This document shows positions 1-56,448 of a stretch of DNA of 56,448 bases, in pieces. The stretch lies in the IMG/VR virus record IMGVR_UViG_3300038321_000147, positions 1 to 56,448 of that record; one strand, given 5' to 3'. The stretch's first letter is position 1, and the number at the start of each line of letters is the position of its first letter. This DNA comes from a virus (taxonomy: Duplodnaviria > Caudoviricetes). The position numbers and the translations under genes are program-made. The notes under the pieces were generated by a model, which was not told where the DNA came from, did no database searches, and saw only the letters and a list, made by a program, of their open reading frames with translations.

Positions 1-21
1 ATATAGGAGGGAGGGTTATAT

Positions 22-288
22 TTAGACCCCCTCCCCCGGTCCTTCGTCTTCCTCATTCTCATAAACCTTCTTATACAATCCATTAATGTTCAATTGAACA
101 ATCTCATCAATTGCATATTCAGTTAGTCGATCGTTTTCTTCATCTGTTAAATCATCTGCGACTTTAGCTATTCTAGCGAGGTAGCCACAGGTGTAGTATT
201 TCTTATCCTCATCATAACGTAGCCAGTCATTCCATTGAGTGAATGGATTGAATGGATTATCTATCGTTGTTAACATAACAGCACTCAT
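22..288 (-). CDS. conserved phage hypothetical protein
   Basis: 88 aa ORF; start overlaps the RNAP stop (TAATG coupling); no recognisable function. Confidence 0.75.
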   Translation of the reverse strand: MSAVMLTTIDNPFNPFTQWNDWLRYDEDKKYYTCGYLARIAKVADDLTDEENDRLTEYAIDEIVQLNINGLYKKVYENEEDEGPGEGV

Positions 289-3146
289 TATGAACCTCCT
301 TTTAAAGCTTTGGATAGGGTTGATACGGAAACACCTAACATGTCTGAGATTTGTGCCAGGGTTCGCCCTTGTTCTTGATAGATTCTAGCACGTGCGAGTT
401 TACTATCTGACAAAACAATCTTCTCTCTTGGTGTTGCTAAGTCTTGTATAACATCTAAGTTCGTATTATTCAAGATACTTGACAACAATGAATTACTAAT
501 TGCTCCAGCTTCGATAGCTTCCCATTCCTTCTCTGTAATTTCAATTCTTTGTTTGCTAGCACCAATTCGTTCCCTCATATCGTTTAGCACTTGACCCTTC
601 AATTTCTTTACTTGTGATGCGTCCATGTCAGGATTAGCTGCTTTACTAGCTTCAACAATTTTATTACCAACTAAATGGACTTGGCGTTCTAATGGTGCAT
701 TAGACAAGGCGATGCGAAGTTTCGCATTAAGGGAGTCAACTTCCTCGGCGTATGCTATTTTGGCTGACTTCGAATAAGGTGTCATCTTTATATTGGCGCT
801 CTCTTTACGGGCTAGGTCACCCAGTTTCTTCATGGCGTTGGCGTAGTCGGCGTAGACTATTTCTATGTCGGCTGGATCTTTACTCATTAATGTACGGGCG
901 TCAGGGGTTTCATACATCTTAGTGGATTTAATTTTGGTGGTTACGAATTGACCATTCTTTTTATAATAACCATCTCCTGTTAGTGCGAATACTTTCTCTC
1001 CAGTTTCAACATCGACTGAGTATTCACCTTTACGAACAAGCTTTCTCCCAGTTGCAAGGGCTTGTTCTTTGATTAGGGCCTTCCTTTTAGGGACACGCTC
1101 TTCAGAAGAAGCTTTACTTATTAAGGTGGATGCACCACGAGGGTTGGTTATTGTTCCGCCCTGGTATTTAGCTTTTAATTCCGCTATTCTATTATCATCA
1201 TATGATTGCTTGTAGTTCAGGTTATGTTTCTCGGCATCAATAACAACCATGGAATGTTTAACAGCTCTTGCTATCTCATTAGGTGGTGCACCTTTAATGG
1301 TCATGTCCGTAATAAGGTTCGATACTTTGCCCATCTCTCTTTGTTTAACCTTGTTAGACATTGGTATCATGCCATCATATGCGGGATACGCTGTCTTTGG
1401 ATTAAACCCTTCCAAAGTCTTCGGTAAATTCGAGGTTTTAATAATGCGTGGGTCGTAGGGTATAGCTATTACGCTATCTCCATCAAAATCAGCACCGGAT
1501 AATCGCTCGGCGGTAGCTGGTGTGATACCAATAGCATCGACACCGTCTCCTATTACAGAGATAGCTTCTTTATTTTTAGTATTATTAACCACGATTGGTA
1601 TCTCAAATGTGCCGGCATGTGGATAACGTATAAGAGCAAGCTGTTCGCCATCTCTATAACTTGTTGAGTAACATTCGTTATCTTTTAAAGACACGATGGG
1701 AAGGATGACATTCGACGTTTGTCTCGGAAGAGCTGCGGCTTTAAGGTGTACGGCTTTAGAGTCGCAGTCGTCAGCAAATGAATCAAGTAAACGTTGTTTA
1801 ACAGCAGGTTGCGTTATCTTCATATACTGATCGAATGTTTCTTTTTGGTCGATATAGGCAAGATTTAACTGTTGTTTAGCTAATTCTGGCGATTGTTTTG
1901 ACAGAAATTGACTGGATAGAGTCTTACTCCATGTTTGCCAACTACCCTCAACGCCAGAGTCTTGTTTACCAGCAAATCCAACAATATTGAGGGCTGATTG
2001 TTGCTCTTTTCCATTTTTATCAGTATATGTTAGCTGTCTTATCGATGCACCAAATTCGTTAATTTTTTGTTTACCATCTGCATCGATGTAAATAGAACCG
2101 CCGTCCTCTTTTTCAATGGTCTCGTTCATCTTCTTCATTGCTCCCAGCTTACCTACTGACGATTTCTTTGTTGAGTTGTAAATTATATCCACACCAGGTG
2201 GTATATCATCTGAATATATGGCCATACCCTTCATATAATGGGAGTCGTCCACAGCGATCCTGACTTGTCCATAGCGGGTGTCTGGTGGAAGTGCTATGTC
2301 TGGAACTCCACGACGAAGTTGTATAACGCCATCCATATCCGATCCCGATGGTTTATCATCGTCAAATCTTACCATGATTCTTTTCGAATCGACCGATACA
2401 GGTGGTTTAATTGATTTATATGTCAATCCACCGTCTGAAGACCAATCCGAAATTAATCGAATGTCCGCAGAGTGCTTAGAAGTGTAAACATACGCTATTG
2501 TTGAATCTTGTTCTTCTTTTGTTTTTGATTTCCATTTTTCAGGATCTTTTATTTCGTATTCTGTTCTTGCTTTTTTCATTGTCTCGGGTGACATTAGAAC
2601 TCTAACAGTTGTCTTGTTAGTTGTTCCTAATTGTGGTGTTTGTATTTCGGTTACGACATATCCTTTTTGTTGGAGTTCGTATATAGACACGTCCATTTTT
2701 GTTCTTGTAACACCTAGATGGAGATTTGATGCTCTACCAACATCTATCATACCTTTTTTGTCAGCTTGTTCTTTTAACATTTGTTTAGTAGCTGCTGTAA
2801 TTCTATGACGCTCCTGTGTTTGCGGTAGTAGGATATTTTTTACGGTGTTAGGACTAATCCCCATTCTTTTTGATATGGCAACGTCGGAGTATCCCTTTGC
2901 ACGTAAACGAGAAGCCATAGCTACCTGTGATCCATATTTCGCCTCAGCCTCCATATGTTTCTGTGCACGCAGTTCGACTGTATTTTTTAAGCCCAGTGCA
3001 GTGGCAATTTCGGCTTCAGTTAAACCATCTTTCTTTAATTCCGATACTCTTGTAGCGAATGATTTTGATCTTTGTGGGTTTTCTCCCGAACCCCATGGGT
3101 ATCTACCACTATGACGCGGGGTCCCATAATGCCGAATATAAGTCAT
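288..3146 (-). CDS. single-subunit two-barrel (YonO/QDE-1-like) RNA polymerase with N- and C-terminal HTH domains
   Basis: Catalytic loop RLSGADFDGD (nt 1476-1490) preceded by RYPH; second-barrel-like motifs DMDG and QVRI..MKG; HTH-like segments EIATALG, AISKRMGISPNTV, LAQISDMLGVSVSTL; start moved to ATG 3146 (AGGAG RBS). Confidence 0.8.
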   Translation of the reverse strand: MTYIRHYGTPRHSGRYPWGSGENPQRSKSFATRVSELKKDGLTEAEIATALGLKNTVELRAQKHMEAEAKYGSQVAMASRLRAKGYSDVAISKRMGISPNTVKNILLPQTQERHRITAATKQMLKEQADKKGMIDVGRASNLHLGVTRTKMDVSIYELQQKGYVVTEIQTPQLGTTNKTTVRVLMSPETMKKARTEYEIKDPEKWKSKTKEEQDSTIAYVYTSKHSADIRLISDWSSDGGLTYKSIKPPVSVDSKRIMVRFDDDKPSGSDMDGVIQLRRGVPDIALPPDTRYGQVRIAVDDSHYMKGMAIYSDDIPPGVDIIYNSTKKSSVGKLGAMKKMNETIEKEDGGSIYIDADGKQKINEFGASIRQLTYTDKNGKEQQSALNIVGFAGKQDSGVEGSWQTWSKTLSSQFLSKQSPELAKQQLNLAYIDQKETFDQYMKITQPAVKQRLLDSFADDCDSKAVHLKAAALPRQTSNVILPIVSLKDNECYSTSYRDGEQLALIRYPHAGTFEIPIVVNNTKNKEAISVIGDGVDAIGITPATAERLSGADFDGDSVIAIPYDPRIIKTSNLPKTLEGFNPKTAYPAYDGMIPMSNKVKQREMGKVSNLITDMTIKGAPPNEIARAVKHSMVVIDAEKHNLNYKQSYDDNRIAELKAKYQGGTITNPRGASTLISKASSEERVPKRKALIKEQALATGRKLVRKGEYSVDVETGEKVFALTGDGYYKKNGQFVTTKIKSTKMYETPDARTLMSKDPADIEIVYADYANAMKKLGDLARKESANIKMTPYSKSAKIAYAEEVDSLNAKLRIALSNAPLERQVHLVGNKIVEASKAANPDMDASQVKKLKGQVLNDMRERIGASKQRIEITEKEWEAIEAGAISNSLLSSILNNTNLDVIQDLATPREKIVLSDSKLARARIYQEQGRTLAQISDMLGVSVSTLSKALKGGS

Positions 3147-3157
3147 ATGTGCTCTCC

Positions 3158-3706
3158 TCACTCTTTCATTTCGTTGATCCTTTTGTCAAATAGAATAATT
3201 TTATCCATTATATATGCGATGTCATCTAAGTCTGGATGTTCGATAAGAACATCGTTTGACTGGTATATTCTCAGTTCAATATCGATATCCCTTGGATTAT
3301 AACCATACTCTAGACAAAATAGAGCTGCATAAATTCTAAGTTGTTGCATTGACGCGGGGGTTCTACCATTTTTTAAATCATGGATACGTAGCATATTGTT
3401 ATGGAATGAAACCGCATCGGCTGTCCCAAAACAATTAAAAGAATAGAATAAACAAACTTCAGGATCCATCCTGAATCCGATTCCATCATTGACATACATA
3501 TCAAATGTCTTTTTAGTCTTTGGTAATTTAACCCTTAATTTTATTAATTTTGCGGCAAGCTCATGGAGCTCTGTGCCAAGTTGGGAATTTCGCCAATTAA
3601 TATATACAGCTTCCATTTTCTCATCATCGTATCCTACCCATGCGTGTTTGCTTGGTGCCAAGAATGCATGTACTCCTTCTAGTTGGTGATGGTGGTTAAA
3701 TTTCAC
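3158..3706 (-). CDS. PD-(D/E)xK-fold (Cas4/RecB-like) nuclease
   Basis: GTELH...FGTADAV...IHDLKNG...QLRIY motif pattern. Confidence 0.7.
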   Translation of the reverse strand: MKFNHHHQLEGVHAFLAPSKHAWVGYDDEKMEAVYINWRNSQLGTELHELAAKLIKLRVKLPKTKKTFDMYVNDGIGFRMDPEVCLFYSFNCFGTADAVSFHNNMLRIHDLKNGRTPASMQQLRIYAALFCLEYGYNPRDIDIELRIYQSNDVLIEHPDLDDIAYIMDKIILFDKRINEMKE

Positions 3707-3999
3707 TCATTATACCTCCTCTCTAGTTCATCTAAGACTTTATTTTTATTTTCAGGACATATAAAAGTAGCGTTGTCCCTTAGCGGTGATTGATTAACAT
3801 AATAGTCCTGATTTGGTTGTCGTGCTGATTTAGACGTTCTCTTCCCCTCTAGAAGAAAATATCGACCGTTTGGAAAGTAAACAGTTGCATCTGGGAATCC
3901 TTGAAGATATCCCGCGTCATTTGGTACTACCTCGGCTCCAGGAAATCGATCACGTATTTCATTATATAGCGCATTTTTAAAATCCGACTCCTTTCTCAC
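3703..3999 (-). CDS. VRR-NUC domain nuclease (Holliday junction resolvase-like)
   Basis: ESDF, GFPD, LEGKR and PNQ motifs in 98 aa. Confidence 0.75.
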   Translation of the reverse strand: MRKESDFKNALYNEIRDRFPGAEVVPNDAGYLQGFPDATVYFPNGRYFLLEGKRTSKSARQPNQDYYVNQSPLRDNATFICPENKNKVLDELERRYNE

Positions 4000-4028
4000 T
4001 TCACCCTCCTGTTCTTAAAAAAAAAAAA

Positions 4029-4086
4029 TAAAATAAGGATGTACAAATCTATAAACCCAATGGTCTATAGAGACATCCTTATCCTT
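4029..4086 (-). ncRNA. promoter-driven long hairpin RNA or attenuator followed by a T12 tract
   Basis: Stems ATAAGGATGT/ACATCCTTAT and CTATAGACC/GGTTTATAG directly after promoter copy 1; only a 3-codon ORF. Confidence 0.5.
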
Positions 4087-4113
4087 CTATTATACGGCAT
4101 GTTTTTGTTGCGA
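4085..4113 (-). promoter_or_regulatory. repeated phage promoter, copy 1
   Basis: TCGCAACAAAAACATGCCGTATAATAGAA. Confidence 0.75.
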
Positions 4114-4116
4114 TTC

Positions 4117-5307
4117 TTAATTTATCACCCATTTACTTTCATTAAAATTTTCTTTTCTGGTTAATGTCTTTTGGATGGCAATGTCGATTGAACTTAGCGA
4201 AACTAAATGATAATAATATAAAAATTTATATGGTGTATTCATACGATCTATACGACCAGTGGACTGATGTAGGGCCTTGTATGAATATGTTTGTGAATAG
4301 AACACAATACAATCCGTGGTTATACAATTCCAGGCTTCCTGGGCTGCTGTGTACTGGCATAAATATACCCATGATTTAGCATCGGGTAATGTGTCGTGAT
4401 TATGACCATTCCATTCCGCAAATAATAATTTCTTAGACTTACACCATTCACGCAATATATCTAATTCATAATTAAAATTATAAAATATAATTAATCTTGG
4501 ATGTTTATTGTAGATCGTATTCAACGCGTCGATCCTTGATGGATCTGTGTTTACGAGTTTCCTTAGCAAGTAGCAAAGTTGCGATATATCACGGATTGGT
4601 TTATTGTCATAAATGTTCCAACGCCTATCAAACAAAATCTTGTAATTAAATTCATCAAAATCACATATGACATTCTTATGATTCTGGGTGGTTGCTCGAA
4701 CATCAGGCATCTCGACTAAAATGGAATCTCGGAGTTTCAATAATTTTGACACATTGATGTATCGATCGACTTTTGGGTATTTGGTAAACCGGCTCCAAAT
4801 AATATGCTGTCGTTCGAAATCTGTTTTATTTTTGAAGAACCCGTTAGCTACAAATAATGATGCGTACTCGATAAGACTATCGCCAGGTGTTGCTGATAGT
4901 AATATCCATTTGTTCCTTTTGGCAATTTTTAAAAACGAATATGTCCATGCACCATAACCCGTAATTTTTGTCTCGTCAAATATAAATATGGCATTCTCAA
5001 TTTTCTCATATTTTTTAATATTGTTCCACGAGTCGACGATTGTGATTTTGACTGGTACTAATGCGGCTTCGGATAACCAATCATTTTCATCCCTCTTTCG
5101 AGGAGTCGTAATAACATAGATCGGTATATCCTTATTTGGTTTTCTATAGGTGTGACCAGGATATAGAGGTGATTCTCCACCAAGGATCTTTTCGAATATG
5201 AAAACAAGGGAAGTGAGAGTCTTCCCTGATCCAGTACCACCTCTTAGAACGCTCCCGTTATGTAGGCGCTCAATCGCACTAACTTGGTAGTCCGTTAATT
5301 GAATCAA
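4117..5307 (-). CDS. SF2 (SNF2/DEAD-like) DNA helicase
   Basis: YQ, GSGKT, FDE, SATP and QSTGRIDR motifs. Confidence 0.85.
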   Translation of the reverse strand: MIQLTDYQVSAIERLHNGSVLRGGTGSGKTLTSLVFIFEKILGGESPLYPGHTYRKPNKDIPIYVITTPRKRDENDWLSEAALVPVKITIVDSWNNIKKYEKIENAIFIFDETKITGYGAWTYSFLKIAKRNKWILLSATPGDSLIEYASLFVANGFFKNKTDFERQHIIWSRFTKYPKVDRYINVSKLLKLRDSILVEMPDVRATTQNHKNVICDFDEFNYKILFDRRWNIYDNKPIRDISQLCYLLRKLVNTDPSRIDALNTIYNKHPRLIIFYNFNYELDILREWCKSKKLLFAEWNGHNHDTLPDAKSWVYLCQYTAAQEAWNCITTDCIVFYSQTYSYKALHQSTGRIDRMNTPYKFLYYYHLVSLSSIDIAIQKTLTRKENFNESKWVIN

Positions 5308-5328
5308 ACTCTCACCTCCATTTATACT

Positions 5329-5862
5329 TTATTGTAGTCCTCCGCCGCAATGACTATCACACACATCACATTCACCACAGCCGCCAATTGACTCTTGTGC
5401 TGAGTCAATGTATTCAGAATATTTTCTTGCCAATTCATCAACGTATAAAACAAAATATCCCGATTTCAAATACGCTTTAATTCCACTATTACCTTGAACG
5501 TTCCATTCACTACCCTTTATAATTAAATCTATTTGTTCGAACTCCGCAAAATCTAAAAGATTTACGTTATTCTCATTCAAACGGGTCATCTTACCATCAG
5601 ATATCATTACTATATTTGGAGGATAGTTCCCGAAGTTAACTTTAACTGACACAATTGCCTGTGGTGGTTCATCTGGATATGAATCCAACCATTTAATATT
5701 CCAACCGTCTTGTTCCATTTCCTTAGCGATGTCGTCTGGTAAAAATATACAAAAGTTTCGGTTCCCTGCAGGATTATATTTTCCCTCAGCTCCCTCAAAA
5801 TTTCTAAATCCAATTCTTGCATTTTTAATTGTTACTTCCATAGGTTTTTTTTTCTTTGACAT
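5329..5862 (-). CDS. single-stranded DNA-binding protein
   Basis: FRNFEG..YNPAGNRNF and IKAYL pattern typical of phage SSBs; lies between polymerase and helicase; acidic, Cys-rich tail. Confidence 0.6.
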   Translation of the reverse strand: MSKKKKPMEVTIKNARIGFRNFEGAEGKYNPAGNRNFCIFLPDDIAKEMEQDGWNIKWLDSYPDEPPQAIVSVKVNFGNYPPNIVMISDGKMTRLNENNVNLLDFAEFEQIDLIIKGSEWNVQGNSGIKAYLKSGYFVLYVDELARKYSEYIDSAQESIGGCGECDVCDSHCGGGLQ

Positions 5863-5879
5863 AGTTATTCTCCTCTTCT

Positions 5880-8800
5880 TTATTTTATCATAGCATTAGC
5901 TATAGCTTGTATTGGTGGAACATCGTCGAACCCGATCAAGTCTTCATCGAAATGGGTTCTAACTGTACCGTAGTCCTCAATGAAATCCTCAATTGGTCCA
6001 AATTTCTGAATTGTTTTAATGGCTTCTACTATTAGAGTATTATAATATAATAAATCTATTTCATCCTCTTGTTTGAGATCCCTAACGATCTTACTCTCCT
6101 TCCAACGATATCCTTTACTACCCACTACGGATGTATATTTATCATCCCTTCTTCTAAGTAATAGTCCACCATTCCTACCTGACATGATGGGTACGAAAGA
6201 ACCGACTTTACCCACATAGCGATAATTATGCTCGCCATCGGGTAGCGATTCATTGAAGTCAAGATATATGGTTGCTGGATTCGTTACGTTTTTAATCTGT
6301 ACATAATCCTCAAACACAATTGGCTCTTTCGAGAATAACGTTTTGAATAAATACGGTTCTGCAAATTGTGCTCCGACCGCATCCCATTTACCAATTAATC
6401 TTTTCTTTTCGGCCCATTCATATTTGGCGATAAATACAGCATTGTTTACCAAACAGAATTTCTCGTATGTAGATTCGTGTTCAAATATATAATCATATTT
6501 TCGGGCGAACTCCTTACAAAATTCAATCAATTCTGGAGTCGCTCCAGGAATCTTTATTGAGTCCGTTTTAATATGAGCGACTGTAAATCCACGAGCTTCG
6601 ACCTCATCTTGTAAGGTCTTCATAAATAAAGCTCCACGTAGAGCAACAATGTTGTTAACATTGCGTTTGTCTCTCATAGGATTTTCAAATGAGGCGCTAG
6701 TTAATCCATACGCACTATTTAAAGCTATCTTAAGAGCATTCGCCAATCCTTCTGCTTTTGACTCATCTTCTAAATATTTAGCTAACATTCCATCGAACAT
6801 ATTTCTAGCGACGTCAAAATTCCCAAGTTTAATAGCTACACGGGCATCCTTTAAATCTGCGTATCTCTGCGTGTATTTACCAAAATAATTCATTGCAATC
6901 ATGCTGGATGGATGCATACTTTGAATATCCAATACTGGCACATTGAAATACATTCCTGGTTCGGCATAAACATATCCGCCCATACTTACGTCTACACCAC
7001 GATACATATTATGCATTTTACCATCTTCACCACGAACAAATTCATACCCAGGAAACAACTCTTCGAGATTTGTATATTCCAATTGTGGGTTTCTATCGTC
7101 TCCAAATATCATTCGCGTTGTAAGTTGATTGGTCGTCATATTGACAGTTCCACCGGCTAAGTCGGCCAATATCTCTCGTGCCAACCAGTCGGCCTGTCTG
7201 TTTTCAAATACGGCCTCTGTGGCGTCAACATCATTTCCACAATATTCAATAGCGTTTGGCCAATATTTTTCTGGCAATGGTTTATCAAAACTAAATGGTA
7301 ATTCTTGATGTTTTATGCCTAATTCAATTTCCCACTTTTTAAGAGATTTCTTTTCGGAACAAAAGTCATAGACGTCCGTATAAGCAATTGAATAAGCTTC
7401 CCGAAAACCAAATCTAACAGAACCCTCTTTTGATATAATCTTTTTACTTAAATTATATAATTCCTCATTACTATAACCAAGATATCTAGCATATAGCATA
7501 TGATCATCATATCTCTTATTGTTAAAACCAACAAGTTTAAATCCGAATACTTCCCCAACTTCTTGCGGTGTTGGATTAACCATAGCTATTTTTTTCTTAT
7601 CATTACCTCTTACTTTATAAACTATTAGAAATAAGTTTGGAAATATTTCAACATCATAAAATACTAAGTCGCCATCTGTTTTATCATTAGATATAACACT
7701 AACTGGTTCAGACCCCCATTTCATCTTATTAACTAAATCAAGACATGTTGCAGCCTGATTAGTCGAAGAAGCTGCAAAAGTAATAATTGCCGGTTTCATA
7801 TCGCTAACGTCATATTTCATCCCACTATTATATGCATCATTCAGGAGTTTATATATAAAATCAACTTCAGATTTAGTAGCGCCGTGAAACTCCTTGTTCA
7901 TACATTTTTTAATCATCACTCTTAAATGTCTCTCATCTTGAACACTCTTCTTATCTAACAATGAATCACCTTTCTTTCTTTCTTTCATTTTTAAACCGGA
8001 AGTTATTGTTGTGATTTCTTCAGTATTACATAGTGTTAATTTACGTCTTAGACTTGATAATCCATTAAACACCTTGACTTCAATATCGGGAGAATGTATT
8101 CTCTCTAATTGTTCAACGTCTCCACCATTCCAAATATAATGTAAATGTAATCCTTGTCCGGACTTACTAGTCTCAATATATGTTTTAGGCCATTTATTAG
8201 CTGCCTCTAAATTTAGATCTAGTGATTTATTACCATCGGAATCTTTGATGTCAAAGTCAATTACAATATGATTATCTTCAAATCCTCTAGTATAATGCAG
8301 TTTCGAAGTGTCAATATCTTTTAATTTCGTCTTACATTTTTCCCAAGAATATTTTGGTATCCCTGCATTGTTTGGGTATTGGGCTTGAATATCACCATAT
8401 ATCCTGTCAAATATAGATTCATTATCGCCAAGTTTAATCCAACCCTCTGTGTCGTCATCATCTTTTACTTCCGATACATTTGAAAACATATGTCTCTTAA
8501 AACCGCTATAAACAGATCTTGCCTGCCTACCATCCTCCACTCTCGTCACATCATGGAATTCATCAAAATATGTTTTCATATCTGCACGAAACACCCTCTT
8601 CTTTAATGGATATTGTTCTCCACTCTCTTCACAATACACTTTATACATATCATATAATTGTTTTAACTGAAAAAATCCACCATTCTCAAATATAAGACAA
8701 TTATCAAATACGAAATTATATAAAGTATTCGTTTCAAACATCATTTCCTTAGGTTGATATTTCTGATAATAGTCAGGTCCCATTTTTCTATATTTTTCAA

Positions 8801-9797
8801 TACAATAATGAGCTATCGCACCCAATTCAAAATTTATATTCTTCACAAGTTGTAGATAAGTAGTTTTACTAACCAATCGACCTGATGGGTGAACATCTAT
8901 AAGTCTTCTTAACAGACCGGACTTACTGTCCGATATCGCAACTGGTTTATTTGTACCTAAAAACAGAAAACAATTAATTGTAGCGGAGTATTTTGACTTA
9001 TGTTTCTCGTTGATAACAGTTTCCTCATGGGATATGATTGAATTTAAAGTGCTATTATCCTCTATCTTAGATAAATCGCCATCGTGTTGTATTGCTACCA
9101 ATGGGTTGTTTTTAAATACCTCCAAACCAAATGCATCACGACCAACCAAATCCTTTGCATTAAATGAAATATAATACCCTTCTACAAGCTTCTGAACGAT
9201 ATTTAAGAATGTAGATTTACCACTTCCAGCAGAGCCATATAGGGTTATAAATTTTTGAATATAACGACTATCCCCTGTTAGTATAGATCCAACAGCCCAT
9301 TCCAATTTATCACGTTCCGCAGGATCGTATAATGTGCTCATCAGAATATCATAGTTTTCAATGTTCCCAGGTGCTAAAGCATAAGGTAAACATCTGGTTG
9401 CATAACTTTCCCTATTTAAATCATCATTCATCCAATGAATCCTATCATCCAATGGTCTCCAGTTATTCGGCATATTTTTGATATAAGATACATATTTCTG
9501 CCAAATTCCAGAATCATAATTTTTCATTAAGTCATATCGAATTGTTAATCCAGCATCTTCTAATTCTTTTACTTTTTTTAATATTTGTTGATCGACAAGA
9601 TTAACAACTGCCATTTCATCTTTGACCCATTTTCCTTTACTATCATCGTAGATAGCGTAAAAGTCTTTCCCACGTGTCATAAGGTCTTTTGTGTTAAAAA
9701 CCTGGAAGTCCAAACATAAGTCTAAATCCCCAGCATTTCTGTTCTTGCTCGAGTTTTTAACCTCTTTGGTATACAATCGTACGAAATCCAAATACAT
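5880..9797 (-). CDS. SF3 (D5-like) helicase - primase - family B DNA polymerase fusion
   Basis: Walker A GSAGSGKST; primase-like VIDFD and SKSGQGLHLHY; Exo YDVE, GFNNKRYD, YCGND; PolB DIQSMHPS, KIALNSAYG, KTDS; ATG at 9797 preferred. Confidence 0.85.
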   Translation of the reverse strand: MYLDFVRLYTKEVKNSSKNRNAGDLDLCLDFQVFNTKDLMTRGKDFYAIYDDSKGKWVKDEMAVVNLVDQQILKKVKELEDAGLTIRYDLMKNYDSGIWQKYVSYIKNMPNNWRPLDDRIHWMNDDLNRESYATRCLPYALAPGNIENYDILMSTLYDPAERDKLEWAVGSILTGDSRYIQKFITLYGSAGSGKSTFLNIVQKLVEGYYISFNAKDLVGRDAFGLEVFKNNPLVAIQHDGDLSKIEDNSTLNSIISHEETVINEKHKSKYSATINCFLFLGTNKPVAISDSKSGLLRRLIDVHPSGRLVSKTTYLQLVKNINFELGAIAHYCIEKYRKMGPDYYQKYQPKEMMFETNTLYNFVFDNCLIFENGGFFQLKQLYDMYKVYCEESGEQYPLKKRVFRADMKTYFDEFHDVTRVEDGRQARSVYSGFKRHMFSNVSEVKDDDDTEGWIKLGDNESIFDRIYGDIQAQYPNNAGIPKYSWEKCKTKLKDIDTSKLHYTRGFEDNHIVIDFDIKDSDGNKSLDLNLEAANKWPKTYIETSKSGQGLHLHYIWNGGDVEQLERIHSPDIEVKVFNGLSSLRRKLTLCNTEEITTITSGLKMKERKKGDSLLDKKSVQDERHLRVMIKKCMNKEFHGATKSEVDFIYKLLNDAYNSGMKYDVSDMKPAIITFAASSTNQAATCLDLVNKMKWGSEPVSVISNDKTDGDLVFYDVEIFPNLFLIVYKVRGNDKKKIAMVNPTPQEVGEVFGFKLVGFNNKRYDDHMLYARYLGYSNEELYNLSKKIISKEGSVRFGFREAYSIAYTDVYDFCSEKKSLKKWEIELGIKHQELPFSFDKPLPEKYWPNAIEYCGNDVDATEAVFENRQADWLAREILADLAGGTVNMTTNQLTTRMIFGDDRNPQLEYTNLEELFPGYEFVRGEDGKMHNMYRGVDVSMGGYVYAEPGMYFNVPVLDIQSMHPSSMIAMNYFGKYTQRYADLKDARVAIKLGNFDVARNMFDGMLAKYLEDESKAEGLANALKIALNSAYGLTSASFENPMRDKRNVNNIVALRGALFMKTLQDEVEARGFTVAHIKTDSIKIPGATPELIEFCKEFARKYDYIFEHESTYEKFCLVNNAVFIAKYEWAEKKRLIGKWDAVGAQFAEPYLFKTLFSKEPIVFEDYVQIKNVTNPATIYLDFNESLPDGEHNYRYVGKVGSFVPIMSGRNGGLLLRRRDDKYTSVVGSKGYRWKESKIVRDLKQEDEIDLLYYNTLIVEAIKTIQKFGPIEDFIEDYGTVRTHFDEDLIGFDDVPPIQAIANAMIK

Positions 9798-9799
9798 CC

Positions 9800-10155
9800 C
9801 CCTTTCGACGATTTCTAGTCGTTTGTTACGAAAACGCACAAAAACAATACGTTTGTGTAATTCTCCATATAAAATTTTTATATGTTTTATTATATTATAT
9901 TATACTATAAAATTTCTACAGAAATAATATAGACAAAAGCGTAAAAAGCGTCATTTGTGTCACAGAAATCTTATTTTGGCCACTTTTCTCGAATATATAG
10001 CGTCATTTGGGTCCAAATATTGAGTTTTCGCATGTTTCTGTTATCATTCATAATGATGAAAATGTTACCTTTTTTGTGACGAAAATATTCACGATTTAAC
10101 CAAAGTGTCACAATTCGATGAATTTCTTCAAAAGTGTCACACGAAAGTGTACCAA
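9800..10155. other. putative replication origin (AT-rich tract plus GTGTCACA repeats)
   Basis: AT-rich stretch ~9866-9935; GTGTCACA at 9957, 10105, 10134, partial copies at 10075 (inverted) and 10147; immediately upstream of the replicase. Confidence 0.45.
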
Positions 10156-10525
10156 AAAAGTCTTCCAAACCTAAGTTCCAAATCATGTCCCAGAACACTT
10201 TTACGTAATCCCACTCATCAATATAATGACTTCCAAACAACTGAAACTCGATTCTTTTTGCTATACCAATAAGCACTTCTAAAACCGAAGCACCTCCGAA
10301 ATCTAAGTCACTTTGAATCCCTGTCTCGATCACCCAAAGTTCTCGTAAAGCGATTCCATCATCCCCACGGTCTTCATCATAATTTACTAATGGATAAAAC
10401 TCTATCTCGGACAACAAATATAATAAATCGGAATAGTCCCTATCTTCCATAACATTTACAGAATCGACTAGCCAATCAATATATATCAATCTCTCAACCG
10501 GGTCTCTAGCAAACTCCACGGTCAT
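9971..10525 (-). CDS. hypothetical protein
   Basis: 184 aa ORF with AGGAGG RBS. Confidence 0.75.
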   Translation of the reverse strand: MTVEFARDPVERLIYIDWLVDSVNVMEDRDYSDLLYLLSEIEFYPLVNYDEDRGDDGIALRELWVIETGIQSDLDFGGASVLEVLIGIAKRIEFQLFGSHYIDEWDYVKVFWDMIWNLGLEDFFGTLSCDTFEEIHRIVTLWLNREYFRHKKGNIFIIMNDNRNMRKLNIWTQMTLYIREKWPK

Positions 10526-10565
10526 AAAAATATCCCTCCTTTCAATAAAAATATAGAGAAAGACT

Positions 10566-10898
10566 TTAAAAGTCTTCCCCTAAAAATTCTTTCAATTCTC
10601 TTTTAAATTTCTTTAATTCTTTCATTGTTTTCCAAAATAAATATTTAATTTTAATTCGAATCCATAAATTCCATAATAATCCCACAGGCCATGCCAGTAT
10701 GGAGATTATCATCGTTACAAACATGATTATACTTGATATCCGGTAAACTATCTTTGCATTAAGGTTATATGGTTTATTCTTTTCCATAACTTCTTCAAAT
10801 GCTTCTCGATTAGCATTACCAAAATATTTTACTACATCCGCACATAACAATTGATATACTATCCCTGCCAGATAACCTGCCATAATTATTGTTTTCAT
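10566..10898 (-). CDS. small membrane protein (cassette gene)
   Basis: Two hydrophobic segments; own promoter and hairpin terminator. Confidence 0.7.
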   Translation of the reverse strand: MKTIIMAGYLAGIVYQLLCADVVKYFGNANREAFEEVMEKNKPYNLNAKIVYRISSIIMFVTMIISILAWPVGLLWNLWIRIKIKYLFWKTMKELKKFKRELKEFLGEDF

Positions 10899-10930
10899 TT
10901 GTTCTCCTCCTATAATTTTAAATATTATAT

Positions 10931-10958
10931 TTCTATTATAGGGTTTGATATCTTTGCA
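10931..10958 (-). promoter_or_regulatory. repeated phage promoter, copy 2
   Basis: TGCAAAGATATCAAACCCTATAATAGAA. Confidence 0.7.
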
Positions 10959-10961
10959 CCT

Positions 10962-11111
10962 TTAAATACCCCTACTATTTCTATAGTTTTCCATAGGTGT
11001 TTTATCCAACCAAAGTCTTAGATTGATGCCTAAATAATTCATAAATTTTTGACTTTTACCATAATATTTTAACAACTCTAACATGGTAATCGGATCAAAA
11101 AGTCCACTCAT
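10962..11111 (-). CDS. small hypothetical protein (49 aa, not in ORF track)
   Basis: MSGLFDPITMLELL...; AGGAGG RBS. Confidence 0.5.
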   Translation of the reverse strand: MSGLFDPITMLELLKYYGKSQKFMNYLGINLRLWLDKTPMENYRNSRGI

Positions 11112-11122
11112 TATTATCCCTC

Positions 11123-11938
11123 CTATCTATTATCCATTACACGTTTCTGTCTAGCTAACAACCGATACTCACGCTCTTTAGGTGTTTCAAGGGCGTTAGC
11201 TACACTTCTATTATAGGAATCATCAACACGACAAATCTCATAACCTATCATGAGTGTGTCGTTACGAACCCAAGCCGTGGTCTGCATGGATAGTACATCC
11301 TCGTAATCAAGACCTACTAGCTCCTCCTCCTCTTCCACAATCGAATCGTCTTCTTCACATAAAACCCTATCCTCAGAGTAGTAGAATAACACTTGCTTGT
11401 CATATTCATCAGGTAAATCGCCCCACTCATCGTAGTCGATACAATAGGGTTCACCAGATATTTGATTCTCGTATCTCCTCTTAGCAAACTCTTCAGCTCT
11501 GGCTTCGATTTCAGCTTCGTAGTCTTCGTCAGGTAACTCGTCTTCATATTCAATATCACCCTCTTCTTTTAATTCTGATAAAATATCTTCGAGCGGCGGT
11601 TTGTTATAGTTGAATATAGGACGTCCTTTAGACCTTTCAACCTTATTAATCGGTATAATCTTGTCATCATCGAAGTCGGAACTATTGAAACCTTGTCTTG
11701 TAACCCTTTCAAAGGCTTCACGCACTTCATCTTCAGATATCCCCTCATATTCATTATGGTCAGGTTCGAAGTCTCTACCCATAACTCCAGATTCTTTTAA
11801 CTTTTCATAGTAAAATTCTTGAACCTCTGCTATTTCATCTTGGTATTGTTGTTGTAATTTTTTCTTGGCTAAAATATAACCAGCAGCTACACCACCACCG
11901 AATATACCAAGTCCTAGTAATATATTTTTTAAATTCAT
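11123..11938 (-). CDS. acidic hypothetical protein with N-terminal membrane anchor
   Basis: LLGLGIFGGGVAAGYIL followed by an acidic body. Confidence 0.75.
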   Translation of the reverse strand: MNLKNILLGLGIFGGGVAAGYILAKKKLQQQYQDEIAEVQEFYYEKLKESGVMGRDFEPDHNEYEGISEDEVREAFERVTRQGFNSSDFDDDKIIPINKVERSKGRPIFNYNKPPLEDILSELKEEGDIEYEDELPDEDYEAEIEARAEEFAKRRYENQISGEPYCIDYDEWGDLPDEYDKQVLFYYSEDRVLCEEDDSIVEEEEELVGLDYEDVLSMQTTAWVRNDTLMIGYEICRVDDSYNRSVANALETPKEREYRLLARQKRVMDNR

Positions 11939-12270
11939 CCGAATATTTCCTTTCTAATTTGAATATAATTTTGTTCTTGCTCCCATTCTCTTAAGAATTG
12001 ATAAATTTCACACTTTGACCCACACAGATTACAACTATGGTCGCAAACCCCTTCCGGATGTGTGTCGGGATAATATAAATCCCAAACCATACCATCCCTA
12101 TCCGTTACAGTTCCATACCTCTTAGTTTTTTTCCACTCATCGAGTTTCCAGAGGTCGAAGAACTCATATAAGTTATGCTGTACATTACCGTCGTCATCAA
12201 AGAACCTATTAACCTTTGGATCATACCAAAGTCCGAAACCTCCCTCAGGTGGACTATTAAAAATACTCAT
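11935..12270 (-). CDS. hypothetical protein, paralog of 12875-13105
   Basis: Shared NRFxD...WKLDxWKKT...D(L/F)YY. Confidence 0.7.
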   Translation of the reverse strand: MSIFNSPPEGGFGLWYDPKVNRFFDDDGNVQHNLYEFFDLWKLDEWKKTKRYGTVTDRDGMVWDLYYPDTHPEGVCDHSCNLCGSKCEIYQFLREWEQEQNYIQIRKEIFG

Positions 12271-12592
12271 TCCTATTGCTTTCCATAAAATATATCTTCA
12301 CACCAACTCTCGATGCATATTCTATTTCGTCAACTGTGTCTTTTCCAATATATCCATCCTGATTAACGACAAATATATAATCGGACATGTTAATTTTCTT
12401 CAGATGAGTACCTTTGAAACGCTCTAAAGTTTGATCTGTCACTTCGGCATCGGTCATCACCGGCATTAATACAGTATACCCTTGAGTTATTAAATCGAGC
12501 TCTTTTTCTTTCATTGTTTCGTAAAATTTCATAGACCCACAAATTGTAATTACTTTATTATATTCAATATAATCTTGTCTTCTTGTCCTCAC
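12257..12592 (-). CDS. nucleoside 2-deoxyribosyltransferase-like (flavodoxin-fold) protein
   Basis: ITICGSM, HLKKINMSD, GYIG..TVDEIEYA pattern. Confidence 0.5.
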   Translation of the reverse strand: MRTRRQDYIEYNKVITICGSMKFYETMKEKELDLITQGYTVLMPVMTDAEVTDQTLERFKGTHLKKINMSDYIFVVNQDGYIGKDTVDEIEYASRVGVKIYFMESNRNEYF

Positions 12593-12810
12593 TATTTACT
12601 CCTCCTAAATATCTCTTTTGCAATTACTAGAAGATGTATAACCATTGCCGCATCTTCCGGTGTTTGTGCATTTTTTGCGATTCCTTGAACTCTCTTCTCA
12701 AAACAGTCCCAACACATTGTTTGATTGTATCCAAATTCGCCCCACATTATATAGTTGTTACACTCTGTGCATTTGCTATTTGATATCAATGGACTCATCT
12801 CAACCTCCAA
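12592..12810 (-). CDS. small zinc-finger protein
   Basis: CTEC...CWDC. Confidence 0.55.
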   Translation of the reverse strand: MEVEMSPLISNSKCTECNNYIMWGEFGYNQTMCWDCFEKRVQGIAKNAQTPEDAAMVIHLLVIAKEIFRRSK

Positions 12811-12874
12811 TTAATAATATAACCTATCCATTTGTATTCCGAATCGCTCGTTATGACCAATTAGAATGAGAATA

Positions 12875-13105
12875 TCATCGTCCAAATAGTAAAAATTCTT
12901 CGTCCAAATAGTAAAAATCATATAATTGATCATCCTTACCTCGTATCAACCCATAATCCTGAGTTTTCTTCCATTGGTCAAGTTTCCAAGTATGGAACAT
13001 TCGACTCAAATCATGTATGATACTACACCCTTGGGCATCTACAAAACGATTAATGGAGGGTAAATACAAAAAGGTATGAGTATCGTTACCGTATGGATCT
13101 AACAT
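12875..13105 (-). CDS. hypothetical protein, paralog of 11935-12270
   Basis: GGAGG RBS; shared motifs. Confidence 0.7.
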   Translation of the reverse strand: MLDPYGNDTHTFLYLPSINRFVDAQGCSIIHDLSRMFHTWKLDQWKKTQDYGLIRGKDDQLYDFYYLDEEFLLFGR

Positions 13106-13121
13106 TTAGAATTCCTCCAAA

Positions 13122-13445
13122 TTAAAATTCTTTTAACTCATTAATCCCAAATCCATCAATTCCACAGGCTCCATCATCTGTTGGAGTATACTGCCCATTT
13201 GGATGCTGTGGGTGCATAAATTCAATCATAGCAAAATTAGCTATATCTGCTAAAAATTCTGTATTTCCAGTTTCTTCATATTTTGCTAATCTCTTCTTAA
13301 GGCTACCAATTGCATTAATTGTTTTATGTTTTTTATAGTTATCCTTCAATGGTCCATATTTATAAAATGATACAACCATCATATCCTTCCGTAATTTATC
13401 GAATTTTTCCGAGTATTCTGTTTTTAAAATGTTATCAATTTCCAT
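13122..13445 (-). CDS. conserved phage protein, possibly all-alpha NTP pyrophosphatase-like
   Basis: YKYG...EFLADIANFAMIEF pattern; function inferred. Confidence 0.6.
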   Translation of the reverse strand: MEIDNILKTEYSEKFDKLRKDMMVVSFYKYGPLKDNYKKHKTINAIGSLKKRLAKYEETGNTEFLADIANFAMIEFMHPQHPNGQYTPTDDGACGIDGFGINELKEF

Positions 13446-13643
13446 ACCAAAATTCCTCCTTTAAACTAAAGAAAAGAAGCTATACACCTCTAAACTTTTA
13501 AACCATAAATTTCTTAAATAACAAATCATCATCGGTTCCAAATTTTTCCGCTATCATATTCTCAACTTGATCCACTCTTAAATAACCTTCTTCATTGAGA
13601 ACATTAATTAGCTTCTATTTCTATTTCTCTTAACACTTATCGG

Positions 13644-13670
13644 TTCTATTATAGGGTATGTTTTATTCAT
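13644..13670 (-). promoter_or_regulatory. repeated phage promoter, copy 3
   Basis: ATGAATAAAACATACCCTATAATAGAA. Confidence 0.7.
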
Positions 13671-15046
13671 TAAAACTCCTCCTTCAACCTTTGAACCTCT
13701 AAAAGGACTTTTCTTCCTTTATCGAACTTCTTGGCAAACTCATCTTCTTTTCCTTTTATAAGAGGTGGTCCTAAATATAAACCATCCAAAGGTATCTCTA
13801 ACTTAGTATCAAGATTCACCAAACTTAAAGATAATTTAAAATCCTCAGATGCTTCTTTACCGCCAGTTTCCCAAATATCCTCACCAACACAACCCGCACT
13901 AATAGCCTTTCGAGCGTGAACCGGTCCAAAACCTTCAACACCCTTAATGTTATCTGACTTATCACCTACCAAAGCCTTGTAGACACTATATTTGGCCGCT
14001 GGAATACCACATTCAAGCTCAAAGGCATTACGGTCCAGGAAGAGACCAGGAGCCCTGTAAATCAAAACCCTGTCCCATGCGAGGCATTGTTGTAGATCCC
14101 TATCTCCGGAAAATATCACGACGTCTGTCTTATACTTTAAATGACAGTCACAATTCTCACAAGGAGTTACACACAAACACCTATGACATTTTTCATTTAC
14201 TATACTCGCAATAACATCATCTGCCTCAGCACCGTCGACACTAATAATATCCCAACCTAAGAACCTTATAATATCTTCCAACCCGCTCCTAAATTTTTGG
14301 AATTTATCGTCATTCATAGGCTTTCTATTTCCTTTATAGCCTTCAAAAATATCACAGCGTTTTAATTTTGTTTTGCTCTCACCAGCAAATATCACCTTGA
14401 GAGGAACGCCCCTTTGTTTACTACGCTTTACACATAGACGTAACATATCAAAGAACTTACAATAGGCTACCCAGGCTCTTTTTGACGATATAAACCACGC
14501 CCTATATAATAAATTACTATAATCGACCAATACTAAAGTTTCTTCTGTTCCTTCAACTAAACTTTCTGGTGGTCTAAAATTATTGTTTCTCTTCATCCTA
14601 ACCTTTCCCTTCCTTCCAAATATAACAATCATAGATGGAAATGGAGCTGAATTTACACTATCCCCAAATTTCAATCTCCCTCGAATATAACGAATTTCAA
14701 TATTCTCATGATTGAGGATATAGTCATGAAAACGTTTAGTATCCGTCCTAGCAGGAATTAACATAACTGCCAAATATCCCTTCGCCCCATGCTCATAACA
14801 TTTACGGATCCATTGGTCTTGCATTCCACTGGAATATGGAGGATTACAAAACACCCTTTCGTTATCCCAGTCCTGGATTAGACCATTTTCTTTTTCAGTA
14901 TAATACTTCTCGCATTTAGCTGTTTCGGGTGTACAACAAGGATCCAATGTAAAGTGAAATTCTTCATCGAGCTCGTAAAATAAATCCTGGGGTGTTTCCC
15001 AATCATTCTTACCACTTGAAAATAGTGGATCCAAATTTGTACTCAA
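13670..15046 (-). CDS. DNA N6-adenine methyltransferase fused in frame to a 5'-3' exonuclease (FEN/RNase H-like)
   Basis: N-terminal WETPQ, LDPC, CNPPY, PARTDT; C-terminal VDYSN, EADD, SGDRD, LVGDKSDNIKGVEGFG; internal RBS+ATG at 14596. Confidence 0.8.
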   Translation of the reverse strand: MSTNLDPLFSSGKNDWETPQDLFYELDEEFHFTLDPCCTPETAKCEKYYTEKENGLIQDWDNERVFCNPPYSSGMQDQWIRKCYEHGAKGYLAVMLIPARTDTKRFHDYILNHENIEIRYIRGRLKFGDSVNSAPFPSMIVIFGRKGKVRMKRNNNFRPPESLVEGTEETLVLVDYSNLLYRAWFISSKRAWVAYCKFFDMLRLCVKRSKQRGVPLKVIFAGESKTKLKRCDIFEGYKGNRKPMNDDKFQKFRSGLEDIIRFLGWDIISVDGAEADDVIASIVNEKCHRCLCVTPCENCDCHLKYKTDVVIFSGDRDLQQCLAWDRVLIYRAPGLFLDRNAFELECGIPAAKYSVYKALVGDKSDNIKGVEGFGPVHARKAISAGCVGEDIWETGGKEASEDFKLSLSLVNLDTKLEIPLDGLYLGPPLIKGKEDEFAKKFDKGRKVLLEVQRLKEEF

Positions 15047-15058
15047 AATATCACACCT

Positions 15059-15358
15059 TTACTTGTTTATGAATCTCACATCTAACCCATTCTCTTCTTT
15101 TAATGTTTGAATGATATCATCTAATGACAAATATCCCTTCTCGATGCTATCGAAAGTATCGTTTATACACCAAGCAATTTCTTGCAACTGACCTGTTGTA
15201 AAGTTAAATTTATCCTTTAAACATAATAGCATTACCGCGGAGTAGTTTTCAACCGTACCTGTTACTCCTTTCGTATACCCATCGTTCTTAGCTTTTAAAA
15301 GCTGTTGAAATGTACTACTTTTTTTCTTTGGTTTACTATGGAAGAAATTTTTTTTCAT
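15059..15358 (-). CDS. hypothetical protein
   Basis: 99 aa ORF with AGGGG RBS. Confidence 0.7.
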   Translation of the reverse strand: MKKNFFHSKPKKKSSTFQQLLKAKNDGYTKGVTGTVENYSAVMLLCLKDKFNFTTGQLQEIAWCINDTFDSIEKGYLSLDDIIQTLKEENGLDVRFINK

Positions 15359-15387
15359 ATAACGTCCCCTTTATATTCTATTTTAGT

Positions 15388-15840
15388 TTATTCTTCGTAA
15401 GGAATTTGTTCGACATCTCCACCTCTCACAGTTACTGACTGCATGAGTATCCCTGTTTCAGGATCAATATATAAATCATCCAACATCGCATCCCACTCTT
15501 CAAACTGTCCATCAATCGTTAACTTGTTATTTCTACGCATCATGACAAGGTTCGAATGAACAATTCTTCTCCATTTACGTGCGATTGGTTTTCTGGACTG
15601 GCTTAAAACATTGTACAAGCCTATCTCCGATATCATTCTAACCTGTCTTCTTTGACCTGCAACCTGTAGAACAGTTAGCAGGTGTTCGTCTCGTTCAATT
15701 AATTCTAACATCTGTGACGTTTTTCCAGCCGAATAGTCAATCAATTTAGCAACTTCAGCTGCCCTGAAGAATGGCACATCTAAATCATTGTATACGTCTA
15801 GAATATAACCGTCAAATTTTATCTGACCTACTATTTCCAT
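15388..15840 (-). CDS. BRO-N domain DNA-binding protein
   Basis: PFFRAAEVA...ISEIGLYNVLSQSRKPIARKW. Confidence 0.75.
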   Translation of the reverse strand: MEIVGQIKFDGYILDVYNDLDVPFFRAAEVAKLIDYSAGKTSQMLELIERDEHLLTVLQVAGQRRQVRMISEIGLYNVLSQSRKPIARKWRRIVHSNLVMMRRNNKLTIDGQFEEWDAMLDDLYIDPETGILMQSVTVRGGDVEQIPYEE

Positions 15841-16157
15841 TTATGTTCCTCCATTTTCTTTATTATGTCGATGATCCCTGAAATATCTTTTATTTCCTTA
15901 CCATTTACCTTGTCTGCCCCGCATTTTAGAAAATCGGAAGCTTCTTGACTATCTGTATTATAATAATCTGGTATTAAACCTCCAAGTTTATACACTTCTC
16001 CGCAACGGAAATCAATTCTAGCATTTTCTATACCAATGCTAAGCCAGTTCTTGTTAATTTTTATATTTGAATCTATTTCACTTGATATTGATTCAGCTAA
16101 CTCTTCGAATACCTTACTAACATCAATGGCCTTAGTCCTATATATAACAATAAACAT
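15831..16157 (-). CDS. hypothetical protein
   Basis: 108 aa ORF with AGGAGG RBS. Confidence 0.7.
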   Translation of the reverse strand: MFIVIYRTKAIDVSKVFEELAESISSEIDSNIKINKNWLSIGIENARIDFRCGEVYKLGGLIPDYYNTDSQEASDFLKCGADKVNGKEIKDISGIIDIIKKMEEHKWK

Positions 16158-16188
16158 ATTACCTCCTTTAAAAATATAAAAGGCCTAA

Positions 16189-16314
16189 TTAAAGGCCTTT
16201 ATCGTTATCCTTCGGATCAAAATATATATTAAAACCAAAGTGTCCAGCTAGAAACACAGACGCAACGATAGCTGTATACTTTGCGCATTTGGCAATTAGT
16301 TCGTATTTAGTCAT
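16189..16314 (-). CDS. small membrane peptide (41 aa, not in ORF track)
   Basis: MTKYELIAKCAKYTAIVASVFLAGHFGF...; GAGGTG RBS; hairpin terminator at the stop. Confidence 0.55.
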   Translation of the reverse strand: MTKYELIAKCAKYTAIVASVFLAGHFGFNIYFDPKDNDKGL

Positions 16315-16326
16315 TATTACACCTCT

Positions 16327-16539
16327 CTATTCTTTATATTCCTTTAGGTTTTGATATGATCGAATCATCATTTCCAGGTCGCATTCATCCATAGCCTTAC
16401 GGGCCGCGTTAACATCTTCCTGCATTACCACCGCAGCAATACAACCATGTGAAACAGACGCATATAAGGCAATGAGTCCCTCCACACGTTTTATTTCCTG
16501 AGGTAAAGCTTCTCCTATTGTTAGAACCTTATCATCCAT
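16327..16539 (-). CDS. hypothetical protein
   Basis: 70 aa ORF coupled to the upstream gene. Confidence 0.7.
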   Translation of the reverse strand: MDDKVLTIGEALPQEIKRVEGLIALYASVSHGCIAAVVMQEDVNAARKAMDECDLEMMIRSYQNLKEYKE

Positions 16540-17489
16540 TATTTAAGCTCTCCCCTCGCCACATTTTCATCGAATATTACTCCATCGATGTTGAAATCCA
16601 TTACTATGGCATCGCCATCAACTCCCATTGCCCAGTTTCCATCGATTCCTCTAGGTCTGAATGAAATATAACCATCTCCTCTTTCAGATTTATATCTCCA
16701 TCCACATATCATACCAGCTTCGGTTGGAGGGAATCCAAGTTCCTCATATACTTCATTCATTGTTACAGCACCCTTAACGATTAGTTTATCATTGAAGTCT
16801 TTTTCCTTAGCATTCAAGAACGACAAGTTGTATTCATGAATTGGGCTCCACTGAGTGCTTCCATACCAAGCTCCGGTTTGGTCAGGCTTTTCTTCTTCGA
16901 ATAACCTAGCAAACCCACTCATCTTAACACCTGGTATAAGTTCTTCTTTTTGATTAGTAACCTTTTTCTTCTTGCCATTTTCATCAACTATTGTTTCGGT
17001 TTCTTCTATGGTCTCGGTGCCATACATAAAGTGAGAATCTTTAGCCTCGCCCAGTTCCTTAACCACCCTACCACGATATGTTGTGAATGCCTCTTCGACA
17101 ACCTTATAAGCAGCCATTAAAGCAACGTTTCGCTTAGACATAATATGATGTGCACCAAGAATACACCCAACTGAAGCACCCATAAGCGTTACCGATGGTC
17201 CGTACAATTTAACAAATTCGATAACTGTTTCTGACTTTATGATGAAGCGGTCTTTTTTCGCAATTTCTATTGTGTATTCTACATCGCCAACCTCACCAAT
17301 TTCAAGAGCTTCTTCTACTAAAGCCATTTTTTCCATATGTTCGTCTATCACTTCTTCACATTTTAATGTTGCCTTACAAGCTAAAAAGGTACTTACACCA
17401 ACGCCTGTCAAACCTAATCCTAAAAGGATTTCTGGTGAATATTTCTTTAATACAAATTTTGTTGAGCTTATAAACGCTTTAAATTTCAT
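16539..17489 (-). CDS. DUF6353-like membrane-anchored protein, paralog of 27622-28401
   Basis: SPEILLGLG...ACKAT...RNVALMAAY; family name from recall. Confidence 0.7.
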   Translation of the reverse strand: MKFKAFISSTKFVLKKYSPEILLGLGLTGVGVSTFLACKATLKCEEVIDEHMEKMALVEEALEIGEVGDVEYTIEIAKKDRFIIKSETVIEFVKLYGPSVTLMGASVGCILGAHHIMSKRNVALMAAYKVVEEAFTTYRGRVVKELGEAKDSHFMYGTETIEETETIVDENGKKKKVTNQKEELIPGVKMSGFARLFEEEKPDQTGAWYGSTQWSPIHEYNLSFLNAKEKDFNDKLIVKGAVTMNEVYEELGFPPTEAGMICGWRYKSERGDGYISFRPRGIDGNWAMGVDGDAIVMDFNIDGVIFDENVARGELK

Positions 17490-17587
17490 TATTTATTCCT
17501 CCATTATTTTTTAAAATATAAAAAGAAAGACTCATTGTTTCCAATAAGTCAATCCTTGAAAATATCAAATAGTTTAGTATTTATATT

Positions 17588-17842
17588 CTAAACTTCTTCT
17601 GATTCTGTTAAATCAACTACAGTTGTGTCTTCATCTTCAACATCATATTCATCATCGTAAATATCATCTTTGTCATTTTCTGTTTTACCTTTATTAGCTA
17701 ACAAGGCAGCGCCTCCTACTAATAAACCTAATCCAGCTCCAACTCCGATTAATACTTTCTTCAAATTCTTTGGTGTTTTCATTTCAACATCCTCCTTAGA
17801 TTTTTTAACTTTATCGTTTTTAAATTTTAGTATATTTTTCAT
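17588..17842 (-). CDS. small membrane protein with acidic tail
   Basis: VLIGVGAGLGLLVGGAALL; follows promoter copy 4. Confidence 0.7.
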   Translation of the reverse strand: MKNILKFKNDKVKKSKEDVEMKTPKNLKKVLIGVGAGLGLLVGGAALLANKGKTENDKDDIYDDEYDVEDEDTTVVDLTESEEV

Positions 17843-17866
17843 TACTTTTCCTCCTTCGATTCTTTA

Positions 17867-17894
17867 TCTATTATATAGGAAGATTTTATTGCGA
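17867..17894 (-). promoter_or_regulatory. repeated phage promoter, copy 4
   Basis: TCGCAATAAAATCTTCCTATATAATAGA; identical 28-mer at 18198-18225. Confidence 0.75.
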
Positions 17895-17931
17895 TAAAAG
17901 AAGGGGCTATGTTCGCCACTTCTCAACTACT

Positions 17932-18003
17932 CTATTGGTCCTTCTTTACCTCTTTTATCACTAAGTAAATTATCGCCAATCCAATAATCAATTCAAGCAT
18001 CAT
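17932..18003 (-). CDS. small membrane peptide (23 aa)
   Basis: MMLELIIGLAIIYLVIKEVKKDQ; GAGGAGG RBS; ATGA overlap with the upstream gene. Confidence 0.55.
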   Translation of the reverse strand: MMLELIIGLAIIYLVIKEVKKDQ

Positions 18004-18176
18004 TTCGCCTCCTCTTTATCGATCTTATCTTTTTTAGACTTTCTCTTTGAAACTTCTTCAACCGCACCACTTATCGTCATAAACGCACAAATAGCTACAG
18101 CGATTCCAAACATGGAACCAATCTGTCCTCCTATTAATACGCATAACGCAAATAATCCAAATTCAAATTTTTTCAT
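18000..18176 (-). CDS. small membrane protein (58 aa)
   Basis: MKKFEFGLFALCVLIGG...; AGGAGG RBS after promoter copy 5. Confidence 0.65.
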   Translation of the reverse strand: MKKFEFGLFALCVLIGGQIGSMFGIAVAICAFMTISGAVEEVSKRKSKKDKIDKEEAK

Positions 18177-18196
18177 TGTTAAATCCTCCTATTAAA

Positions 18197-18225
18197 TTCT
18201 ATTATATAGGAAGATTTTATTGCGA
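18197..18225 (-). promoter_or_regulatory. repeated phage promoter, copy 5
   Basis: TCGCAATAAAATCTTCCTATATAATAGAA. Confidence 0.75.
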
Positions 18226-18321
18226 AATTTTCTAGTTTTCTAATATCTGTTCAGAACCATTGGCAAACATCTGTCTTACTTTCAACCCTAAATTTACATC
18301 TTACCATTTCATCATCCTCCT

Positions 18322-18876
18322 TTAATAACCAGAAATATCATCTAAATCCGGTTTATTATTCATTGTCCATATAGCGCACATTAAATTCCATATAAATGCT
18401 CGATTATGTGGTTCATCCTGATCCCCTCGCATCCATTTAATATAATGTCTGAGTCCGCTATCTATAAAACAATGTATAGGTATTCCATTTTTCCAATTAT
18501 TTTCTGAATATTTACGAGCACCATCTTCATAGTGAATCGATACTTCAAGTAGCATTGTCGTGATATCCATATGACTTAATTCACAGAAGAGATATATAGC
18601 ATCAAACAAGTAAGTTTCAGATTTTGTTTTCATGAACGATTCTATAAATCTTAAGATATCACCACGTCTACTCCTTGAACCAGAATTTAGAAGAGTATCT
18701 ACTATTCTATCGTCACCATATAGGTTAACAGTATTATTATAGTTCGGATTATACTCTAATAATTTTGCTGCAACTTCTAATGGGAGTAAATCGCATCTAC
18801 CTTTTCCTTCTGAAATATCACGCATTGCGCCTGTTTCAAATATTTTTCTTTCGCCACTATCTTTTAATTCGGCCAT
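18322..18876 (-). CDS. dATP/dGTP diphosphohydrolase-domain (DUF5664-like) protein
   Basis: GKGRCDLLP, GARKYSENNWKNGIP, SGLRH, DEPH; AGGAG RBS before ATG 18876. Confidence 0.7.
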   Translation of the reverse strand: MAELKDSGERKIFETGAMRDISEGKGRCDLLPLEVAAKLLEYNPNYNNTVNLYGDDRIVDTLLNSGSRSRRGDILRFIESFMKTKSETYLFDAIYLFCELSHMDITTMLLEVSIHYEDGARKYSENNWKNGIPIHCFIDSGLRHYIKWMRGDQDEPHNRAFIWNLMCAIWTMNNKPDLDDISGY

Positions 18877-18988
18877 TCTTATCTCCTCTTTAACCATTTT
18901 TTTAAATTCTATTGGTATAAAAGCTAACTCTTTATCATCCAGAATATAATTCGACATACTATTCACCTTAAACATAAAAGAAAAGAGA

Positions 18989-19180
18989 CTATAAAGTCTC
19001 CTTCTTACCTTGTATTTTAGCTTTCACTTGTTTATACTTCGTTCCTACAAATCTTTTAGCCTGTCCTAAAAGTTCTGGATCACTTGCGAGTATTGTCGCA
19101 GTCCCAATTACAACTGGTCCAACTATCCCGGTAATCCATAATCTTATCTCTCGACTAGTTTGAATTTGTCGATTATTCAT
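18989..19180 (-). CDS. small membrane protein (cassette gene)
   Basis: SREIRLWITGIVGPVVIG; own promoter and terminator. Confidence 0.7.
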   Translation of the reverse strand: MNNRQIQTSREIRLWITGIVGPVVIGTATILASDPELLGQAKRFVGTKYKQVKAKIQGKKETL

Positions 19181-19203
19181 AAATCCACCTCCTAAAATAT
19201 CAT

Positions 19204-19230
19204 TTCATTATAGGGGACGATATGTCTGCA
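19204..19230 (-). promoter_or_regulatory. repeated phage promoter, copy 6
   Basis: TGCAGACATATCGTCCCCTATAATGAA. Confidence 0.7.
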
Positions 19231-19521
19231 TTATTTAGTAATTGATAGAATATGTTCCGCAATACACATTATATCATCAAGTGTGTTTTCTATTTCCTGT
19301 AGATAATCTACTATGCAAAAAGCTGTTGGCTCGACCATTGGATCAACCTCGCCATTTATGATAACATTATTAATAGTCAATAGTTTAAAGCGAAGTTCCT
19401 GTTGCTTATCATAGATTCTACCAACCCTATTCAATAGACTCTGTTCATTTTGTGCACTTGGATCTTCGAGTGATATTGGTCGGCCTTCCATTGCGCGTAC
19501 CATCATAGGTTTATTTGTCAT
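19231..19521 (-). CDS. hypothetical protein
   Basis: 96 aa ORF with AGGAGG RBS. Confidence 0.7.
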   Translation of the reverse strand: MTNKPMMVRAMEGRPISLEDPSAQNEQSLLNRVGRIYDKQQELRFKLLTINNVIINGEVDPMVEPTAFCIVDYLQEIENTLDDIMCIAEHILSITK

Positions 19522-19537
19522 TTTTTACTCCTCCTAT

Positions 19538-19807
19538 TTATAATAATTTTACTTTCCCCTCCGGGGCTTGTGTTATCAACTTTGAATATATTTCCCTTGC
19601 TTCATCGTCATAAAAAGAATTGAGAACTTCATAGTTCCCTTTCATGTCCATACGAACAATCGTTATACATGCACAATCGCCGTTTTGAGCATCGTCGAAA
19701 CCAATTATTAAACGATCACAACTAGCTTGTTTTACTTTCTTACAATCACATCGTTCTCCTGGGTCAAGATTCGCTTTACAGTCAGGGCAGGTATGATAAT
19801 AACTCAT
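19538..19807 (-). CDS. zinc-ribbon hypothetical protein
   Basis: CPDCKANLDPGERCDC. Confidence 0.7.
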   Translation of the reverse strand: MSYYHTCPDCKANLDPGERCDCKKVKQASCDRLIIGFDDAQNGDCACITIVRMDMKGNYEVLNSFYDDEAREIYSKLITQAPEGKVKLL

Positions 19808-19811
19808 AATA

Positions 19812-20456
19812 TCACTCCTTATTTAACAATAACTGACGTGAGAAGTATTCAACATTATCGATTTCAATCCAATCGTCGTCGCCTTCTTTAAAAAATTTAT
19901 TAATCTCGAACCTTTCACCATTTGGTTTTATTCCATAAAGCACCCCCATCGTATCATAATCCCCATTTTTAGGATCTGCTAGGAAATCTGTACAATACAC
20001 TTTAAATGGATTTGCTGGTATGTATGGCATAGATATTGGATAAAGTTCGTCGATAATGCGTTGCACCAATCCGTTGTGGTATGTGTGTCCACTGGAAATA
20101 TCAACTTTTATGACCGAGTTAATATCTCTATACCTAGTCGTACCATCATCATCGATATATTTAAATAAGGAGCTCATTCTTTTACATTGATACCTACCTC
20201 TTGAAATCTCGTTCCAAATATCATCAGTGTCTTCAATTGGTGTCAAAGGCTTCCCATCTATGAGTCGATTTAAAATTTGTTTAGTTATACCAATACTACA
20301 ACCACTATGTCCGTCCTCTGTGAGACTTTCAAATGCCTTCAGTGCACTTCTATAACAAGCACATCCATAATCCCACTCTCCGTTATCCGAATTACCTCGC
20401 TCACGCTTACAAGCAATTTCAACTTCTCTTTCTGCCCAACTTTGCATCTCACTCAT
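19812..20456 (-). CDS. conserved phage hypothetical protein
   Basis: 214 aa; GHSG, PLTPIED, YQCKRMSSLFK. Confidence 0.75.
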   Translation of the reverse strand: MSEMQSWAEREVEIACKRERGNSDNGEWDYGCACYRSALKAFESLTEDGHSGCSIGITKQILNRLIDGKPLTPIEDTDDIWNEISRGRYQCKRMSSLFKYIDDDGTTRYRDINSVIKVDISSGHTYHNGLVQRIIDELYPISMPYIPANPFKVYCTDFLADPKNGDYDTMGVLYGIKPNGERFEINKFFKEGDDDWIEIDNVEYFSRQLLLNKE

Positions 20457-20469
20457 TTTTTACTCCTCC

Positions 20470-20691
20470 TTATATTAATGAATCAATGTATCGCTTACTC
20501 ATATAATTACTTGTACATTCGATTACAGGTGGTTCTTCGTGTGAAAATATAAGTCTTACTTCCAGCGAATATCTAAAATCATTCTCTCCTACAATATCTT
20601 CCGCCCGGTCAATAACTTCTTGACCGAGCATTTTTACTTGTTCTATTAACTTTTCTTTACGCACTAACGCCGAATCTCTCTCTATCGACAT
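20470..20691 (-). CDS. hypothetical protein
   Basis: 73 aa with AGGAGG RBS. Confidence 0.7.
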   Translation of the reverse strand: MSIERDSALVRKEKLIEQVKMLGQEVIDRAEDIVGENDFRYSLEVRLIFSHEEPPVIECTSNYMSKRYIDSLI

Positions 20692-20700
20692 AAAATCCTC

Positions 20701-21378
20701 CTATAACGGTCTTGTTGGCGGGAAGGCAATAATATATCCATCCCTTGTTCTATCCACATATGCATCCCTTAAATTTGTCCAACCATAATTATCATCAGTG
20801 TAGTCTGATTCTATGTTGGACAATTCATAAAATGATCTCACAGTCGCCTCGCCGTATTCGATAGTCATATCCACGAGATGGGCCAAAACATCCTCCGCCT
20901 CACCTTTATTTGTAAATATAATTCTATCAAATTCATGTCGAGCCCTCGACCCCCTATCCACCTCTCGACGTTCATCCCGACCATTGCGTCTATTACTGCT
21001 TGACACACTATTATAAGAGACATAAGACCTTCCTCTATCTCTAACAATATGATTATTGTAATATCCACCATATCTAGATCTACCATTACCGAATAGCTTT
21101 TCAATTACACCAAAACCCATGTCACTAATTGTGTCACGGAAGGCCGGCACTAATACATCATATAAAATATAATCGCCCAGGTTTTCACTCTCGCCTAAGA
21201 AAGCCTCTTTAAATTTATCAAAAGCACCTTTCTTTTTTCTAATAACCTTACCTTTTACAATTGGCTTTAACTTCTGTCTACTTTCATCCTTTTCTCCATC
21301 CCTTGTAGCCTTGTCAGAGTTGTTAGGTGCTAAATTGTCCAACCTATTCCTAGTAAGCTTTGATTCTTTTTGACCCAT
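20701..21378 (-). CDS. conserved phage hypothetical protein
   Basis: 225 aa; EAEDVL...YGEATV...YGWTNL. Confidence 0.75.
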   Translation of the reverse strand: MGQKESKLTRNRLDNLAPNNSDKATRDGEKDESRQKLKPIVKGKVIRKKKGAFDKFKEAFLGESENLGDYILYDVLVPAFRDTISDMGFGVIEKLFGNGRSRYGGYYNNHIVRDRGRSYVSYNSVSSSNRRNGRDERREVDRGSRARHEFDRIIFTNKGEAEDVLAHLVDMTIEYGEATVRSFYELSNIESDYTDDNYGWTNLRDAYVDRTRDGYIIAFPPTRPL

Positions 21379-21609
21379 TTAGTTTCCTCCATTAGATACT
21401 TCGTTCACTTCATTTGCTGTAAAATTAATCTGAAATACCCGAAGTTTATTTTCTCCATTAATATAACCACTAACATTGGCGTTAGCTATACATCCTCTGC
21501 GTTCGGTGGCAGTCGCCCAGTAATATTCAACCTCTACGATAGCGATCTTATCGCCATTAATTGTAATCTTGGGCATTCCATTATCTATTGTAAAGGATAA
21601 TTTATTCAT
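21379..21609 (-). CDS. hypothetical protein
   Basis: 76 aa with GGAGG RBS. Confidence 0.65.
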   Translation of the reverse strand: MNKLSFTIDNGMPKITINGDKIAIVEVEYYWATATERRGCIANANVSGYINGENKLRVFQINFTANEVNEVSNGGN

Positions 21610-21664
21610 TTACATTCCTCCATTTAATATATTAAACTCTCTGCAAAATTAAGAGGCTAGGCCT

Positions 21665-21976
21665 CTATGGTAATTTCTTTAAATCTCTATATAATTTAAT
21701 AAAATCTTCACTCCATAGGCTAGTTCCTAACCTCTCTTTTGCAAATAAATCTAATTTCTTTTCGTCATTATCCATTTCTTGTATAACGTCACTTTCTAAA
21801 CATTCCATTAGTAAACCTAATCTATCTTCTGAAGTTACAAAACCTTTCAATAAAATATTTATGATATTTGTCATCGAAATTTCCTTTTCTTTAAAAAATT
21901 CATAAACATTTACATCAATTCTTGCACTTACAGTTTGTGTTCCTTTACTAGCATCAATTCTTCTATTATCTTCCAT
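21665..21976 (-). CDS. possible ribbon-helix-helix DNA-binding protein
   Basis: TQTVSARIDVNVYEFFKEKEISMTNIINILL; start corrected to the ATG after promoter copy 7 and RBS. Confidence 0.5.
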   Translation of the reverse strand: MEDNRRIDASKGTQTVSARIDVNVYEFFKEKEISMTNIINILLKGFVTSEDRLGLLMECLESDVIQEMDNDEKKLDLFAKERLGTSLWSEDFIKLYRDLKKLP

Positions 21977-22000
21977 AAATAATCCTCCTATAATTTTATT

Positions 22001-22027
22001 CTCATTATAGGGTATGTTTATCATACG
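22001..22027 (-). promoter_or_regulatory. repeated phage promoter, copy 7
   Basis: CGTATGATAAACATACCCTATAATGAG. Confidence 0.7.
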
Positions 22028-22902
22028 AACCTTTTAAATATCGGTAAATTCAGTGATACTCCACCATTTCTATTCTTCGAATATGAAAAAGCCTCAATCT
22101 CAATATCTTTTCCTATGGGTGAGTTAATCACCATATCGGTACGATCGGCGTTATTTAGCCCACTTCCAACCCTCACTGGAACTGTACACCCAGGAACCTC
22201 GCAAATCAAAGCGGCCACCATACCTTCAATTTTTGTCCCTGGTCTAGCCATTTCAACGTCAACAACCCGACCTACGAACTCTTTAACCTTTTTAACCTTA
22301 AGAAGAGATTTACTACGCCCCGGAATATAAATAGAATCCATGTCCAATAACATCAAACCTTCACCTTTTCTTTTAACAACTTCATCCATTGTTTTCTTTA
22401 AGGTCTCTATATCTGCTCCTTGTATGTTTCCAAATATAGGGACTCTAATGATTGGGTCTTCGTTAGTCCCTCCATTAAAAGTCGAATACAGCTCCGCATC
22501 CCGTTCTCTTGCCAGTCTAAGATCTCCTCCTGGTTTGAATATGTCAAAGCAGATAGCCATGAGGTCTTGTTTGTTATCCGGATATTGTTGACTTGCTTTT
22601 GAATTTGTGTTTTGTCGTAAAACAAACGACGGTACCTGTTTAAAATATAATTCTCTGTCGACCAACTCGCAGTCGTAAACTCTATCCGAGGGCATCCAAG
22701 GAGCCTCGAGATACTCGAATATGTGTATAAGCCACTTGTCTTCAATATTTGTACGACTCCATGCAGTTATAGAACCGTCTGGCGCCTTGTAAAACAATCT
22801 TCGTACCCCATCAATCTTTTCTGACATACGCCAGAGCTTGCCTTCCAAGACAGTATCCGGATAATTGGCAAAGTTCTCACCTAGCATTGGTGTCAATTGC
22901 AT
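22021..22902 (-). CDS. ATP-dependent DNA ligase
   Basis: EKIDGVR (motif I), DCEL, FDI, EGLML, LLKVK, VGSG OB-fold. Confidence 0.9.
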   Translation of the reverse strand: MQLTPMLGENFANYPDTVLEGKLWRMSEKIDGVRRLFYKAPDGSITAWSRTNIEDKWLIHIFEYLEAPWMPSDRVYDCELVDRELYFKQVPSFVLRQNTNSKASQQYPDNKQDLMAICFDIFKPGGDLRLARERDAELYSTFNGGTNEDPIIRVPIFGNIQGADIETLKKTMDEVVKRKGEGLMLLDMDSIYIPGRSKSLLKVKKVKEFVGRVVDVEMARPGTKIEGMVAALICEVPGCTVPVRVGSGLNNADRTDMVINSPIGKDIEIEAFSYSKNRNGGVSLNLPIFKRFV

Positions 22903-22928
22903 AGTGTCTCTCCTTTCTTTAAATATAA

Positions 22929-23066
22929 TTACTCACCAAATTTTGGCGGGATTTGTACACCTTTAAGTGCACATATAATTCTTGTAATTTCCATACCAAT
23001 AGCTCCAATTATAAATATAGATGCGATTGGATGTTTTACCATCGACTCAACAAAATTCTTATTCAT
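22929..23066 (-). CDS. small membrane peptide (45 aa)
   Basis: MNKNFVESMVKHPIASIFIIGAIG...; AAGGA RBS. Confidence 0.55.
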   Translation of the reverse strand: MNKNFVESMVKHPIASIFIIGAIGMEITRIICALKGVQIPPKFGE

Positions 23067-23082
23067 TTCAAATTTCCTTTCC

Positions 23083-23388
23083 TTAAATATAATTGATCAT
23101 TTTCTTTTCTAAAACCTTTATCATCTCTCCGAAATTAGCATAACTTCTCACATTACGCATATATTCAGCTTTTTCCTCTTCCGATAGCCCGTACAAGTCC
23201 TTTAAATATTCAATTTCTTTTAATAGTTTCTCATTTTGTCGTTGTAAATCTCCATTTTCATGATCGAGTTCGGCTATTAATACGTGTCTCGATTGTAATT
23301 GATCGTTTAATTTATTTATCTGTTGTCGGTATTGAACTTCTTTTTCTTTGAAATGTTTTTCGGCTGCGTTAAATTTCTTTCCTTTCAT
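23083..23388 (-). CDS. coiled-coil hypothetical protein
   Basis: Start corrected to MKGKKF (AGGAGGAG RBS). Confidence 0.7.
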   Translation of the reverse strand: MKGKKFNAAEKHFKEKEVQYRQQINKLNDQLQSRHVLIAELDHENGDLQRQNEKLLKEIEYLKDLYGLSEEEKAEYMRNVRSYANFGEMIKVLEKKMINYI

Positions 23389-23410
23389 AATACTCCTCCT
23401 TCTAAACATA

Positions 23411-23432
23411 AAAGAGAGCCTAAGCTCTCTCT
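23411..23432 (-). terminator. conserved GAGC-TTAG-GCTC intrinsic terminator
   Basis: AGAGAGAGCTTAGGCTCTCTTTT followed by ATGTTT. Confidence 0.75.
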
Positions 23433-23635
23433 TAACCACTAATTTGTTTCATCATTATTTCTCGAGATTTCTCTTGAAACTTCGCCAATAATTCAGGATT
23501 ATTGATTATCTTATCGATTCCCATGCCGATTAAGACCATTTCATAATGTCTATAACCAAGCAAGACTACCGTCGCAATACCAACTCCTCCTAAAAAATAT
23601 TTCAATTTTTTCTTTCGTAAATCCTTATCTTCCAT
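23432..23635 (-). CDS. small membrane protein (cassette gene)
   Basis: YFLGGVGIATVVLLGY; GGAGGTG RBS; start corrected. Confidence 0.7.
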   Translation of the reverse strand: MEDKDLRKKKLKYFLGGVGIATVVLLGYRHYEMVLIGMGIDKIINNPELLAKFQEKSREIMMKQISG

Positions 23636-23654
23636 GACACACCTCCATATTAGT

Positions 23655-23681
23655 TTCATTATAGGATCTGTTTAAACGGCA
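23655..23681 (-). promoter_or_regulatory. repeated phage promoter, copy 8
   Basis: TGCCGTTTAAACAGATCCTATAATGAA. Confidence 0.7.
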
Positions 23682-23693
23682 TAACCCTTTTTT

Positions 23694-23722
23694 AATATAA
23701 AAGATTAGAGCCTAAGCTCTAT
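23694..23722 (-). terminator. conserved GAGC-TTAG-GCTC terminator
   Basis: TAGAGCTTAGGCTCTAATCTTTTATATT. Confidence 0.7.
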
Positions 23723-23883
23723 CTATACTTGTCCATTTCATTATGTATCATTTCGTTAGTCATCTCGATTTGCTTCTGTGCAACCTTGTATTGTGTCCAA
23801 GACCATAACGCTACCATAAGCATCATTACAATCCACATCACCATTCCAATTGCTAAAAGTATTTCACAAATTGCCATTTTCAT
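23719..23883 (-). CDS. small membrane protein (~54 aa, not in ORF track)
   Basis: MAICEILLAIGMVMWIVMMLMVALWSW...; lies between promoter and terminator. Confidence 0.65.
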   Translation of the reverse strand: MKMAICEILLAIGMVMWIVMMLMVALWSWTQYKVAQKQIEMTNEMIHNEMDKYR

Positions 23884-23905
23884 CCTCCATAATGTTTAAT
23901 ATTCT

Positions 23906-23932
23906 TTCATTATAGGATATGTTTATATTACA
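23906..23932 (-). promoter_or_regulatory. repeated phage promoter, copy 9
   Basis: TGTAATATAAACATATCCTATAATGAA. Confidence 0.7.
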
Positions 23933-23967
23933 ATAAAAAGAAGAGAGCCTTTGTAGCTCTCGTCTTG

Positions 23968-24105
23968 TTACAACTTCATTTCTAAAATATGTCTTCTTCT
24001 GTTTTCTTTCTCTTTATTATTATAATATTGTTGTATCGTATCTCCTAAATACTCTGTCAACAACATCACTCCTAACACCAATCCAAATATCATTAATATT
24101 CTCAT
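23968..24105 (-). CDS. small membrane protein (45 aa, not in ORF track)
   Basis: MRILMIFGLVLGVMLL...; AGGAGG RBS; GAGAGC/GCTCTC terminator at 23935-23961. Confidence 0.65.
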   Translation of the reverse strand: MRILMIFGLVLGVMLLTEYLGDTIQQYYNNKEKENRRRHILEMKL

Positions 24106-24123
24106 ACTTCCTCCTAAGTTTTA

Positions 24124-24151
24124 TTCTATTATAGGAGGTGTTTATACTGCA
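24124..24151 (-). promoter_or_regulatory. repeated phage promoter, copy 10
   Basis: TGCAGTATAAACACCTCCTATAATAGAA. Confidence 0.7.
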
Positions 24152-24493
24152 TTATTTAAGATCGGTATTTAACTTAATAATTCTATCGATTTCCGTTGTA
24201 ACATTTCCGCCATTTCTACCATAGTGGCTATTGATTAATATCTGAAGAAATCTCCTCGTTGTAGTGTTAATAACAACACAAGTGTTATAATTAGGACATT
24301 CATCAGTGCACATTTGACTGCAACATGCTATAAGTCCGTCCTTAATCATTATGCGTACAGGTTTATCCTTCTTATCCATTGGTTCTTTATTTCGAAAATA
24401 AGGTTTATCTTCAGTTAAATAACATTTAGAACTATTTGGGCAAAACATTGTCTTATAATATATGCAATCTTGACAGTTCTTTATCACTATCAA
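24152..24493 (-). CDS. Cys-rich hypothetical protein
   Basis: Two Cys clusters; AGGAGG RBS. Confidence 0.65.
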   Translation of the reverse strand: MIVIKNCQDCIYYKTMFCPNSSKCYLTEDKPYFRNKEPMDKKDKPVRIMIKDGLIACCSQMCTDECPNYNTCVVINTTTRRFLQILINSHYGRNGGNVTTEIDRIIKLNTDLK

Positions 24494-24507
24494 TTTCCTC
24501 CTTTTAG

Positions 24508-24535
24508 ATATAAAGAAAAGAGCCTAAGCCCTTTT
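24508..24535 (-). terminator. conserved GC-TTAG-GC terminator
   Basis: AAAAGGGCTTAGGCTCTTTTCTTTATAT. Confidence 0.7.
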
Positions 24536-24796
24536 CATCTCTATTAACATTTCTGTCAATGTTTGATCCATTAATTTTACATTATAATTGAATTCATTAA
24601 TTTTCAAATCTATATCGTCCAATCTGTCTTTTATTGCTTCAACATCATTATTATTTCCAACTAAAATATTTTTTACGCTTCTTAATATTTTCATACCATT
24701 TAAAATATCATCATCCTCGCTATTCAATAAATCAGCTTCGCTAATAATTAAATTCCCTAAAATATTCACATCTCTTTCAAATTCACATTTATCCAT
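24524..24796 (-). CDS. coiled-coil hypothetical protein
   Basis: 90 aa with AAGGAG RBS. Confidence 0.7.
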   Translation of the reverse strand: MDKCEFERDVNILGNLIISEADLLNSEDDDILNGMKILRSVKNILVGNNNDVEAIKDRLDDIDLKINEFNYNVKLMDQTLTEMLIEMKRA

Positions 24797-24818
24797 TGGT
24801 TCTCCTTTTAAATATAAA

Positions 24819-24895
24819 TGAAAGGGCGAGTATCTCCAGATCTAGCCTTTCGACCGCTGGTAGCTATCTTACCTAGCAGTTTACCTCTCCTTTCA
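24819..24895 (-). ncRNA. promoter-driven structured small RNA (~77 nt)
   Basis: Ends pair (TGAAAGG/CCTTTCA); internal stems; GAAA loop; TTTATATTT tail; no ATG ORF. Confidence 0.55.
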
Positions 24896-24918
24896 TTAAA
24901 GGATATGTTTTAATTGCA
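24892..24918 (-). promoter_or_regulatory. repeated phage promoter, copy 11 (TTTAAT variant)
   Basis: TGCAATTAAAACATATCCTTTAATGAA. Confidence 0.65.
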
Positions 24919-24928
24919 TTCTCAAAAG

Positions 24929-25014
24929 TGAAAGAGCATGGCTAGTGGCTTCGAACCACGTCTCCGGTCGCCCGGCGAGTTACCATTACTCCATGCATTT
25001 ATCATGCTCCTTCA
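24929..25014 (-). ncRNA. tRNA-like small RNA lacking an anticodon loop (~86 nt)
   Basis: D-arm GAGT-AATGGTA-ACTC, CCGG-GCGA-CCGG, T-arm GTGG-TTCGAAG-CCAC, closing stem TGAAGGAGCATG/CATGCTCTTTCA. Confidence 0.6.
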
Positions 25015-25037
25015 TTATAGGGTGTGTTTTACTTGCA
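25011..25037 (-). promoter_or_regulatory. repeated phage promoter, copy 12
   Basis: TGCAAGTAAAACACACCCTATAATGAA. Confidence 0.75.
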
Positions 25038-25250
25038 ACAGATTAAAGCGAAACCCTTTGCGAATTGACCTCTTTTATTTCTTGCTCGTACGATAATCTT
25101 ATAAGGCCATGATTTCAATCTGCCGGATTTAGCCTCAGCCTCCACCCTGGTGTCAAAAGTATGTATTTCAACTCTCTTGGTTCCTTCCGGTGCCGCTAAT
25201 ATCACCTTAGCATACCTTTTAACTTCTGGTAATAATTCTTTCTTTTTCAT
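25029..25250 (-). CDS. basic hypothetical protein
   Basis: 73 aa; C-terminal RARNKRGQF. Confidence 0.65.
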   Translation of the reverse strand: MKKKELLPEVKRYAKVILAAPEGTKRVEIHTFDTRVEAEAKSGRLKSWPYKIIVRARNKRGQFAKGFALICCK

Positions 25251-25278
25251 TTTCTTCTCCCTTATTTGAAATGTGTTT

Positions 25279-25306
25279 AAAATATAAAATAAGAGCCTAA
25301 GCCCCT
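25279..25306 (-). terminator. conserved GC-TTAG-GC terminator
   Basis: AGGGGCTTAGGCTCTTATTTTATATTTT. Confidence 0.7.
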
Positions 25307-25427
25307 ATTCATCCTTTGTTAAACTTACCTCATTCTTTATGTCAATAGTTATCTTATTACTGTCTGTCGTTTTTTCATCATACTCAATACTCACCACAAA
25401 ATAATTACTATCCACTACTATTTTCAT
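25305..25427 (-). CDS. small hypothetical protein (40 aa)
   Basis: Start corrected to MKIVV (GGAGGT RBS). Confidence 0.6.
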   Translation of the reverse strand: MKIVVDSNYFVVSIEYDEKTTDSNKITIDIKNEVSLTKDE

Positions 25428-25452
25428 AAATACCTCCAAATAAGTTATTCTA

Positions 25453-25479
25453 TTCATTATAGGGTATGTTTTTATGTCA
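25453..25479 (-). promoter_or_regulatory. repeated phage promoter, copy 13
   Basis: TGACATAAAAACATACCCTATAATGAA. Confidence 0.7.
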
Positions 25480-25520
25480 TAAAGATCAAAATATAACATA
25501 AAAACCTTGAAAAATAGCTG

Positions 25521-25632
25521 AAATCGACGTAGAGTCCATAGAATCCATTTTAACGCATTTTAACACCTTTCCCGATACTTAATATTAAGACTTAAATATC
25601 TTTCTTTAAAACGCATTCTATGACATCGATTT
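25521..25632. repeat. imperfect intergenic inverted repeat
   Basis: AAATCGA..CATAGAAT..TTTTA paired with TAAAA..ATTCTATG..TCGATTT. Confidence 0.45.
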
Positions 25633-25666
25633 TCTAGGATTTCTTAAAAATTAAGGAAAAGAGGCC

Positions 25667-25936
25667 TTAAACAGCCTCATCTCCTTTTTCAACAGTTATT
25701 TCTTTGAGTTTCTTTCTTTCCTCTGCAAATTCAACGATTTGGTCATCAATATAATCGCCAATCTTTCCACTAAAATAATACCCTATAGCAAAACCACCTA
25801 TCTTTGTCGATACTTTCTTTAAAGTACTCGGCACCTGATTAGGTTTAATAGCCTTTAGCGCATCACTTACAATTTCCCCGACACCAAGCGATACTACAAA
25901 TCCCAATGCATTCCTCACTAATTCAAAGTTGTTCAT
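25667..25936 (-). CDS. small membrane-associated protein
   Basis: 89 aa with two glycine-rich hydrophobic segments; own promoter and terminator. Confidence 0.7.
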   Translation of the reverse strand: MNNFELVRNALGFVVSLGVGEIVSDALKAIKPNQVPSTLKKVSTKIGGFAIGYYFSGKIGDYIDDQIVEFAEERKKLKEITVEKGDEAV

Positions 25937-25958
25937 AAAACCCTCCTTTCAAATTAAC

Positions 25959-25985
25959 CTCATTATAGGCTATGTTATCTCTGAG
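25959..25985 (-). promoter_or_regulatory. repeated phage promoter, copy 14
   Basis: TCAGAGATAACATAGCCTATAATGAG. Confidence 0.6.
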
Positions 25986-26388
25986 TATGGTCTGTGACCA
26001 TCATATTAACCCTTGGGTTATTAGCCCACAGTCTTTCCGCCTCTTCTAATGCCTTATTGATGATTGAATCTAAATTATCCTCGGTGATGTACTTCTTATA
26101 TTCATCGGGGATTCTTTTATACAATTCATCGATAACATAACTTCTCTTCAGGGTACCAGTCCCTCCACCAAATTGTATTTCCGCATCTGTGACTAGAACG
26201 AGTGCTATTGGTACAAGATTGGTTAGTAATCTAGTTATGTAGGCCATCTTTTCACCCATAGACATCTTTTCAAATATCGGACCGTATTTGGCCCTCCATT
26301 TCGTAAGGCCCGTCATAACACTCGCAAATAATAAAATTACCACTAAAATATCCTGCCAGTGGCGGGCAATAAATAATAATACTTGCAT
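25975..26388 (-). CDS. holin-like membrane protein
   Basis: N-terminal TM; LVTDAEIQFGGGTGTLKR resembles LL-H-type phage holins. Confidence 0.5.
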   Translation of the reverse strand: MQVLLFIARHWQDILVVILLFASVMTGLTKWRAKYGPIFEKMSMGEKMAYITRLLTNLVPIALVLVTDAEIQFGGGTGTLKRSYVIDELYKRIPDEYKKYITEDNLDSIINKALEEAERLWANNPRVNMMVTDHTQR

Positions 26389-26400
26389 CTTCTTTCTCCT

Positions 26401-27015
26401 TTATCTACTAATATTAATCACACCATTACCTGTAAAATATAAATGGTTATCAGGTATGGTTTGACTTTCAGGTTCATACGTGTCATAAGAACGACACCAC
26501 TCTTTTACGATTTTAAGTGAAATATCACTAACTTCTGGTAAACCACCCGTCCACCTTCTCATGGGCGAAAACTGTCCAGGCGCCCAAATAACTTCCTCAA
26601 CTGTATCTTGAAATACATCAGAATTAACTCTATTCATTACAACATTTAACACCAAAGATATTTGTTCGTAGTTATCTTGATTGTGAAAGTCAACATCGTA
26701 TTCTCCATCGCCATCGACGTACTTAGAACCTGATAACAATGCCGCCATTAAATACACTTCATCATCTGTAAATCCATATCTAGGTTTTATCTCAGGTATA
26801 GCTATCTCTTCAAGTGTATATTCTTTTTCAGGCTCCTTTGTCACATATTCGATTCTTATAATAATTGGATCGGGGTATATGACCGTAATGGTCTGTGGTT
26901 CAGGATTTAGACCCTTAACTAACATTACAGTGTTAAATGTAAGTAATATCCAAAATATAATTCTTAATAGTGTCTCTATCCATATGTACGATGATTTATC
27001 CTGTTGTGCATTCAT
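26401..27015 (-). CDS. membrane-anchored SleB/Hydrolase_2-like cell wall hydrolase
   Basis: N-terminal TM; VVMNRV, TVEEVIWAPGQF, LYF. Confidence 0.7.
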   Translation of the reverse strand: MNAQQDKSSYIWIETLLRIIFWILLTFNTVMLVKGLNPEPQTITVIYPDPIIIRIEYVTKEPEKEYTLEEIAIPEIKPRYGFTDDEVYLMAALLSGSKYVDGDGEYDVDFHNQDNYEQISLVLNVVMNRVNSDVFQDTVEEVIWAPGQFSPMRRWTGGLPEVSDISLKIVKEWCRSYDTYEPESQTIPDNHLYFTGNGVINISR

Positions 27016-27019
27016 AATA

Positions 27020-27253
27020 TCATTCCTTTTCTACTTTTATTTGTAGAGCTTCTACAGTGATTGTTATTTTAATTGGATCTGGAATTGAGCCTGGTTTCGA
27101 TATATCCTCCACTCTACCATCGCCATAAAAAATTGTTTGGAATTCAGATGATTCCCTTGGAATCTCTATAGTTGTTTTAAGGTTTTTGACATCCCCATTT
27201 AAACCTCTTTGAATCAATATATTAATGATTCTATCTGTTATTTTCGTTTTCAC
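27020..27253 (-). CDS. hypothetical protein
   Basis: 77 aa; AGGAGG RBS with GTG start. Confidence 0.65.
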   Translation of the reverse strand: MKTKITDRIINILIQRGLNGDVKNLKTTIEIPRESSEFQTIFYGDGRVEDISKPGSIPDPIKITITVEALQIKVEKE

Positions 27254-27288
27254 AATTTTCCTCCTAGGATATAAAAGGAGAAGAGTTG

Positions 27289-27570
27289 TTAAACTCTTCC
27301 TTTCGGTATCAAGCTAAATGCTTTAGACCTTACAATATCCAATTTCTCATAATTTAGTACCAATACTATACTACCTAGACTAATCAAACCACTGAATAGC
27401 GCATCCGGACTTATTCTCCATGTTGGTTTCAACATTTCATTGTAAGTCTGATACTGCTTATTTAGTGTATCCCATTCTTCTTTGGTAATATCATTCCTGC
27501 ACATCTTTGAGAACGTTGCATCTCGTTCCTCTTTGATTTGTGCTTTTCTACCTTTTCGCTTTGTTCTCAT
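27289..27570 (-). CDS. membrane protein (cassette gene)
   Basis: ISPDALFSGLISLGSIVLVLNYE...SKAF. Confidence 0.7.
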   Translation of the reverse strand: MRTKRKGRKAQIKEERDATFSKMCRNDITKEEWDTLNKQYQTYNEMLKPTWRISPDALFSGLISLGSIVLVLNYEKLDIVRSKAFSLIPKGRV

Positions 27571-27588
27571 AACTTTTCCTCCTTTTTA

Positions 27589-27616
27589 TTCTATTATAGG
27601 CTAAGTTATTCTAGCA
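27589..27616 (-). promoter_or_regulatory. repeated phage promoter, copy 15
   Basis: TGCTAGAATAACTTAGCCTATAATAGAA. Confidence 0.7.
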
Positions 27617-27621
27617 ACTCA

Positions 27622-28401
27622 TCATCTGTAAAAGCCACCAGGGCCATATTTTGGATGTACGTCCATATCAACAATCAAATATACTTTTCCGTTTTTATCA
27701 AGTTGTGTACTATAAAAGGGTTCGATCTGACCTTTATCTAGATTAAATCCTACACTCTCGCCTAGTGGTATCGGGTCAAGACCTATTGCATAATAATACT
27801 CGTTAAGGTCTAGCCACAGTTCACTCATTAACTCGTAATTTAGATCATTGATCTTTTGACGAATTGTCTCGTGGCTAGATGTGAACGGGCGTCCTGACAA
27901 CTTGTCAAGGCATAGAATATCACCACCACCTGTTATAACAATTTTACTCTCATCGATCGGGGTTTTCTCGATATACTCCTTAGCCACCCCATCTTTTATT
28001 GCCGTATCTTTAGCTTTACCAAGTTGTTTAACTACTTGCGTTTTATAGTCTCTGAAAGCTGTTTCACTTATTGTATAAAGTGCTGCAAGTGCCGTGTTAC
28101 GCTTGGTACTAATAGTATTCGCACCTATAATACATCCTATAGATGTTAAACCAACAATGCCGGCTGGAATATAACATTTCCAGGTTAGTTTAAACTTATC
28201 CATGGCGGTGACATCAACAAAGTTTTTCTCCTTACGATAATGTCGTTCGTCTTCAATCAGTCCAATCGCTACGGGTGTTGCTCTCCCAGTCAGAATGGCG
28301 GTAGATACAAGGCCTGCACACCCAAGCCCTGTTAAAATATGTGGACTGTTTTTAGAAATTACACCCCCGAGATTTTTTGCGACTGCTTCTATTTTATTCA
28401 T
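27622..28401 (-). CDS. DUF6353-like membrane-anchored protein, paralog of 16539-17489
   Basis: NSPHILTGLG...RAT...RNTALAALY. Confidence 0.7.
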   Translation of the reverse strand: MNKIEAVAKNLGGVISKNSPHILTGLGCAGLVSTAILTGRATPVAIGLIEDERHYRKEKNFVDVTAMDKFKLTWKCYIPAGIVGLTSIGCIIGANTISTKRNTALAALYTISETAFRDYKTQVVKQLGKAKDTAIKDGVAKEYIEKTPIDESKIVITGGGDILCLDKLSGRPFTSSHETIRQKINDLNYELMSELWLDLNEYYYAIGLDPIPLGESVGFNLDKGQIEPFYSTQLDKNGKVYLIVDMDVHPKYGPGGFYR

Positions 28402-28402
28402 A

Positions 28403-28573
28403 TTAAATTTCTCCTCTTCTAGCCATCAGCATAATTCTATAAACCTCTTCGGTCGTTTCGGCTCTCTTTATTTGGAATATAACTTCATCAGAGTAACAAA
28501 GTTGTGAGGCTATTTTAATACTATCTTTTTTACATAATTTGAGTTCATTCATCTCAGCTCTTTTATCCCCCAT
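28403..28573 (-). CDS. small hypothetical protein (56 aa, not in ORF track)
   Basis: MGDKRAEMNEL...IASQLCYSDEVIFQIKRA; AAGGAG RBS. Confidence 0.6.
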   Translation of the reverse strand: MGDKRAEMNELKLCKKDSIKIASQLCYSDEVIFQIKRAETTEEVYRIMLMARRGEI

Positions 28574-28587
28574 TATGAATTTCTCCT

Positions 28588-28881
28588 TTATCTCACAAAG
28601 AATATCTTTCTTCCATCTAATATGGTCACAAGCGCATCCTTAAACTCAACACCTTTTTCAGTTAATATTGTCTTAATTTCAGATATAGGCATATCTAGTG
28701 GAAAATCATCCAAATTAATACTTTCGAATATAGATACTTTCCCACTCTGAATTTTACCATTGAGTAATTTTAAGGCTTTAAATTTCCCGTAGTATTTATA
28801 CCCAACAACCGTAGCACAAATACCTCCGACAATAAGTATAGGAACCTTATACTCTTCCCAAACCTTTTTAACTTTTAACAT
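28588..28881 (-). CDS. membrane-anchored hypothetical protein
   Basis: ILIVGGICATVVGY. Confidence 0.7.
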   Translation of the reverse strand: MLKVKKVWEEYKVPILIVGGICATVVGYKYYGKFKALKLLNGKIQSGKVSIFESINLDDFPLDMPISEIKTILTEKGVEFKDALVTILDGRKIFFVR

Positions 28882-28946
28882 AATTTCCTCCTTATAGTTT
28901 TTATTTTTAAAAATATAAATAATTAGATTTATATCTCTAATTACCT

Positions 28947-28974
28947 CTCATTATAGGGCATGTTTTTGATGCGA
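28947..28974 (-). promoter_or_regulatory. repeated phage promoter, copy 16
   Basis: TCGCATCAAAAACATGCCCTATAATGAG. Confidence 0.75.
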
Positions 28975-28998
28975 TTAAAGAAAGGATATTTAATCCTT

Positions 28999-29175
28999 TC
29001 AATCTCTATAAAGATATTCATCATCTTCTGCTATGTATTTTAATCTTCTTGTCATTCGTCTCCTTGCCGAATCGTCCTCTACTACTTTCTTTAGTGTCCA
29101 TATACTGAACCTAAATCCTGCTATAAAAGATGATACTGCTATTGCCAAACAACCAATAATTAATTGTAATTTCAT
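28999..29175 (-). CDS. small membrane protein (58 aa), paralog of 29503-29679
   Basis: MKLQLIIGCLAIAVSSFIAGFR...; AAGGAGG RBS. Confidence 0.7.
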   Translation of the reverse strand: MKLQLIIGCLAIAVSSFIAGFRFSIWTLKKVVEDDSARRRMTRRLKYIAEDDEYLYRD

Positions 29176-29194
29176 AATAATACCTCCTTATTTA

Positions 29195-29222
29195 TTCTAT
29201 TATAGGGCATGTTTTATTAGGA
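29195..29222 (-). promoter_or_regulatory. repeated phage promoter, copy 17
   Basis: TCCTAATAAAACATGCCCTATAATAGAA. Confidence 0.7.
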
Positions 29223-29235
29223 AAAGAAAGAGAGA

Positions 29236-29346
29236 TTAATTTCTCCCTCGCATTTCTCTTACGAATATCCATATCAACCATAAACCTCCTGTTAACACAG
29301 TTAGTAATATGTCGAATAGGAAACTTCTCAACCCATACGTTCTCAT
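29236..29346 (-). CDS. small membrane peptide (36 aa)
   Basis: MRTYGLRSFLFDILLTVLTGGLWLIWIFVREMRGRN; GAGGAG RBS. Confidence 0.7.
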   Translation of the reverse strand: MRTYGLRSFLFDILLTVLTGGLWLIWIFVREMRGRN

Positions 29347-29371
29347 AATTTCTCCTCTCTTTTTATACTAT

Positions 29372-29399
29372 TTCATTATACGATATGTAAATGTTGCGA
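29372..29399 (-). promoter_or_regulatory. repeated phage promoter, copy 18
   Basis: TCGCAACATTTACATATCGTATAATGAA. Confidence 0.75.
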
Positions 29400-29473
29400 A
29401 AAGTGAGGCTTTTAAATGCGTTTTAACGAACGATAATTTTGTTTTGATATAAATGTACCATTGGATTGTGGAG

Positions 29474-29504
29474 AATATAAAAGAAAAGAGCCTAAGCCCC
29501 TTCT
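29474..29504 (-). terminator. conserved GC-TTAG-GC terminator
   Basis: AGAAGGGGCTTAGGCTCTTTTCTTTTATATT. Confidence 0.7.
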
Positions 29505-29679
29505 AAAACCAAGAAGTTCTACTATATTGTATTTCATCATCGTACTTTATTTTTCTCAGCTTTGATTTAAATTGTGCATCCTTCACAGCTTTTCTTGAGA
29601 GCATAATCGCTACCCTAAAACCAGCCATGAATGATGCCAATGCTATTGCAAAACATCCAATAAATAATTGCCATTCCAT
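29503..29679 (-). CDS. small membrane protein (58 aa), paralog of 28999-29175
   Basis: MEWQLFIGCFAIALASFMAGFR...; AAGGAGG RBS. Confidence 0.7.
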   Translation of the reverse strand: MEWQLFIGCFAIALASFMAGFRVAIMLSRKAVKDAQFKSKLRKIKYDDEIQYSRTSWF

Positions 29680-29699
29680 AAATATAATTCCTCCTTATG

Positions 29700-29758
29700 T
29701 ATTCTATTATAGGGTATGTTTAGTTGGGATAAAGAAAAGAGCCTAAGCTCTATCTTTT
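29700..29758. repeat. 59-bp direct repeat copy A (terminator + promoter copy 19)
   Basis: Identical to 29978-30036. Confidence 0.9.
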
Positions 29759-29965
29759 TCTATAATCTTCAGATTCGTATAGATAATAACCTATAAAGTT
29801 CCGTAACCAAATAATTGGCCATAATAGTATCTGTAGTAGACATATCACTCCAACACTCTTCTTAGCTCTATATCTAAGATGCGTGATTTCGGAATAAATA
29901 TCCTCCCACTGAACCAATAATCCAATTATGTAAATTCCTAACCATATATATTTTACCATTTTCAA
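29750..29965 (-). CDS. small membrane protein (cassette gene)
   Basis: Two hydrophobic segments; flanked by the 59-bp repeats. Confidence 0.7.
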   Translation of the reverse strand: MKMVKYIWLGIYIIGLLVQWEDIYSEITHLRYRAKKSVGVICLLQILLWPIIWLRNFIGYYLYESEDYRKR

Positions 29966-29977
29966 ATCCTCCTTTAA

Positions 29978-30036
29978 TATTCTATTATAGGGTATGTTTA
30001 GTTGGGATAAAGAAAAGAGCCTAAGCTCTATCTTTT
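29978..30036. repeat. 59-bp direct repeat copy B (terminator + promoter copy 20)
   Basis: Identical to 29700-29758. Confidence 0.9.
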
Positions 30037-30227
30037 ATCTTCCTCATTATCCATTTGAATCTCGCGTAATACCATAGTTTAACTACTGGATATAATATTA
30101 ATCCAACTGGTAAAGCTATTGTGAACCATATAAGTGATACCCATTTCGGTACCTTCTTATTAGTTAACAATATCAATTCCTGGTGAACCCTATCAAATTC
30201 ATCCTTAGTCTTTCTAAATATCTTCAT
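30021..30227 (-). CDS. small membrane protein (cassette gene)
   Basis: WVSLIWFTIALPVGLILYP. Confidence 0.7.
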   Translation of the reverse strand: MKIFRKTKDEFDRVHQELILLTNKKVPKWVSLIWFTIALPVGLILYPVVKLWYYARFKWIMRKIKDRA

Positions 30228-30250
30228 CTCGATCTCCTTTCAAATCTGTT

Positions 30251-30278
30251 TTCATTACAGGGTATGTAAATATTGCGA
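30251..30278 (-). promoter_or_regulatory. repeated phage promoter, copy 21 (TGTAAT variant)
   Basis: TCGCAATATTTACATACCCTGTAATGAA. Confidence 0.7.
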
Positions 30279-30316
30279 AAAAATAAGACCCTTTGAAAAC
30301 TTTTCAGGGTCTTATT
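30278..30316 (-). terminator. strong hairpin terminator between the structural and cassette regions
   Basis: AATAAGACCCT/AGGGTCTTATT 11-bp stem with T tract. Confidence 0.7.
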
Positions 30317-30354
30317 AAAGGAGGAGTTATATCCCTAATGGGTTAATTAAAATA

Positions 30355-30479
30355 TAAAAGATAAATGGGCTGCTCAGTTCACCCTTGTCCCTCTATATAC
30401 TTCACTCTTCGGTTATGGCATTTTCCGTTCGATTTAACGACCACGTGAAGTCCCTCAATAAAGTTCTTTTTACCTTTCA
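30355..30479 (-). ncRNA. candidate promoter-driven structured RNA (~125 nt)
   Basis: End pairing AAAGGTAAA/TTTATCTTT, internal ACTTCAC/GTGAAGT, TTTTATATTTT tail; only ~20-codon ORFs. Confidence 0.4.
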
Positions 30480-30502
30480 TTATATACCAAGTTTTTATTG
30501 CA
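30476..30502 (-). promoter_or_regulatory. repeated phage promoter, copy 22
   Basis: TGCAATAAAAACTTGGTATATAATGAA. Confidence 0.65.
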
Positions 30503-30504
30503 AC

Positions 30505-31626
30505 TTACCATTCAAACTCGGCACGAGTCTTATGTTGTGCTGTTGGTGCTTGCCAGCTAACCTTAGCACCTGTCCGCTCGGCGAACTCCCTCATTGGGAA
30601 CATCGTCCTATCATTGATGAGCTGTACTGGAACATCTAGTTTAACAGGCTCTCCGTTAAATATAACGATGTCGCTACCATTCTCGGTCTGGATTTTAAGG
30701 TTGAGAGGTTGTAAGGTGCAGAAACCAGCACCGTAATACTTATCGACACCTTTTATACCTAAGTCTTTTGTATTCATTTTGAGGGCTTCGTATAACTTCC
30801 TTTCAGATATCTCAGTCCCGAATCTCATCTGATGGTCGCATACCAATAAAGCCGCAATACCTGATATAATTGGAGTAGCCATAGAAGTCCCAGACAATTC
30901 GATATAGTTATAACCTTGGCCTTTATAATCGAAGTATGCCGATACAACATTGGTACCAATTTGACTCAAGTCTACATGGTTACCGTAAGTACTGTATTCA
31001 GCCATTTGTTTATTCCAATCAACAGCTCCAACAGCTACAACATTTTCAAAGCTTGCAGGATATCTCTCTTCATCTTTCCTGGTATTGCCCATGGAACAGA
31101 CTACCAATATACCTTCTTCGACGCATTTGTTTATCGCGGTTTCGAGGTTTCTTCGCTCGGTTGTGGTTGTATTTTTATTATCACCACTTAACGACATTGA
31201 GATAATTTTTACTTTCTTTACACCTTGTCGCCATTCCCGTGCATAATTTATACCAGCAATAACATCGGACCATTCACCGCCACCCATCGCATCCAGTACT
31301 TTCACTGGGAGTATCTCAGCCTGTGGGGCTATGCCACAGTTCATACCTGCGATAGTACCTGCCACATGAGTTCCGTGCTTGTTGTCATCGTACCAAAGTT
31401 TATTACCATAATTTTTAATACAGTTTTTACCGTCAAGTACTCGACCTTCTAGTTCTGGATGATCTGGAGAAACACCACTATCAATTACTGCTACAACAAC
31501 ACCCTGACCGTAGACACCTTTTGAATGGAATGCCTTACGTCCACTTAGGTTTAAGAAACCAAACGTATCTTCATGTATGTCTTTAATCATTGCGTCAACT
31601 CTTACTTCATCTAACTTACAAATCAT
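30505..31626 (-). CDS. subtilisin-family (S8) serine protease with C-terminal copper-amine-oxidase-N/stalk-like domain
   Basis: VIDSG, HGTHVAG, SMGN, SGTSMATP; C-terminal LDVPVQLINDRTMFPMREFAE..GAKVSW. Confidence 0.9.
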   Translation of the reverse strand: MICKLDEVRVDAMIKDIHEDTFGFLNLSGRKAFHSKGVYGQGVVVAVIDSGVSPDHPELEGRVLDGKNCIKNYGNKLWYDDNKHGTHVAGTIAGMNCGIAPQAEILPVKVLDAMGGGEWSDVIAGINYAREWRQGVKKVKIISMSLSGDNKNTTTTERRNLETAINKCVEEGILVVCSMGNTRKDEERYPASFENVVAVGAVDWNKQMAEYSTYGNHVDLSQIGTNVVSAYFDYKGQGYNYIELSGTSMATPIISGIAALLVCDHQMRFGTEISERKLYEALKMNTKDLGIKGVDKYYGAGFCTLQPLNLKIQTENGSDIVIFNGEPVKLDVPVQLINDRTMFPMREFAERTGAKVSWQAPTAQHKTRAEFEW

Positions 31627-31635
31627 TTTGACCTC

Positions 31636-31782
31636 CTATTTTTTAACCTTTGGAGTTGCTAATATAGCGTCTCTTTCTGTCTCATTGACATAATGCTTTT
31701 CACTATAAGCTTTTTCAATGTCAACTTCTTTGTAAACGTCCATAATCCACATATTTAATATAAATGGGTATAATGGTGACAT
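31636..31782 (-). CDS. XkdX-like small protein (48 aa, not in ORF track)
   Basis: MSPLYPFILNMW...YVNETERDAIL; GGAGG RBS; follows the fibre chaperone. Confidence 0.55.
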   Translation of the reverse strand: MSPLYPFILNMWIMDVYKEVDIEKAYSEKHYVNETERDAILATPKVKK

Positions 31783-31812
31783 GATAACGCCTCCTTTCCA
31801 TTTTGAATTATT

Positions 31813-32112
31813 TTACATTCCTAACATGAAACTCATAGCGGCCTCAAGAGCTGCTATACGTTCTTCCAGGGTCGGACCTTTTGGGATAGTTGCTAATGGT
31901 TCAGACTCTATAATATCTATAATTCGCCCATTATCGATAGCTAAACTAAACCATTCAAGATGTTCGGCCTTCTCGCAGACTACTTTATCAGTTGTATAGA
32001 TTAAATCGTTGCCCCAAACAGATGTCAGTGTATCTAACACGACACTTATGTCATCTACCTGCATGTTTGAAAATTGAACCAATTCGCCATCCTTTGTCGA
32101 TACAATATACAA
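31813..32112 (-). CDS. tail fibre assembly / XkdW-like protein
   Basis: C-terminal PTLEERIAALEAA; directly after the fibre gene. Confidence 0.6.
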   Translation of the reverse strand: MYIVSTKDGELVQFSNMQVDDISVVLDTLTSVWGNDLIYTTDKVVCEKAEHLEWFSLAIDNGRIIDIIESEPLATIPKGPTLEERIAALEAAMSFMLGM

Positions 32113-32130
32113 AATACCACCTCCGTTTTG

Positions 32131-33438
32131 TTAATATAGAAATATTGTATATATCTGGTTGTCGCTTAATTCATTATAAGCAACAAACGTTACAGTCGAC
32201 CCCGATATCCTAGCTTTTATTCCTAAACTGTTTCCATACCAACTTGCAATGTTAGTGTTCGTTGCCTGAAATTGGTAGCCTATGCTCCCATATACGTGAT
32301 CCCTTGTCGATACGTTTACAATTGAATAATAATAGGCGGATTCATATTTAAATATCTCGCCCATAGCTGTAAAACCTGAACATTTAATAGCGAAGGCGGT
32401 CTTATCGCTAATAGCAACTGAAAATAGGTCTGTGTCAACTCTATTAGGACTTCCAACAACTGTTCCCGTAAATCTTACAGCGGTCTTAGGAGTTTTTATT
32501 AGATCACTTAAGATCTTACCCTGATAAGCACTTAAAGCCAATCCGTTAGCATGACTTTCCTGTGTCAAATTATTTATTGTTTTAACATGTCCATAATTGG
32601 CAGTTGTACCAACTCCATATGTGGTTCCCGACGAGGCATGTGATACGGGTGTCAACTTAGTAGTACCATTAATCATATTTGCGATAGCAGTATTAATATT
32701 CTTCAGTTTGGTCAATAATTTCCCAAATATAACAGATAACTTTTCACCGGTAGCTATTTCAGCATCCGTGCCAGCTGTGAATGTAACAACAACATCTTTA
32801 CCATCCCCACCGTCTGCCGTAAGTTTCGTATTAATCTGATTCTGCAGGTTGGTAACAACATTGCCCTCTAATTGGGCCTGCAGGTCATCGAACCACGTAT
32901 TAAATTCCGACTCCCACTGTGCTACGATATCATTAGTTGTCACCTGTTGCATCGCACCAGTGATGAATGGACATTCGGTTGTGCCCACCGCATTTGAAAT
33001 GTTAGCTTGCGAAATACTTCCAACACCCTTACCAACGTAAATATAAGCCAATGGATACTGATAAATCCCACCAGATTTAACCATCACCGGTTTTATCGGG
33101 TTTGTTGCAGGTGTACCTTTTACTATTTTGAATCTATTCTCCCTCTCATCAGGAGCTACCTCTAGTACTATTGCATCATATCTATTAAGTATCGCTTCAG
33201 CTGGGTCCAATGTCAAGGGTAATAGAGCATCGTTATTTGTCCACGTATTGTTAAACCACGCACGACCAGAACTAATATTTACAGTTAAGTTCGACGCAGC
33301 ACTAACCATCAAAGAACCTCCGACAGTTGAGAAAACTCCATCTCTTATAATACCCTCAAACAACCTTGAAAACTGTAAAGCATTATACTTTCTATCGCCA
33401 TTTGACGAGTTATAAAATCCATATGTTACAGCCATCAA
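32131..33438 (-). CDS. tail fibre / receptor-binding protein
   Basis: N-terminal GFYNS..GDRKYNA baseplate-attachment domain; HAS..TTYG..YGHVK and LALSAYQGK fibre repeats. Confidence 0.75.
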   Translation of the reverse strand: MMAVTYGFYNSSNGDRKYNALQFSRLFEGIIRDGVFSTVGGSLMVSAASNLTVNISSGRAWFNNTWTNNDALLPLTLDPAEAILNRYDAIVLEVAPDERENRFKIVKGTPATNPIKPVMVKSGGIYQYPLAYIYVGKGVGSISQANISNAVGTTECPFITGAMQQVTTNDIVAQWESEFNTWFDDLQAQLEGNVVTNLQNQINTKLTADGGDGKDVVVTFTAGTDAEIATGEKLSVIFGKLLTKLKNINTAIANMINGTTKLTPVSHASSGTTYGVGTTANYGHVKTINNLTQESHANGLALSAYQGKILSDLIKTPKTAVRFTGTVVGSPNRVDTDLFSVAISDKTAFAIKCSGFTAMGEIFKYESAYYYSIVNVSTRDHVYGSIGYQFQATNTNIASWYGNSLGIKARISGSTVTFVAYNELSDNQIYTIFLY

Positions 33439-33695
33439 ATCACCTCCACTAAAATTCTAGCTTTTAAAATTTCAGGACCTATATGGTATTTAAAGGTTAC
33501 CTGATAAACACCTTTATTCGTCCCACTAAATAATATAAATATACGATGACCATCTATATTAGGAAGGCCCTCTGTTATTATGTTTTTATCTTTATCTGTT
33601 ATCACATAATCCGCGGCATCGATTACAAAGTTATTATCGACAGCATTTTCGACCTCGATACCTATCTTTCGCACTTCACCTTCATATATTCGCAT
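33435..33695 (-). CDS. tail-associated beta-sandwich protein
   Basis: 86 aa, in the tail operon. Confidence 0.6.
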   Translation of the reverse strand: MRIYEGEVRKIGIEVENAVDNNFVIDAADYVITDKDKNIITEGLPNIDGHRIFILFSGTNKGVYQVTFKYHIGPEILKARILVEVI

Positions 33696-34038
33696 CCAAC
33701 ATCAACTCCTTAAAATTATATAAAGTACACGGCGAATATGAGAAACTACTATTTAACTCATTGATCAAGTAGTTATCAAATATCTCTGAGGAAATATCTT
33801 CTTTATCTTCAACGTTGAAGTTATATCTCTCATCCAATATCTTAAACGATAATGCGTCGAAGTCTATCAGGACATGTAATTCCATATAATTGGTTTGATT
33901 CCCTGCCTCATCGACTGCTCTTAGGTCTATGTAATATTGACCATTTAGGCTTGCTGGGACGACACCCCTAAAAAGCTTAGGAGGGGTGAAGGTAAAAGTC
34001 ACCTCAACCCCATTAACATACCCTACTAACCTAATCAT
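33682..34038 (-). CDS. Ig-like tail-associated protein
   Basis: GQYYIDLRAVDEAGN. Confidence 0.65.
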   Translation of the reverse strand: MIRLVGYVNGVEVTFTFTPPKLFRGVVPASLNGQYYIDLRAVDEAGNQTNYMELHVLIDFDALSFKILDERYNFNVEDKEDISSEIFDNYLINELNSSFSYSPCTLYNFKELMLDANI

Positions 34039-34949
34039 TCGTCAGTTACCATTACACTTATAACGAATGTCGCACCACCATCAACAGGATTTGGCACCAT
34101 TGTTACATCCGTTATCACCGGAGGAGTTGTGTCTAAGATTACAGTTCTTGTTACGGTAGATGTTAAACCAGCAGAATCCGTCGCCTTAACTTCTATTGTA
34201 TTTTCACCGTTTGCAAGGGTTATAGCTTTACTAAATGCCCCTGCACTAACTGTTACAGCACCTTGATCGGCACCATTTAACTTAATTGTGATAGTCACAG
34301 GTGACGATGTGGTATCATTGGTTGTACCGGATACGGTTAATGTAGAGTTATTTGTAATGTGTCCGTTTGTTGGATTTGTAATATTCAAGGCCGGTGGAAC
34401 AGTATCTACGTTGAAGCTACTTGATAACAACGTTGATGTGTTACCATCATTATCACCGATTTGAATAGTTATAGTATGGGCACCCTCAGCCAGCGCCGTT
34501 GGTGGTGTGTATACGCAATCATATCCACCTGATACACTAGTGCACACCATCCCGTTAGATGTGTTAGTGATTGACGTACCACCATCTAATTTTAAGGCTA
34601 ATGTTTCTATTTTGATTCCAGAACCGCTATCCCTCAATTGGAATGTGATAGCTGGCTTCGAGGTTGTCATTCTCGCACCACTACTTGGCGAAGACAATGT
34701 TACGGTTGGTTTAACCTTTTCCAGAACTCTTAATTGAAGCTTTGATCCGAGAGTGGGATCGCTCCTGTCTTTTGTTGTGGAATTACCAGCTGTATCTGTA
34801 GCAACTATTGTCACCCCGTATTTATTGTTTGGTTCATGCCAACTGGTAACGCTAGGTGCCGTTATGGTTGCCTCATATTTACTTGTGGTTTCATTCCAAA
34901 CTAAATTGTATTCCTGACCGTTAATATGGGCCTTTACATTTTGTATCAT
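34035..34949 (-). CDS. multi-Ig-like domain virion protein
   Basis: Repeated ATDxAGN, DTxPP and GxHTI/GENTI Big-domain motifs. Confidence 0.8.
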   Translation of the reverse strand: MIQNVKAHINGQEYNLVWNETTSKYEATITAPSVTSWHEPNNKYGVTIVATDTAGNSTTKDRSDPTLGSKLQLRVLEKVKPTVTLSSPSSGARMTTSKPAITFQLRDSGSGIKIETLALKLDGGTSITNTSNGMVCTSVSGGYDCVYTPPTALAEGAHTITIQIGDNDGNTSTLLSSSFNVDTVPPALNITNPTNGHITNNSTLTVSGTTNDTTSSPVTITIKLNGADQGAVTVSAGAFSKAITLANGENTIEVKATDSAGLTSTVTRTVILDTTPPVITDVTMVPNPVDGGATFVISVMVTDE

Positions 34950-34960
34950 CTTATTACCTC

Positions 34961-35125
34961 CTATACCTCACTAATTTCTATTAAATTTTCGATTAACGAT
35001 TCATTTGAAAACGGGAACTCGAAGTATGGATAGTCATTGATTTCGGTTACCGCAACAGAAATCGTGAAAGTCTCTGATGTATCAACAACATCTTTACTAA
35101 GGTTAACTGAATCGATGAATAACAT
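34961..35125 (-). CDS. small tail-associated protein (54 aa, not in ORF track)
   Basis: MLFIDSVNLSKDVVDTSETFTISVAVTE resembles the C-terminus of the adjacent Ig protein; GAGGAGG RBS. Confidence 0.6.
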   Translation of the reverse strand: MLFIDSVNLSKDVVDTSETFTISVAVTEINDYPYFEFPFSNESLIENLIEISEV

Positions 35126-35139
35126 ACCCCAAACCTCCT

Positions 35140-36204
35140 CTAAACTGTTTTCATATTTACAAATGTTGGATAGATATTCACCCCTTCAGAATTATGTGAA
35201 TGAATCAACTCTGTCACCCTTGATTTGGACATGACGCCGTATTCATTTTCTAACTGTATAATATCCCCCATGAAATAATCAACGCCGTACTTAAACATTA
35301 TAAGGTTTTCAGTCTGACCGTCAAAAACCTGACTGATCTGATGTTCACTTAACTTTTCAATACCCCGTTCTTCCAACTGAGCAAGATATTCAGCTTCGGT
35401 CAATTCCCCTTCACTCGTTCCGGTTCTTAGATCCCGGGCATCTGTGTAGAGTTCTCTTCTATCTAGTGCGGACCCTCCACCTACTGTAGTTGTACGGCGT
35501 TCAAGTCCTTCTCCCTCACCTGCTACTAGCGTAACAGTTTTCAGGTTCTTCTTAGATTCAACATAGTTAGTATTGAGTAAGTTGTCAAACCCAGGTGAGA
35601 ATACGACATACGGATTATGTATCTGGTCATAAGATCGATCCTGCCCAGCGTACAACTTGAACACAAACTTATTGTCATCAGACAAAGTAACCTTAAAACC
35701 TATTTCATTTGTTTCACATAAAGAAACGATCGCATCATATAAATTATCACCTGTAAATTGAGTGTTTATTGTAAGGGATGTAATGTTTGGATCAGATGAT
35801 GTCTCAAATATAAAGTTGTCTATTTTACGATTTGGGTCTGTCGGAGCAATGATGTTCTCATTTAATAGTTTTTGAATTCCATTTTGAAGGTTTCCAGTAA
35901 GTACCGTTTGTTGCCAAATAATTCTCCTATCAAGAATAGATTCAAGCGAACGACCGGTTACAGTTATGAAATTTCCCTCTTCGGCGTTGGTGTCAATCAT
36001 TCTATCCTCGATAATCATTATGTGTTCTGAATCCCTATGCCAAATATAATAGTCTTCTTTTAAGAGTTCTAAGGTTTTACGGTTTGCAGGTATATAAAAT
36101 TCAAAGTCTCCGAATCTGGAATATCTATCAGTCCATATCATAGACTCATAGGTGTCTAATATATCGACATCTAATAAATCTTTGTTTAAAATTCTAAACT
36201 CCAT
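35140..36204 (-). CDS. minor tail/baseplate hub protein (siphovirus Gp37-like)
   Basis: SMIWTDRY..GDFEF, VAGEGEG, RRELYTDARD, DYFMGD. Confidence 0.8.
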   Translation of the reverse strand: MEFRILNKDLLDVDILDTYESMIWTDRYSRFGDFEFYIPANRKTLELLKEDYYIWHRDSEHIMIIEDRMIDTNAEEGNFITVTGRSLESILDRRIIWQQTVLTGNLQNGIQKLLNENIIAPTDPNRKIDNFIFETSSDPNITSLTINTQFTGDNLYDAIVSLCETNEIGFKVTLSDDNKFVFKLYAGQDRSYDQIHNPYVVFSPGFDNLLNTNYVESKKNLKTVTLVAGEGEGLERRTTTVGGGSALDRRELYTDARDLRTGTSEGELTEAEYLAQLEERGIEKLSEHQISQVFDGQTENLIMFKYGVDYFMGDIIQLENEYGVMSKSRVTELIHSHNSEGVNIYPTFVNMKTV

Positions 36205-36206
36205 AA

Positions 36207-37130
36207 TTACACCCCTTCATACAACGTTTGATTCTGTATACTGAACTCGAGATTAGAGTAGCCCTCTTCTGCCATGTAGGCAAATATGTTGTCTCCCTTT
36301 GAAAGTTGGAACCAATCAACGTCCCGGTCAATACAATTGATAATGTTATAATATGTTCCGGAGCGTAATAGCGATGCGTACTTCCTACCTAGCACAGTTG
36401 ATATCATGATTGTATCACCGTTACCCATACCATTTCCTGTAAGTTCTTGTAAACGAACAGTGTCTATACGCATTGATTCATATGTTTGAGTGTTAACTAT
36501 TGACACATTTTTTACAGGTCCTAAGGCGTGTATTGTTATTAATATACCAACTTCCACATCACCCTCGTATACAATTGTTTGTTCTGACTCCTGGGTGATT
36601 AAGCCAAATTCGATTAAGTCCGATGATAATGACTCATTGGAAAATTCAAACTCAAGATTGGGCTCGATGGCATAGAATATAGATACCGTCGTTCCAGACC
36701 CACCACTAGAGTAAAAGAATGGGTCTGGACATATGATGGAAATTGATGTCCCAGCCCTATCTGAGAATATATCAGGCTCGTTGGATTCTATATACCCGTA
36801 TGTCTCACAAATTCTCTCATCTGTCTCGATCAGAAACTTGATTTGTTTCTTTATTGGAAAATACTTATATGATTTTTGACGCATTTCCTCGATTGACAAA
36901 CCAGCTTCATTGTCATGAAATATAATGTCCATTGTAATGTTTCTAGGAGTTACTTTCGCTGAATTGTATCTTGCCCCATCATTCGTGGCAAGGTCAATCA
37001 TACCTATTTCCGCCTTAGGTGGTCCTAGGCCATCAATTCTACTAATTAAAAATCCCGAAAGGTCGGGACGAGTCAGGATAATCTCATATGACTCATTTAC
37101 ATGATTTGTTATGGTTATTGATTTAATCAC
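36207..37130 (-). CDS. distal tail protein (Dit)
   Basis: Follows the TMP; IDGLGPP, CPDPFFY, WFQLSKGDN. Confidence 0.8.
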   Translation of the reverse strand: MIKSITITNHVNESYEIILTRPDLSGFLISRIDGLGPPKAEIGMIDLATNDGARYNSAKVTPRNITMDIIFHDNEAGLSIEEMRQKSYKYFPIKKQIKFLIETDERICETYGYIESNEPDIFSDRAGTSISIICPDPFFYSSGGSGTTVSIFYAIEPNLEFEFSNESLSSDLIEFGLITQESEQTIVYEGDVEVGILITIHALGPVKNVSIVNTQTYESMRIDTVRLQELTGNGMGNGDTIMISTVLGRKYASLLRSGTYYNIINCIDRDVDWFQLSKGDNIFAYMAEEGYSNLEFSIQNQTLYEGV

Positions 37131-40100
37131 TGCTCGTCACCAGTCCTTTCAAAGTAGATATTTGATTTCTTGTTTGTCTGTATATTTCAATTCTTGACAG
37201 TGCCTTAGGCGAATAATTATTTTGTGTGTAAGATACAGTTGTCCCTACCGCTGGAGTATTTTCTTTAGATGTAGTAACCGGAACTAAAGGTCGATTAAAC
37301 AATTTGGCCTTCTCTCTAGCACCACTTGATAGATTAACCTTCTGCCCACCGAATAACCTTCCAATTTCCTTACTGCCCTTTTTAATATTTGTTAAGTCTA
37401 ACACAGGCGTAATTGTTGGGTCTATATCCATGTCATCCAATATCGAGGATATGCTGGTTACAGGTGTTAATGATTCAATAGTTGCCTGCGCCAATTGCGA
37501 ACCAACATTTTTAACATCGGTCATCATACTACCAAATCCGTTGATGAATCCACCAATGGAGTGTTTACCAAGTCCGAATAATACCCTAGATGGAGACTTA
37601 ATACCTAGTACATTTTTAATTGAAGTAACAACAGCTTTTACCGTATTAACAGTTGTCTTAACTAAGCTATTAGATCCACTTTTAATGCCGTCCGCCATTC
37701 CGTCGGTAACGGCTTTACCATTTTTCCGCATCTCCTGTTCGAGCATGCTTTGAGCAACGCCCAAATCAACATCGCGGAGTTTAGCTATCTCAGCTATTTC
37801 TTCTTTATAGTCCTCCGCAAACTTTTCACGTTTCGCCCTATACGCAGCATTGTCGGCATTGACAACTGCTGAACCCATATTCTGGATTCCGTTTGCCATC
37901 TGTTTAAGTTGTCCTTGAATATCAACATTCATGGCTCTTAGTTCTTGGTCAACTTGGCCCCTCATAATTTGGATCCACTCAACAGTTACTTCGGACACTT
38001 CCTTCATACCAGCATTGAATGTATCTTTTAACTCAGACAATTGATCGGCACTTCTATTTTGAAGTTGTTCAATCTGGTCATCCGTATCTCTACGCATTCC
38101 CTCAAGTTCAAGAGTTGCTTGGCTCCTAGCTGATTGATGTTTCTGTTGCCATAACTCCACATACCGGTTGAGTTGTTCGTCGGTTAAGGAGTTTAAAGCC
38201 TCAATTTCAGCGGCCGAATTTGGACCCATTGCCTCGAGCTCATCCATCAAACCTTCTTGGATTCCTCTCTGGCCTAACTCAATTATTTGCTTACGCCAAT
38301 TATCAAAAGCTTTTACTTGATCTTCGAGATTTGTGAGAAGTTGTTCGCCATCAACAGGTTCTTTAACTTCTACTTCATCGAACATTCTATATGAATCATA
38401 CAACGTTTTGGCTCTTGATTTAACAGCATCGGTATAAGCTTTATTAAGGCTCGCGATGTCCTGAGCTAATTTATTTTTAATCTCTTTAGTTTTATTATAG
38501 TAATCTTCCTCGAGAGCCTTTCGCTTTTCAGAAATTTCTTTCTGTACTCGAAATATCTCATATTCAGCATTTTTACGTTGTTCTTCGCTGTACTCGGCGT
38601 TGTTAGCCACTCTTGTCCATGCTGCTAGTTCGTTCATTATATTGAGTCGTCCATACTTTCTCTCAGTCTCTATCCAATTCATAGAGTTCTGATGTGCGGC
38701 ATTTTGTAACTCTTGTTTTAACCTAAATATCTCTCTTTCAGCCTGCATACGATATTCATGGCCTTCTTCATACCTAGCCTGAACACGTTCCCAAGCTGCT
38801 AATTCGTCTAATAAACTTAGACGTTTATAATATTTTTCTTCGTCAATCCATCGCTTAGAATTATCGAACTTTAACTTATTAAGTTCTTTATCGGCCTTGA
38901 GACGTATCTCAGTACCTTCTTTATACTTCTTAGCAAAGTTTTCCCACTCGGCTATTTCTTCTTCGATGGTTATCTGATTATATTCTTTACGTTTATTTAT
39001 ACCTTCTTTAAAAATTTCGAAAGCATCCTTAGATGCTGCGGCACTAGAACTTCGAACACCTTGGCCAACGGTAGAATCGAATCCTTCAACGAATCCATCT
39101 CCAGACTCAACCCCAAGACTTTCTCCGCCTTCTTTGGCTTCCGTCTTCAAACCTAACGTTTCAATTATAGCACCAAATTTTTCAGTTAGGGCACTTTCAC
39201 CGTTCGTAAGGTTAGTGAGCCACCCGTTAATAGTTTCATCGCCGAGATCCAATCCAAGCTTTTCTGCAAGTTTCAAAGCTGCACCTTTGCCGCCTTCAAT
39301 TCCATCACCGATTCCGCCTAAATATTTTGTCCCAAGCCTGAAAGCCTTTTGACCTAGTGTTTCGTCGGTAATATCCAGAACATCCTGAGCCATTGCACCA
39401 CTCGCGGCAACAGCAAGATGCGTATCCTGTTCGATACCAATCGCAAGTCCTCGCGGTAAGAATTGACCATCTCTAGTCATTTCCCTTGCCGGACTATGGA
39501 TATCGAATGTTCTTCTAGAACCTAATAATACTTCATTGGACATGGCAATTATAGCCTTTACAGCTTCACCTTTATTGGCTACTATACCATCTCTCAGGCC
39601 GAATACTATATTCGCTCCAAGTTGTTTGAAGTCGTCAATAACCCCGGTGGACTGTCGAACCGCATTTCTAAATAGATCTGAAAATACAGTCACAAGCCGA
39701 TCCTTTTTCTGACTAACAGTGCTTATAGTTGAGTTTAGGAAATCTAACATTGTTGCTTGGAACGGTACTTTATTGGCGTTAAAGCTTTCCGTTGCACTAA
39801 CTAATGCGGCCCCACCAAATCCTGCGAATGTTTCATTGACTCTGTTAAGTGCGTCCATCGCTGGGTCAACGATTGAGAAGTCAACATCTTTTAGAGCCTT
39901 TACGAACTTCTTAATGTCTTGTGCGATTGAAACTGCATTACCAAGGCCTTTCACACCATCGCCAAATGAAACTGATTTAATACGACTTATCGACTCGGCA
40001 AACTGGGCTAAACCTTCACCAGTCTGTGTTAGAAATTCTACGTTGAATCCACCAAGAAGAGCACCGGCAAATCTACCGAGGCCCGATGCAATTGAGATTA

Positions 40101-43100
40101 ATTTTTCGATACCACTTTCAAGAATATCATTGCCACCAAATAGTTTATCTAACGCCCATGCCAAGGTGGCAAAAGCGGCGACAACTAATCCTACACCCGC
40201 AATAGCAGTAAGGACGCCACCAATCGCAGGTACGAAACCTGTACCTAGTGCCTGGAACGTAGGACCTAATAACGCCATACCAGCGACCAGTAAGCCGACA
40301 ACCCCTAGACCAACTACAAGTTTTCCGACGTCATCCCAGTTCATGTCCTTAATGGTTGGTAATACCCACTTTATAGCGTAAAACATACCAGCTGTTGCAG
40401 CGATTGCCGCGGCAGCTCCAACAAATCCTGGAACCAGAGATTGAAGGCTTGTTTTCCAGCTACCTGATTCGGTATTAGCTAACTTTGAGAACGCGATAAT
40501 CAAGGTTGTAACTGCCGCCATACCAGCTGTAAATATAGCAATGTCTGTCCAAGTCATATCCCTTGTTATACCGGATACCATTTTGATTGTTCCGAGAAGG
40601 GCTACGGTTCCAATAAGCACGGCACCTAAAACGAGTAGGCCAGTTAATAAAATATTCTTAATACCCGCTAAACCTTTTAAGTTCTCCGACATTAGGGAGA
40701 AACCCTTTGTCATTATACCAATTCCTACGCCCATCGCACCGATCGCAACAGCCGCGATACCCAAGGATATAGATGCTTGTCTTAAAGCCTCCTGATCAAC
40801 CATAGTGCTTAGTAAAGCAAGTGAGCCGGTTAAGGCTATTATTGCTACACTTATACCTATTAGCGGCATGAACATACTAGCATCACCACTAATGTCTGCC
40901 GCCATCGCCGTCATAAATTGGATGGCCCCAATCATAAGAACCATTCGTTCTATGGCGACCATACCTTGGTCGAGAACACCTTTTGGTAAGGTACCAAGTA
41001 TCGCGATAACACCTGTGAAAGATAGTAGTGTGAGTGTCACAGCTCCGAGAATCCTCTGCACTTTGGCACCACCAGCAATACGAGCTGCGGTTGCTGTGAG
41101 TAGTTCTATCGCCACGATAATACCTGTCATTTTTGCAATCTTCGTAATACCATTATCGAATTCACCCTCTGGTCTACTATTAAGTATCGCAATTAAGGCT
41201 ATCATGGCCCCCATACCAATACTCATGGAGAGGATATTAGATTTGAGTTTGTTACCACCGCTTATCATAGCGGCTACACCGAACATTACTTCGAGGGCTG
41301 CTAATATAAGACCAATTCCGAACAAGTTATTAATACCCTGCGACATCTCTGTTAAATCGATATTAGAGAGTATTTTCATAACTCCTAATATTGCTAAAAT
41401 TCCACCGGATAATCCTAGCATACTTGTTGCGAGTTTATGACCACCAGTGATTCTAGCCGCCACCGAGAATAATATTTGTATACCACTCATTACTAGGAGT
41501 ATTTCAGCAAGTTTATTTAATCCATCCCTAATATTATCGAGTTCTGATGAATGTAGAAGTTTTAGAACGCCTATCAACCCTAGTAGTCCCGCAGACATTC
41601 CAATCAGACTCGCTGGTAACTTACCTTGTCCCGGTATAGTACTAATTACTGCATATAGGGCTTGGTATGATACTAGAAATACCAGTAGTTTATCTAAAAC
41701 TTTAACGGCCTCATTAATACCATCAGATTCAATAGATGAGATAAGTTTCAAGGCCCCGGCCATTATAAGTAAACCACTAGCCACCCCCATAAGGTTCAGA
41801 CTGGATTTAACCATCTCAGTACCTTTTAGGAGTTTTGTAGTTCCGACATTTATCATTTGGAATGCACCATAGGCTCCGATAAATATACCAATCGCCCAGG
41901 CCAATCCTTTTAAACCAGTTTTCAATTGTTCCCATGGAACTTGTGATAACACATATAAACTGCCCGCCAACAAACTAAATGAGACGGCCATGTCTTTAAT
42001 CTTCAATTGACTACCGAATAGTTTCTTTGAGAATTTAGTTACAAAACCGCTCGCTGCATTTGTAATCTTAGTCATTGCCCCAAGCATTTGTGTTAATTGG
42101 TTAACAAATAGTAGCAGAATTCCACCCGTTGCAACTGCAGTTATTTTACCAAAATCTAATGTTTTTAACATCTCACCAAAATCACCGATGCCTCCAGTTG
42201 CCTTATTAATTATAAAATCAATAAAGTCCTTGAGGATACCAAGGAACCCTGATATAATACCCCTATTTTTCTCACCAAATTTTGATTCTATGAAAGTGGA
42301 TAACTTTTTCAAAGCATTAATGAAACCATCAAATGCGACATTCGATACCATTTTGATTGTTTGGACGATACCACCAAACATCTTACTAATCGCCTTACCA
42401 ATGTATTCTATTGGCTTTTCCGCAGATAGTAATCCGTCGACAAAGTCGAGTAAGAATGAAATGACGCCACTTAATACATCCCGAACGAAGGCCATTGAAG
42501 TCCTGAGGGTTTTCATCCCAGCCTCGAAGATACCAGATTGTTTTATTAATTGGGTTATGACAAATAAGAAGTCCCCGACGTTCGCGGTAAGTTCTAAGAA
42601 AGTACCATTAAAAGGAACTATAATTCTAACAACTTCGAAGAACGCTTCCCCTAAAAACTTAACGACCGTCCAACCTAAGTCTAGAACTGAGAATAAACCC
42701 CGAAAGGTTCTCTGAATTCGATCAGCTGTTTGGTCGGAAATTATTAAGTTACTCGTAAAGTTCTTAAGCGAACCGATCATATCGGCCCATTGTTTGGCTG
42801 TCTTTGGTGGGAATATTGAATCAAAGGCCCTAGATATTGATTGTAGTGGTTTTAGTATTGCTATGGCGGTATTCTTTAATGTTTGGAAGATGTCGGAGAT
42901 ACCACCAAGCTCTTTAATATCTTGCAATAGCTCATTTCGACTTTCTGCACCCGATGCAAACGTTTGCCATAGGATTTCAGTTAGTGCGGAGAAGTTAGCT
43001 TTAGCTTCGTTCAAGGTTCCGAATATGATTTCATAGGTTTGTAGCCACCCGGAAGAAACTGCGTCCTTGGTTGCCTCTATGGAGTCGTGGAATGACTTAG

Positions 43101-44028
43101 ACTCTTGGGCTGCCTTAAAAGCCGCATTACCTATTGTATCGAGTATATCGGCATATTTATCAGCATGCTCATCCATGTAATCCATAGCTTGCATAGCTGT
43201 GTCAAAACCCATTTCCTCTTGAACTTCTTGTACCTTCTCGGAATACTCACCATACTGTTCAAGTGTTTTTAATAACACATCATTGGTGAACCATTTCTCT
43301 CGAAGATTTGTATCGAAGTTCTGAATTGTAACTTGACCTTTTTTGATTGCCCCAGTGGCCTCTGCAACACCTATCGCAATTTGCTTAAACATTACGGTGT
43401 TCATGTTCTGATTCATAATCGATCGCCAGTTCATAGTATCGACATAACCCATACTAATCGCTTGTGAAAGGTTAAACATTGCGATAGACGCGGCTTGAGT
43501 GTTCTTACCAGAATGGGCCGCCCATGTGGCAATACCCTTCATCGCTCTCTCGGAAGTATGTAGATCTACTCCGGCAGATATAAACTTTGCCATATTACCA
43601 GCCATGTCTGAGAAACTATAGCTGGTTTCATCCGAGAACCACATTAGTTTTTGCATTGACTTCTCAACTTCTTCAAAGTCATATCCTGCAGATACCATTG
43701 TTTGAACCGCTTCGATCTTTTGTTGATATTTACTTAGTCCCGCGGTTAATTGATCAACACTAAGGCTTTTGACTAAATTAGTGCCGGCATTAACAGCCAT
43801 TTCACCAATACGCCTTAATGCCCCGATACCGATTTGTTCCATCATTGAGAAGGACCGTGAAATCGATCCTATGGAATCCTCTAAACCGTTAAAACTTTTA
43901 CCGGTTCCAGTATTTTTTAATGCGTTTGAGAATTCCTTTAATGAATTCTTTGATTCTAAAATACCTTTCTCAAACTTGTGATTCTCGAAAGACATTTCAA
44001 CAATTCTTTGATCGATTTTATTGCTCAT
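37123..44028 (-). CDS. tape measure protein
   Basis: ~2300 aa helical, Ala/Gly/Leu-rich; IHSPAR and IKSPSR motifs; start corrected to MSNKID. Confidence 0.9.
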   Translation of the reverse strand: MSNKIDQRIVEMSFENHKFEKGILESKNSLKEFSNALKNTGTGKSFNGLEDSIGSISRSFSMMEQIGIGALRRIGEMAVNAGTNLVKSLSVDQLTAGLSKYQQKIEAVQTMVSAGYDFEEVEKSMQKLMWFSDETSYSFSDMAGNMAKFISAGVDLHTSERAMKGIATWAAHSGKNTQAASIAMFNLSQAISMGYVDTMNWRSIMNQNMNTVMFKQIAIGVAEATGAIKKGQVTIQNFDTNLREKWFTNDVLLKTLEQYGEYSEKVQEVQEEMGFDTAMQAMDYMDEHADKYADILDTIGNAAFKAAQESKSFHDSIEATKDAVSSGWLQTYEIIFGTLNEAKANFSALTEILWQTFASGAESRNELLQDIKELGGISDIFQTLKNTAIAILKPLQSISRAFDSIFPPKTAKQWADMIGSLKNFTSNLIISDQTADRIQRTFRGLFSVLDLGWTVVKFLGEAFFEVVRIIVPFNGTFLELTANVGDFLFVITQLIKQSGIFEAGMKTLRTSMAFVRDVLSGVISFLLDFVDGLLSAEKPIEYIGKAISKMFGGIVQTIKMVSNVAFDGFINALKKLSTFIESKFGEKNRGIISGFLGILKDFIDFIINKATGGIGDFGEMLKTLDFGKITAVATGGILLLFVNQLTQMLGAMTKITNAASGFVTKFSKKLFGSQLKIKDMAVSFSLLAGSLYVLSQVPWEQLKTGLKGLAWAIGIFIGAYGAFQMINVGTTKLLKGTEMVKSSLNLMGVASGLLIMAGALKLISSIESDGINEAVKVLDKLLVFLVSYQALYAVISTIPGQGKLPASLIGMSAGLLGLIGVLKLLHSSELDNIRDGLNKLAEILLVMSGIQILFSVAARITGGHKLATSMLGLSGGILAILGVMKILSNIDLTEMSQGINNLFGIGLILAALEVMFGVAAMISGGNKLKSNILSMSIGMGAMIALIAILNSRPEGEFDNGITKIAKMTGIIVAIELLTATAARIAGGAKVQRILGAVTLTLLSFTGVIAILGTLPKGVLDQGMVAIERMVLMIGAIQFMTAMAADISGDASMFMPLIGISVAIIALTGSLALLSTMVDQEALRQASISLGIAAVAIGAMGVGIGIMTKGFSLMSENLKGLAGIKNILLTGLLVLGAVLIGTVALLGTIKMVSGITRDMTWTDIAIFTAGMAAVTTLIIAFSKLANTESGSWKTSLQSLVPGFVGAAAAIAATAGMFYAIKWVLPTIKDMNWDDVGKLVVGLGVVGLLVAGMALLGPTFQALGTGFVPAIGGVLTAIAGVGLVVAAFATLAWALDKLFGGNDILESGIEKLISIASGLGRFAGALLGGFNVEFLTQTGEGLAQFAESISRIKSVSFGDGVKGLGNAVSIAQDIKKFVKALKDVDFSIVDPAMDALNRVNETFAGFGGAALVSATESFNANKVPFQATMLDFLNSTISTVSQKKDRLVTVFSDLFRNAVRQSTGVIDDFKQLGANIVFGLRDGIVANKGEAVKAIIAMSNEVLLGSRRTFDIHSPAREMTRDGQFLPRGLAIGIEQDTHLAVAASGAMAQDVLDITDETLGQKAFRLGTKYLGGIGDGIEGGKGAALKLAEKLGLDLGDETINGWLTNLTNGESALTEKFGAIIETLGLKTEAKEGGESLGVESGDGFVEGFDSTVGQGVRSSSAAASKDAFEIFKEGINKRKEYNQITIEEEIAEWENFAKKYKEGTEIRLKADKELNKLKFDNSKRWIDEEKYYKRLSLLDELAAWERVQARYEEGHEYRMQAEREIFRLKQELQNAAHQNSMNWIETERKYGRLNIMNELAAWTRVANNAEYSEEQRKNAEYEIFRVQKEISEKRKALEEDYYNKTKEIKNKLAQDIASLNKAYTDAVKSRAKTLYDSYRMFDEVEVKEPVDGEQLLTNLEDQVKAFDNWRKQIIELGQRGIQEGLMDELEAMGPNSAAEIEALNSLTDEQLNRYVELWQQKHQSARSQATLELEGMRRDTDDQIEQLQNRSADQLSELKDTFNAGMKEVSEVTVEWIQIMRGQVDQELRAMNVDIQGQLKQMANGIQNMGSAVVNADNAAYRAKREKFAEDYKEEIAEIAKLRDVDLGVAQSMLEQEMRKNGKAVTDGMADGIKSGSNSLVKTTVNTVKAVVTSIKNVLGIKSPSRVLFGLGKHSIGGFINGFGSMMTDVKNVGSQLAQATIESLTPVTSISSILDDMDIDPTITPVLDLTNIKKGSKEIGRLFGGQKVNLSSGAREKAKLFNRPLVPVTTSKENTPAVGTTVSYTQNNYSPKALSRIEIYRQTRNQISTLKGLVTSSD

Positions 44029-44396
44029 AACTTCTGCACCTCCTTCCAACATTCTTGGGCGATCGCCTCAAAAATTGGACGTAACGCGGGATTGATATAA
44101 TCAATGCCCTCAACGTAGACCCCAGATTTTGTACCATGCCCATATTGTATAAGGAGTGCAACGGAATAACCATTTTGTATATTTGAGTTATTAAAGCCAA
44201 TTCCCCAGTTCTCTATAGTGTATGACCAGCTGTTGGCAGTTAGACCACTATCTTTCGGAGTTGCCGCCCTAAGTGCTTCGACACCTTGTGCTCCATATCT
44301 CTCGAACGCGGTTCTAAGCCTACGACTGAGATTTTTGCTGTTATCGAAGAATTGTTCGGCATTTCTAAAAGAACCCTTTTGAGTCATTTTAATCAT
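44025..44396 (-). CDS. HK97 gp10-like tail completion protein
   Basis: ATPKDSGLTANSW, QYGHGT, YINPA. Confidence 0.75.
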   Translation of the reverse strand: MIKMTQKGSFRNAEQFFDNSKNLSRRLRTAFERYGAQGVEALRAATPKDSGLTANSWSYTIENWGIGFNNSNIQNGYSVALLIQYGHGTKSGVYVEGIDYINPALRPIFEAIAQECWKEVQKL

Positions 44397-44417
44397 GCTT
44401 CTATTCTCCTCTATTTA

Positions 44418-44855
44418 TTATAAACAGTTAATCTTCTTTTGGTACTCTTGATGTAGTTTGTCATATTCTTCATTGGAAACAATCTGCCAAGTCTTTTTTC
44501 TTTCCCACCAAATTTCCTCTTCACCATTTCCGTGAAGCGTCTTATATGCATCATGTATTTTTGTTTGTACTGAGCATTCGTCATCTGTCCAAGCGGAAAG
44601 ATCTCTATTATCTTTAAAGGATTGGTATAAAGTATTTCGCAACATCGCTAAAAGTGCATTATTTTGATCTGTTTGGAGACTTCCTAAATTTTTCAGCTCT
44701 TCCTGAATGTTTTTAACGTGACCTGGTAATTGTTTCAACGAATTGAATTCCTGGTCAACCTTAGAAAACCTTTTAAGTATTCCAAGTTTCTCTAACACTG
44801 TTACGATTGTGATTATCCCAGCACAAATACTAATTATTGTTTGCCATAATTCCAT
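44418..44855 (-). CDS. holin-like membrane protein
   Basis: N-terminal TM, coiled coil, YKTLHGNG; adjacent to the endolysin. Confidence 0.55.
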   Translation of the reverse strand: MELWQTIISICAGIITIVTVLEKLGILKRFSKVDQEFNSLKQLPGHVKNIQEELKNLGSLQTDQNNALLAMLRNTLYQSFKDNRDLSAWTDDECSVQTKIHDAYKTLHGNGEEEIWWERKKTWQIVSNEEYDKLHQEYQKKINCL

Positions 44856-44859
44856 CTAG

Positions 44860-45759
44860 TCACCTCATCTTCTTCACGAAATCGAGGGATATCCATCCCG
44901 CGCCACTCTTAAGTCTTCCCCATTTTGAAGCTCCTGGACCGTCTGATTCCTCGACTATTGTGAAGACTTCGTTGCGATGAACTACGCCATTAATGGGGTG
45001 ATTCATTCCTGGCCCACGTCTATAATTTAAAGCATATGTATCGATTACGACAAGATATGGAAATTTCGGAAGAATGATCTCGGGTTTATACAAAATTTTA
45101 TTAACCTCGTCCGCGACCATTCCAAGATTTTCATAAATATATTCTCCTGGACATTCTCGTGGTGAGAACCATCTATGAACCGTTATATTTTGTTTGTCGA
45201 TTTGACCGATTAATGACTTATCGGCTTTCCATAGGAGTTTTGGTATGTTGTTCCTTGAACAGATGTCCACACATAAATTAATTAGACCGTTTAAGGCTTT
45301 ATCTGTGATTTTGTATGGATAGAAATTATCGGAAGCTATTTCGATTGTAATAGCTCTCTGGTCGTTTGACTCGGACGAGCTACACCACGAACGATTCTTT
45401 TCTTCAACATACATCCCAACATTACCATGATCATCTATACCGTAATTGGAACTTGCTCGGCGTTCTATCGGGGCGAATATATTACCTAGTGTTTGGAGGG
45501 ATGCGTGACCAACCACGCAATGCGGAGTAATCGTGTCAATTTTGCGAGTTCGTAAACCCGAATTATTTGGAGATAATCTAGTGTAGGAGACTAGAGGTGA
45601 GTTGCTCATTTCAGGTATATCGTCCATAAGGTGATCTACCTGATATTCGTCTTTTCCTTTGTTGTCGGTTAGCCATATTAATGATGGTAAACATTGTTCG
45701 CAGGTGTCTTGTTCTTCGACGCCTGGTATGAAATCTTTTGTGCATAGAGAACATTTCAT
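44860..45759 (-). CDS. endolysin: N-acetylmuramoyl-L-alanine amidase + SH3b
   Basis: ITPHC, ASSNY, AITIE, HRWF..ECPG; C-terminal LNYRRGPG..WGRLKSGAGWISL. Confidence 0.9.
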   Translation of the reverse strand: MKCSLCTKDFIPGVEEQDTCEQCLPSLIWLTDNKGKDEYQVDHLMDDIPEMSNSPLVSYTRLSPNNSGLRTRKIDTITPHCVVGHASLQTLGNIFAPIERRASSNYGIDDHGNVGMYVEEKNRSWCSSSESNDQRAITIEIASDNFYPYKITDKALNGLINLCVDICSRNNIPKLLWKADKSLIGQIDKQNITVHRWFSPRECPGEYIYENLGMVADEVNKILYKPEIILPKFPYLVVIDTYALNYRRGPGMNHPINGVVHRNEVFTIVEESDGPGASKWGRLKSGAGWISLDFVKKMR

Positions 45760-45764
45760 ACTTG

Positions 45765-46304
45765 TTACCCCCTTGAGTTGTATTTCGCCCGACGGGCTGC
45801 ATTTTGTTCAGCATAGTAAGCCGAGGTCTCTCTCTTTGTCATCTTTTGTTTCGGACCACTCTCCAAATCACATACACGTAACAATGTGAACAGTCGGGTT
45901 AAATGCCACTTTTGACATTCTATCGGGATATTGTTCGCGAACATTCGGGAATAGATGACCTCTGCCGTTATTACTTTTTTTTCAGTTTTTAAATTCTTCT
46001 TGGAAAATGTCGTGGCTGTCATTGGATTGTCGATATATGATTTAATTTCCAGTATGTTTTCGACCGATAGTGCTTTTAGGATATCTTCATTTGGTACGTT
46101 GCCTATTATCATGCAGCGAATATAATCTAATTCCTGCTCTGCTGTTTTTTCGACATCGCTAAGATATGGTGTATGCCATTTCGACTCCCATTTCGCTAAT
46201 GATATTAAAGAATGCTCGAGTGTTAGCGTACAAGGTGGAGTAGTAATAAATCTGTTTTGTTGTTGATTGTAAAATTCCTTTGCTTCGATAATGATCTCAA
46301 GCAT
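45765..46304 (-). CDS. tail assembly chaperone-like protein
   Basis: Position; LEHSLISLAKWESKW, KWHLTRL. Confidence 0.65.
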   Translation of the reverse strand: MLEIIIEAKEFYNQQQNRFITTPPCTLTLEHSLISLAKWESKWHTPYLSDVEKTAEQELDYIRCMIIGNVPNEDILKALSVENILEIKSYIDNPMTATTFSKKNLKTEKKVITAEVIYSRMFANNIPIECQKWHLTRLFTLLRVCDLESGPKQKMTKRETSAYYAEQNAARRAKYNSRG

Positions 46305-46315
46305 TCTTAGACCCC

Positions 46316-46774
46316 CTATTGTTCAGGTATTTGATTCATCGTTAATATATTATTTATAGTTTCGACATTATTTTGTCTGACCTGTTCGTTGAGCTTCTTC
46401 GCTGCCTCGGCCCTTATCTCCTTAGGGATTAAACCAAGGAAAAACTCCTTAGATGCATTCTCATCGTAGGCCAATTCATAAAATAATGCGCTAAATGCGT
46501 CTGTTTTACTAAATCTTATAGCTCTATCATCATCCTTTTCAAATGTCCCGGTCTCCGGATCCCTCTCGCCGTATGCCCTTAGGATTATTTTCTTAAGTAG
46601 ATCGATTGTCTTCTTAGCGTTATTCGTTTCAACCGCATGTTCGAGGTTTTCGATTAAACCGCCTTTTGTGTATGTTTCTAATTCCAACCATTCAAATTTG
46701 TTAAGATGGAAATATAATGTATCCGTTCTGACATTGTCATCATAATCATTATATTGGATTACTTTTTTAATCAT
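46316..46774 (-). CDS. tail assembly chaperone
   Basis: Directly after the major tail gene; LYFHL, AYGER. Confidence 0.7.
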   Translation of the reverse strand: MIKKVIQYNDYDDNVRTDTLYFHLNKFEWLELETYTKGGLIENLEHAVETNNAKKTIDLLKKIILRAYGERDPETGTFEKDDDRAIRFSKTDAFSALFYELAYDENASKEFFLGLIPKEIRAEAAKKLNEQVRQNNVETINNILTMNQIPEQ

Positions 46775-46790
46775 AATATTCTCCTCTCAT

Positions 46791-46819
46791 AATATAAAAG
46801 GGGCGTTTAAGCCCCCTTT
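46791..46819 (-). terminator. terminator after the major tail gene
   Basis: GGGGC/GCCCC hairpin followed by TTTTATATT. Confidence 0.7.
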
Positions 46820-46827
46820 AAAATTGT

Positions 46828-47496
46828 TTAACCTTCTGTTGGGTTAAATATCGCTGCCACATCGGCAGGTAATAATAAGGTTGGTCCTTCTAATTCAGTC
46901 CCATATAATTTTTCAAGGAATATATCGAGTTTCGCTTTATTTTCGGCTGTAAATTTAGTACTGTCAATAACTAAATGCGCAGTCGGCTTTCCTCCAGGAA
47001 CAGCTACCTTTGTAGTTGTGAAGTCGAAGCTAAGCTCTTCAAGTTCTGGAGATTCATTCATCGTAGTATGATCTCTAGCAGTAACACCTGCCAATGCGTT
47101 GTATACGAGATGAATCTTAAAACCATGGTCAACGCCATTCGTATCGCTAACAATTTTAGTTCTATAAGAGAAACCAAACATTGTATGGGTCTGTTGTCCT
47201 ACAGCAACGCCGGGAGATAATTCCATCTCGCCGATTGAGGACTTAAATTCGTCTGGATACATATAGCACCCAATGGTTCCAGCAAATTCTTCCTCGGACA
47301 TTATTTCGATATACTTCTGATTGTCCGCATAGAATGGGTTTGGTTCCCCTCCAGTCGGAGCCTCATTAACTGAAGTTAATCCGTTCCATGGAACACCAGT
47401 CTCGTATGCGGTACCTTTAAATGGAAATAGTACACCTTGGTCAACACCAGTTTCACCAAGTCTTTCTCCTAATTGATCCCAAACTATTTTACTCAT
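46828..47496 (-). CDS. major tail protein
   Basis: ETGVDQGVL, WNGL, YADN, FGFSYRT, IHLVYN. Confidence 0.85.
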   Translation of the reverse strand: MSKIVWDQLGERLGETGVDQGVLFPFKGTAYETGVPWNGLTSVNEAPTGGEPNPFYADNQKYIEIMSEEEFAGTIGCYMYPDEFKSSIGEMELSPGVAVGQQTHTMFGFSYRTKIVSDTNGVDHGFKIHLVYNALAGVTARDHTTMNESPELEELSFDFTTTKVAVPGGKPTAHLVIDSTKFTAENKAKLDIFLEKLYGTELEGPTLLLPADVAAIFNPTEG

Positions 47497-47527
47497 ATTT
47501 TATCTCCCTCTTCTATATGATTTTTTG

Positions 47528-47743
47528 TTAAGAAAGTGTTATTTCTTTCCAATCGTCTGCCGATGCGGCAGAGTCAGTTGCTATGGCCATATATCCCTTA
47601 CCAAGAACAGTGTCAACATAGATCTGACCAATAAAATCCGCATGCTCTAATGGTGCAGCGGCGCCAGTAAGAGGTGTCAATGCTTCTAAAACTCTCATAC
47701 TTCTAGAACCGTAATCTGGATAAGTTATTTTTTGTTTTGACAT
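47528..47743 (-). CDS. hypothetical virion protein
   Basis: 71 aa; FIGQIYVDT...W. Confidence 0.65.
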   Translation of the reverse strand: MSKQKITYPDYGSRSMRVLEALTPLTGAAAPLEHADFIGQIYVDTVLGKGYMAIATDSAASADDWKEITLS

Positions 47744-47755
47744 AGTATTCTCCTT

Positions 47756-48064
47756 TTAATAATATAGTGAGTAAACGTCATGATTTAGACCATCTACTGC
47801 GAAGTTATTTAAGAAACTACAATACTGCATTTTCGATACTTTGTCTGGAATTAATGAATCGGGGTCGGTATCAATGACAGTTATCATGTATCTTTTCATA
47901 CCGTAATATTTAATATCATCCGCATAAAATGGATCCTCTGCATCTCTTTTATATATGATGCAGGGATAATTTAAACGTATGGAAGTTGGTGGTTGAAAAT
48001 ATACATTATTAGATCCTAAAATTTCTATTAACTTATTATGGAGACTTAGCCGGTCTTTTGCCAT
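47756..48064 (-). CDS. tail terminator
   Basis: VYFQPP..YPCIIY; start corrected to MAKDRL. Confidence 0.75.
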   Translation of the reverse strand: MAKDRLSLHNKLIEILGSNNVYFQPPTSIRLNYPCIIYKRDAEDPFYADDIKYYGMKRYMITVIDTDPDSLIPDKVSKMQYCSFLNNFAVDGLNHDVYSLYY

Positions 48065-48371
48065 TGTAAAGTCCCCCAATCTGTAATATGATTCTAGGTC
48101 GATTAATACTGATAGATTGAATCTTCCACGTCGCACCATTCCAGACAATATATTTAATATTTCCAATATTTTGATAGGCATATGGATCTGCGATAATTGA
48201 AATTGAATTATCGAGGTTTAAATTGTCGTTAACCTGTTCAGATGATTGCCATCTTCGTTGGTCTAAAACGATATCGCCCCGATAATTCTTTTCAACAATC
48301 GTGTCCGTCCAAACACCTGGGGCCGTCTCACTTTGGAGAGCATAACCTATCGCACCATAAAATTTAGCCAT
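48036..48371 (-). CDS. head-to-tail stopper/adaptor
   Basis: MAKFYGAIGY..ETAPGVW; directly after the capsid gene. Confidence 0.75.
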   Translation of the reverse strand: MAKFYGAIGYALQSETAPGVWTDTIVEKNYRGDIVLDQRRWQSSEQVNDNLNLDNSISIIADPYAYQNIGNIKYIVWNGATWKIQSISINRPRIILQIGGLYNGKRPAKSP

Positions 48372-48397
48372 AATAGGCTACCTCCTTCCATTTTGAA

Positions 48398-50224
48398 TTA
48401 TTCGCCAGTTTTTGGAATAACTTCCAATTTCCAGTAAGCTATAGCTGAATGAGGCATTGTTAATGCTCCAGAACATCTAGTCTCGATTAAGTATTTGTAT
48501 TGGTTGAAGTCAATGTCGAAATCATCAAACATTGTAACACTTCCACCTTTATCCGCACCAAGAGAGTAATCATTCATATTAACTGAAATACCAATAAGTC
48601 TCTTTTGTAGACCATCCTCCAATTCTGTTGCTGCTTCCAGAACAACAACTTTGTTTTCCATAACAGGAACTTCAACAATTTCTCTTGCACGAATACCAGC
48701 TGCTAAATCGGCCTCAGTATTGTAAAGACGTCTACCTGTTGTATCTTTTAAAAGAAGCATGTCGCCATTAACATCAGGAGTAGTAAAGAAAGTAGGAACA
48801 CCAGTACCCTTGTATTTCTTACGTCCTAGTATAATTTGGTCGATCATTTGAGCAGTGGTTGCTGCTGCGGGAATTTGAACTTCTACAGTATAAACACTAT
48901 CGTCAGTTGCGATTGGTCTTATTTTATCTTCTTTAATCTTGTCATCAGAAGAAGATAATCTACCGTCGCCAACTAATTGTGCTCTAGCGATTTCCTCTTC
49001 GAGCATCATTCTCATTTCCATTCTTAACCATACAACAACGTCAAAGTCTGTGATATCAACTATGTCATCACGATCCAATTTTTGTTTCTTGTAAACAGTT
49101 TGAGGATCAGTTGTTCTTTTTAACAATGTAAATACTTCATCAATTTTTTCGTTGCCTGTTACATAACCTCTAGCACGTGCCTCTTCAGCCGTAATGTCTG
49201 CAAGCACAGTTTTGATTCTTGCAAAAGGAACATGTTTAGCAGCACCAAAAACTTTGGAAACCCATTCAGTGTCTCTTTTAATAAATGTTGGGGTGTTAGT
49301 TGTTGTTCTTGCGTCTGGGAATAAATAACCGATGTTATCTATACCATATGTGCCAGCGTGTGCAAGTACATCTCCTTGATGTTCGTAATCTTCAAATGCA
49401 TCTCTAATGCTAGCATAACCATGTGCTAGGAATGCATTTTTTAATGTTGACTGGGACTGTCTAGCATCGTTGAAAATTTCACGAAGTTTCTCTCTTGTTA
49501 GGTTCCCATGTGTTAAGTTCTGGTCAGTTGGGTCAAAAATATTTTTCTTCATAGTATCGTCTCCTTCAATATTGGAATGTTTTACATCTTTTTCATTTGA
49601 CTCTAATGCTTGTGCTATTAATGTGTATACTACTAATTGTTGGTCCTCATCTAACGTTTCAAAAACTTCAGCCACGGTCTTTTGATCTTTGGCCGCATGT
49701 TTAAGTTCGTCATCCTTTGGATCAATTTCTTCTTCGTCCGGAATCTCGATTGCATCATGTACGAGTGCTCCGATAGAGATGATAGCTTCCTCATCGTCTT
49801 GAACTACGCTACCGTCGGCATGCTCAAATGCGAGATTGTCGATATACGCCCCTGGGTTAGCACCTGAGATAACTAGGGACACTTCTCTGATAACTCCATG
49901 AACTACATTAGTCCCTTTTTGTACTAGCGAATTCGCATAGATACTAAGAGAGTCGATGTCTCCATGCTTTACCAAATCTTTTGCAACTTTTCCGGATTCA
50001 GTGTTGTTCAAATAGCAGTAGCTATATACGCCGTCAGCTCTGTTTTCTAAGACAGCATGTCCCAACACATTTTTTGGGTCATTGTGAAGATGCTGGTAAA
50101 CTAATGGTACTTTTGCACCGTCCATATCTTCGAAGGCGTTTTGCATAATGGTTCGACCATCTGCACATTTTAGACCGACCTTAGTGGCATATCCGCTAAA
50201 ATCATACTTTTTTTTCTTATTCAT
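48398..50224 (-). CDS. prohead protease - major capsid protein fusion (HK97 fold)
   Basis: N-terminal FSGYA, PLVYQH, SLSI, EVSLV..GANPGA; acidic linker; C-terminal capsid domain DIDFNQYKYLIETR. Confidence 0.85.
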   Translation of the reverse strand: MNKKKKYDFSGYATKVGLKCADGRTIMQNAFEDMDGAKVPLVYQHLHNDPKNVLGHAVLENRADGVYSYCYLNNTESGKVAKDLVKHGDIDSLSIYANSLVQKGTNVVHGVIREVSLVISGANPGAYIDNLAFEHADGSVVQDDEEAIISIGALVHDAIEIPDEEEIDPKDDELKHAAKDQKTVAEVFETLDEDQQLVVYTLIAQALESNEKDVKHSNIEGDDTMKKNIFDPTDQNLTHGNLTREKLREIFNDARQSQSTLKNAFLAHGYASIRDAFEDYEHQGDVLAHAGTYGIDNIGYLFPDARTTTNTPTFIKRDTEWVSKVFGAAKHVPFARIKTVLADITAEEARARGYVTGNEKIDEVFTLLKRTTDPQTVYKKQKLDRDDIVDITDFDVVVWLRMEMRMMLEEEIARAQLVGDGRLSSSDDKIKEDKIRPIATDDSVYTVEVQIPAAATTAQMIDQIILGRKKYKGTGVPTFFTTPDVNGDMLLLKDTTGRRLYNTEADLAAGIRAREIVEVPVMENKVVVLEAATELEDGLQKRLIGISVNMNDYSLGADKGGSVTMFDDFDIDFNQYKYLIETRCSGALTMPHSAIAYWKLEVIPKTGE

Positions 50225-50249
50225 ATTTCCTCCTATTGATTTATAAACA

Positions 50250-51572
50250 TCAGAGTGTTTTGAGTTCGCGTTTCAAACGTTCGATTTGTTCGGAAACCTT
50301 CTCCCGCGTTGGTGGATGCTCGATTAAATCTTCTTCCTCCTCTGCTTTCGGTTTAATGTTATTTCCATTTTGATTATTTGGTTCCGGCATATTCTTATTA
50401 CTTAATTCATTTGCACGTGGTTCATTTGATGGTTTTCTACCAATAATCTGACGTAATTCATTAGATGTTAGTATGGCATTACGGCTAAATACATCCGCAA
50501 TATTGGCTAATTCAGTAGCTGGAACAAGTCTGAATATGTCACGGAAACCCATGATGGAATGGCCTTGGGTTCTTGCTGTTTTTGTCAAGAACTTGCGAAT
50601 CATTTCATCGACGATCGCTGTAACAATTGGTTCGACTGTTCGGTCGTAATAATTACGAAGCTCCGACTCAGTAGCCTTTCCCGTAAATATAGCCTCGGAC
50701 ATACCAAGTTGATTGTAGAATGTTGTTGTCAAATATTGAACTTGTGCTAATAAATTATTCTCAACTGGACGATTTAACTGTGTGATGCGTTCGGTAGCAT
50801 CAGCATAGGCTATACCATATTGACTACCTTCTAGTTGATCGGCAATCGCTTGGACTCTACCTTTGGCTTCCGCTTTTCTTGTTTCTGACTTGACGGTATA
50901 TGGTAATTGGATGATTAGATCTAATTTACCAGAACTCATCTTATCATCGGTTACATCGAGAAGACTAAGTTTACTTCTTAATCGTTGTAAGGTTGAGTTT
51001 GGTTCGTTCATAATTGCATATAATGGATTTTCAATTATACCAACAATCGATTTTGGAACCGTTATTGTTTGTTTTACACCACGATTATCGTCGTAAACTT
51101 CAACTCGAACGTGATTTGGAAACCATTCCTTAATTTTACCAGTTCTAAGTGATAAAATCTTATATCCATCGGATATCGTTGGGTTTACCATTGTGTCAAC
51201 CGGTACAATCGCAACGACACCTTCGTCAAACATACTCATCACAATGTCCTGAATAAATGCTCGACCTGTTTGATCTTTATTTGCCTCCACGGTAAGACAA
51301 TGGTTTAAAGAGTCTTTAATTGTTTCTAAATAACGATCTTCATTATCCAACCGGACATGTTGTAGATCGAAACTAGCAACATCCATTGCGATTTTTGTGG
51401 TAATAGTTGAAATAATAGATCTTTCGCTTCCCCTGGATAAACGAACTTGTCCTGGGTTGACCGATGAGACGTATCCGAGATCTTGGGTGACATACCGTGT
51501 GTTTTCTTCAGGATTTCTAAAGACATTCCAGGCATGTTTCAACCTGTTGCTAAATGAATCCATTTCAATCAC
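50250..51572 (-). CDS. portal protein
   Basis: Position; HK97-like portal, C-terminal TSNELRQIIG. Confidence 0.85.
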   Translation of the reverse strand: MIEMDSFSNRLKHAWNVFRNPEENTRYVTQDLGYVSSVNPGQVRLSRGSERSIISTITTKIAMDVASFDLQHVRLDNEDRYLETIKDSLNHCLTVEANKDQTGRAFIQDIVMSMFDEGVVAIVPVDTMVNPTISDGYKILSLRTGKIKEWFPNHVRVEVYDDNRGVKQTITVPKSIVGIIENPLYAIMNEPNSTLQRLRSKLSLLDVTDDKMSSGKLDLIIQLPYTVKSETRKAEAKGRVQAIADQLEGSQYGIAYADATERITQLNRPVENNLLAQVQYLTTTFYNQLGMSEAIFTGKATESELRNYYDRTVEPIVTAIVDEMIRKFLTKTARTQGHSIMGFRDIFRLVPATELANIADVFSRNAILTSNELRQIIGRKPSNEPRANELSNKNMPEPNNQNGNNIKPKAEEEEDLIEHPPTREKVSEQIERLKRELKTL

Positions 51573-52044
51573 CCTTCCTCATTAGATTTTCTTTCTTGTA
51601 AGCAACCTTACCAGATTTAAAAACGCCTTTTCTTAACTGCTCCATATCGTAACCTGCATCAGCGACTGCTGTGTGAACCCCAATTTCCCCACGTTTAGCG
51701 ACAAACTTTAACACTCGCCCAGATGGAGCCTGTATTCCAGAAACTCTTTCGTTCATGAGCGATGCTAATTTATTGTTATACTGTAAAATTGTGGCGGACG
51801 AAATACGACCAGTTGAAGTATATGACATTTCTAATTGGGTTTTAACAAAGTTGTCCATTTCTTTCGATGTTGTTTTTTGAATTTTTGCCCTAATTTTTTC
51901 ACCTTTTGTTTCAGCCCACTTGATGTCTTTCTTATCTAGTCGGGCACGCCCCTTTGGCGTCAGGGATCCATCAGGGTTCTGATACCGTCTAACTCCCCAT
52001 TTCATTCCCTTAATTCCATGATGTTGAAGGACTGTCTGATTCAT
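51565..52044 (-). CDS. HHGxxGxKWGVRR-motif protein (candidate internal head protein)
   Basis: LQHHGIKGMKWGVRRYQNPDGSLT. Confidence 0.75.
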   Translation of the reverse strand: MNQTVLQHHGIKGMKWGVRRYQNPDGSLTPKGRARLDKKDIKWAETKGEKIRAKIQKTTSKEMDNFVKTQLEMSYTSTGRISSATILQYNNKLASLMNERVSGIQAPSGRVLKFVAKRGEIGVHTAVADAGYDMEQLRKGVFKSGKVAYKKENLMRKGD

Positions 52045-52056
52045 AGTTGGTCCTCC

Positions 52057-52704
52057 TTATTTCTTATCTTTGGATTTCATACCAAATGCATCGTCTGCGA
52101 ATTGTGGAGCCATTTGTCGCACAAAGATCTTTGCGCTACCTAAAAAGACACCTTTACTAAATTCGGATAAGGCTTCCCCGCCGCCTTTAAGTACTGCCTT
52201 TTTCACAAAAGATTCACTCTTCTCTATCTTCTCAGCAGTTAGTCTTTTATAGGTTTCCTCTAATTGTAGTCTTTCATTCAACTTTTTTAGTTCTTCATTT
52301 GAAAGTCCACCTGGAGCTTTAGATTTGGAATCTCGACTCTTAATATGATCTTCGGATTTACTAGATCCTTCCTCGCGTCTTTTTCCAGCAAGAGTCCTAG
52401 TTCCATCTTTGTTTTGAAACCGTCTAACTCCCCATTTTTGACCTAAAATACCGTAATGGTATAGTTGGTTAATCGGTGTGGTTGTATCGATTTTAAACGG
52501 TTGTTCGTAGGTATCTTTTTCGCCCGATCGTCGCTTTAAATCCCTTATTGTATCTTCGACTTCGCGCTCACTTCTGAGTCGCTCCAACATACGGCGAAGT
52601 TCGGGTAAAGATAATTCCGAAATACTTTTAGTTTTGTCAGGCTCTAGGTTAAATCGGGTATCAGTTGGTTCGTCGTAATAATGTTTAATAATTTTATTGG
52701 CCAT
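52057..52704 (-). CDS. HYGxxGxKWGVRR-motif protein (candidate internal head protein)
   Basis: LYHYGILGQKWGVRRFQNKDGTRT; start corrected to MANKIIKH (AAGGAG RBS); two LSxxEL...ERLxxE repeats. Confidence 0.75.
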   Translation of the reverse strand: MANKIIKHYYDEPTDTRFNLEPDKTKSISELSLPELRRMLERLRSEREVEDTIRDLKRRSGEKDTYEQPFKIDTTTPINQLYHYGILGQKWGVRRFQNKDGTRTLAGKRREEGSSKSEDHIKSRDSKSKAPGGLSNEELKKLNERLQLEETYKRLTAEKIEKSESFVKKAVLKGGGEALSEFSKGVFLGSAKIFVRQMAPQFADDAFGMKSKDKK

Positions 52705-52720
52705 CCGCTTCTCCTTTCTA

Positions 52721-53239
52721 TTAATATTTATCAACTTGTTCTTTAAACTGTAAAGTTTCAAGATGATGATCTTTAATACGCCATGGATCATCTTTATATA
52801 TTGGATGATCTGAATAATATAGTGGATTTTTATCTCTTATTTCTTGAATCCATCTAGTAAGTCTTTCGTGTCGACTCAAATCTTCTTTAAAATCTCTCCA
52901 ATGTCCATGTTCTTTATACTGATTTCCTAGAAGATTTTTGGGGTTTTCATAATCTTAGCATGAATATAATCTAAATCTTTCTCAGTGATGCTTAATATTT
53001 CTTTTTCTTTGGTGGTGAGATTCGGAATTTTTGATCGTCTTAGTTTTTCTGTTTCGTGCTGTCGGAGCTCTTGTTTATCTATCTGTGAAATCCGTTTCTT
53101 ACCTTGCGGTGTAAGACTACCATCTTTATTCTGATATCGTCTAACCCCCCCACTTCATACCTAGAATACCAAAGTGCCGTAATTCTGGATTAGATCGAAG
53201 TGTTTCTATATCGGAATGTTTAATAACTTTATTCGCCAT
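52721..53239 (-). pseudogene. frameshifted HFGxxGxKWGVRR-motif gene
   Basis: MANKVIKH...LRHFGILGMKWG then G7 run (53145-53151) gives a stop; G6 restores VRRYQNKDGSLT; a second shift near 52955 is needed to reach the stop at 52721. Confidence 0.7.
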
Positions 53240-53255
53240 TTAGTTCCATCACCTC

Positions 53256-55001
53256 CTATTCAAATTCATCTTTGTTTAATTTATATGCAACGTAAGCATC
53301 TAGTAAAGCTGAGACGGCATCTATCTTTTCATCTCTATGTTTCTTTAGGAGCTTACGATTACCATTAGTATCTTCCTCCGTCACTGCATTACCCATTGTA
53401 AAACTAAATAACTCTTGATCGAATATTAGTAAGCGTTCCTCCGACAGTTTCTTTAGCTCTCCAAGTGGAACTGATTCAGTTTTAGAACCTTGTATAACTT
53501 TCTCTATCGCATATGGACCATTTTCTTTTTCCCATCTCGCTATAAATTCTTGGGCGTTATAGGGGTCAAAACCAACACTTCTAACGTCATATTGCATCGC
53601 GTCGATGTATCCCTCAAGGTCATCATATACGTCCATCATATCAAGCACCGTACCGTCAAGAATCATTAGTGATCCTTCATTGATGAAATCGTCATACTTA
53701 ATACGAAGTGCGCCAGGGAGTCTAGATAGAGTTAAACTGGTAATATAACATCGGGTCTTAATTCCGAATTCATCTCGTCCGAGTGGGAATAAAAATGTGA
53801 AGGCACAGAAGTCATCCCCTTGGGATAAGTCGACGCCCATCGAACAAACACATTTCCAAAAGGATCTTCGTCTATGTAGTTCAGTTTCTTCGTATGTAAA
53901 GAAATATGTATACCCTGCCATTGGTATTCCGAAACGTTTAGCAAGAATATCGTTACGAGTAGATGGAGCTTTTTCAGCACGCTCAACGTCCCTTTGATAG
54001 GTTTCGTATGAAACTGTCTTACCGATGTTTGGCTGGGCTTTTTGCCACATATTTGGATCTGCTACTTCTTCGATGTCGTCCAATCTATAGTACCAGATGG
54101 ACACATGATCGGCTATGTAGTCGCCTCGGAGTATGTCCATTAATTCCATTTTGACTGTATCGCCAGCACTGTTACGAACTGTACCTTCAGAACTCATCGC
54201 AACGATTAACCAGTCATCCAATTTAGATGCACCTTGTTCAACGGCCCCGATAACGTCCTCACGAATGTTACCAGATAACCATTCATCAATAGTTGTAATC
54301 TTCGGTCGTAAACCTTGTAGCTTATCTATTGTCATGGCACGAACTTCTAGGAGTGATCCAGTTAGAAAATTCTCAATGCCTTTTTTAGTAGATGTTAATT
54401 TCGTACGATTAGATTTAGCTCCTGTCGTATTGAAGATCGAACCTTCTGTTAGGAATTTATACAATGGTCCACGACTTCTTGTAATAGCTGTCCTAATCGG
54501 CGACATTACCTCGTCCGCTTGCTTCATTGTTGGCGCGGTTGTTACCTGATGTGTAGTTGTCGTATCGACACTTATAAAATAATTTTGTATACAACTTCCA
54601 TACATCGATTTAGCTGCACCACGTGCAACAATTAGAAACTGTTTATTTATTAATCTCTTCTTAACCCATCGATCTTCATAACCTCCGGGTTCCAAACCAT
54701 TTCCAGGTATGAAAATTGATCTCTTTTCGAAATAGTACCAGCCAAAGATATCTTCAGCCCAAAGTTTGAAAGTGTCTAAAAGGTGGAGATCAGATCCATC
54801 GGTGAGTGTCAGCTCATTCTCACAAAATAAGATGAAACCCTCTACGGCATCTTCATCGTAATAGTATTCGGGATTACGAATACGATCATCAATTCTATTC
54901 ATCTGGAGAGAAATTTCATTGTTGACAAGTATTTCGCCTCTCAACACGGCTTCACGAAATTCACCATAATACCGAGGAGTGGCCGTGTTAGATAACTTCA
55001 A
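53256..55001 (-). CDS. terL: terminase large subunit
   Basis: VARGAAKS Walker A, TIDEW Walker B, GVDLS, GFDPYN, KIDAVSA nuclease motifs. Confidence 0.9.
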   Translation of the reverse strand: MKLSNTATPRYYGEFREAVLRGEILVNNEISLQMNRIDDRIRNPEYYYDEDAVEGFILFCENELTLTDGSDLHLLDTFKLWAEDIFGWYYFEKRSIFIPGNGLEPGGYEDRWVKKRLINKQFLIVARGAAKSMYGSCIQNYFISVDTTTTHQVTTAPTMKQADEVMSPIRTAITRSRGPLYKFLTEGSIFNTTGAKSNRTKLTSTKKGIENFLTGSLLEVRAMTIDKLQGLRPKITTIDEWLSGNIREDVIGAVEQGASKLDDWLIVAMSSEGTVRNSAGDTVKMELMDILRGDYIADHVSIWYYRLDDIEEVADPNMWQKAQPNIGKTVSYETYQRDVERAEKAPSTRNDILAKRFGIPMAGYTYFFTYEETELHRRRSFWKCVCSMGVDLSQGDDFCAFTFLFPLGRDEFGIKTRCYITSLTLSRLPGALRIKYDDFINEGSLMILDGTVLDMMDVYDDLEGYIDAMQYDVRSVGFDPYNAQEFIARWEKENGPYAIEKVIQGSKTESVPLGELKKLSEERLLIFDQELFSFTMGNAVTEEDTNGNRKLLKKHRDEKIDAVSALLDAYVAYKLNKDEFE

Positions 55002-55016
55002 ATTAATTACACCTCT

Positions 55017-55268
55017 CTACTTAATTGTCGATAATGGGACTTCCTGACCGGGACCTAAGAAATCAAGATTCCCAAATGACACTGGAGCCAATACTGACTT
55101 TTTCGGGTCGTACTTGTATATTAAAATACACAAGTCATTTCCGTCGTTTTCTGAATCGCTAAAAATAAATCCAAACGCTCCATCGAACTCTAAAATCTGT
55201 TTAAGGTGATTGGCATCTGTTAGCTTATTAGCTTCAACGTAGGCCTCATGTACATTTATCGCATTCAT
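55017..55268 (-). CDS. hypothetical protein
   Basis: 83 aa, coupled ORF. Confidence 0.6.
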   Translation of the reverse strand: MNAINVHEAYVEANKLTDANHLKQILEFDGAFGFIFSDSENDGNDLCILIYKYDPKKSVLAPVSFGNLDFLGPGQEVPLSTIK

Positions 55269-55618
55269 ATAGTGTCGCCCACTTCGACAAGTTTATTTGT
55301 TTGGACAGTAATACGCCACTCATACTCAGAAATCTGTTTCTCGATCGAGTCGACAAGAAAGGAATTCTGTGGAGGATCGAACATCAGTCGAACTTTTAAA
55401 TAAACAAACGATTTAATTATTTCAAGATCTTTTCGTCCCTGTGTAAATTCTTCCCAAACATTATTCTTATCCGTGATGGAGTAGAATTCTGGTCCAACGC
55501 CCAACTGATTTATAATCATAAGGGCTCCGTTGATATGTATGATTAATTCCTTATCGAAATTATTATCATTGACGTCGATGCCAAGTAATTGCTTTATAGA
55601 ATCCAAAATACTTACCAT
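55265..55618 (-). CDS. head-tail connector (gp6-like)
   Basis: SILDSIKQLLG..FD.ELIIHIN; VYLKVRLMFDPP. Confidence 0.7.
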   Translation of the reverse strand: MVSILDSIKQLLGIDVNDNNFDKELIIHINGALMIINQLGVGPEFYSITDKNNVWEEFTQGRKDLEIIKSFVYLKVRLMFDPPQNSFLVDSIEKQISEYEWRITVQTNKLVEVGDTI

Positions 55619-56022
55619 AGTAGGGTGTCCCCCTTTCTTCTTTCTCGTGGCAATCTTAATAGATTATTTTCATTACCATATGTGATAGCCTGATGTGTGT
55701 TAAAAGATGTAGATATTAAGAATTCTGGATCGAGTAACGCGTCATAATTATTTTCAAAGTCATCGATAATTATCGGGTTCATATGGTGAACATAGATTCG
55801 ATCTAAAATATCCCGTCCTGGAATTCCTAAGTCGCACCCATTGTCTCTAAGGATTACTTGATTCCTAGCTTGCTTCCAGTCATATGATGTGTAAAAAATC
55901 TGATTTAAATATCTATCTCTTCCAAACGTTTGATGGCCGACTTTTCCGCCTAAAACTAAATAAGCAAATCTCTCTTCGAAAGTTGGTATGGTGATTAGTT
56001 CAGAATATGTTTTAATCATCAT
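55612..56022 (-). CDS. HNH endonuclease (packaging-associated)
   Basis: RD.GCD...VHHMN...LI...THQAI; next to the terminase genes. Confidence 0.75.
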   Translation of the reverse strand: MMIKTYSELITIPTFEERFAYLVLGGKVGHQTFGRDRYLNQIFYTSYDWKQARNQVILRDNGCDLGIPGRDILDRIYVHHMNPIIIDDFENNYDALLDPEFLISTSFNTHQAITYGNENNLLRLPRERRKGDTLLW

Positions 56023-56356
56023 ATCGATTGTCGATGTCGTCTGCTCCAGAATATGCGCGCATGGCTTTGAGCGCGTCTGAATAGAGTTCTTCGACCCTCT
56101 TCTGTGATTGGAGTGCTTCAGTTTTTGCCGCGATTAATTCTTTTTGTAATTCGAGAATCTGCTTCTCGGTCTTAGCGGTTGGAGAACCAGCCTTCATCAA
56201 ATATACAAGTTCTTGTGCACTTGCCGTTCCATTTCTAATTCTTTTTTCAGTGGCGTCCATGGCAAGGGCCACTAACTGTTGTTCTCTTCCTTCTGGAGTT
56301 GTAGCCGGTGGAGTTCTTGCTAACTTTTCAGCAGAAGTTGTATACTTTTTAGCCAT
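56012..56356 (-). CDS. putative terminase small subunit
   Basis: First gene of the packaging module; helical/coiled coil; start corrected to MAKKY (GGGGG RBS). Confidence 0.55.
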   Translation of the reverse strand: MAKKYTTSAEKLARTPPATTPEGREQQLVALAMDATEKRIRNGTASAQELVYLMKAGSPTAKTEKQILELQKELIAAKTEALQSQKRVEELYSDALKAMRAYSGADDIDNRYDD

Positions 56357-56448
56357 AATGACCCCCTTTAAATATACTTTTGTAATAGTTTGAACCGGGT
56401 ATTTTCGGGAATGTCCCAAGAATTTAACCCCCGGGGAAAATATAAGGA

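Follow-up and report, generated by a model that had tools for sequence, protein, structure and literature searches.

The 56,448-nt viral sequence analysed here (the window, positions 1-56,448), a near-complete genome of a cos-type siphovirus from the Lactococcus-1706/actinophage supercluster, encodes a single-chain RNA polymerase carrying helix-turn-helix (HTH) domains at its N- and C-termini and contains 22 copies of a fixed-spacing, promoter-like motif that recurs with the polymerase in related phages. On comparative sequence grounds, we lean towards reading these copies as the polymerase's own promoters, with the enzyme probably delivered in the virion. The initial annotation had joined polymerase, promoters, dedicated terminators, small RNAs and a capsid-loading tag into one transcription system. 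Comparative evidence supports, without proving, that motif and polymerase belong together; the capsid tag and the dedicated terminators are not supported. The same annotation doubted whether such a system was new, justifiably so for the protein family and its HTH ends, which were described earlier (Koert 2021; Ruprich-Robert 2010); our literature search turned up neither the promoter motif nor its co-occurrence with the polymerase.

All genes in the window lie on a single strand, the minus strand, as do all genes and elements located below by a coordinate range. The polymerase gene (288-3161; 957 aa counted from a GTG at 3161, or 952 aa from the likelier start, an ATG at 3146) encodes a two-barrel RNA polymerase of the QDE-1/YonO type, of ~110 kDa. 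It matches phrog_4291 over its full length (E=0), and homologues are present in 250 phage records. The best PDB matches returned by Foldseek for its AlphaFold model (pLDDT 77.7) were QDE-1 (7y7r_A, E 1.7e-7), plant RDR2 and P74-26 gp62 (E 1.2e-3), the last being itself a phage polymerase. The catalytic metal-binding motif GADFDGD (aa 556-562; 1476-1496), from which the gene had initially been recognised, occurs once in the six-frame translation, on the minus strand at 1496 within this ORF, bearing out that assignment. Across 18 aligned homologues D558, F559, D560, G561 and D562 are invariant, as are R512 and P514. The N-terminal tandem HTH region (aa 36-111; 2829-3056) contains Pfam matches to HTH_23 (aa 82-111, E 2.5e-10) and Sigma70_r4_2 (aa 89-109), and the model places helices at residues 35-44, 49-55, 93-100 and 104-110; a putative first HTH at aa 36-60 is suggested solely by an internal repeat and the model. 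The C-terminal HTH (aa 910-955; 297-434) matches HTH_3 (aa 925-955, E 1.3e-6) and Sigma70_r4 (aa 910-951, E 1.3e-5), and its recognition helix, LG(V/I)S(V/T)STL, is kept in 13 homologues. Between the polymerase gene and the right cos end, which comprises a G+C-rich hairpin (1-35), lies one final gene, an 88-aa ORF (22-288) kept in relatives, with tblastn matches in 1706, Mudcat and RosaAsantewaa. In relatives, position 1 is joined to position 56448, with 8-9 additional bases in between.

The motif has the consensus T[C/T]GCA-N6-ACA-N5-TATAAT-RGAA, or, by parts, box 1 (T[C/T]GCA), 6 nt, box 2 (ACA(T/C)), 4 nt, the hexamer TATAAT and RGAA, and its 22 copies, all on the gene strand, span 4089 to 30503. 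A position weight matrix (PWM) trained on 20 of the window's own 22 sites recovered all 22 at 23.8 bits or more, at scan positions from 4094 to 30484, every one on the minus strand and none on the plus strand or in the structural half; one further weak site (12.5 bits) lies at 35773. An independent pattern derived from relatives, TCGC-N7-ACA-N5-TATAAT with up to 2 mismatches, matched 18 times in the window, 15 times on the minus and 3 times on the plus strand, against 2.49 +/- 1.39 in shuffled sequence (0/100 shuffles reached 18). The original count of 22 fixed-spacing copies, all in the non-structural half, is confirmed.

The copy at 4089-4113 (TCGCAACAAAAACATGCCGTATAAT), with 0 mismatches to the family pattern, lies upstream of a VRR-Nuc-like ORF, an exonuclease and the polymerase gene. 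Copies found by both PWM and relatives-derived pattern lie at 17870-17894 and, in identical sequence, 18201-18225, and at 22004-22028, 23658-23682, 23909-23933, 24128-24152, 25014-25038, 25962-25986, 27593-27617, 28950-28974, 29199-29223, 29375-29399, 30254-30278 (hexamer TGTAAT) and 30479-30503, the last being the first motif copy, immediately 3' of the last tail gene. The PWM alone recovered those at 10935-10959, 13648-13672 (with a 202-nt leader), 19207-19231, 24895-24919 (hexamer TTTAAT), 25456-25480, and 29706-29730 and 29984-30008, both within a duplicated terminator-plus-promoter cassette (family D4).

These copies behave like promoters, but not like standard sigma-A ones. Fifteen of the 22 are wholly intergenic, and the other 7 run into the final bases of the preceding ORF. 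In 16/22 a start codon follows the end of the hexamer by 18-36 nt, and a T-run lies within 30 nt upstream in 7/22, six of these being the tail of a terminator-like hairpin. Boxes 1 and 2 are about one helical turn apart, and box 1 stands 13 bp from the hexamer, compared with the 16-18 of sigma-type -35 spacing; the copies contain neither a -35 element at sigma-type spacing nor a TG extension. Sigma-70-type sites are not enriched in the window (75 vs 85.5 +/- 9.4; 74 vs 76.0 +/- 9.3). The structural module forms one dense 26-kb block free of motif copies; having no identified promoter, that half must be transcribed by something else.

Co-occurrence of motif and polymerase, proposed initially as a check, was found throughout the related genomes. 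Counting matches to TCGC-N7-ACA-N5-TATAAT with up to 2 mismatches (gene strand/other strand), we found the motif in 15/15 other polymerase-carrying genomes examined, with 1-37 gene-strand matches and at least 5 in 13 of them: Kenosha 10/0, ReqiPepy6 17/0, BitterVaud1 6/0, DrGrey 11/0, CaptnMurica 10/0, Mudcat 7/0, RosaAsantewaa 5/0, 1706 3/0 (10 sites when its TATAGT variant is used), G001 5/1, G002 7/0, Qui 37/2, Count 13/0, D_HF4_2 5/0, Pippin15 9/0 and MT835495 1/0. Five polymerase-free phages gave background levels (sk1 0/0, phiC31 0/0, SPbeta 2/3, ReqiDocB7 1/0, c2 0/1). In 80 IMG/VR loci the sequence preceding the polymerase gene yielded 95 forward matches, compared with 4 in reverse orientation and 33 with reversed-pattern controls; there was at least one forward match in 60/80 loci and in 30/32 of those with at least 8 kb of upstream sequence. 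Motif and polymerase thus occur together in phages of both Actinobacteria and Firmicutes, whose hosts include Lactococcus, Bifidobacterium, Streptomyces, Gordonia, Rhodococcus, Arthrobacter, Microbacterium and Curtobacterium; the co-occurrence is not phylogenetically independent, because all the polymerase-bearing phages are related and syntenic. Covariation between HTH sequences and motif, the companion check, gave no signal, HTH columns making up 6 of the top 25 where ~4.4 were expected. In actinophages, the conserved stretch extends beyond the hexamer (GAGACCCCTAC), a usual property of phage-polymerase promoters. Leaving the structural module aside, 1706, Mudcat and RosaAsantewaa share nine proteins with the window; among these, the polymerase alone has a Pfam HTH, and of the two without a known family one is a membrane protein (DUF6353) and the other is basic and RG-rich, neither having sigma-like character. 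Since the catalytic residues of this sole HTH candidate are invariant, it is probably a working polymerase. The same co-occurrence logic was used to assign P23-45 promoters to the two-barrel polymerases of that phage.

The stereotyped intrinsic terminator also held up: its core, GAGCTTAGGCTC followed by a T-run, occurs at 23416-23427 and six more times (23708-23719, 24520-24531, 25293-25304, 29488-29499, 29739-29750 and 30017-30028), giving 7 copies at up to 1 mismatch, all on the minus strand, against 0.08 expected. Terminator-like sites between 20 and 40 kb number 32, compared with 9.7 +/- 3.3. They are not dedicated, as had been supposed, being of the ordinary hairpin-plus-T-run type and copied along with the promoters. 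The suggestion of ORF-less structured transcripts survives in part. The promoter-to-terminator unit at 30272-30474 is a credible candidate small RNA: it is ORF-free, and in the relative L025 its promoter and 5' part are 137/145 identical with a 1-nt length difference (872/1111 in the adjoining tail gene); its folding z-score is only -1.74, however, and it matches no Rfam family. A second unit, at 24921-25012, may hold a micro-ORF.

Virion carriage of the polymerase, also part of the original proposal, has indirect support. In Lactococcus phage 1706 (GenBank EU081845.1) the homologue orf75 was labelled 'structural protein' by the depositors, a label repeated for the homologue in the ReqiPepy6 record, but orf75 is only 34% identical to the window polymerase. 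The same label is borne by orf62 and orf71, two further 1706 genes in odd positions, so contamination of the 1706 preparation is possible. The polymerase begins with an invariant, predicted disordered peptide (HYGTPRHSGRYPWGSG..P, aa 9-30; 3072-3137; pLDDT 30-37 over residues 1-32), in which H11, G13, S18, G19, R20, Y21, P22, G24, S25, G26 and P29 are invariant and which is kept in 1706, Mudcat and RosaAsantewaa. A hydrophobic-x-His motif proposed to link this N-terminus to head proteins proved a superficial resemblance. Two head-module ORFs carry DUF7211 motifs (HHGIKGMKWG and HYGILGQKWG): one N-terminal, HHGIKGMKWGVRR (51565-52044; PF23847, aa 5-22, E 5.9e-11), the other internal and DUF7211-like, HYGILGQKWGVRR (52057-52791; aa 109-124, E 9.4e-6, its 25.4 bits lying under the Pfam cut-off of 27). 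A profile of the polymerase N-terminus found 9/9 polymerases and neither of these ORFs at E<=10, and Pfam found no DUF7211 in the polymerase; a capsid-loading tag shared with head proteins is therefore not supported.

Against reading the copies as the polymerase's own promoters stands the hexamer itself, TATAAT being the exact -10 consensus of sigma-A; a -10 element alone suffices for many promoters in Actinobacteria. The late, not early, targets of YonO and the motif-free structural half also count against it. A possible, though rather unlikely, alternative is that sigma is appropriated in the manner of T4 middle promoters, host sigma-A using TATAAT as its -10 element while a phage protein bound to boxes 1 and 2, near -30 and -20, substitutes for the -35 contact. 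The binder could be the polymerase-like, HTH-bearing protein in the role of activator, or another factor, and phage polymerase catalysis would be put to other use, such as transcribing the late operon or another RNA, a separate job for which the motif-free structural module leaves room. The hexamer is indeed perfect in most copies, the units end in ordinary intrinsic terminators, and the conserved upstream box, with its centre around -29 and 13 bp separating it from the hexamer, resembles MotA-box geometry. There is also a precedent that weighs against own promoters: in the crAss-like phage phi14:2, a conserved tripartite motif turned out to be host sigma-70 promoters, and the early promoters of its virion polymerase showed no motif. 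However, two relatives mostly have T at position 2 of the hexamer, a poor fit to sigma-A (RosaAsantewaa has TTAAAT in 4/7 sites, losing the second-position A; Pippin15 has TTTAAT or TTTAGT in 5/9), and the actinophage conservation runs through the start region. Furthermore, beyond the polymerase the shared proteins included no sigma-like or HTH protein, the only HTH candidate retains its catalytic residues, and two polymerases per promoter would be less economical.

It seems improbable that the motifs are no more than strong host promoters serving the early and middle genes, the polymerase gene included, and that the phage enzyme is confined to the long structural operon, which it would transcribe from another start. 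Such a division of labour has its model in YonO, a proven DNA-dependent RNA polymerase that transcribes the SPbeta late operon, not early genes, from one start site, and it would suit both the position of the polymerase gene behind a motif copy and a tightly packed block calling for a processive enzyme. Host sigma, however, would leave boxes 1 and 2 at fixed spacing across eight host genera unexplained, and sites with neither a -35 element nor TG would be expected to fire weakly in a Firmicute. Neither the cos junction nor the left end showed a second conserved motif, and the 1706 'structural protein' label fits an early, not a late, role. We give hardly any credence to the motif being some other oriented element, such as a repressor operator, a signal for packaging or replication or a start-associated sequence linked to translation. 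Actinophages of clusters EC, EF, EG and EI do have assorted, unexplained repeats between genes, ahead of start codons, but here a -10-like hexamer stands at promoter distance from ribosome-binding sites, terminator-like hairpin tails directly precede several copies, one copy heads an ORF-less unit closed by a terminator, and no other enriched promoter class is available to drive the ~60 early and middle genes.

If the motif copies are the polymerase's own promoters, the enzyme would enter the cell with the DNA from the virion, and its fused HTH units, two N-terminal and one C-terminal, may read boxes 1 and 2, while the A+T-rich hexamer would be where the DNA melts, immediately ahead of the start. 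Because the polymerase gene itself lies behind a motif copy, virion delivery or some host transcription would be needed. Transcription of the early small-gene cluster and of the replication genes would next fall to the virion-borne polymerase, with no need for host sigma. The copy at 4089-4113 would drive an operon whose last gene is that of the polymerase and which, once the cos ends are joined, would point into the promoter-less packaging and structural module, so that read-through may carry transcription into the late genes.

The window encodes a single-chain RNA polymerase of 957 residues (ORF 288-3161, minus strand), with the catalytic sequence GADFDGD occurring once in the window, at position 1496 on the minus strand (residues 556-562). 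The aspartates D558, D560 and D562, which form a metal-binding DxDGD loop, are invariant in an alignment of 18 homologues, as are R512 and P514 (in the sequence RYPH), K311, R301 and D288; eight invariant Arg, Lys, Pro or Asp positions distributed over both barrels have been described for two-barrel polymerases (Ruprich-Robert and Thuriaux 2010). Pfam recognises only helix-turn-helix (HTH) families in the protein: HTH_23 (residues 82-111) and Sigma70_r4_2 (89-109) at one end, and HTH_3 (925-955) and Sigma70_r4 (910-951) at the other. The PHROGs family phrog_4291 ('RNA-dependent RNA polymerase') matches over the full length, both HTH ends included (E=0, 1062 bits), and in its best stretch residues 218-955 align with positions 195-907 of the 909-position profile. 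These results bear out the initial annotation, which had called a GADFDGD-type single-chain polymerase with HTH domains.

An AlphaFold model built with the 18 homologues (mean pLDDT 77.7) matches the two-barrel catalytic core of solved structures in Foldseek searches, led by QDE-1 (7y7r_A, E 1.7e-7, probability 1.0; 2j7n_A, E 4.9e-7) and followed by plant RDR2 (3.5e-4) and the phage polymerase gp62 of P74-26 (1.2e-3); bacterial beta' is a weak match, at E 0.03 or above. The TM-scores of 0.25-0.28 are low, and the protein therefore has only the catalytic core in common with QDE-1 and the RDR enzymes. A sequence search of the PDB returned only a weak match of the N-terminal region to a topoisomerase V helix-hairpin (E 1.8e-4). 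On the combined evidence of sequence and model, the protein is a double-psi beta-barrel polymerase of the QDE-1/YonO-like branch, for which RNA synthesis is predicted. DNA-templated RNA synthesis is documented in the available literature for the YonO, gp66 and P23-45 enzymes only.

Homologues occur in 250 phage records at 34-47% identity, 249 of which cover at least 80% of the query. They comprise 95 Arthrobacter, 55 Gordonia, 54 Streptomyces and 13 Lactococcus phages, the rest coming from gut, oral, Bifidobacterium, Faecalibacterium and other sources, and the gene lies near one record end in nearly all of the 100 matches listed. The family holds at least 8,000 protein clusters at E<=1e-10, most members being annotated merely as 'helix-turn-helix DNA-binding protein'. 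[quoted passage not shown] Judged by its sequence, the window polymerase belongs to this phrog_4291 family, and nothing essential differs.

Neither the polymerase gene nor its HTH ends are new, because both are already in print. Ruprich-Robert and Thuriaux (2010) placed the 1706 protein among five YonO-like families that are only distantly related, and Koert et al. (bioRxiv 10.1101/842583) described HTH domains at both ends, RdRP-like motifs and a DxDGD loop in a protein that they considered the signature of a cross-phylum phage group and that 'could potentially have RNA polymerase activity'. The word 'promoter' is absent from the available text of that preprint, and neither it nor the searched portions of the actinophage cluster papers describes the motif or its link to the polymerase. 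A search of the main texts of the literature likewise found no paper linking the polymerase family, or phage 1706, to a promoter. The motif and its cross-phylum tie to the polymerase thus appear to be the main new result, undescribed in the literature searched.

This motif has the consensus T[C/T]GCA (box 1), 6 nt, ACA(T/C) (box 2), 4 nt, TATAAT and RGAA. The initial annotation counted 22 fixed-spacing copies, all in the non-structural half, and a position weight matrix scan confirmed this figure: 22 sites score at least 23.8 bits, every one of them on the gene strand and within 4094-30484, and at that threshold the structural half holds none. One weak further site lies at 35773, and the other strand has none. 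As the matrix was trained on sites from the window, a second pattern read from relatives was used as well; it matches the window 18 times, against 2.49 +/- 1.39 in shuffles. Fifteen copies are wholly intergenic and the other seven reach into no more than the final bases of the ORF before them, while in 16 of the 22 the hexamer ends 18-36 nt ahead of a start codon with a ribosome-binding site. This placement, intergenic, 18-36 nt before starts and absent from the structural half, fits a promoter.

The hexamer itself is TATAAT in 20 of the 22 copies, which fits the pattern TAnnnT with its A2 and T6; the other two have TGTAAT and TTTAAT. Its surroundings are not those of a sigma-A promoter: box 1 stands 13 bp from the hexamer in every copy, with neither a -35 element at 16-18 bp nor a TG extension, and CC precedes the hexamer. 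A sigma-70 scan calls just one of the 22 copies (27617, in a shifted position), and sigma-70-type sites show no enrichment in the window genome.

All other genomes examined that encode the polymerase likewise have the fixed-spacing motif, on the gene strand and away from the structural arm. Allowing up to two mismatches to the relatives' pattern, matches on the gene strand and the other strand respectively number 15 and 3 in the window, 10 and 0 in Kenosha, 17 and 0 in ReqiPepy6, 6 and 0 in BitterVaud1, 11 and 0 in DrGrey, 10 and 0 in CaptnMurica, 7 and 0 in Mudcat, 5 and 0 in RosaAsantewaa, 13 and 0 in Count, 5 and 0 in D_HF4_2, 9 and 0 in Pippin15, 1 and 0 in MT835495, and 5 and 1 and 7 and 0 in two further polymerase-bearing genomes, G001 and G002. 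Phage 1706 has 3 and 0, or 10 by a TATAGT variant. The 113-kb genome of Qui has 37 and 2, indicating that copy number rises with genome size. Five phages that lack the polymerase are at background (sk1, 0 and 0; phiC31, 0 and 0; SPbeta, 2 and 3 in 134 kb; ReqiDocB7, 1 and 0; c2, 0 and 1). In the Arthrobacter phage Qui (MN183282.1, W14; 113.7 kb), most of the forward matches form one array at 37.6-48 kb, about 300 bp apart.

A further 80 IMG/VR loci, comprising 453 kb upstream of the polymerase gene, contain 95 forward matches against 4 on the reverse strand and 33 for reversed-pattern controls. At least one forward match is present in 60 of the 80 loci, and in 30 of the 32 with at least 8 kb of upstream sequence; 50 of the 95 are no more than 1 kb away from the polymerase ORF. 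Conservation continues beyond the hexamer in actinophages (TATAAT-GAGACCCCTAC). In RosaAsantewaa and Pippin15, position 2 of the hexamer is mostly T rather than A (TTAAAT in 4 of 7 copies; TTTAAT or TTTAGT in 5 of 9), which is a poor fit to sigma-A recognition. The initial annotation had proposed testing co-occurrence and covariation of motif and polymerase, and the first of these stands: the motif accompanies the polymerase in all genomes examined. As all motif-bearing phages are relatives, this co-occurrence is not independent evidence. The covariation test, which set box 1 TCGCA against TCGCG (36 versus 20 loci) and ranked polymerase columns, showed no enrichment of HTH positions (6 of the top 25, about 4.4 expected); with 56 loci and one motif position the set is small, and the result is not evidence against binding.

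What reads the motif? Nine non-structural window proteins are common to 1706, Mudcat and RosaAsantewaa: a 225-aa protein, a DUF6353 protein, the primase-polymerase, a ssDNA-binding protein, a helicase, a VRR-Nuc-like protein, an exonuclease, the polymerase and an 88-aa ORF. Among these, Pfam finds an HTH in the polymerase only. The two members of unknown family are respectively membrane-protein-like and basic and RG-rich, and protein-atlas look-ups of these two returned only 'hypothetical' and DUF6353 clusters. From centre to centre, about 11 bp separate boxes 1 and 2, a spacing that would suit tandem HTH units bound to one face of the helix. The feature itself is real, and a functional link between polymerase and motif is plausible on sequence grounds. 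We judge the chance that the motif copies are the polymerase's own promoters to be a little better than even, and go no higher because the hexamer is the sigma-A consensus, the motif-bearing phages are kin, covariation gave no signal, and two other phage systems call for caution. In crAss-like phage phi14:2, the conserved motif is reported to be that of the host polymerase, with the promoters of the virion enzyme lacking one, and YonO acts late (Forrest 2017).

The sigma-A hexamer could also serve the host polymerase, with an activator bound upstream. Middle promoters of T4, which depend on MotA and AsiA, combine an activator box near -30 with a sigma-type -10 element and no -35, and they provide the model for a MotA-like reader here. 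The window differs in having two upstream boxes, and the HTH distribution among the nine shared proteins and the T at hexamer position 2 in some relatives sit poorly with this explanation, which we regard as rather unlikely. We consider it improbable that the phage instead follows a division of labour like that of YonO, which transcribes one late operon and whose promoter was unknown in 2017 (Forrest 2017). The lateness of YonO speaks for such an arrangement, as does the absence of the motif from the structural half; against it stands the fixed spacing of boxes 1 and 2 in phages of both phyla. That the polymerase reads its own promoters remains the reading we favour.

Comparison with other systems places this candidate in context. 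YonO, from the Bacillus prophage SPbeta, is likewise a phage-encoded single-chain two-barrel polymerase and a processive DNA-dependent enzyme (Forrest 2017). SPbeta differs from the window in that the motif is not above background there, and a profile of the 18 homologues found no match in it at E<=1. The phi14:2 enzyme gp66 shares the QDE-1-like two-barrel fold and is reported to be virion-packaged, rifampicin-resistant and active on early genes; in contrast to the window polymerase, it has about 2,180 residues, with no HTH reported in the source text available and early promoters without a common motif. Phages P23-45 and P74-26 also pair small two-barrel enzymes with promoter motifs of their own, gp96 being fused to the tape-measure protein and gp64/gp62 being non-virion. 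Their promoters, which for P23-45 were reportedly assigned by start-site mapping, ChIP and co-occurrence, differ in sequence, and the term 'helix-turn-helix' is absent from the available text of the preprint that describes them. Unlike gp96, the tape-measure protein of the window (37123-44052) carries no polymerase. The QDE-1 and RDR polymerases of RNA silencing are eukaryotic, with no HTH ends and no promoter use. T7 RNA polymerase, a single-chain phage enzyme with 17 promoters and a terminator, and the N4 polymerase, which is delivered from the virion, offer functional analogies only and have an unrelated right-hand fold.

The initial annotation also offered delivery from the virion as an option, with a possible capsid-loading tag shared by the polymerase and head proteins. 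The shared tag found no support. The first 55 residues of the polymerase have no match to DUF7211 (PF23847) at E<=10, while the head-region ORF 51565-52044 scores 42 bits against a cut-off of 27 and ORF 52057-52791 falls just under it at 25.4 bits. When a profile of polymerase N-termini was run against all six-frame ORFs of nine genomes it found only polymerases, and the idea of a shared tag was therefore dropped. The polymerase does carry an N-terminal peptide, HYGTPRHSGRYPWGSG, that is invariant in the alignment and disordered in the model, for which a capsid-loading role is speculation. Separately, the terminase gene is followed by a gap of 376 nt before the next ORF, and a 32-codon open stretch there (53144-53239, minus strand) ends in a third DUF7211-like motif, HFGILGMKWGG, and a stop; it looks like the remnant of a third gene copy with the head-module motif.

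All gene-map ORFs of at least 100 aa lie on the minus strand, the window has a G+C content of 33-43%, and ARAGORN finds no tRNA genes in it. In transcription order, packaging, head, tail and lysis genes (56419 down to 30505) are followed by clustered genes of very small size (30.5 to about 22 kb), then by replication and nucleotide metabolism, the polymerase gene and the 88-aa ORF, which adjoins the right end. The IMG/VR record (56,448 bp) is classed as linear with an estimated completeness of 94%. In three related contigs about 90% identical to the window, position 1 runs directly into position 56448, with 8-9 additional bases between them that are absent from the window (L006:4067-4076, L008:2758-2767, L012:939-948) and are probably a single-stranded cos overhang. 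As these contigs join both ends, the window is best read as a complete genome with cos ends. A 10-bp G+C-rich hairpin lies just inside its right end.

Once the cos ends were joined, the polymerase operon would point into the promoter-less packaging and structural block, and the gene's position would suit both a virion component and a late-gene read-through switch. The 1706 homologue orf75 was labelled 'structural protein' by its depositors (EU081845.1), a label repeated in the ReqiPepy6 record. If it reflects virion proteomics the enzyme would enter with the DNA, which would remove the difficulty that the polymerase gene itself stands behind a motif copy.

The initial annotation also assigned stereotyped terminators to the phage enzyme. 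Stereotyped they are: G+C-rich hairpins with a T-run on the transcribed strand, the hallmarks of intrinsic terminators, number 32 within 20-40 kb against 9.7 +/- 3.3 expected, and seven share the core GAGCTTAGGCTC and T-run (0.08 expected). Their sameness is explained by duplication of a terminator-plus-promoter cassette (95% identity). They are of the ordinary intrinsic kind, and nothing ties them to the phage enzyme.

Of the ORF-less structured transcripts proposed alongside, one ORF-less unit holds, without significant folding. This unit, 30272-30474 (minus strand), is the first after the tail genes and runs from a promoter to a terminator with no ORF between them. Over the promoter and the initial ~125 nt it shares 94.5% identity with the related contig L025, against 78.5% for the adjacent gene, and a 1-nt length difference there would break a reading frame, making it a credible candidate non-coding RNA. 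Folding z-scores of the candidate RNAs are -1.74 (30272-30474), -1.64 (24921-25012) and -0.79, none significant, and Rfam finds no family at gathering score in the whole window, with chance-level matches only at 24700-25100. The segment 24921-25012 (minus strand), between two motif copies, folds into a cloverleaf in which GGTTCGAAGCC resembles a T-loop and the 'anticodon' loop has 4 nt; neither ARAGORN nor Rfam calls it as a tRNA, and it may instead hold a micro-ORF of 18-28 aa.

Four metatranscriptome runs were compared with 12000-31000, all as contigs without starts, ends or strand, and mostly 90-95% alike, meaning that they come from relatives. Summed contig depth peaks at 17.6-18.3 kb in two studies, and the deepest contigs (17619-18226) cover two small genes behind identical motif copies at 18201 and 17870. 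As genes cannot be ranked by contig depth and some of the signal may be carried-over DNA, we draw nothing from these contigs.

Several other features deserve mention. ORF 5880-9839 is a primase-polymerase and not the RNA polymerase; Megablast finds no match to its gene among phages. The A+T-rich gap of about 179 nt upstream of it (9791-9971, minus strand) has three overlapping TATAAT repeats (TATAATATAATATAAT) and could be an origin or another kind of promoter. ORF 19812-20456 (minus strand) matches Tad3, a Type I Thoeris inhibitor (E 1.7e-35, residues 2-122), and is likely an anti-defence gene. The early/middle region encodes an ATP-dependent DNA ligase (22021-22902, minus strand; DNA_ligase_A_M, E 8e-13, with an OB domain), and a 458-aa ORF (13670-15046, minus strand) joins a DNA methyltransferase-like N-terminal part (phrog_111) to an exonuclease-like C-terminal part (phrog_107). 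Two DUF6353 paralogues (Pfam E about 1e-65 each) lie on the minus strand at 16539-17489, with a hydrophobic, membrane-helix-like N-terminus and conserved in 1706, Mudcat and RosaAsantewaa, and at 27622-28401, conserved in the latter two only. The structural block also contains, ahead of the tape-measure gene, the endolysin (44860-45759, minus strand; Amidase_2 and SH3_3) and an ORF that is likely holin-like (44418-44855); the related actinophages have their lysis gene to the left of the terminase gene. A search of genome contigs by single-protein patterns yielded no polymerase relatives; the sole hint of a host is an 80%-identical partial protein in a Gudongella MAG.

We can tentatively propose a model in which Gram-positive phages widely carry a self-contained, sigma-free transcription system, although we hold the full scheme to be doubtful. 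A two-barrel polymerase of about 110 kDa, with three HTH promoter readers, would ride in the virion via its invariant disordered N-terminal peptide and fire on one ~35-bp promoter, TCGCA-N6-ACA-N5-TATAAT-GAGA, unchanged between Actinobacteria and Firmicutes. Late genes, with no promoter of their own, would be switched on only after cos joining, by read-through from the polymerase operon.

How a minimal two-barrel polymerase locates its promoters is a general problem, given the state of knowledge for YonO and the motif-less promoters reported for the crAss-like enzyme. A very large family now offers a defined candidate promoter composed of three fixed elements, together with a candidate reader inside the enzyme itself, and the question is directly testable in hosts that are harmless and can be cultured, such as Lactococcus, Arthrobacter, Microbacterium and Gordonia. 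If the proposal is true, it would provide Gram-positive bacteria with a compact orthogonal expression system and correct thousands of annotations. More generally, it would mean that a polymerase core can gain promoter specificity by HTH fusion, in place of a sigma factor.

Follow-up and report, generated by a model that had tools for sequence, protein, structure and literature searches.

Single-chain two-barrel RNA polymerases, of the YonO and QDE-1-like kind, are held to be similar to the enzyme from which all cellular RNA polymerases descend. For YonO, encoded by the Bacillus prophage SPbeta, one start site has been mapped and the promoter sequence is described by the authors as undetermined, the late genes being transcribed as a single operon (Forrest et al, 2017, PMC5467207). 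Thermus phage P23-45 encodes the virion polymerase gp96, fused to the tape measure protein and associated with an AT-rich motif, and the non-virion polymerase gp64, associated with a GC-rich motif; its promoters are accompanied by TSS and ChIP data (PMC10770324). An HTH-flanked 'putative RNA polymerase' is a signature gene of the 1706/FP_oengus/actinophage supercluster; the protein is matched by HHpred to RdRP PF05183 and has a DxDGD loop as well as an HTH domain at either end, and the word 'promoter' occurs 0 times in the text searched (bioRxiv 10.1101/842583).

The DNA analysed here, hereafter the window, is a complete phage genome of 56,448 bp with all genes on the minus strand, and its polymerase belongs to the same protein family as the supercluster signature gene. 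As with YonO, the enzyme is a predicted single-chain two-barrel phage RNAP with a DxDGD loop, the gene of which lies just upstream of the structural block. Its family, PHROG 4291, is not that of YonO, and an HTH domain is found at either end of the protein; the motif described below is spread over the early and replication genes and has no copy in the structural block, whereas YonO serves a late operon. The resemblance to P23-45 is one of arrangement and lies in two-barrel phage polymerases associated with conserved motifs before pre-early or early genes, the motifs travelling with the enzyme among relatives; one of the two P23-45 polymerases is delivered in the virion. In contrast to gp96, the polymerase here is a separate 957-aa protein, and its candidate promoters are predicted from sequence. 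Promoters of the T7/SP6 type form a contiguous block of ~25-28 nt, with a T/A-rich segment before a purine-rich start, and occur in many co-oriented copies with short leaders. The motif is likewise a contiguous block in which a T/A-rich segment is followed by purines, in co-oriented copies with a short leader and a start that is here predicted, but the polymerase is unrelated to the T7 family.

A strand-specific, gene-proximal motif

An iterative PWM scan of the window recovered 22 strong sites (Table 1). All are on the minus strand, and the outermost hexamers stand at plus-strand coordinates 4089 and 30479. The preliminary description had placed 22 copies at 4085-30502, which is the same span once the hexamers are extended by 4 nt on the downstream side and 18 nt on the upstream side. 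The consensus of the copies on the minus strand is T(C/T)GCAA-N2-AAACAT-NCCC-TATAAT-(A)GAA. For the logo and site count that it had proposed, PWM and column counts gave 22 sites and a total information of ~32 bits. The hexamer columns count T 22, A 20, T 22, A 22, A 22 and T 22, in agreement with the claim that TAAT is always kept (22/22). C at -7 is equally invariant (22/22), the two positions after the hexamer hold only A or G, and GC stands 15 nt before the hexamer (-17/-16) in 14 of the 22 copies, the same number as counted earlier. The two variants reported to lack the A are confirmed as TTTAAT (hexamer 24895-24900) and TGTAAT (hexamer 30254-30259), the earlier positions 24892 and 30251 having the GAA counted in.

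In two-fold cross-validation, the held-out sites (11+11) all scored at least 15.6 bits. At a threshold of at least 10 bits, the two halves yielded 22 and 23 coding-strand matches versus 1 on the opposite strand, and 100 dinucleotide shuffles gave means of 0.6 and 0.5 with a maximum of 3. The weak extra match in the minor tail protein gene passes in one of the two halves and, with 0.5-0.6 matches in the shuffles, is compatible with chance. The motif is shown to be real, strand-specific and gene-proximal.

In 16/22 copies, the motif is followed by an SD-led start codon at a distance of 18-36 nt. This distance was considered as an argument about the start site and set aside as non-discriminating, since a sigmaA-type start would keep most SD sequences too. 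Terminator-like hairpins are enriched in 18900-38000 (32 versus 9.2 +/- 3.2 in shuffles) and several adjoin the motif: a listed terminator immediately precedes 5 copies by the criterion of the tool and ~9 by eye on the folds, the automatic flag for this adjacency returning 0/22 with the T-runs absorbed into the MFE folds. The motif-headed units end in hairpin and T-run terminators, which are typical of bacterial RNA polymerase.

Table 1. Positions of the motif copies and associated features in the window
Feature	Position	Strand	PWM score (bits)	Remarks
Motif copy 1	30475..30502	-	30.8	TTGCAA-N13-TATAAT-GAAA; overlaps subtilase gene stop; heads ~190-nt ORF-less unit ending in hairpin and T-run
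Motif copy 2	30250..30277	-	36.3	TGTAAT variant; SD-led ATG 26 nt downstream (68-aa ORF)
Motif copy 3	29980..30007	-	40.1	Immediately after terminator AGAGCTTAGGCTCT-TTTCTTT
Motif copy 4	29702..29729	-	38.4	Duplicate of copy 3; upstream terminator identical
Motif copy 5	29371..29398	-	33.6	ATG 28 nt downstream
Motif copy 6	29195..29222	-	37.9	Terminator precedes; ATG 23 nt downstream
Motif copy 7	28946..28973	-	37.3	Gene start 68 nt downstream
Motif copy 8	27589..27616	-	36.8	ATG 22 nt downstream
Motif copy 9	25958..25985	-	26.9	ATG 25 nt downstream
Motif copy 10	25452..25479	-	33.9	ATG 28 nt downstream
Motif copy 11	25010..25037	-	35.9	Heads ORF-less tRNA-like RNA unit
Motif copy 12	24891..24918	-	32.1	TTTAAT variant; heads structured leader or ORF-less unit; next gene starts 24796
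Motif copy 13	24124..24151	-	35.3	ATG 22 nt downstream
Motif copy 14	23905..23932	-	38.0	Terminator precedes; ATG 31 nt downstream
Motif copy 15	23654..23681	-	30.1	ATG 22 nt downstream
Motif copy 16	22000..22027	-	31.6	DNA ligase gene end; ATG 27 nt downstream
Motif copy 17	19203..19230	-	33.7	ATG 26 nt downstream
Motif copy 18	18197..18224	-	31.2	ATG 24 nt downstream
Motif copy 19	17866..17893	-	29.8	ATG 27 nt downstream
Motif copy 20	13644..13671	-	26.2	Dam/5'-3' exonuclease gene end; no good ORF start within 70 nt downstream
Motif copy 21	10931..10958	-	31.1	ATG 36 nt downstream
Motif copy 22	4085..4112	-	39.9	Precedes endonuclease - exonuclease - RNA polymerase operon
Weak extra match	35764..35791	-	23.3	Hexamer TACAAT (35768); in minor tail protein gene
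Single-chain two-barrel RNA polymerase (QDE-1/YonO-like, PHROG 4291), 957 aa	288..3161	-		HTH at both ends
88-aa protein	22..288	-		phrog_4303, E 5.6e-33; 3' of RNAP gene
Hairpin	4030..4085	-		Followed by T-run 4017-4029; between copy 22 and GTG start 3999
tRNA-like cloverleaf RNA, ORF-less	24930..25013	-		MFE -32.9, z -3.46

Motif and polymerase in related phages

The architecture CGC-N7-ACA-N5-hexamer-GA is shared, on the coding strand only, by 7/7 relatives examined (1706, FP_oengus, Mudcat, RosaAsantewaa, Gravy, Camille and BitterVaud1), the hosts of which are Lactococcus, Faecalibacterium, Arthrobacter, Streptomyces, Gordonia, Microbacterium and Bifidobacterium. A PWM built from the window only found 11 coding-strand matches in 1706, 5 in FP_oengus, 7 in Mudcat, 6 in RosaAsantewaa, 12 in Gravy, 8 in Camille and 7 in BitterVaud1, with 1 opposite-strand match in FP_oengus, 0 in the other six, and a shuffle mean of at most 1.6 for the first six relatives. 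These matches, in polymerase-bearing phages from hosts of two phyla, strongly support the reading by the phage RNAP that the preliminary description had implied. A simple regex over the eight genomes gave 51 coding-strand matches versus 0 on the opposite strand. Two control phages without the polymerase gave 0 regex matches and 2 marginal PWM matches, and the motif accompanies the polymerase gene in 8/8 carrier genomes and 0/2 controls, a test of co-occurrence less stringent than it appears, since the phage collection contains no close relative without the polymerase (252 full-length DNA polymerase records versus 249 full-length RNAP records). When 20 kb of the window was compared with the same collection by megablast, no match was obtained.

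The motif stands upstream of the RNAP operon in the window, FP_oengus and Mudcat. The structural block of each genome examined is devoid of motif copies, and the search for a late promoter, at the genome termini and between the late genes, gave nothing convincing. As judged by these genome comparisons, the motif is shown to be conserved together with the polymerase in phages of Firmicutes and Actinobacteria.

The polymerase and competing readings of the motif

The 957-aa polymerase matches phrog_4291 over residues 218-955 (E=0, 1062 bits), and its DxDGD loop reads GADFDGD at 556-562, with D558, D560, G561 and D562 invariant in 23 sequences. Matches to Sigma70_r4_2 (89-109) and Sigma70_r4 (910-951) exceed the cut-offs, Pfam RdRP PF05183 is absent at E<=0.01, and the search by sequence found no PDB relative. 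The predicted structure is of mediocre quality (pLDDT 67.9, with values below 50 for residues 240-422), and its Foldseek comparison with the PDB gave weak matches (best E 1.3e-3, TM 0.2), all QDE-1 at ranks 1-10, followed by RDR2 and RNAP largest subunits. Among eight non-structural proteins conserved in six relatives, recognised DNA-binding domains are found only in the polymerase. The 88-aa protein encoded after it, which has tblastn matches in 6/6 relatives searched and comes after the RNAP gene in each of them, is a possible cofactor; DUF6353, phrog_4079 or this same protein, which are conserved in all relatives, could also be the true readers of the motif.

We consider that the 22 copies are probably promoters read by the single-chain two-barrel RNA polymerase that the phage itself encodes, and not host sigmaA promoters. 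The claim that they do not fit sigmaA geometry was borne out, a -35 being found in 0/22 copies, an extended -10 TG (-3/-2) in 0/22, and a conserved box 13 nt upstream of the hexamer. The reported lack of TTGACA at 17 nt extends to spacers 16-18, at which at least 4/6 matches to the -35 occur in 0/22 copies, with a mean of 2.4 matches in the 22 copies versus 2.5 in all 135 TATAAT of the window. Sigma-70-type matches in the genome are unenriched relative to shuffles (72 versus 78.9 +/- 9.6; 76 versus 77.1 +/- 8.9; 62 versus 50.9 +/- 7.8).

TATAAT is perfect in 20/22 window copies, in all Mudcat copies and in 10/11 Gravy copies, so the host RNA polymerase could use the motif. It can therefore be envisaged that the host sigmaA holoenzyme uses TATAAT as its -10 and that a phage factor bound to the CGC and ACA boxes replaces the -35, by sigma appropriation or as a class II activator. 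T4 middle promoters, which combine a MotA box with a sigma70 -10, offer the model: the -10-like hexamer with a conserved box ~12-13 nt upstream in place of the -35 recalls them, as the spacing of the MotA box resembles the 13-nt distance between box and hexamer here. The bacterial-type terminators that end the units and the several uncharacterised proteins conserved in all relatives are in keeping with such a scheme, which we nevertheless regard as unlikely. Unlike in T4, no MotA, AsiA or sigma family was found among 78 ORFs compared with PHROGs and 43 with Pfam, remote analogues being possible, and the motif is conserved across host phyla. It also heads the first early genes, ahead of any newly made factor. 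The A at position 2 of the hexamer is mostly lost in two lineages (0/14 FP_oengus copies and 2/6 RosaAsantewaa copies have it), and the conserved sequence continues beyond the hexamer (Gravy and RosaAsantewaa have GAGACCCC), as a discriminator does not usually do.

It is quite improbable that the copies are ordinary -10-only host sigmaA promoters whose upstream likeness is a remnant of the duplication of a promoter-terminator cassette. The -10 is perfect and cassette duplication does occur, copies 3 and 4 sharing 45 identical upstream bases, but the CGC and ACA boxes keep a fixed spacing in phages of two phyla in which other intergenic sequence is unrelated, and both the absence of TG or -35 from every window copy and the loss of the position-2 A in two lineages speak against it. 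We give hardly any credence to the motif being a repressor operator, a site of replication or recombination, or a signal that acts in the RNA of 5' leaders: the conserved (A)GAA/GAGACCCC part could be transcribed and HTH proteins can be repressors, but the copies all have the coding orientation, mostly lie shortly before start codons, come immediately after terminators and lead into structured RNAs without an ORF, and no other promoter class is detectable that would drive the motif-headed units.

We propose that, if the phage polymerase is the reader, it would recognise duplex DNA via its terminal HTH domains, two of them sigma-70 region 4-like, one HTH contacting the CGC(A/G) box and another the (A/T)ACA box, while the T/A-rich hexamer would serve as the melting region and the RNA would start at the purine-rich (A)GA adjoining it. 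The enzyme, plausibly carried in the virion and injected, would serve the early and replication region (30.5 to 4 kb), which would be transcribed in short units of promoter, gene and terminator. The operon with the polymerase gene would be controlled by the last copy (4089), after which a strong hairpin, a predicted terminator, is found; in the circularised genome, this operon would run on into the structural genes, which are themselves without a motif copy.

With regard to virion delivery, the 2008 paper on phage 1706 reportedly used virion mass spectrometry. Delivery in the virion is plausible because the 1706 homologue, orf75, 34% identical to the window polymerase (E 2e-146), was deposited as a 'structural protein' in GenBank EU081845.1, a label that is the annotation of one depositor and that the ReqiPepy6 note copies by similarity. 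FP_oengus encodes an integrase; a prophage cannot rely on an injected enzyme, and a host-read entry point would thus be needed, at least there. A virion-targeting signal common to the RNAP N-terminus (RHYGTPRHSGRYPWGSG) and the DUF7211 motif of two head-module proteins, a likeness seen by eye, was not supported: the first 45 residues of the RNAP gave nothing against Pfam at E<=10, and the profile-profile comparison gave a probability of 0.3% and aligned a different region.

The full proposition is that a QDE-1-like polymerase with built-in sigma-region-4-like HTHs, packaged in the virion and injected along with the DNA, needs no sigma factor to read a two-part promoter on duplex DNA (CGC box, ACA box, T/A-rich melting hexamer) and starts adjoining the hexamer, the same pair operating in phages of Firmicutes and Actinobacteria. 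We advance it tentatively, as possible and somewhat short of an even chance. If true, these phages would have a compact transcription system that does not depend on the host, and the motif would be the first promoter to be defined for enzymes of this class; our literature search found no report of a promoter, transcript end, enzyme assay or binding for this enzyme family. Genomes of this phage group contain 6 to 22 copies of the 28-nt candidate promoter, the polymerase has predicted DNA-binding domains of its own, and members of the group are in culture on Lactococcus, Arthrobacter, Gordonia, Streptomyces and Microbacterium, which makes promoter finding by two-barrel RNAPs directly testable. 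Confirmation would explain how these phages keep a single transcription programme in hosts that differ widely in G+C content and could supply an orthogonal expression system for Gram-positive bacteria.

ORF-less RNAs and the predicted transcript start

The preliminary description had placed the terminal stem of three ORF-less units right at the end of the motif, as a hint that +1 lies there. This is exact for 2/3 units, the predicted terminal helix beginning there after the hexamers at 25014 and 24895; after 4089, the hairpin begins at the fourth base. In the tRNA-like unit, the predicted fold has an 11-bp terminal helix that begins at the first base after the hexamer, and this helix is kept in IMG/VR relatives with one C-G to U-A compensatory change. 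These relatives were found via the DUF6353 protein, the exact RNA pattern giving 0 matches in IMG/VR, and ARAGORN and Rfam (gathering thresholds) did not call the RNA, the whole window giving nothing. Two units and their IMG/VR relatives have predicted helices in which the first paired base immediately follows the hexamer; together with the one compensatory pair, these suggest a +1 at the (A)GAA directly after the hexamer. The pair occupies helix position 8, a position that a sigmaA-type start would retain as well. The hairpin between copy 22 and the RNAP operon has an MFE of -25.7 kcal/mol (z -5.45; 0/200 shuffles at least as stable), and by this folding it is a predicted terminator or attenuator.

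The motif and its fit to host promoters

The bipartite motif, visible by eye once all minus-strand TATAAT hexamers are listed with their context, is recovered by an iterated PWM as 22 strong minus-strand sites, whose hexamers run from 4089 to 30479; the PWM also picks up a weak site at 35768. In two-fold cross-validation every held-out site scored at least 15.6 bits, and at a threshold of at least 10 bits there were 22-23 hits on the coding strand vs 1 on the opposite strand and 0.5-0.6 hits (maximum 3) in 100 dinucleotide shuffles. The observation is confirmed, and column counts reproduce the details of the preliminary description: GC precedes the hexamer by 15 nt in 14 of 22 copies, 20 of 22 keep A as the second hexamer base (the other two being TTTAAT at 24895 and TGTAAT at 30254) and T-A-A-T is invariably kept (22/22). 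C at -7 is likewise present in 22/22 copies, and an SD-led start codon follows 18-36 nt downstream in 16 of them. Judged by its geometry, the motif does not resemble a sigmaA promoter, as had been claimed from the missing TTGACA: none of the 22 copies has a 4/6 or better match to TTGACA at spacers of 16-18, none has an extended -10 TG, and the conserved T(C/T)GCAA box lies 13 nt upstream of the hexamer. Sigma-70-type matches show no excess over shuffles anywhere in the genome, where no further promoter class is apparent.

The regular expression CGC-N7-ACA-N5-hexamer was applied to the window and to the phages 1706 (Lactococcus), FP_oengus (Faecalibacterium), Mudcat (Arthrobacter), RosaAsantewaa (Streptomyces), Gravy (Gordonia), Camille (Microbacterium) and BitterVaud1 (Bifidobacterium), giving, in this order, 5, 1, 5, 7, 8, 11, 9 and 5 hits on the coding strand and 0 on the opposite strand of each of the eight genomes. 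Trained on the window only, a PWM found, for the seven relatives in the same order, 11, 5, 7, 6, 12, 8 and 7 sites on the coding strand, with 1 opposite-strand hit in total; its mean on shuffles of six relatives (all but BitterVaud1) was at most 1.6. Self-trained PWMs for the six relatives from 1706 to Camille gave 12, 14, 7, 6, 11 and 8 sites; the opposite strand and the structural module had none. Two controls without the polymerase, Enterococcus SZ1 and Lactococcus LW31, had no match to the regular expression, and the two marginal hits that the PWM scored in them are both without a CGC box; a natural polymerase-free relative is lacking as a control, because the phage collection has the polymerase and the fused primase-polymerase in nearly identical sets of records (249 vs 252). 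In the shared architecture, CGC(A/G) and (A/T)ACA are separated by six variable bases; five bases then lead to a T/A-rich hexamer, which is followed by (A)GA and, in the actinophage versions, further by GAGACCCC. The hexamer is CTTTAT-like in FP_oengus, with A at position 2 in 0/14 sites, and TTAAAT or TTATAT in four of six RosaAsantewaa sites; this A is the base on which recognition of the -10 by sigma-70 depends most. Reading by host sigma alone is unlikely, because two upstream boxes keep a fixed spacing across hosts of two phyla while two lineages lose the critical -10 base.

A phage polymerase as the probable reader

We propose that the motif is the promoter of the HTH-flanked two-barrel RNA polymerase encoded by the phage itself, which is the best explanation and a fairly probable one; reading by a phage RNA polymerase, implied in the preliminary description, is supported at the level of sequence analysis by the motif geometry and by the relatives. 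The 957-aa protein matches PHROG 4291 (E=0), contains GADFDGD, the metal-binding loop of two-barrel RNA polymerases, and has HTH domains at both ends, Sigma70_r4_2 (residues 89-109) and Sigma70_r4 (910-951) passing Pfam cut-offs among other HTH families. Its AlphaFold model is moderate (pLDDT 67.9; residues 240-422 poor), and QDE-1 accounts for all of the ten best Foldseek matches in the PDB, with RDR2 and the largest subunits of cellular RNAP ranking next, at weak scores (best E 1.3e-3, TM 0.2). Full-length homologues occur in 249 phage records, from Arthrobacter, Gordonia, Streptomyces, Lactococcus, Curtobacterium, Microbacterium, Rhodococcus, Faecalibacterium, Bifidobacterium and gut contigs. 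The main rival, in which host sigmaA would use the hexamer jointly with a phage factor, appears improbable. Tblastn searches of six relatives show eight non-structural proteins to be conserved throughout, and the polymerase is the only one of them with recognised DNA-binding domains. In an earlier preprint (10.1101/842583) the PHROG 4291-type family was predicted to have RNA polymerase function and to serve as the signature gene for a supercluster of Actinobacteria and Firmicutes phages. The motif, including the string TATAATGAGAC, was not found described in the literature on promoters of YonO-like, two-barrel single-subunit phage and phage 1706 systems: the YonO paper maps one start site and leaves the promoter still to be determined (PMC5467207), and the available sections of a Microbacterium phage paper assign Camille and Count to the supercluster of polymerase-bearing phages and mention no such motif for them (PMC7302621).

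The motif also heads the polymerase-containing operon in the window (4089), FP_oengus and Mudcat, which poses a chicken-and-egg problem. A polymerase carried in the virion and injected would solve it, and would suit the placement of the motif ahead of the earliest genes. Injected virion polymerases are known from N4 and crAss-like phages. P23-45 has another (PMC10770324). Virion delivery could apply here, on the basis of one depositor's label: the 1706 homologue orf75 (34% identity to the window polymerase, full length, E 2e-146) is a "structural protein" in the original GenBank record EU081845.1; the same note in ReqiPepy6 copies the label by similarity only. FP_oengus encodes an integrase, so that temperate members, at least, would need a host-read entry point.

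Start site, terminators and late genes

Three units, after the copies at 25014, 24895 and 4089, lack an ORF near the promoter. The first yields a tRNA-like cloverleaf (z -3.46) with an 11-bp terminal helix starting at base 1 after the hexamer, a T-arm GUGGUUCGAAGCCAC, a D-like arm and a very short central arm, on which neither ARAGORN nor Rfam makes a call. The unit is kept in three close IMG/VR relatives with a larger, much longer central arm, where C8-G of the terminal helix becomes U8-A and the fold starts again at base 1 (z -3.99); position 8 is the sole compensatory pair, all others in this helix being invariant. The cloverleaf might mimic a host tRNA or serve as its decoy. After 24895 a helix likewise begins at base 1 (z -0.82 in the window, not significant; -4.60 in a relative), and after 4089 a strong hairpin with a T-run behind it begins at base 4 (z -5.45). 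The earlier statement that in three ORF-less units the terminal stem begins at the TGAA closing the motif is thus exact for 25014 and 24895 but not for 4089. The former two favour a start next to the hexamer, because a sigmaA-type start 6-8 nt downstream would remove most of the 5' arm; these predicted folds hint at an RNA start adjoining the hexamer. The first unit past the lysis gene may be a non-coding early RNA.

Terminator-like hairpins are enriched within 18.9-38 kb (32 vs 9.2 +/- 3.2 in shuffles), and five of those listed adjoin a motif copy. Many share the stem GCTTAGGCTC; since this stem-loop recurs seven times in 19000-30030 (-), terminators, like promoters, appear to have spread as cassettes. 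Motif copies 3 and 4 have 45 identical bases upstream.

No motif copy lies in the structural block of any genome, and no alternative signal was found at the window's ends or in its late intergenic gaps. The hairpin terminator that follows copy 22 stands 30 nt ahead of the first gene in the operon ending with the polymerase. On a circularised or concatemeric genome this operon would run on into the structural genes, and control of read-through at the hairpin might act as a late switch.

Genome layout and gene content

The window is the complete genome of the record (56,448 bp, single contig), and its minus strand carries all long ORFs.

Coordinates and attributes of features in the window
Feature	Position	Strand	Remarks
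Packaging, head, tail genes; subtilase-type lysis gene	56.4 to 30.5 kb	-	
26-kb region, many small genes and replication genes	downstream of 30.5 kb	-	DNA ligase, Dam/5'-3' exonuclease, 1319-aa primase-polymerase, annealing protein, helicase
VRR-Nuc-like endonuclease, Cas4-like exonuclease, 957-aa protein, 88-aa protein, in that order	4.0 to 0 kb	-	
DUF7211 head-module proteins (two)	51565-52791; 52927-53239	-	25-residue motif HxGIxGxKWGVRR
Amidase/endolysin-like gene	44860-45759	-	in tail module
Subtilase with Cu_amine_oxidN1 domain	30505-31626		closes late block
First unit after lysis gene	30285-30478	-	~190 nt; no ORF; strong hairpin and T-run at end
DUF6353 paralogues (two)	16539-17489; 27622-28401	-	E about 1e-65 each; in 6/6 relatives; three annotated copies in FP_oengus
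Cloverleaf after 25014	24930-25013	-	
Tad3 match (Pfam; type I Thoeris inhibitor)	19812-20456	-	E 1.7e-35
dATP/dGTP diphosphohydrolase N-terminal domain (PF18909)	18322-18975	-	C-terminal part of protein; E 1.7e-15
Dam-type N6-adenine methyltransferase joined to 5'-3' exonuclease (FEN-like)	13670-15046	-	one ORF
G/C-rich palindromic elements	1-45; 56400-56448		both genome ends

The Tad3-matching protein is likely an anti-defence gene of the early region. The PF18909 domain is known from phages whose adenine is modified; further genes of such a pathway were not noticed in the window. The DUF7211 genes sit between terminase and portal, which suggests internal or ejected virion proteins; in a third copy the reading frame changes at seven consecutive G, a break that could reflect a sequencing error, a pseudogene or a programmed shift. 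The amidase/endolysin-like protein and the subtilase form an unusual pair of functions in lysis or wall degradation. The window ends share no exact repeat of at least 9 bases and are therefore possibly cos-type; a palindromic element GGGGGAGGGGG...CCCTCCCTCC lies near the end of the 88-aa gene, and CCCCGGGGG at the opposite genome end.
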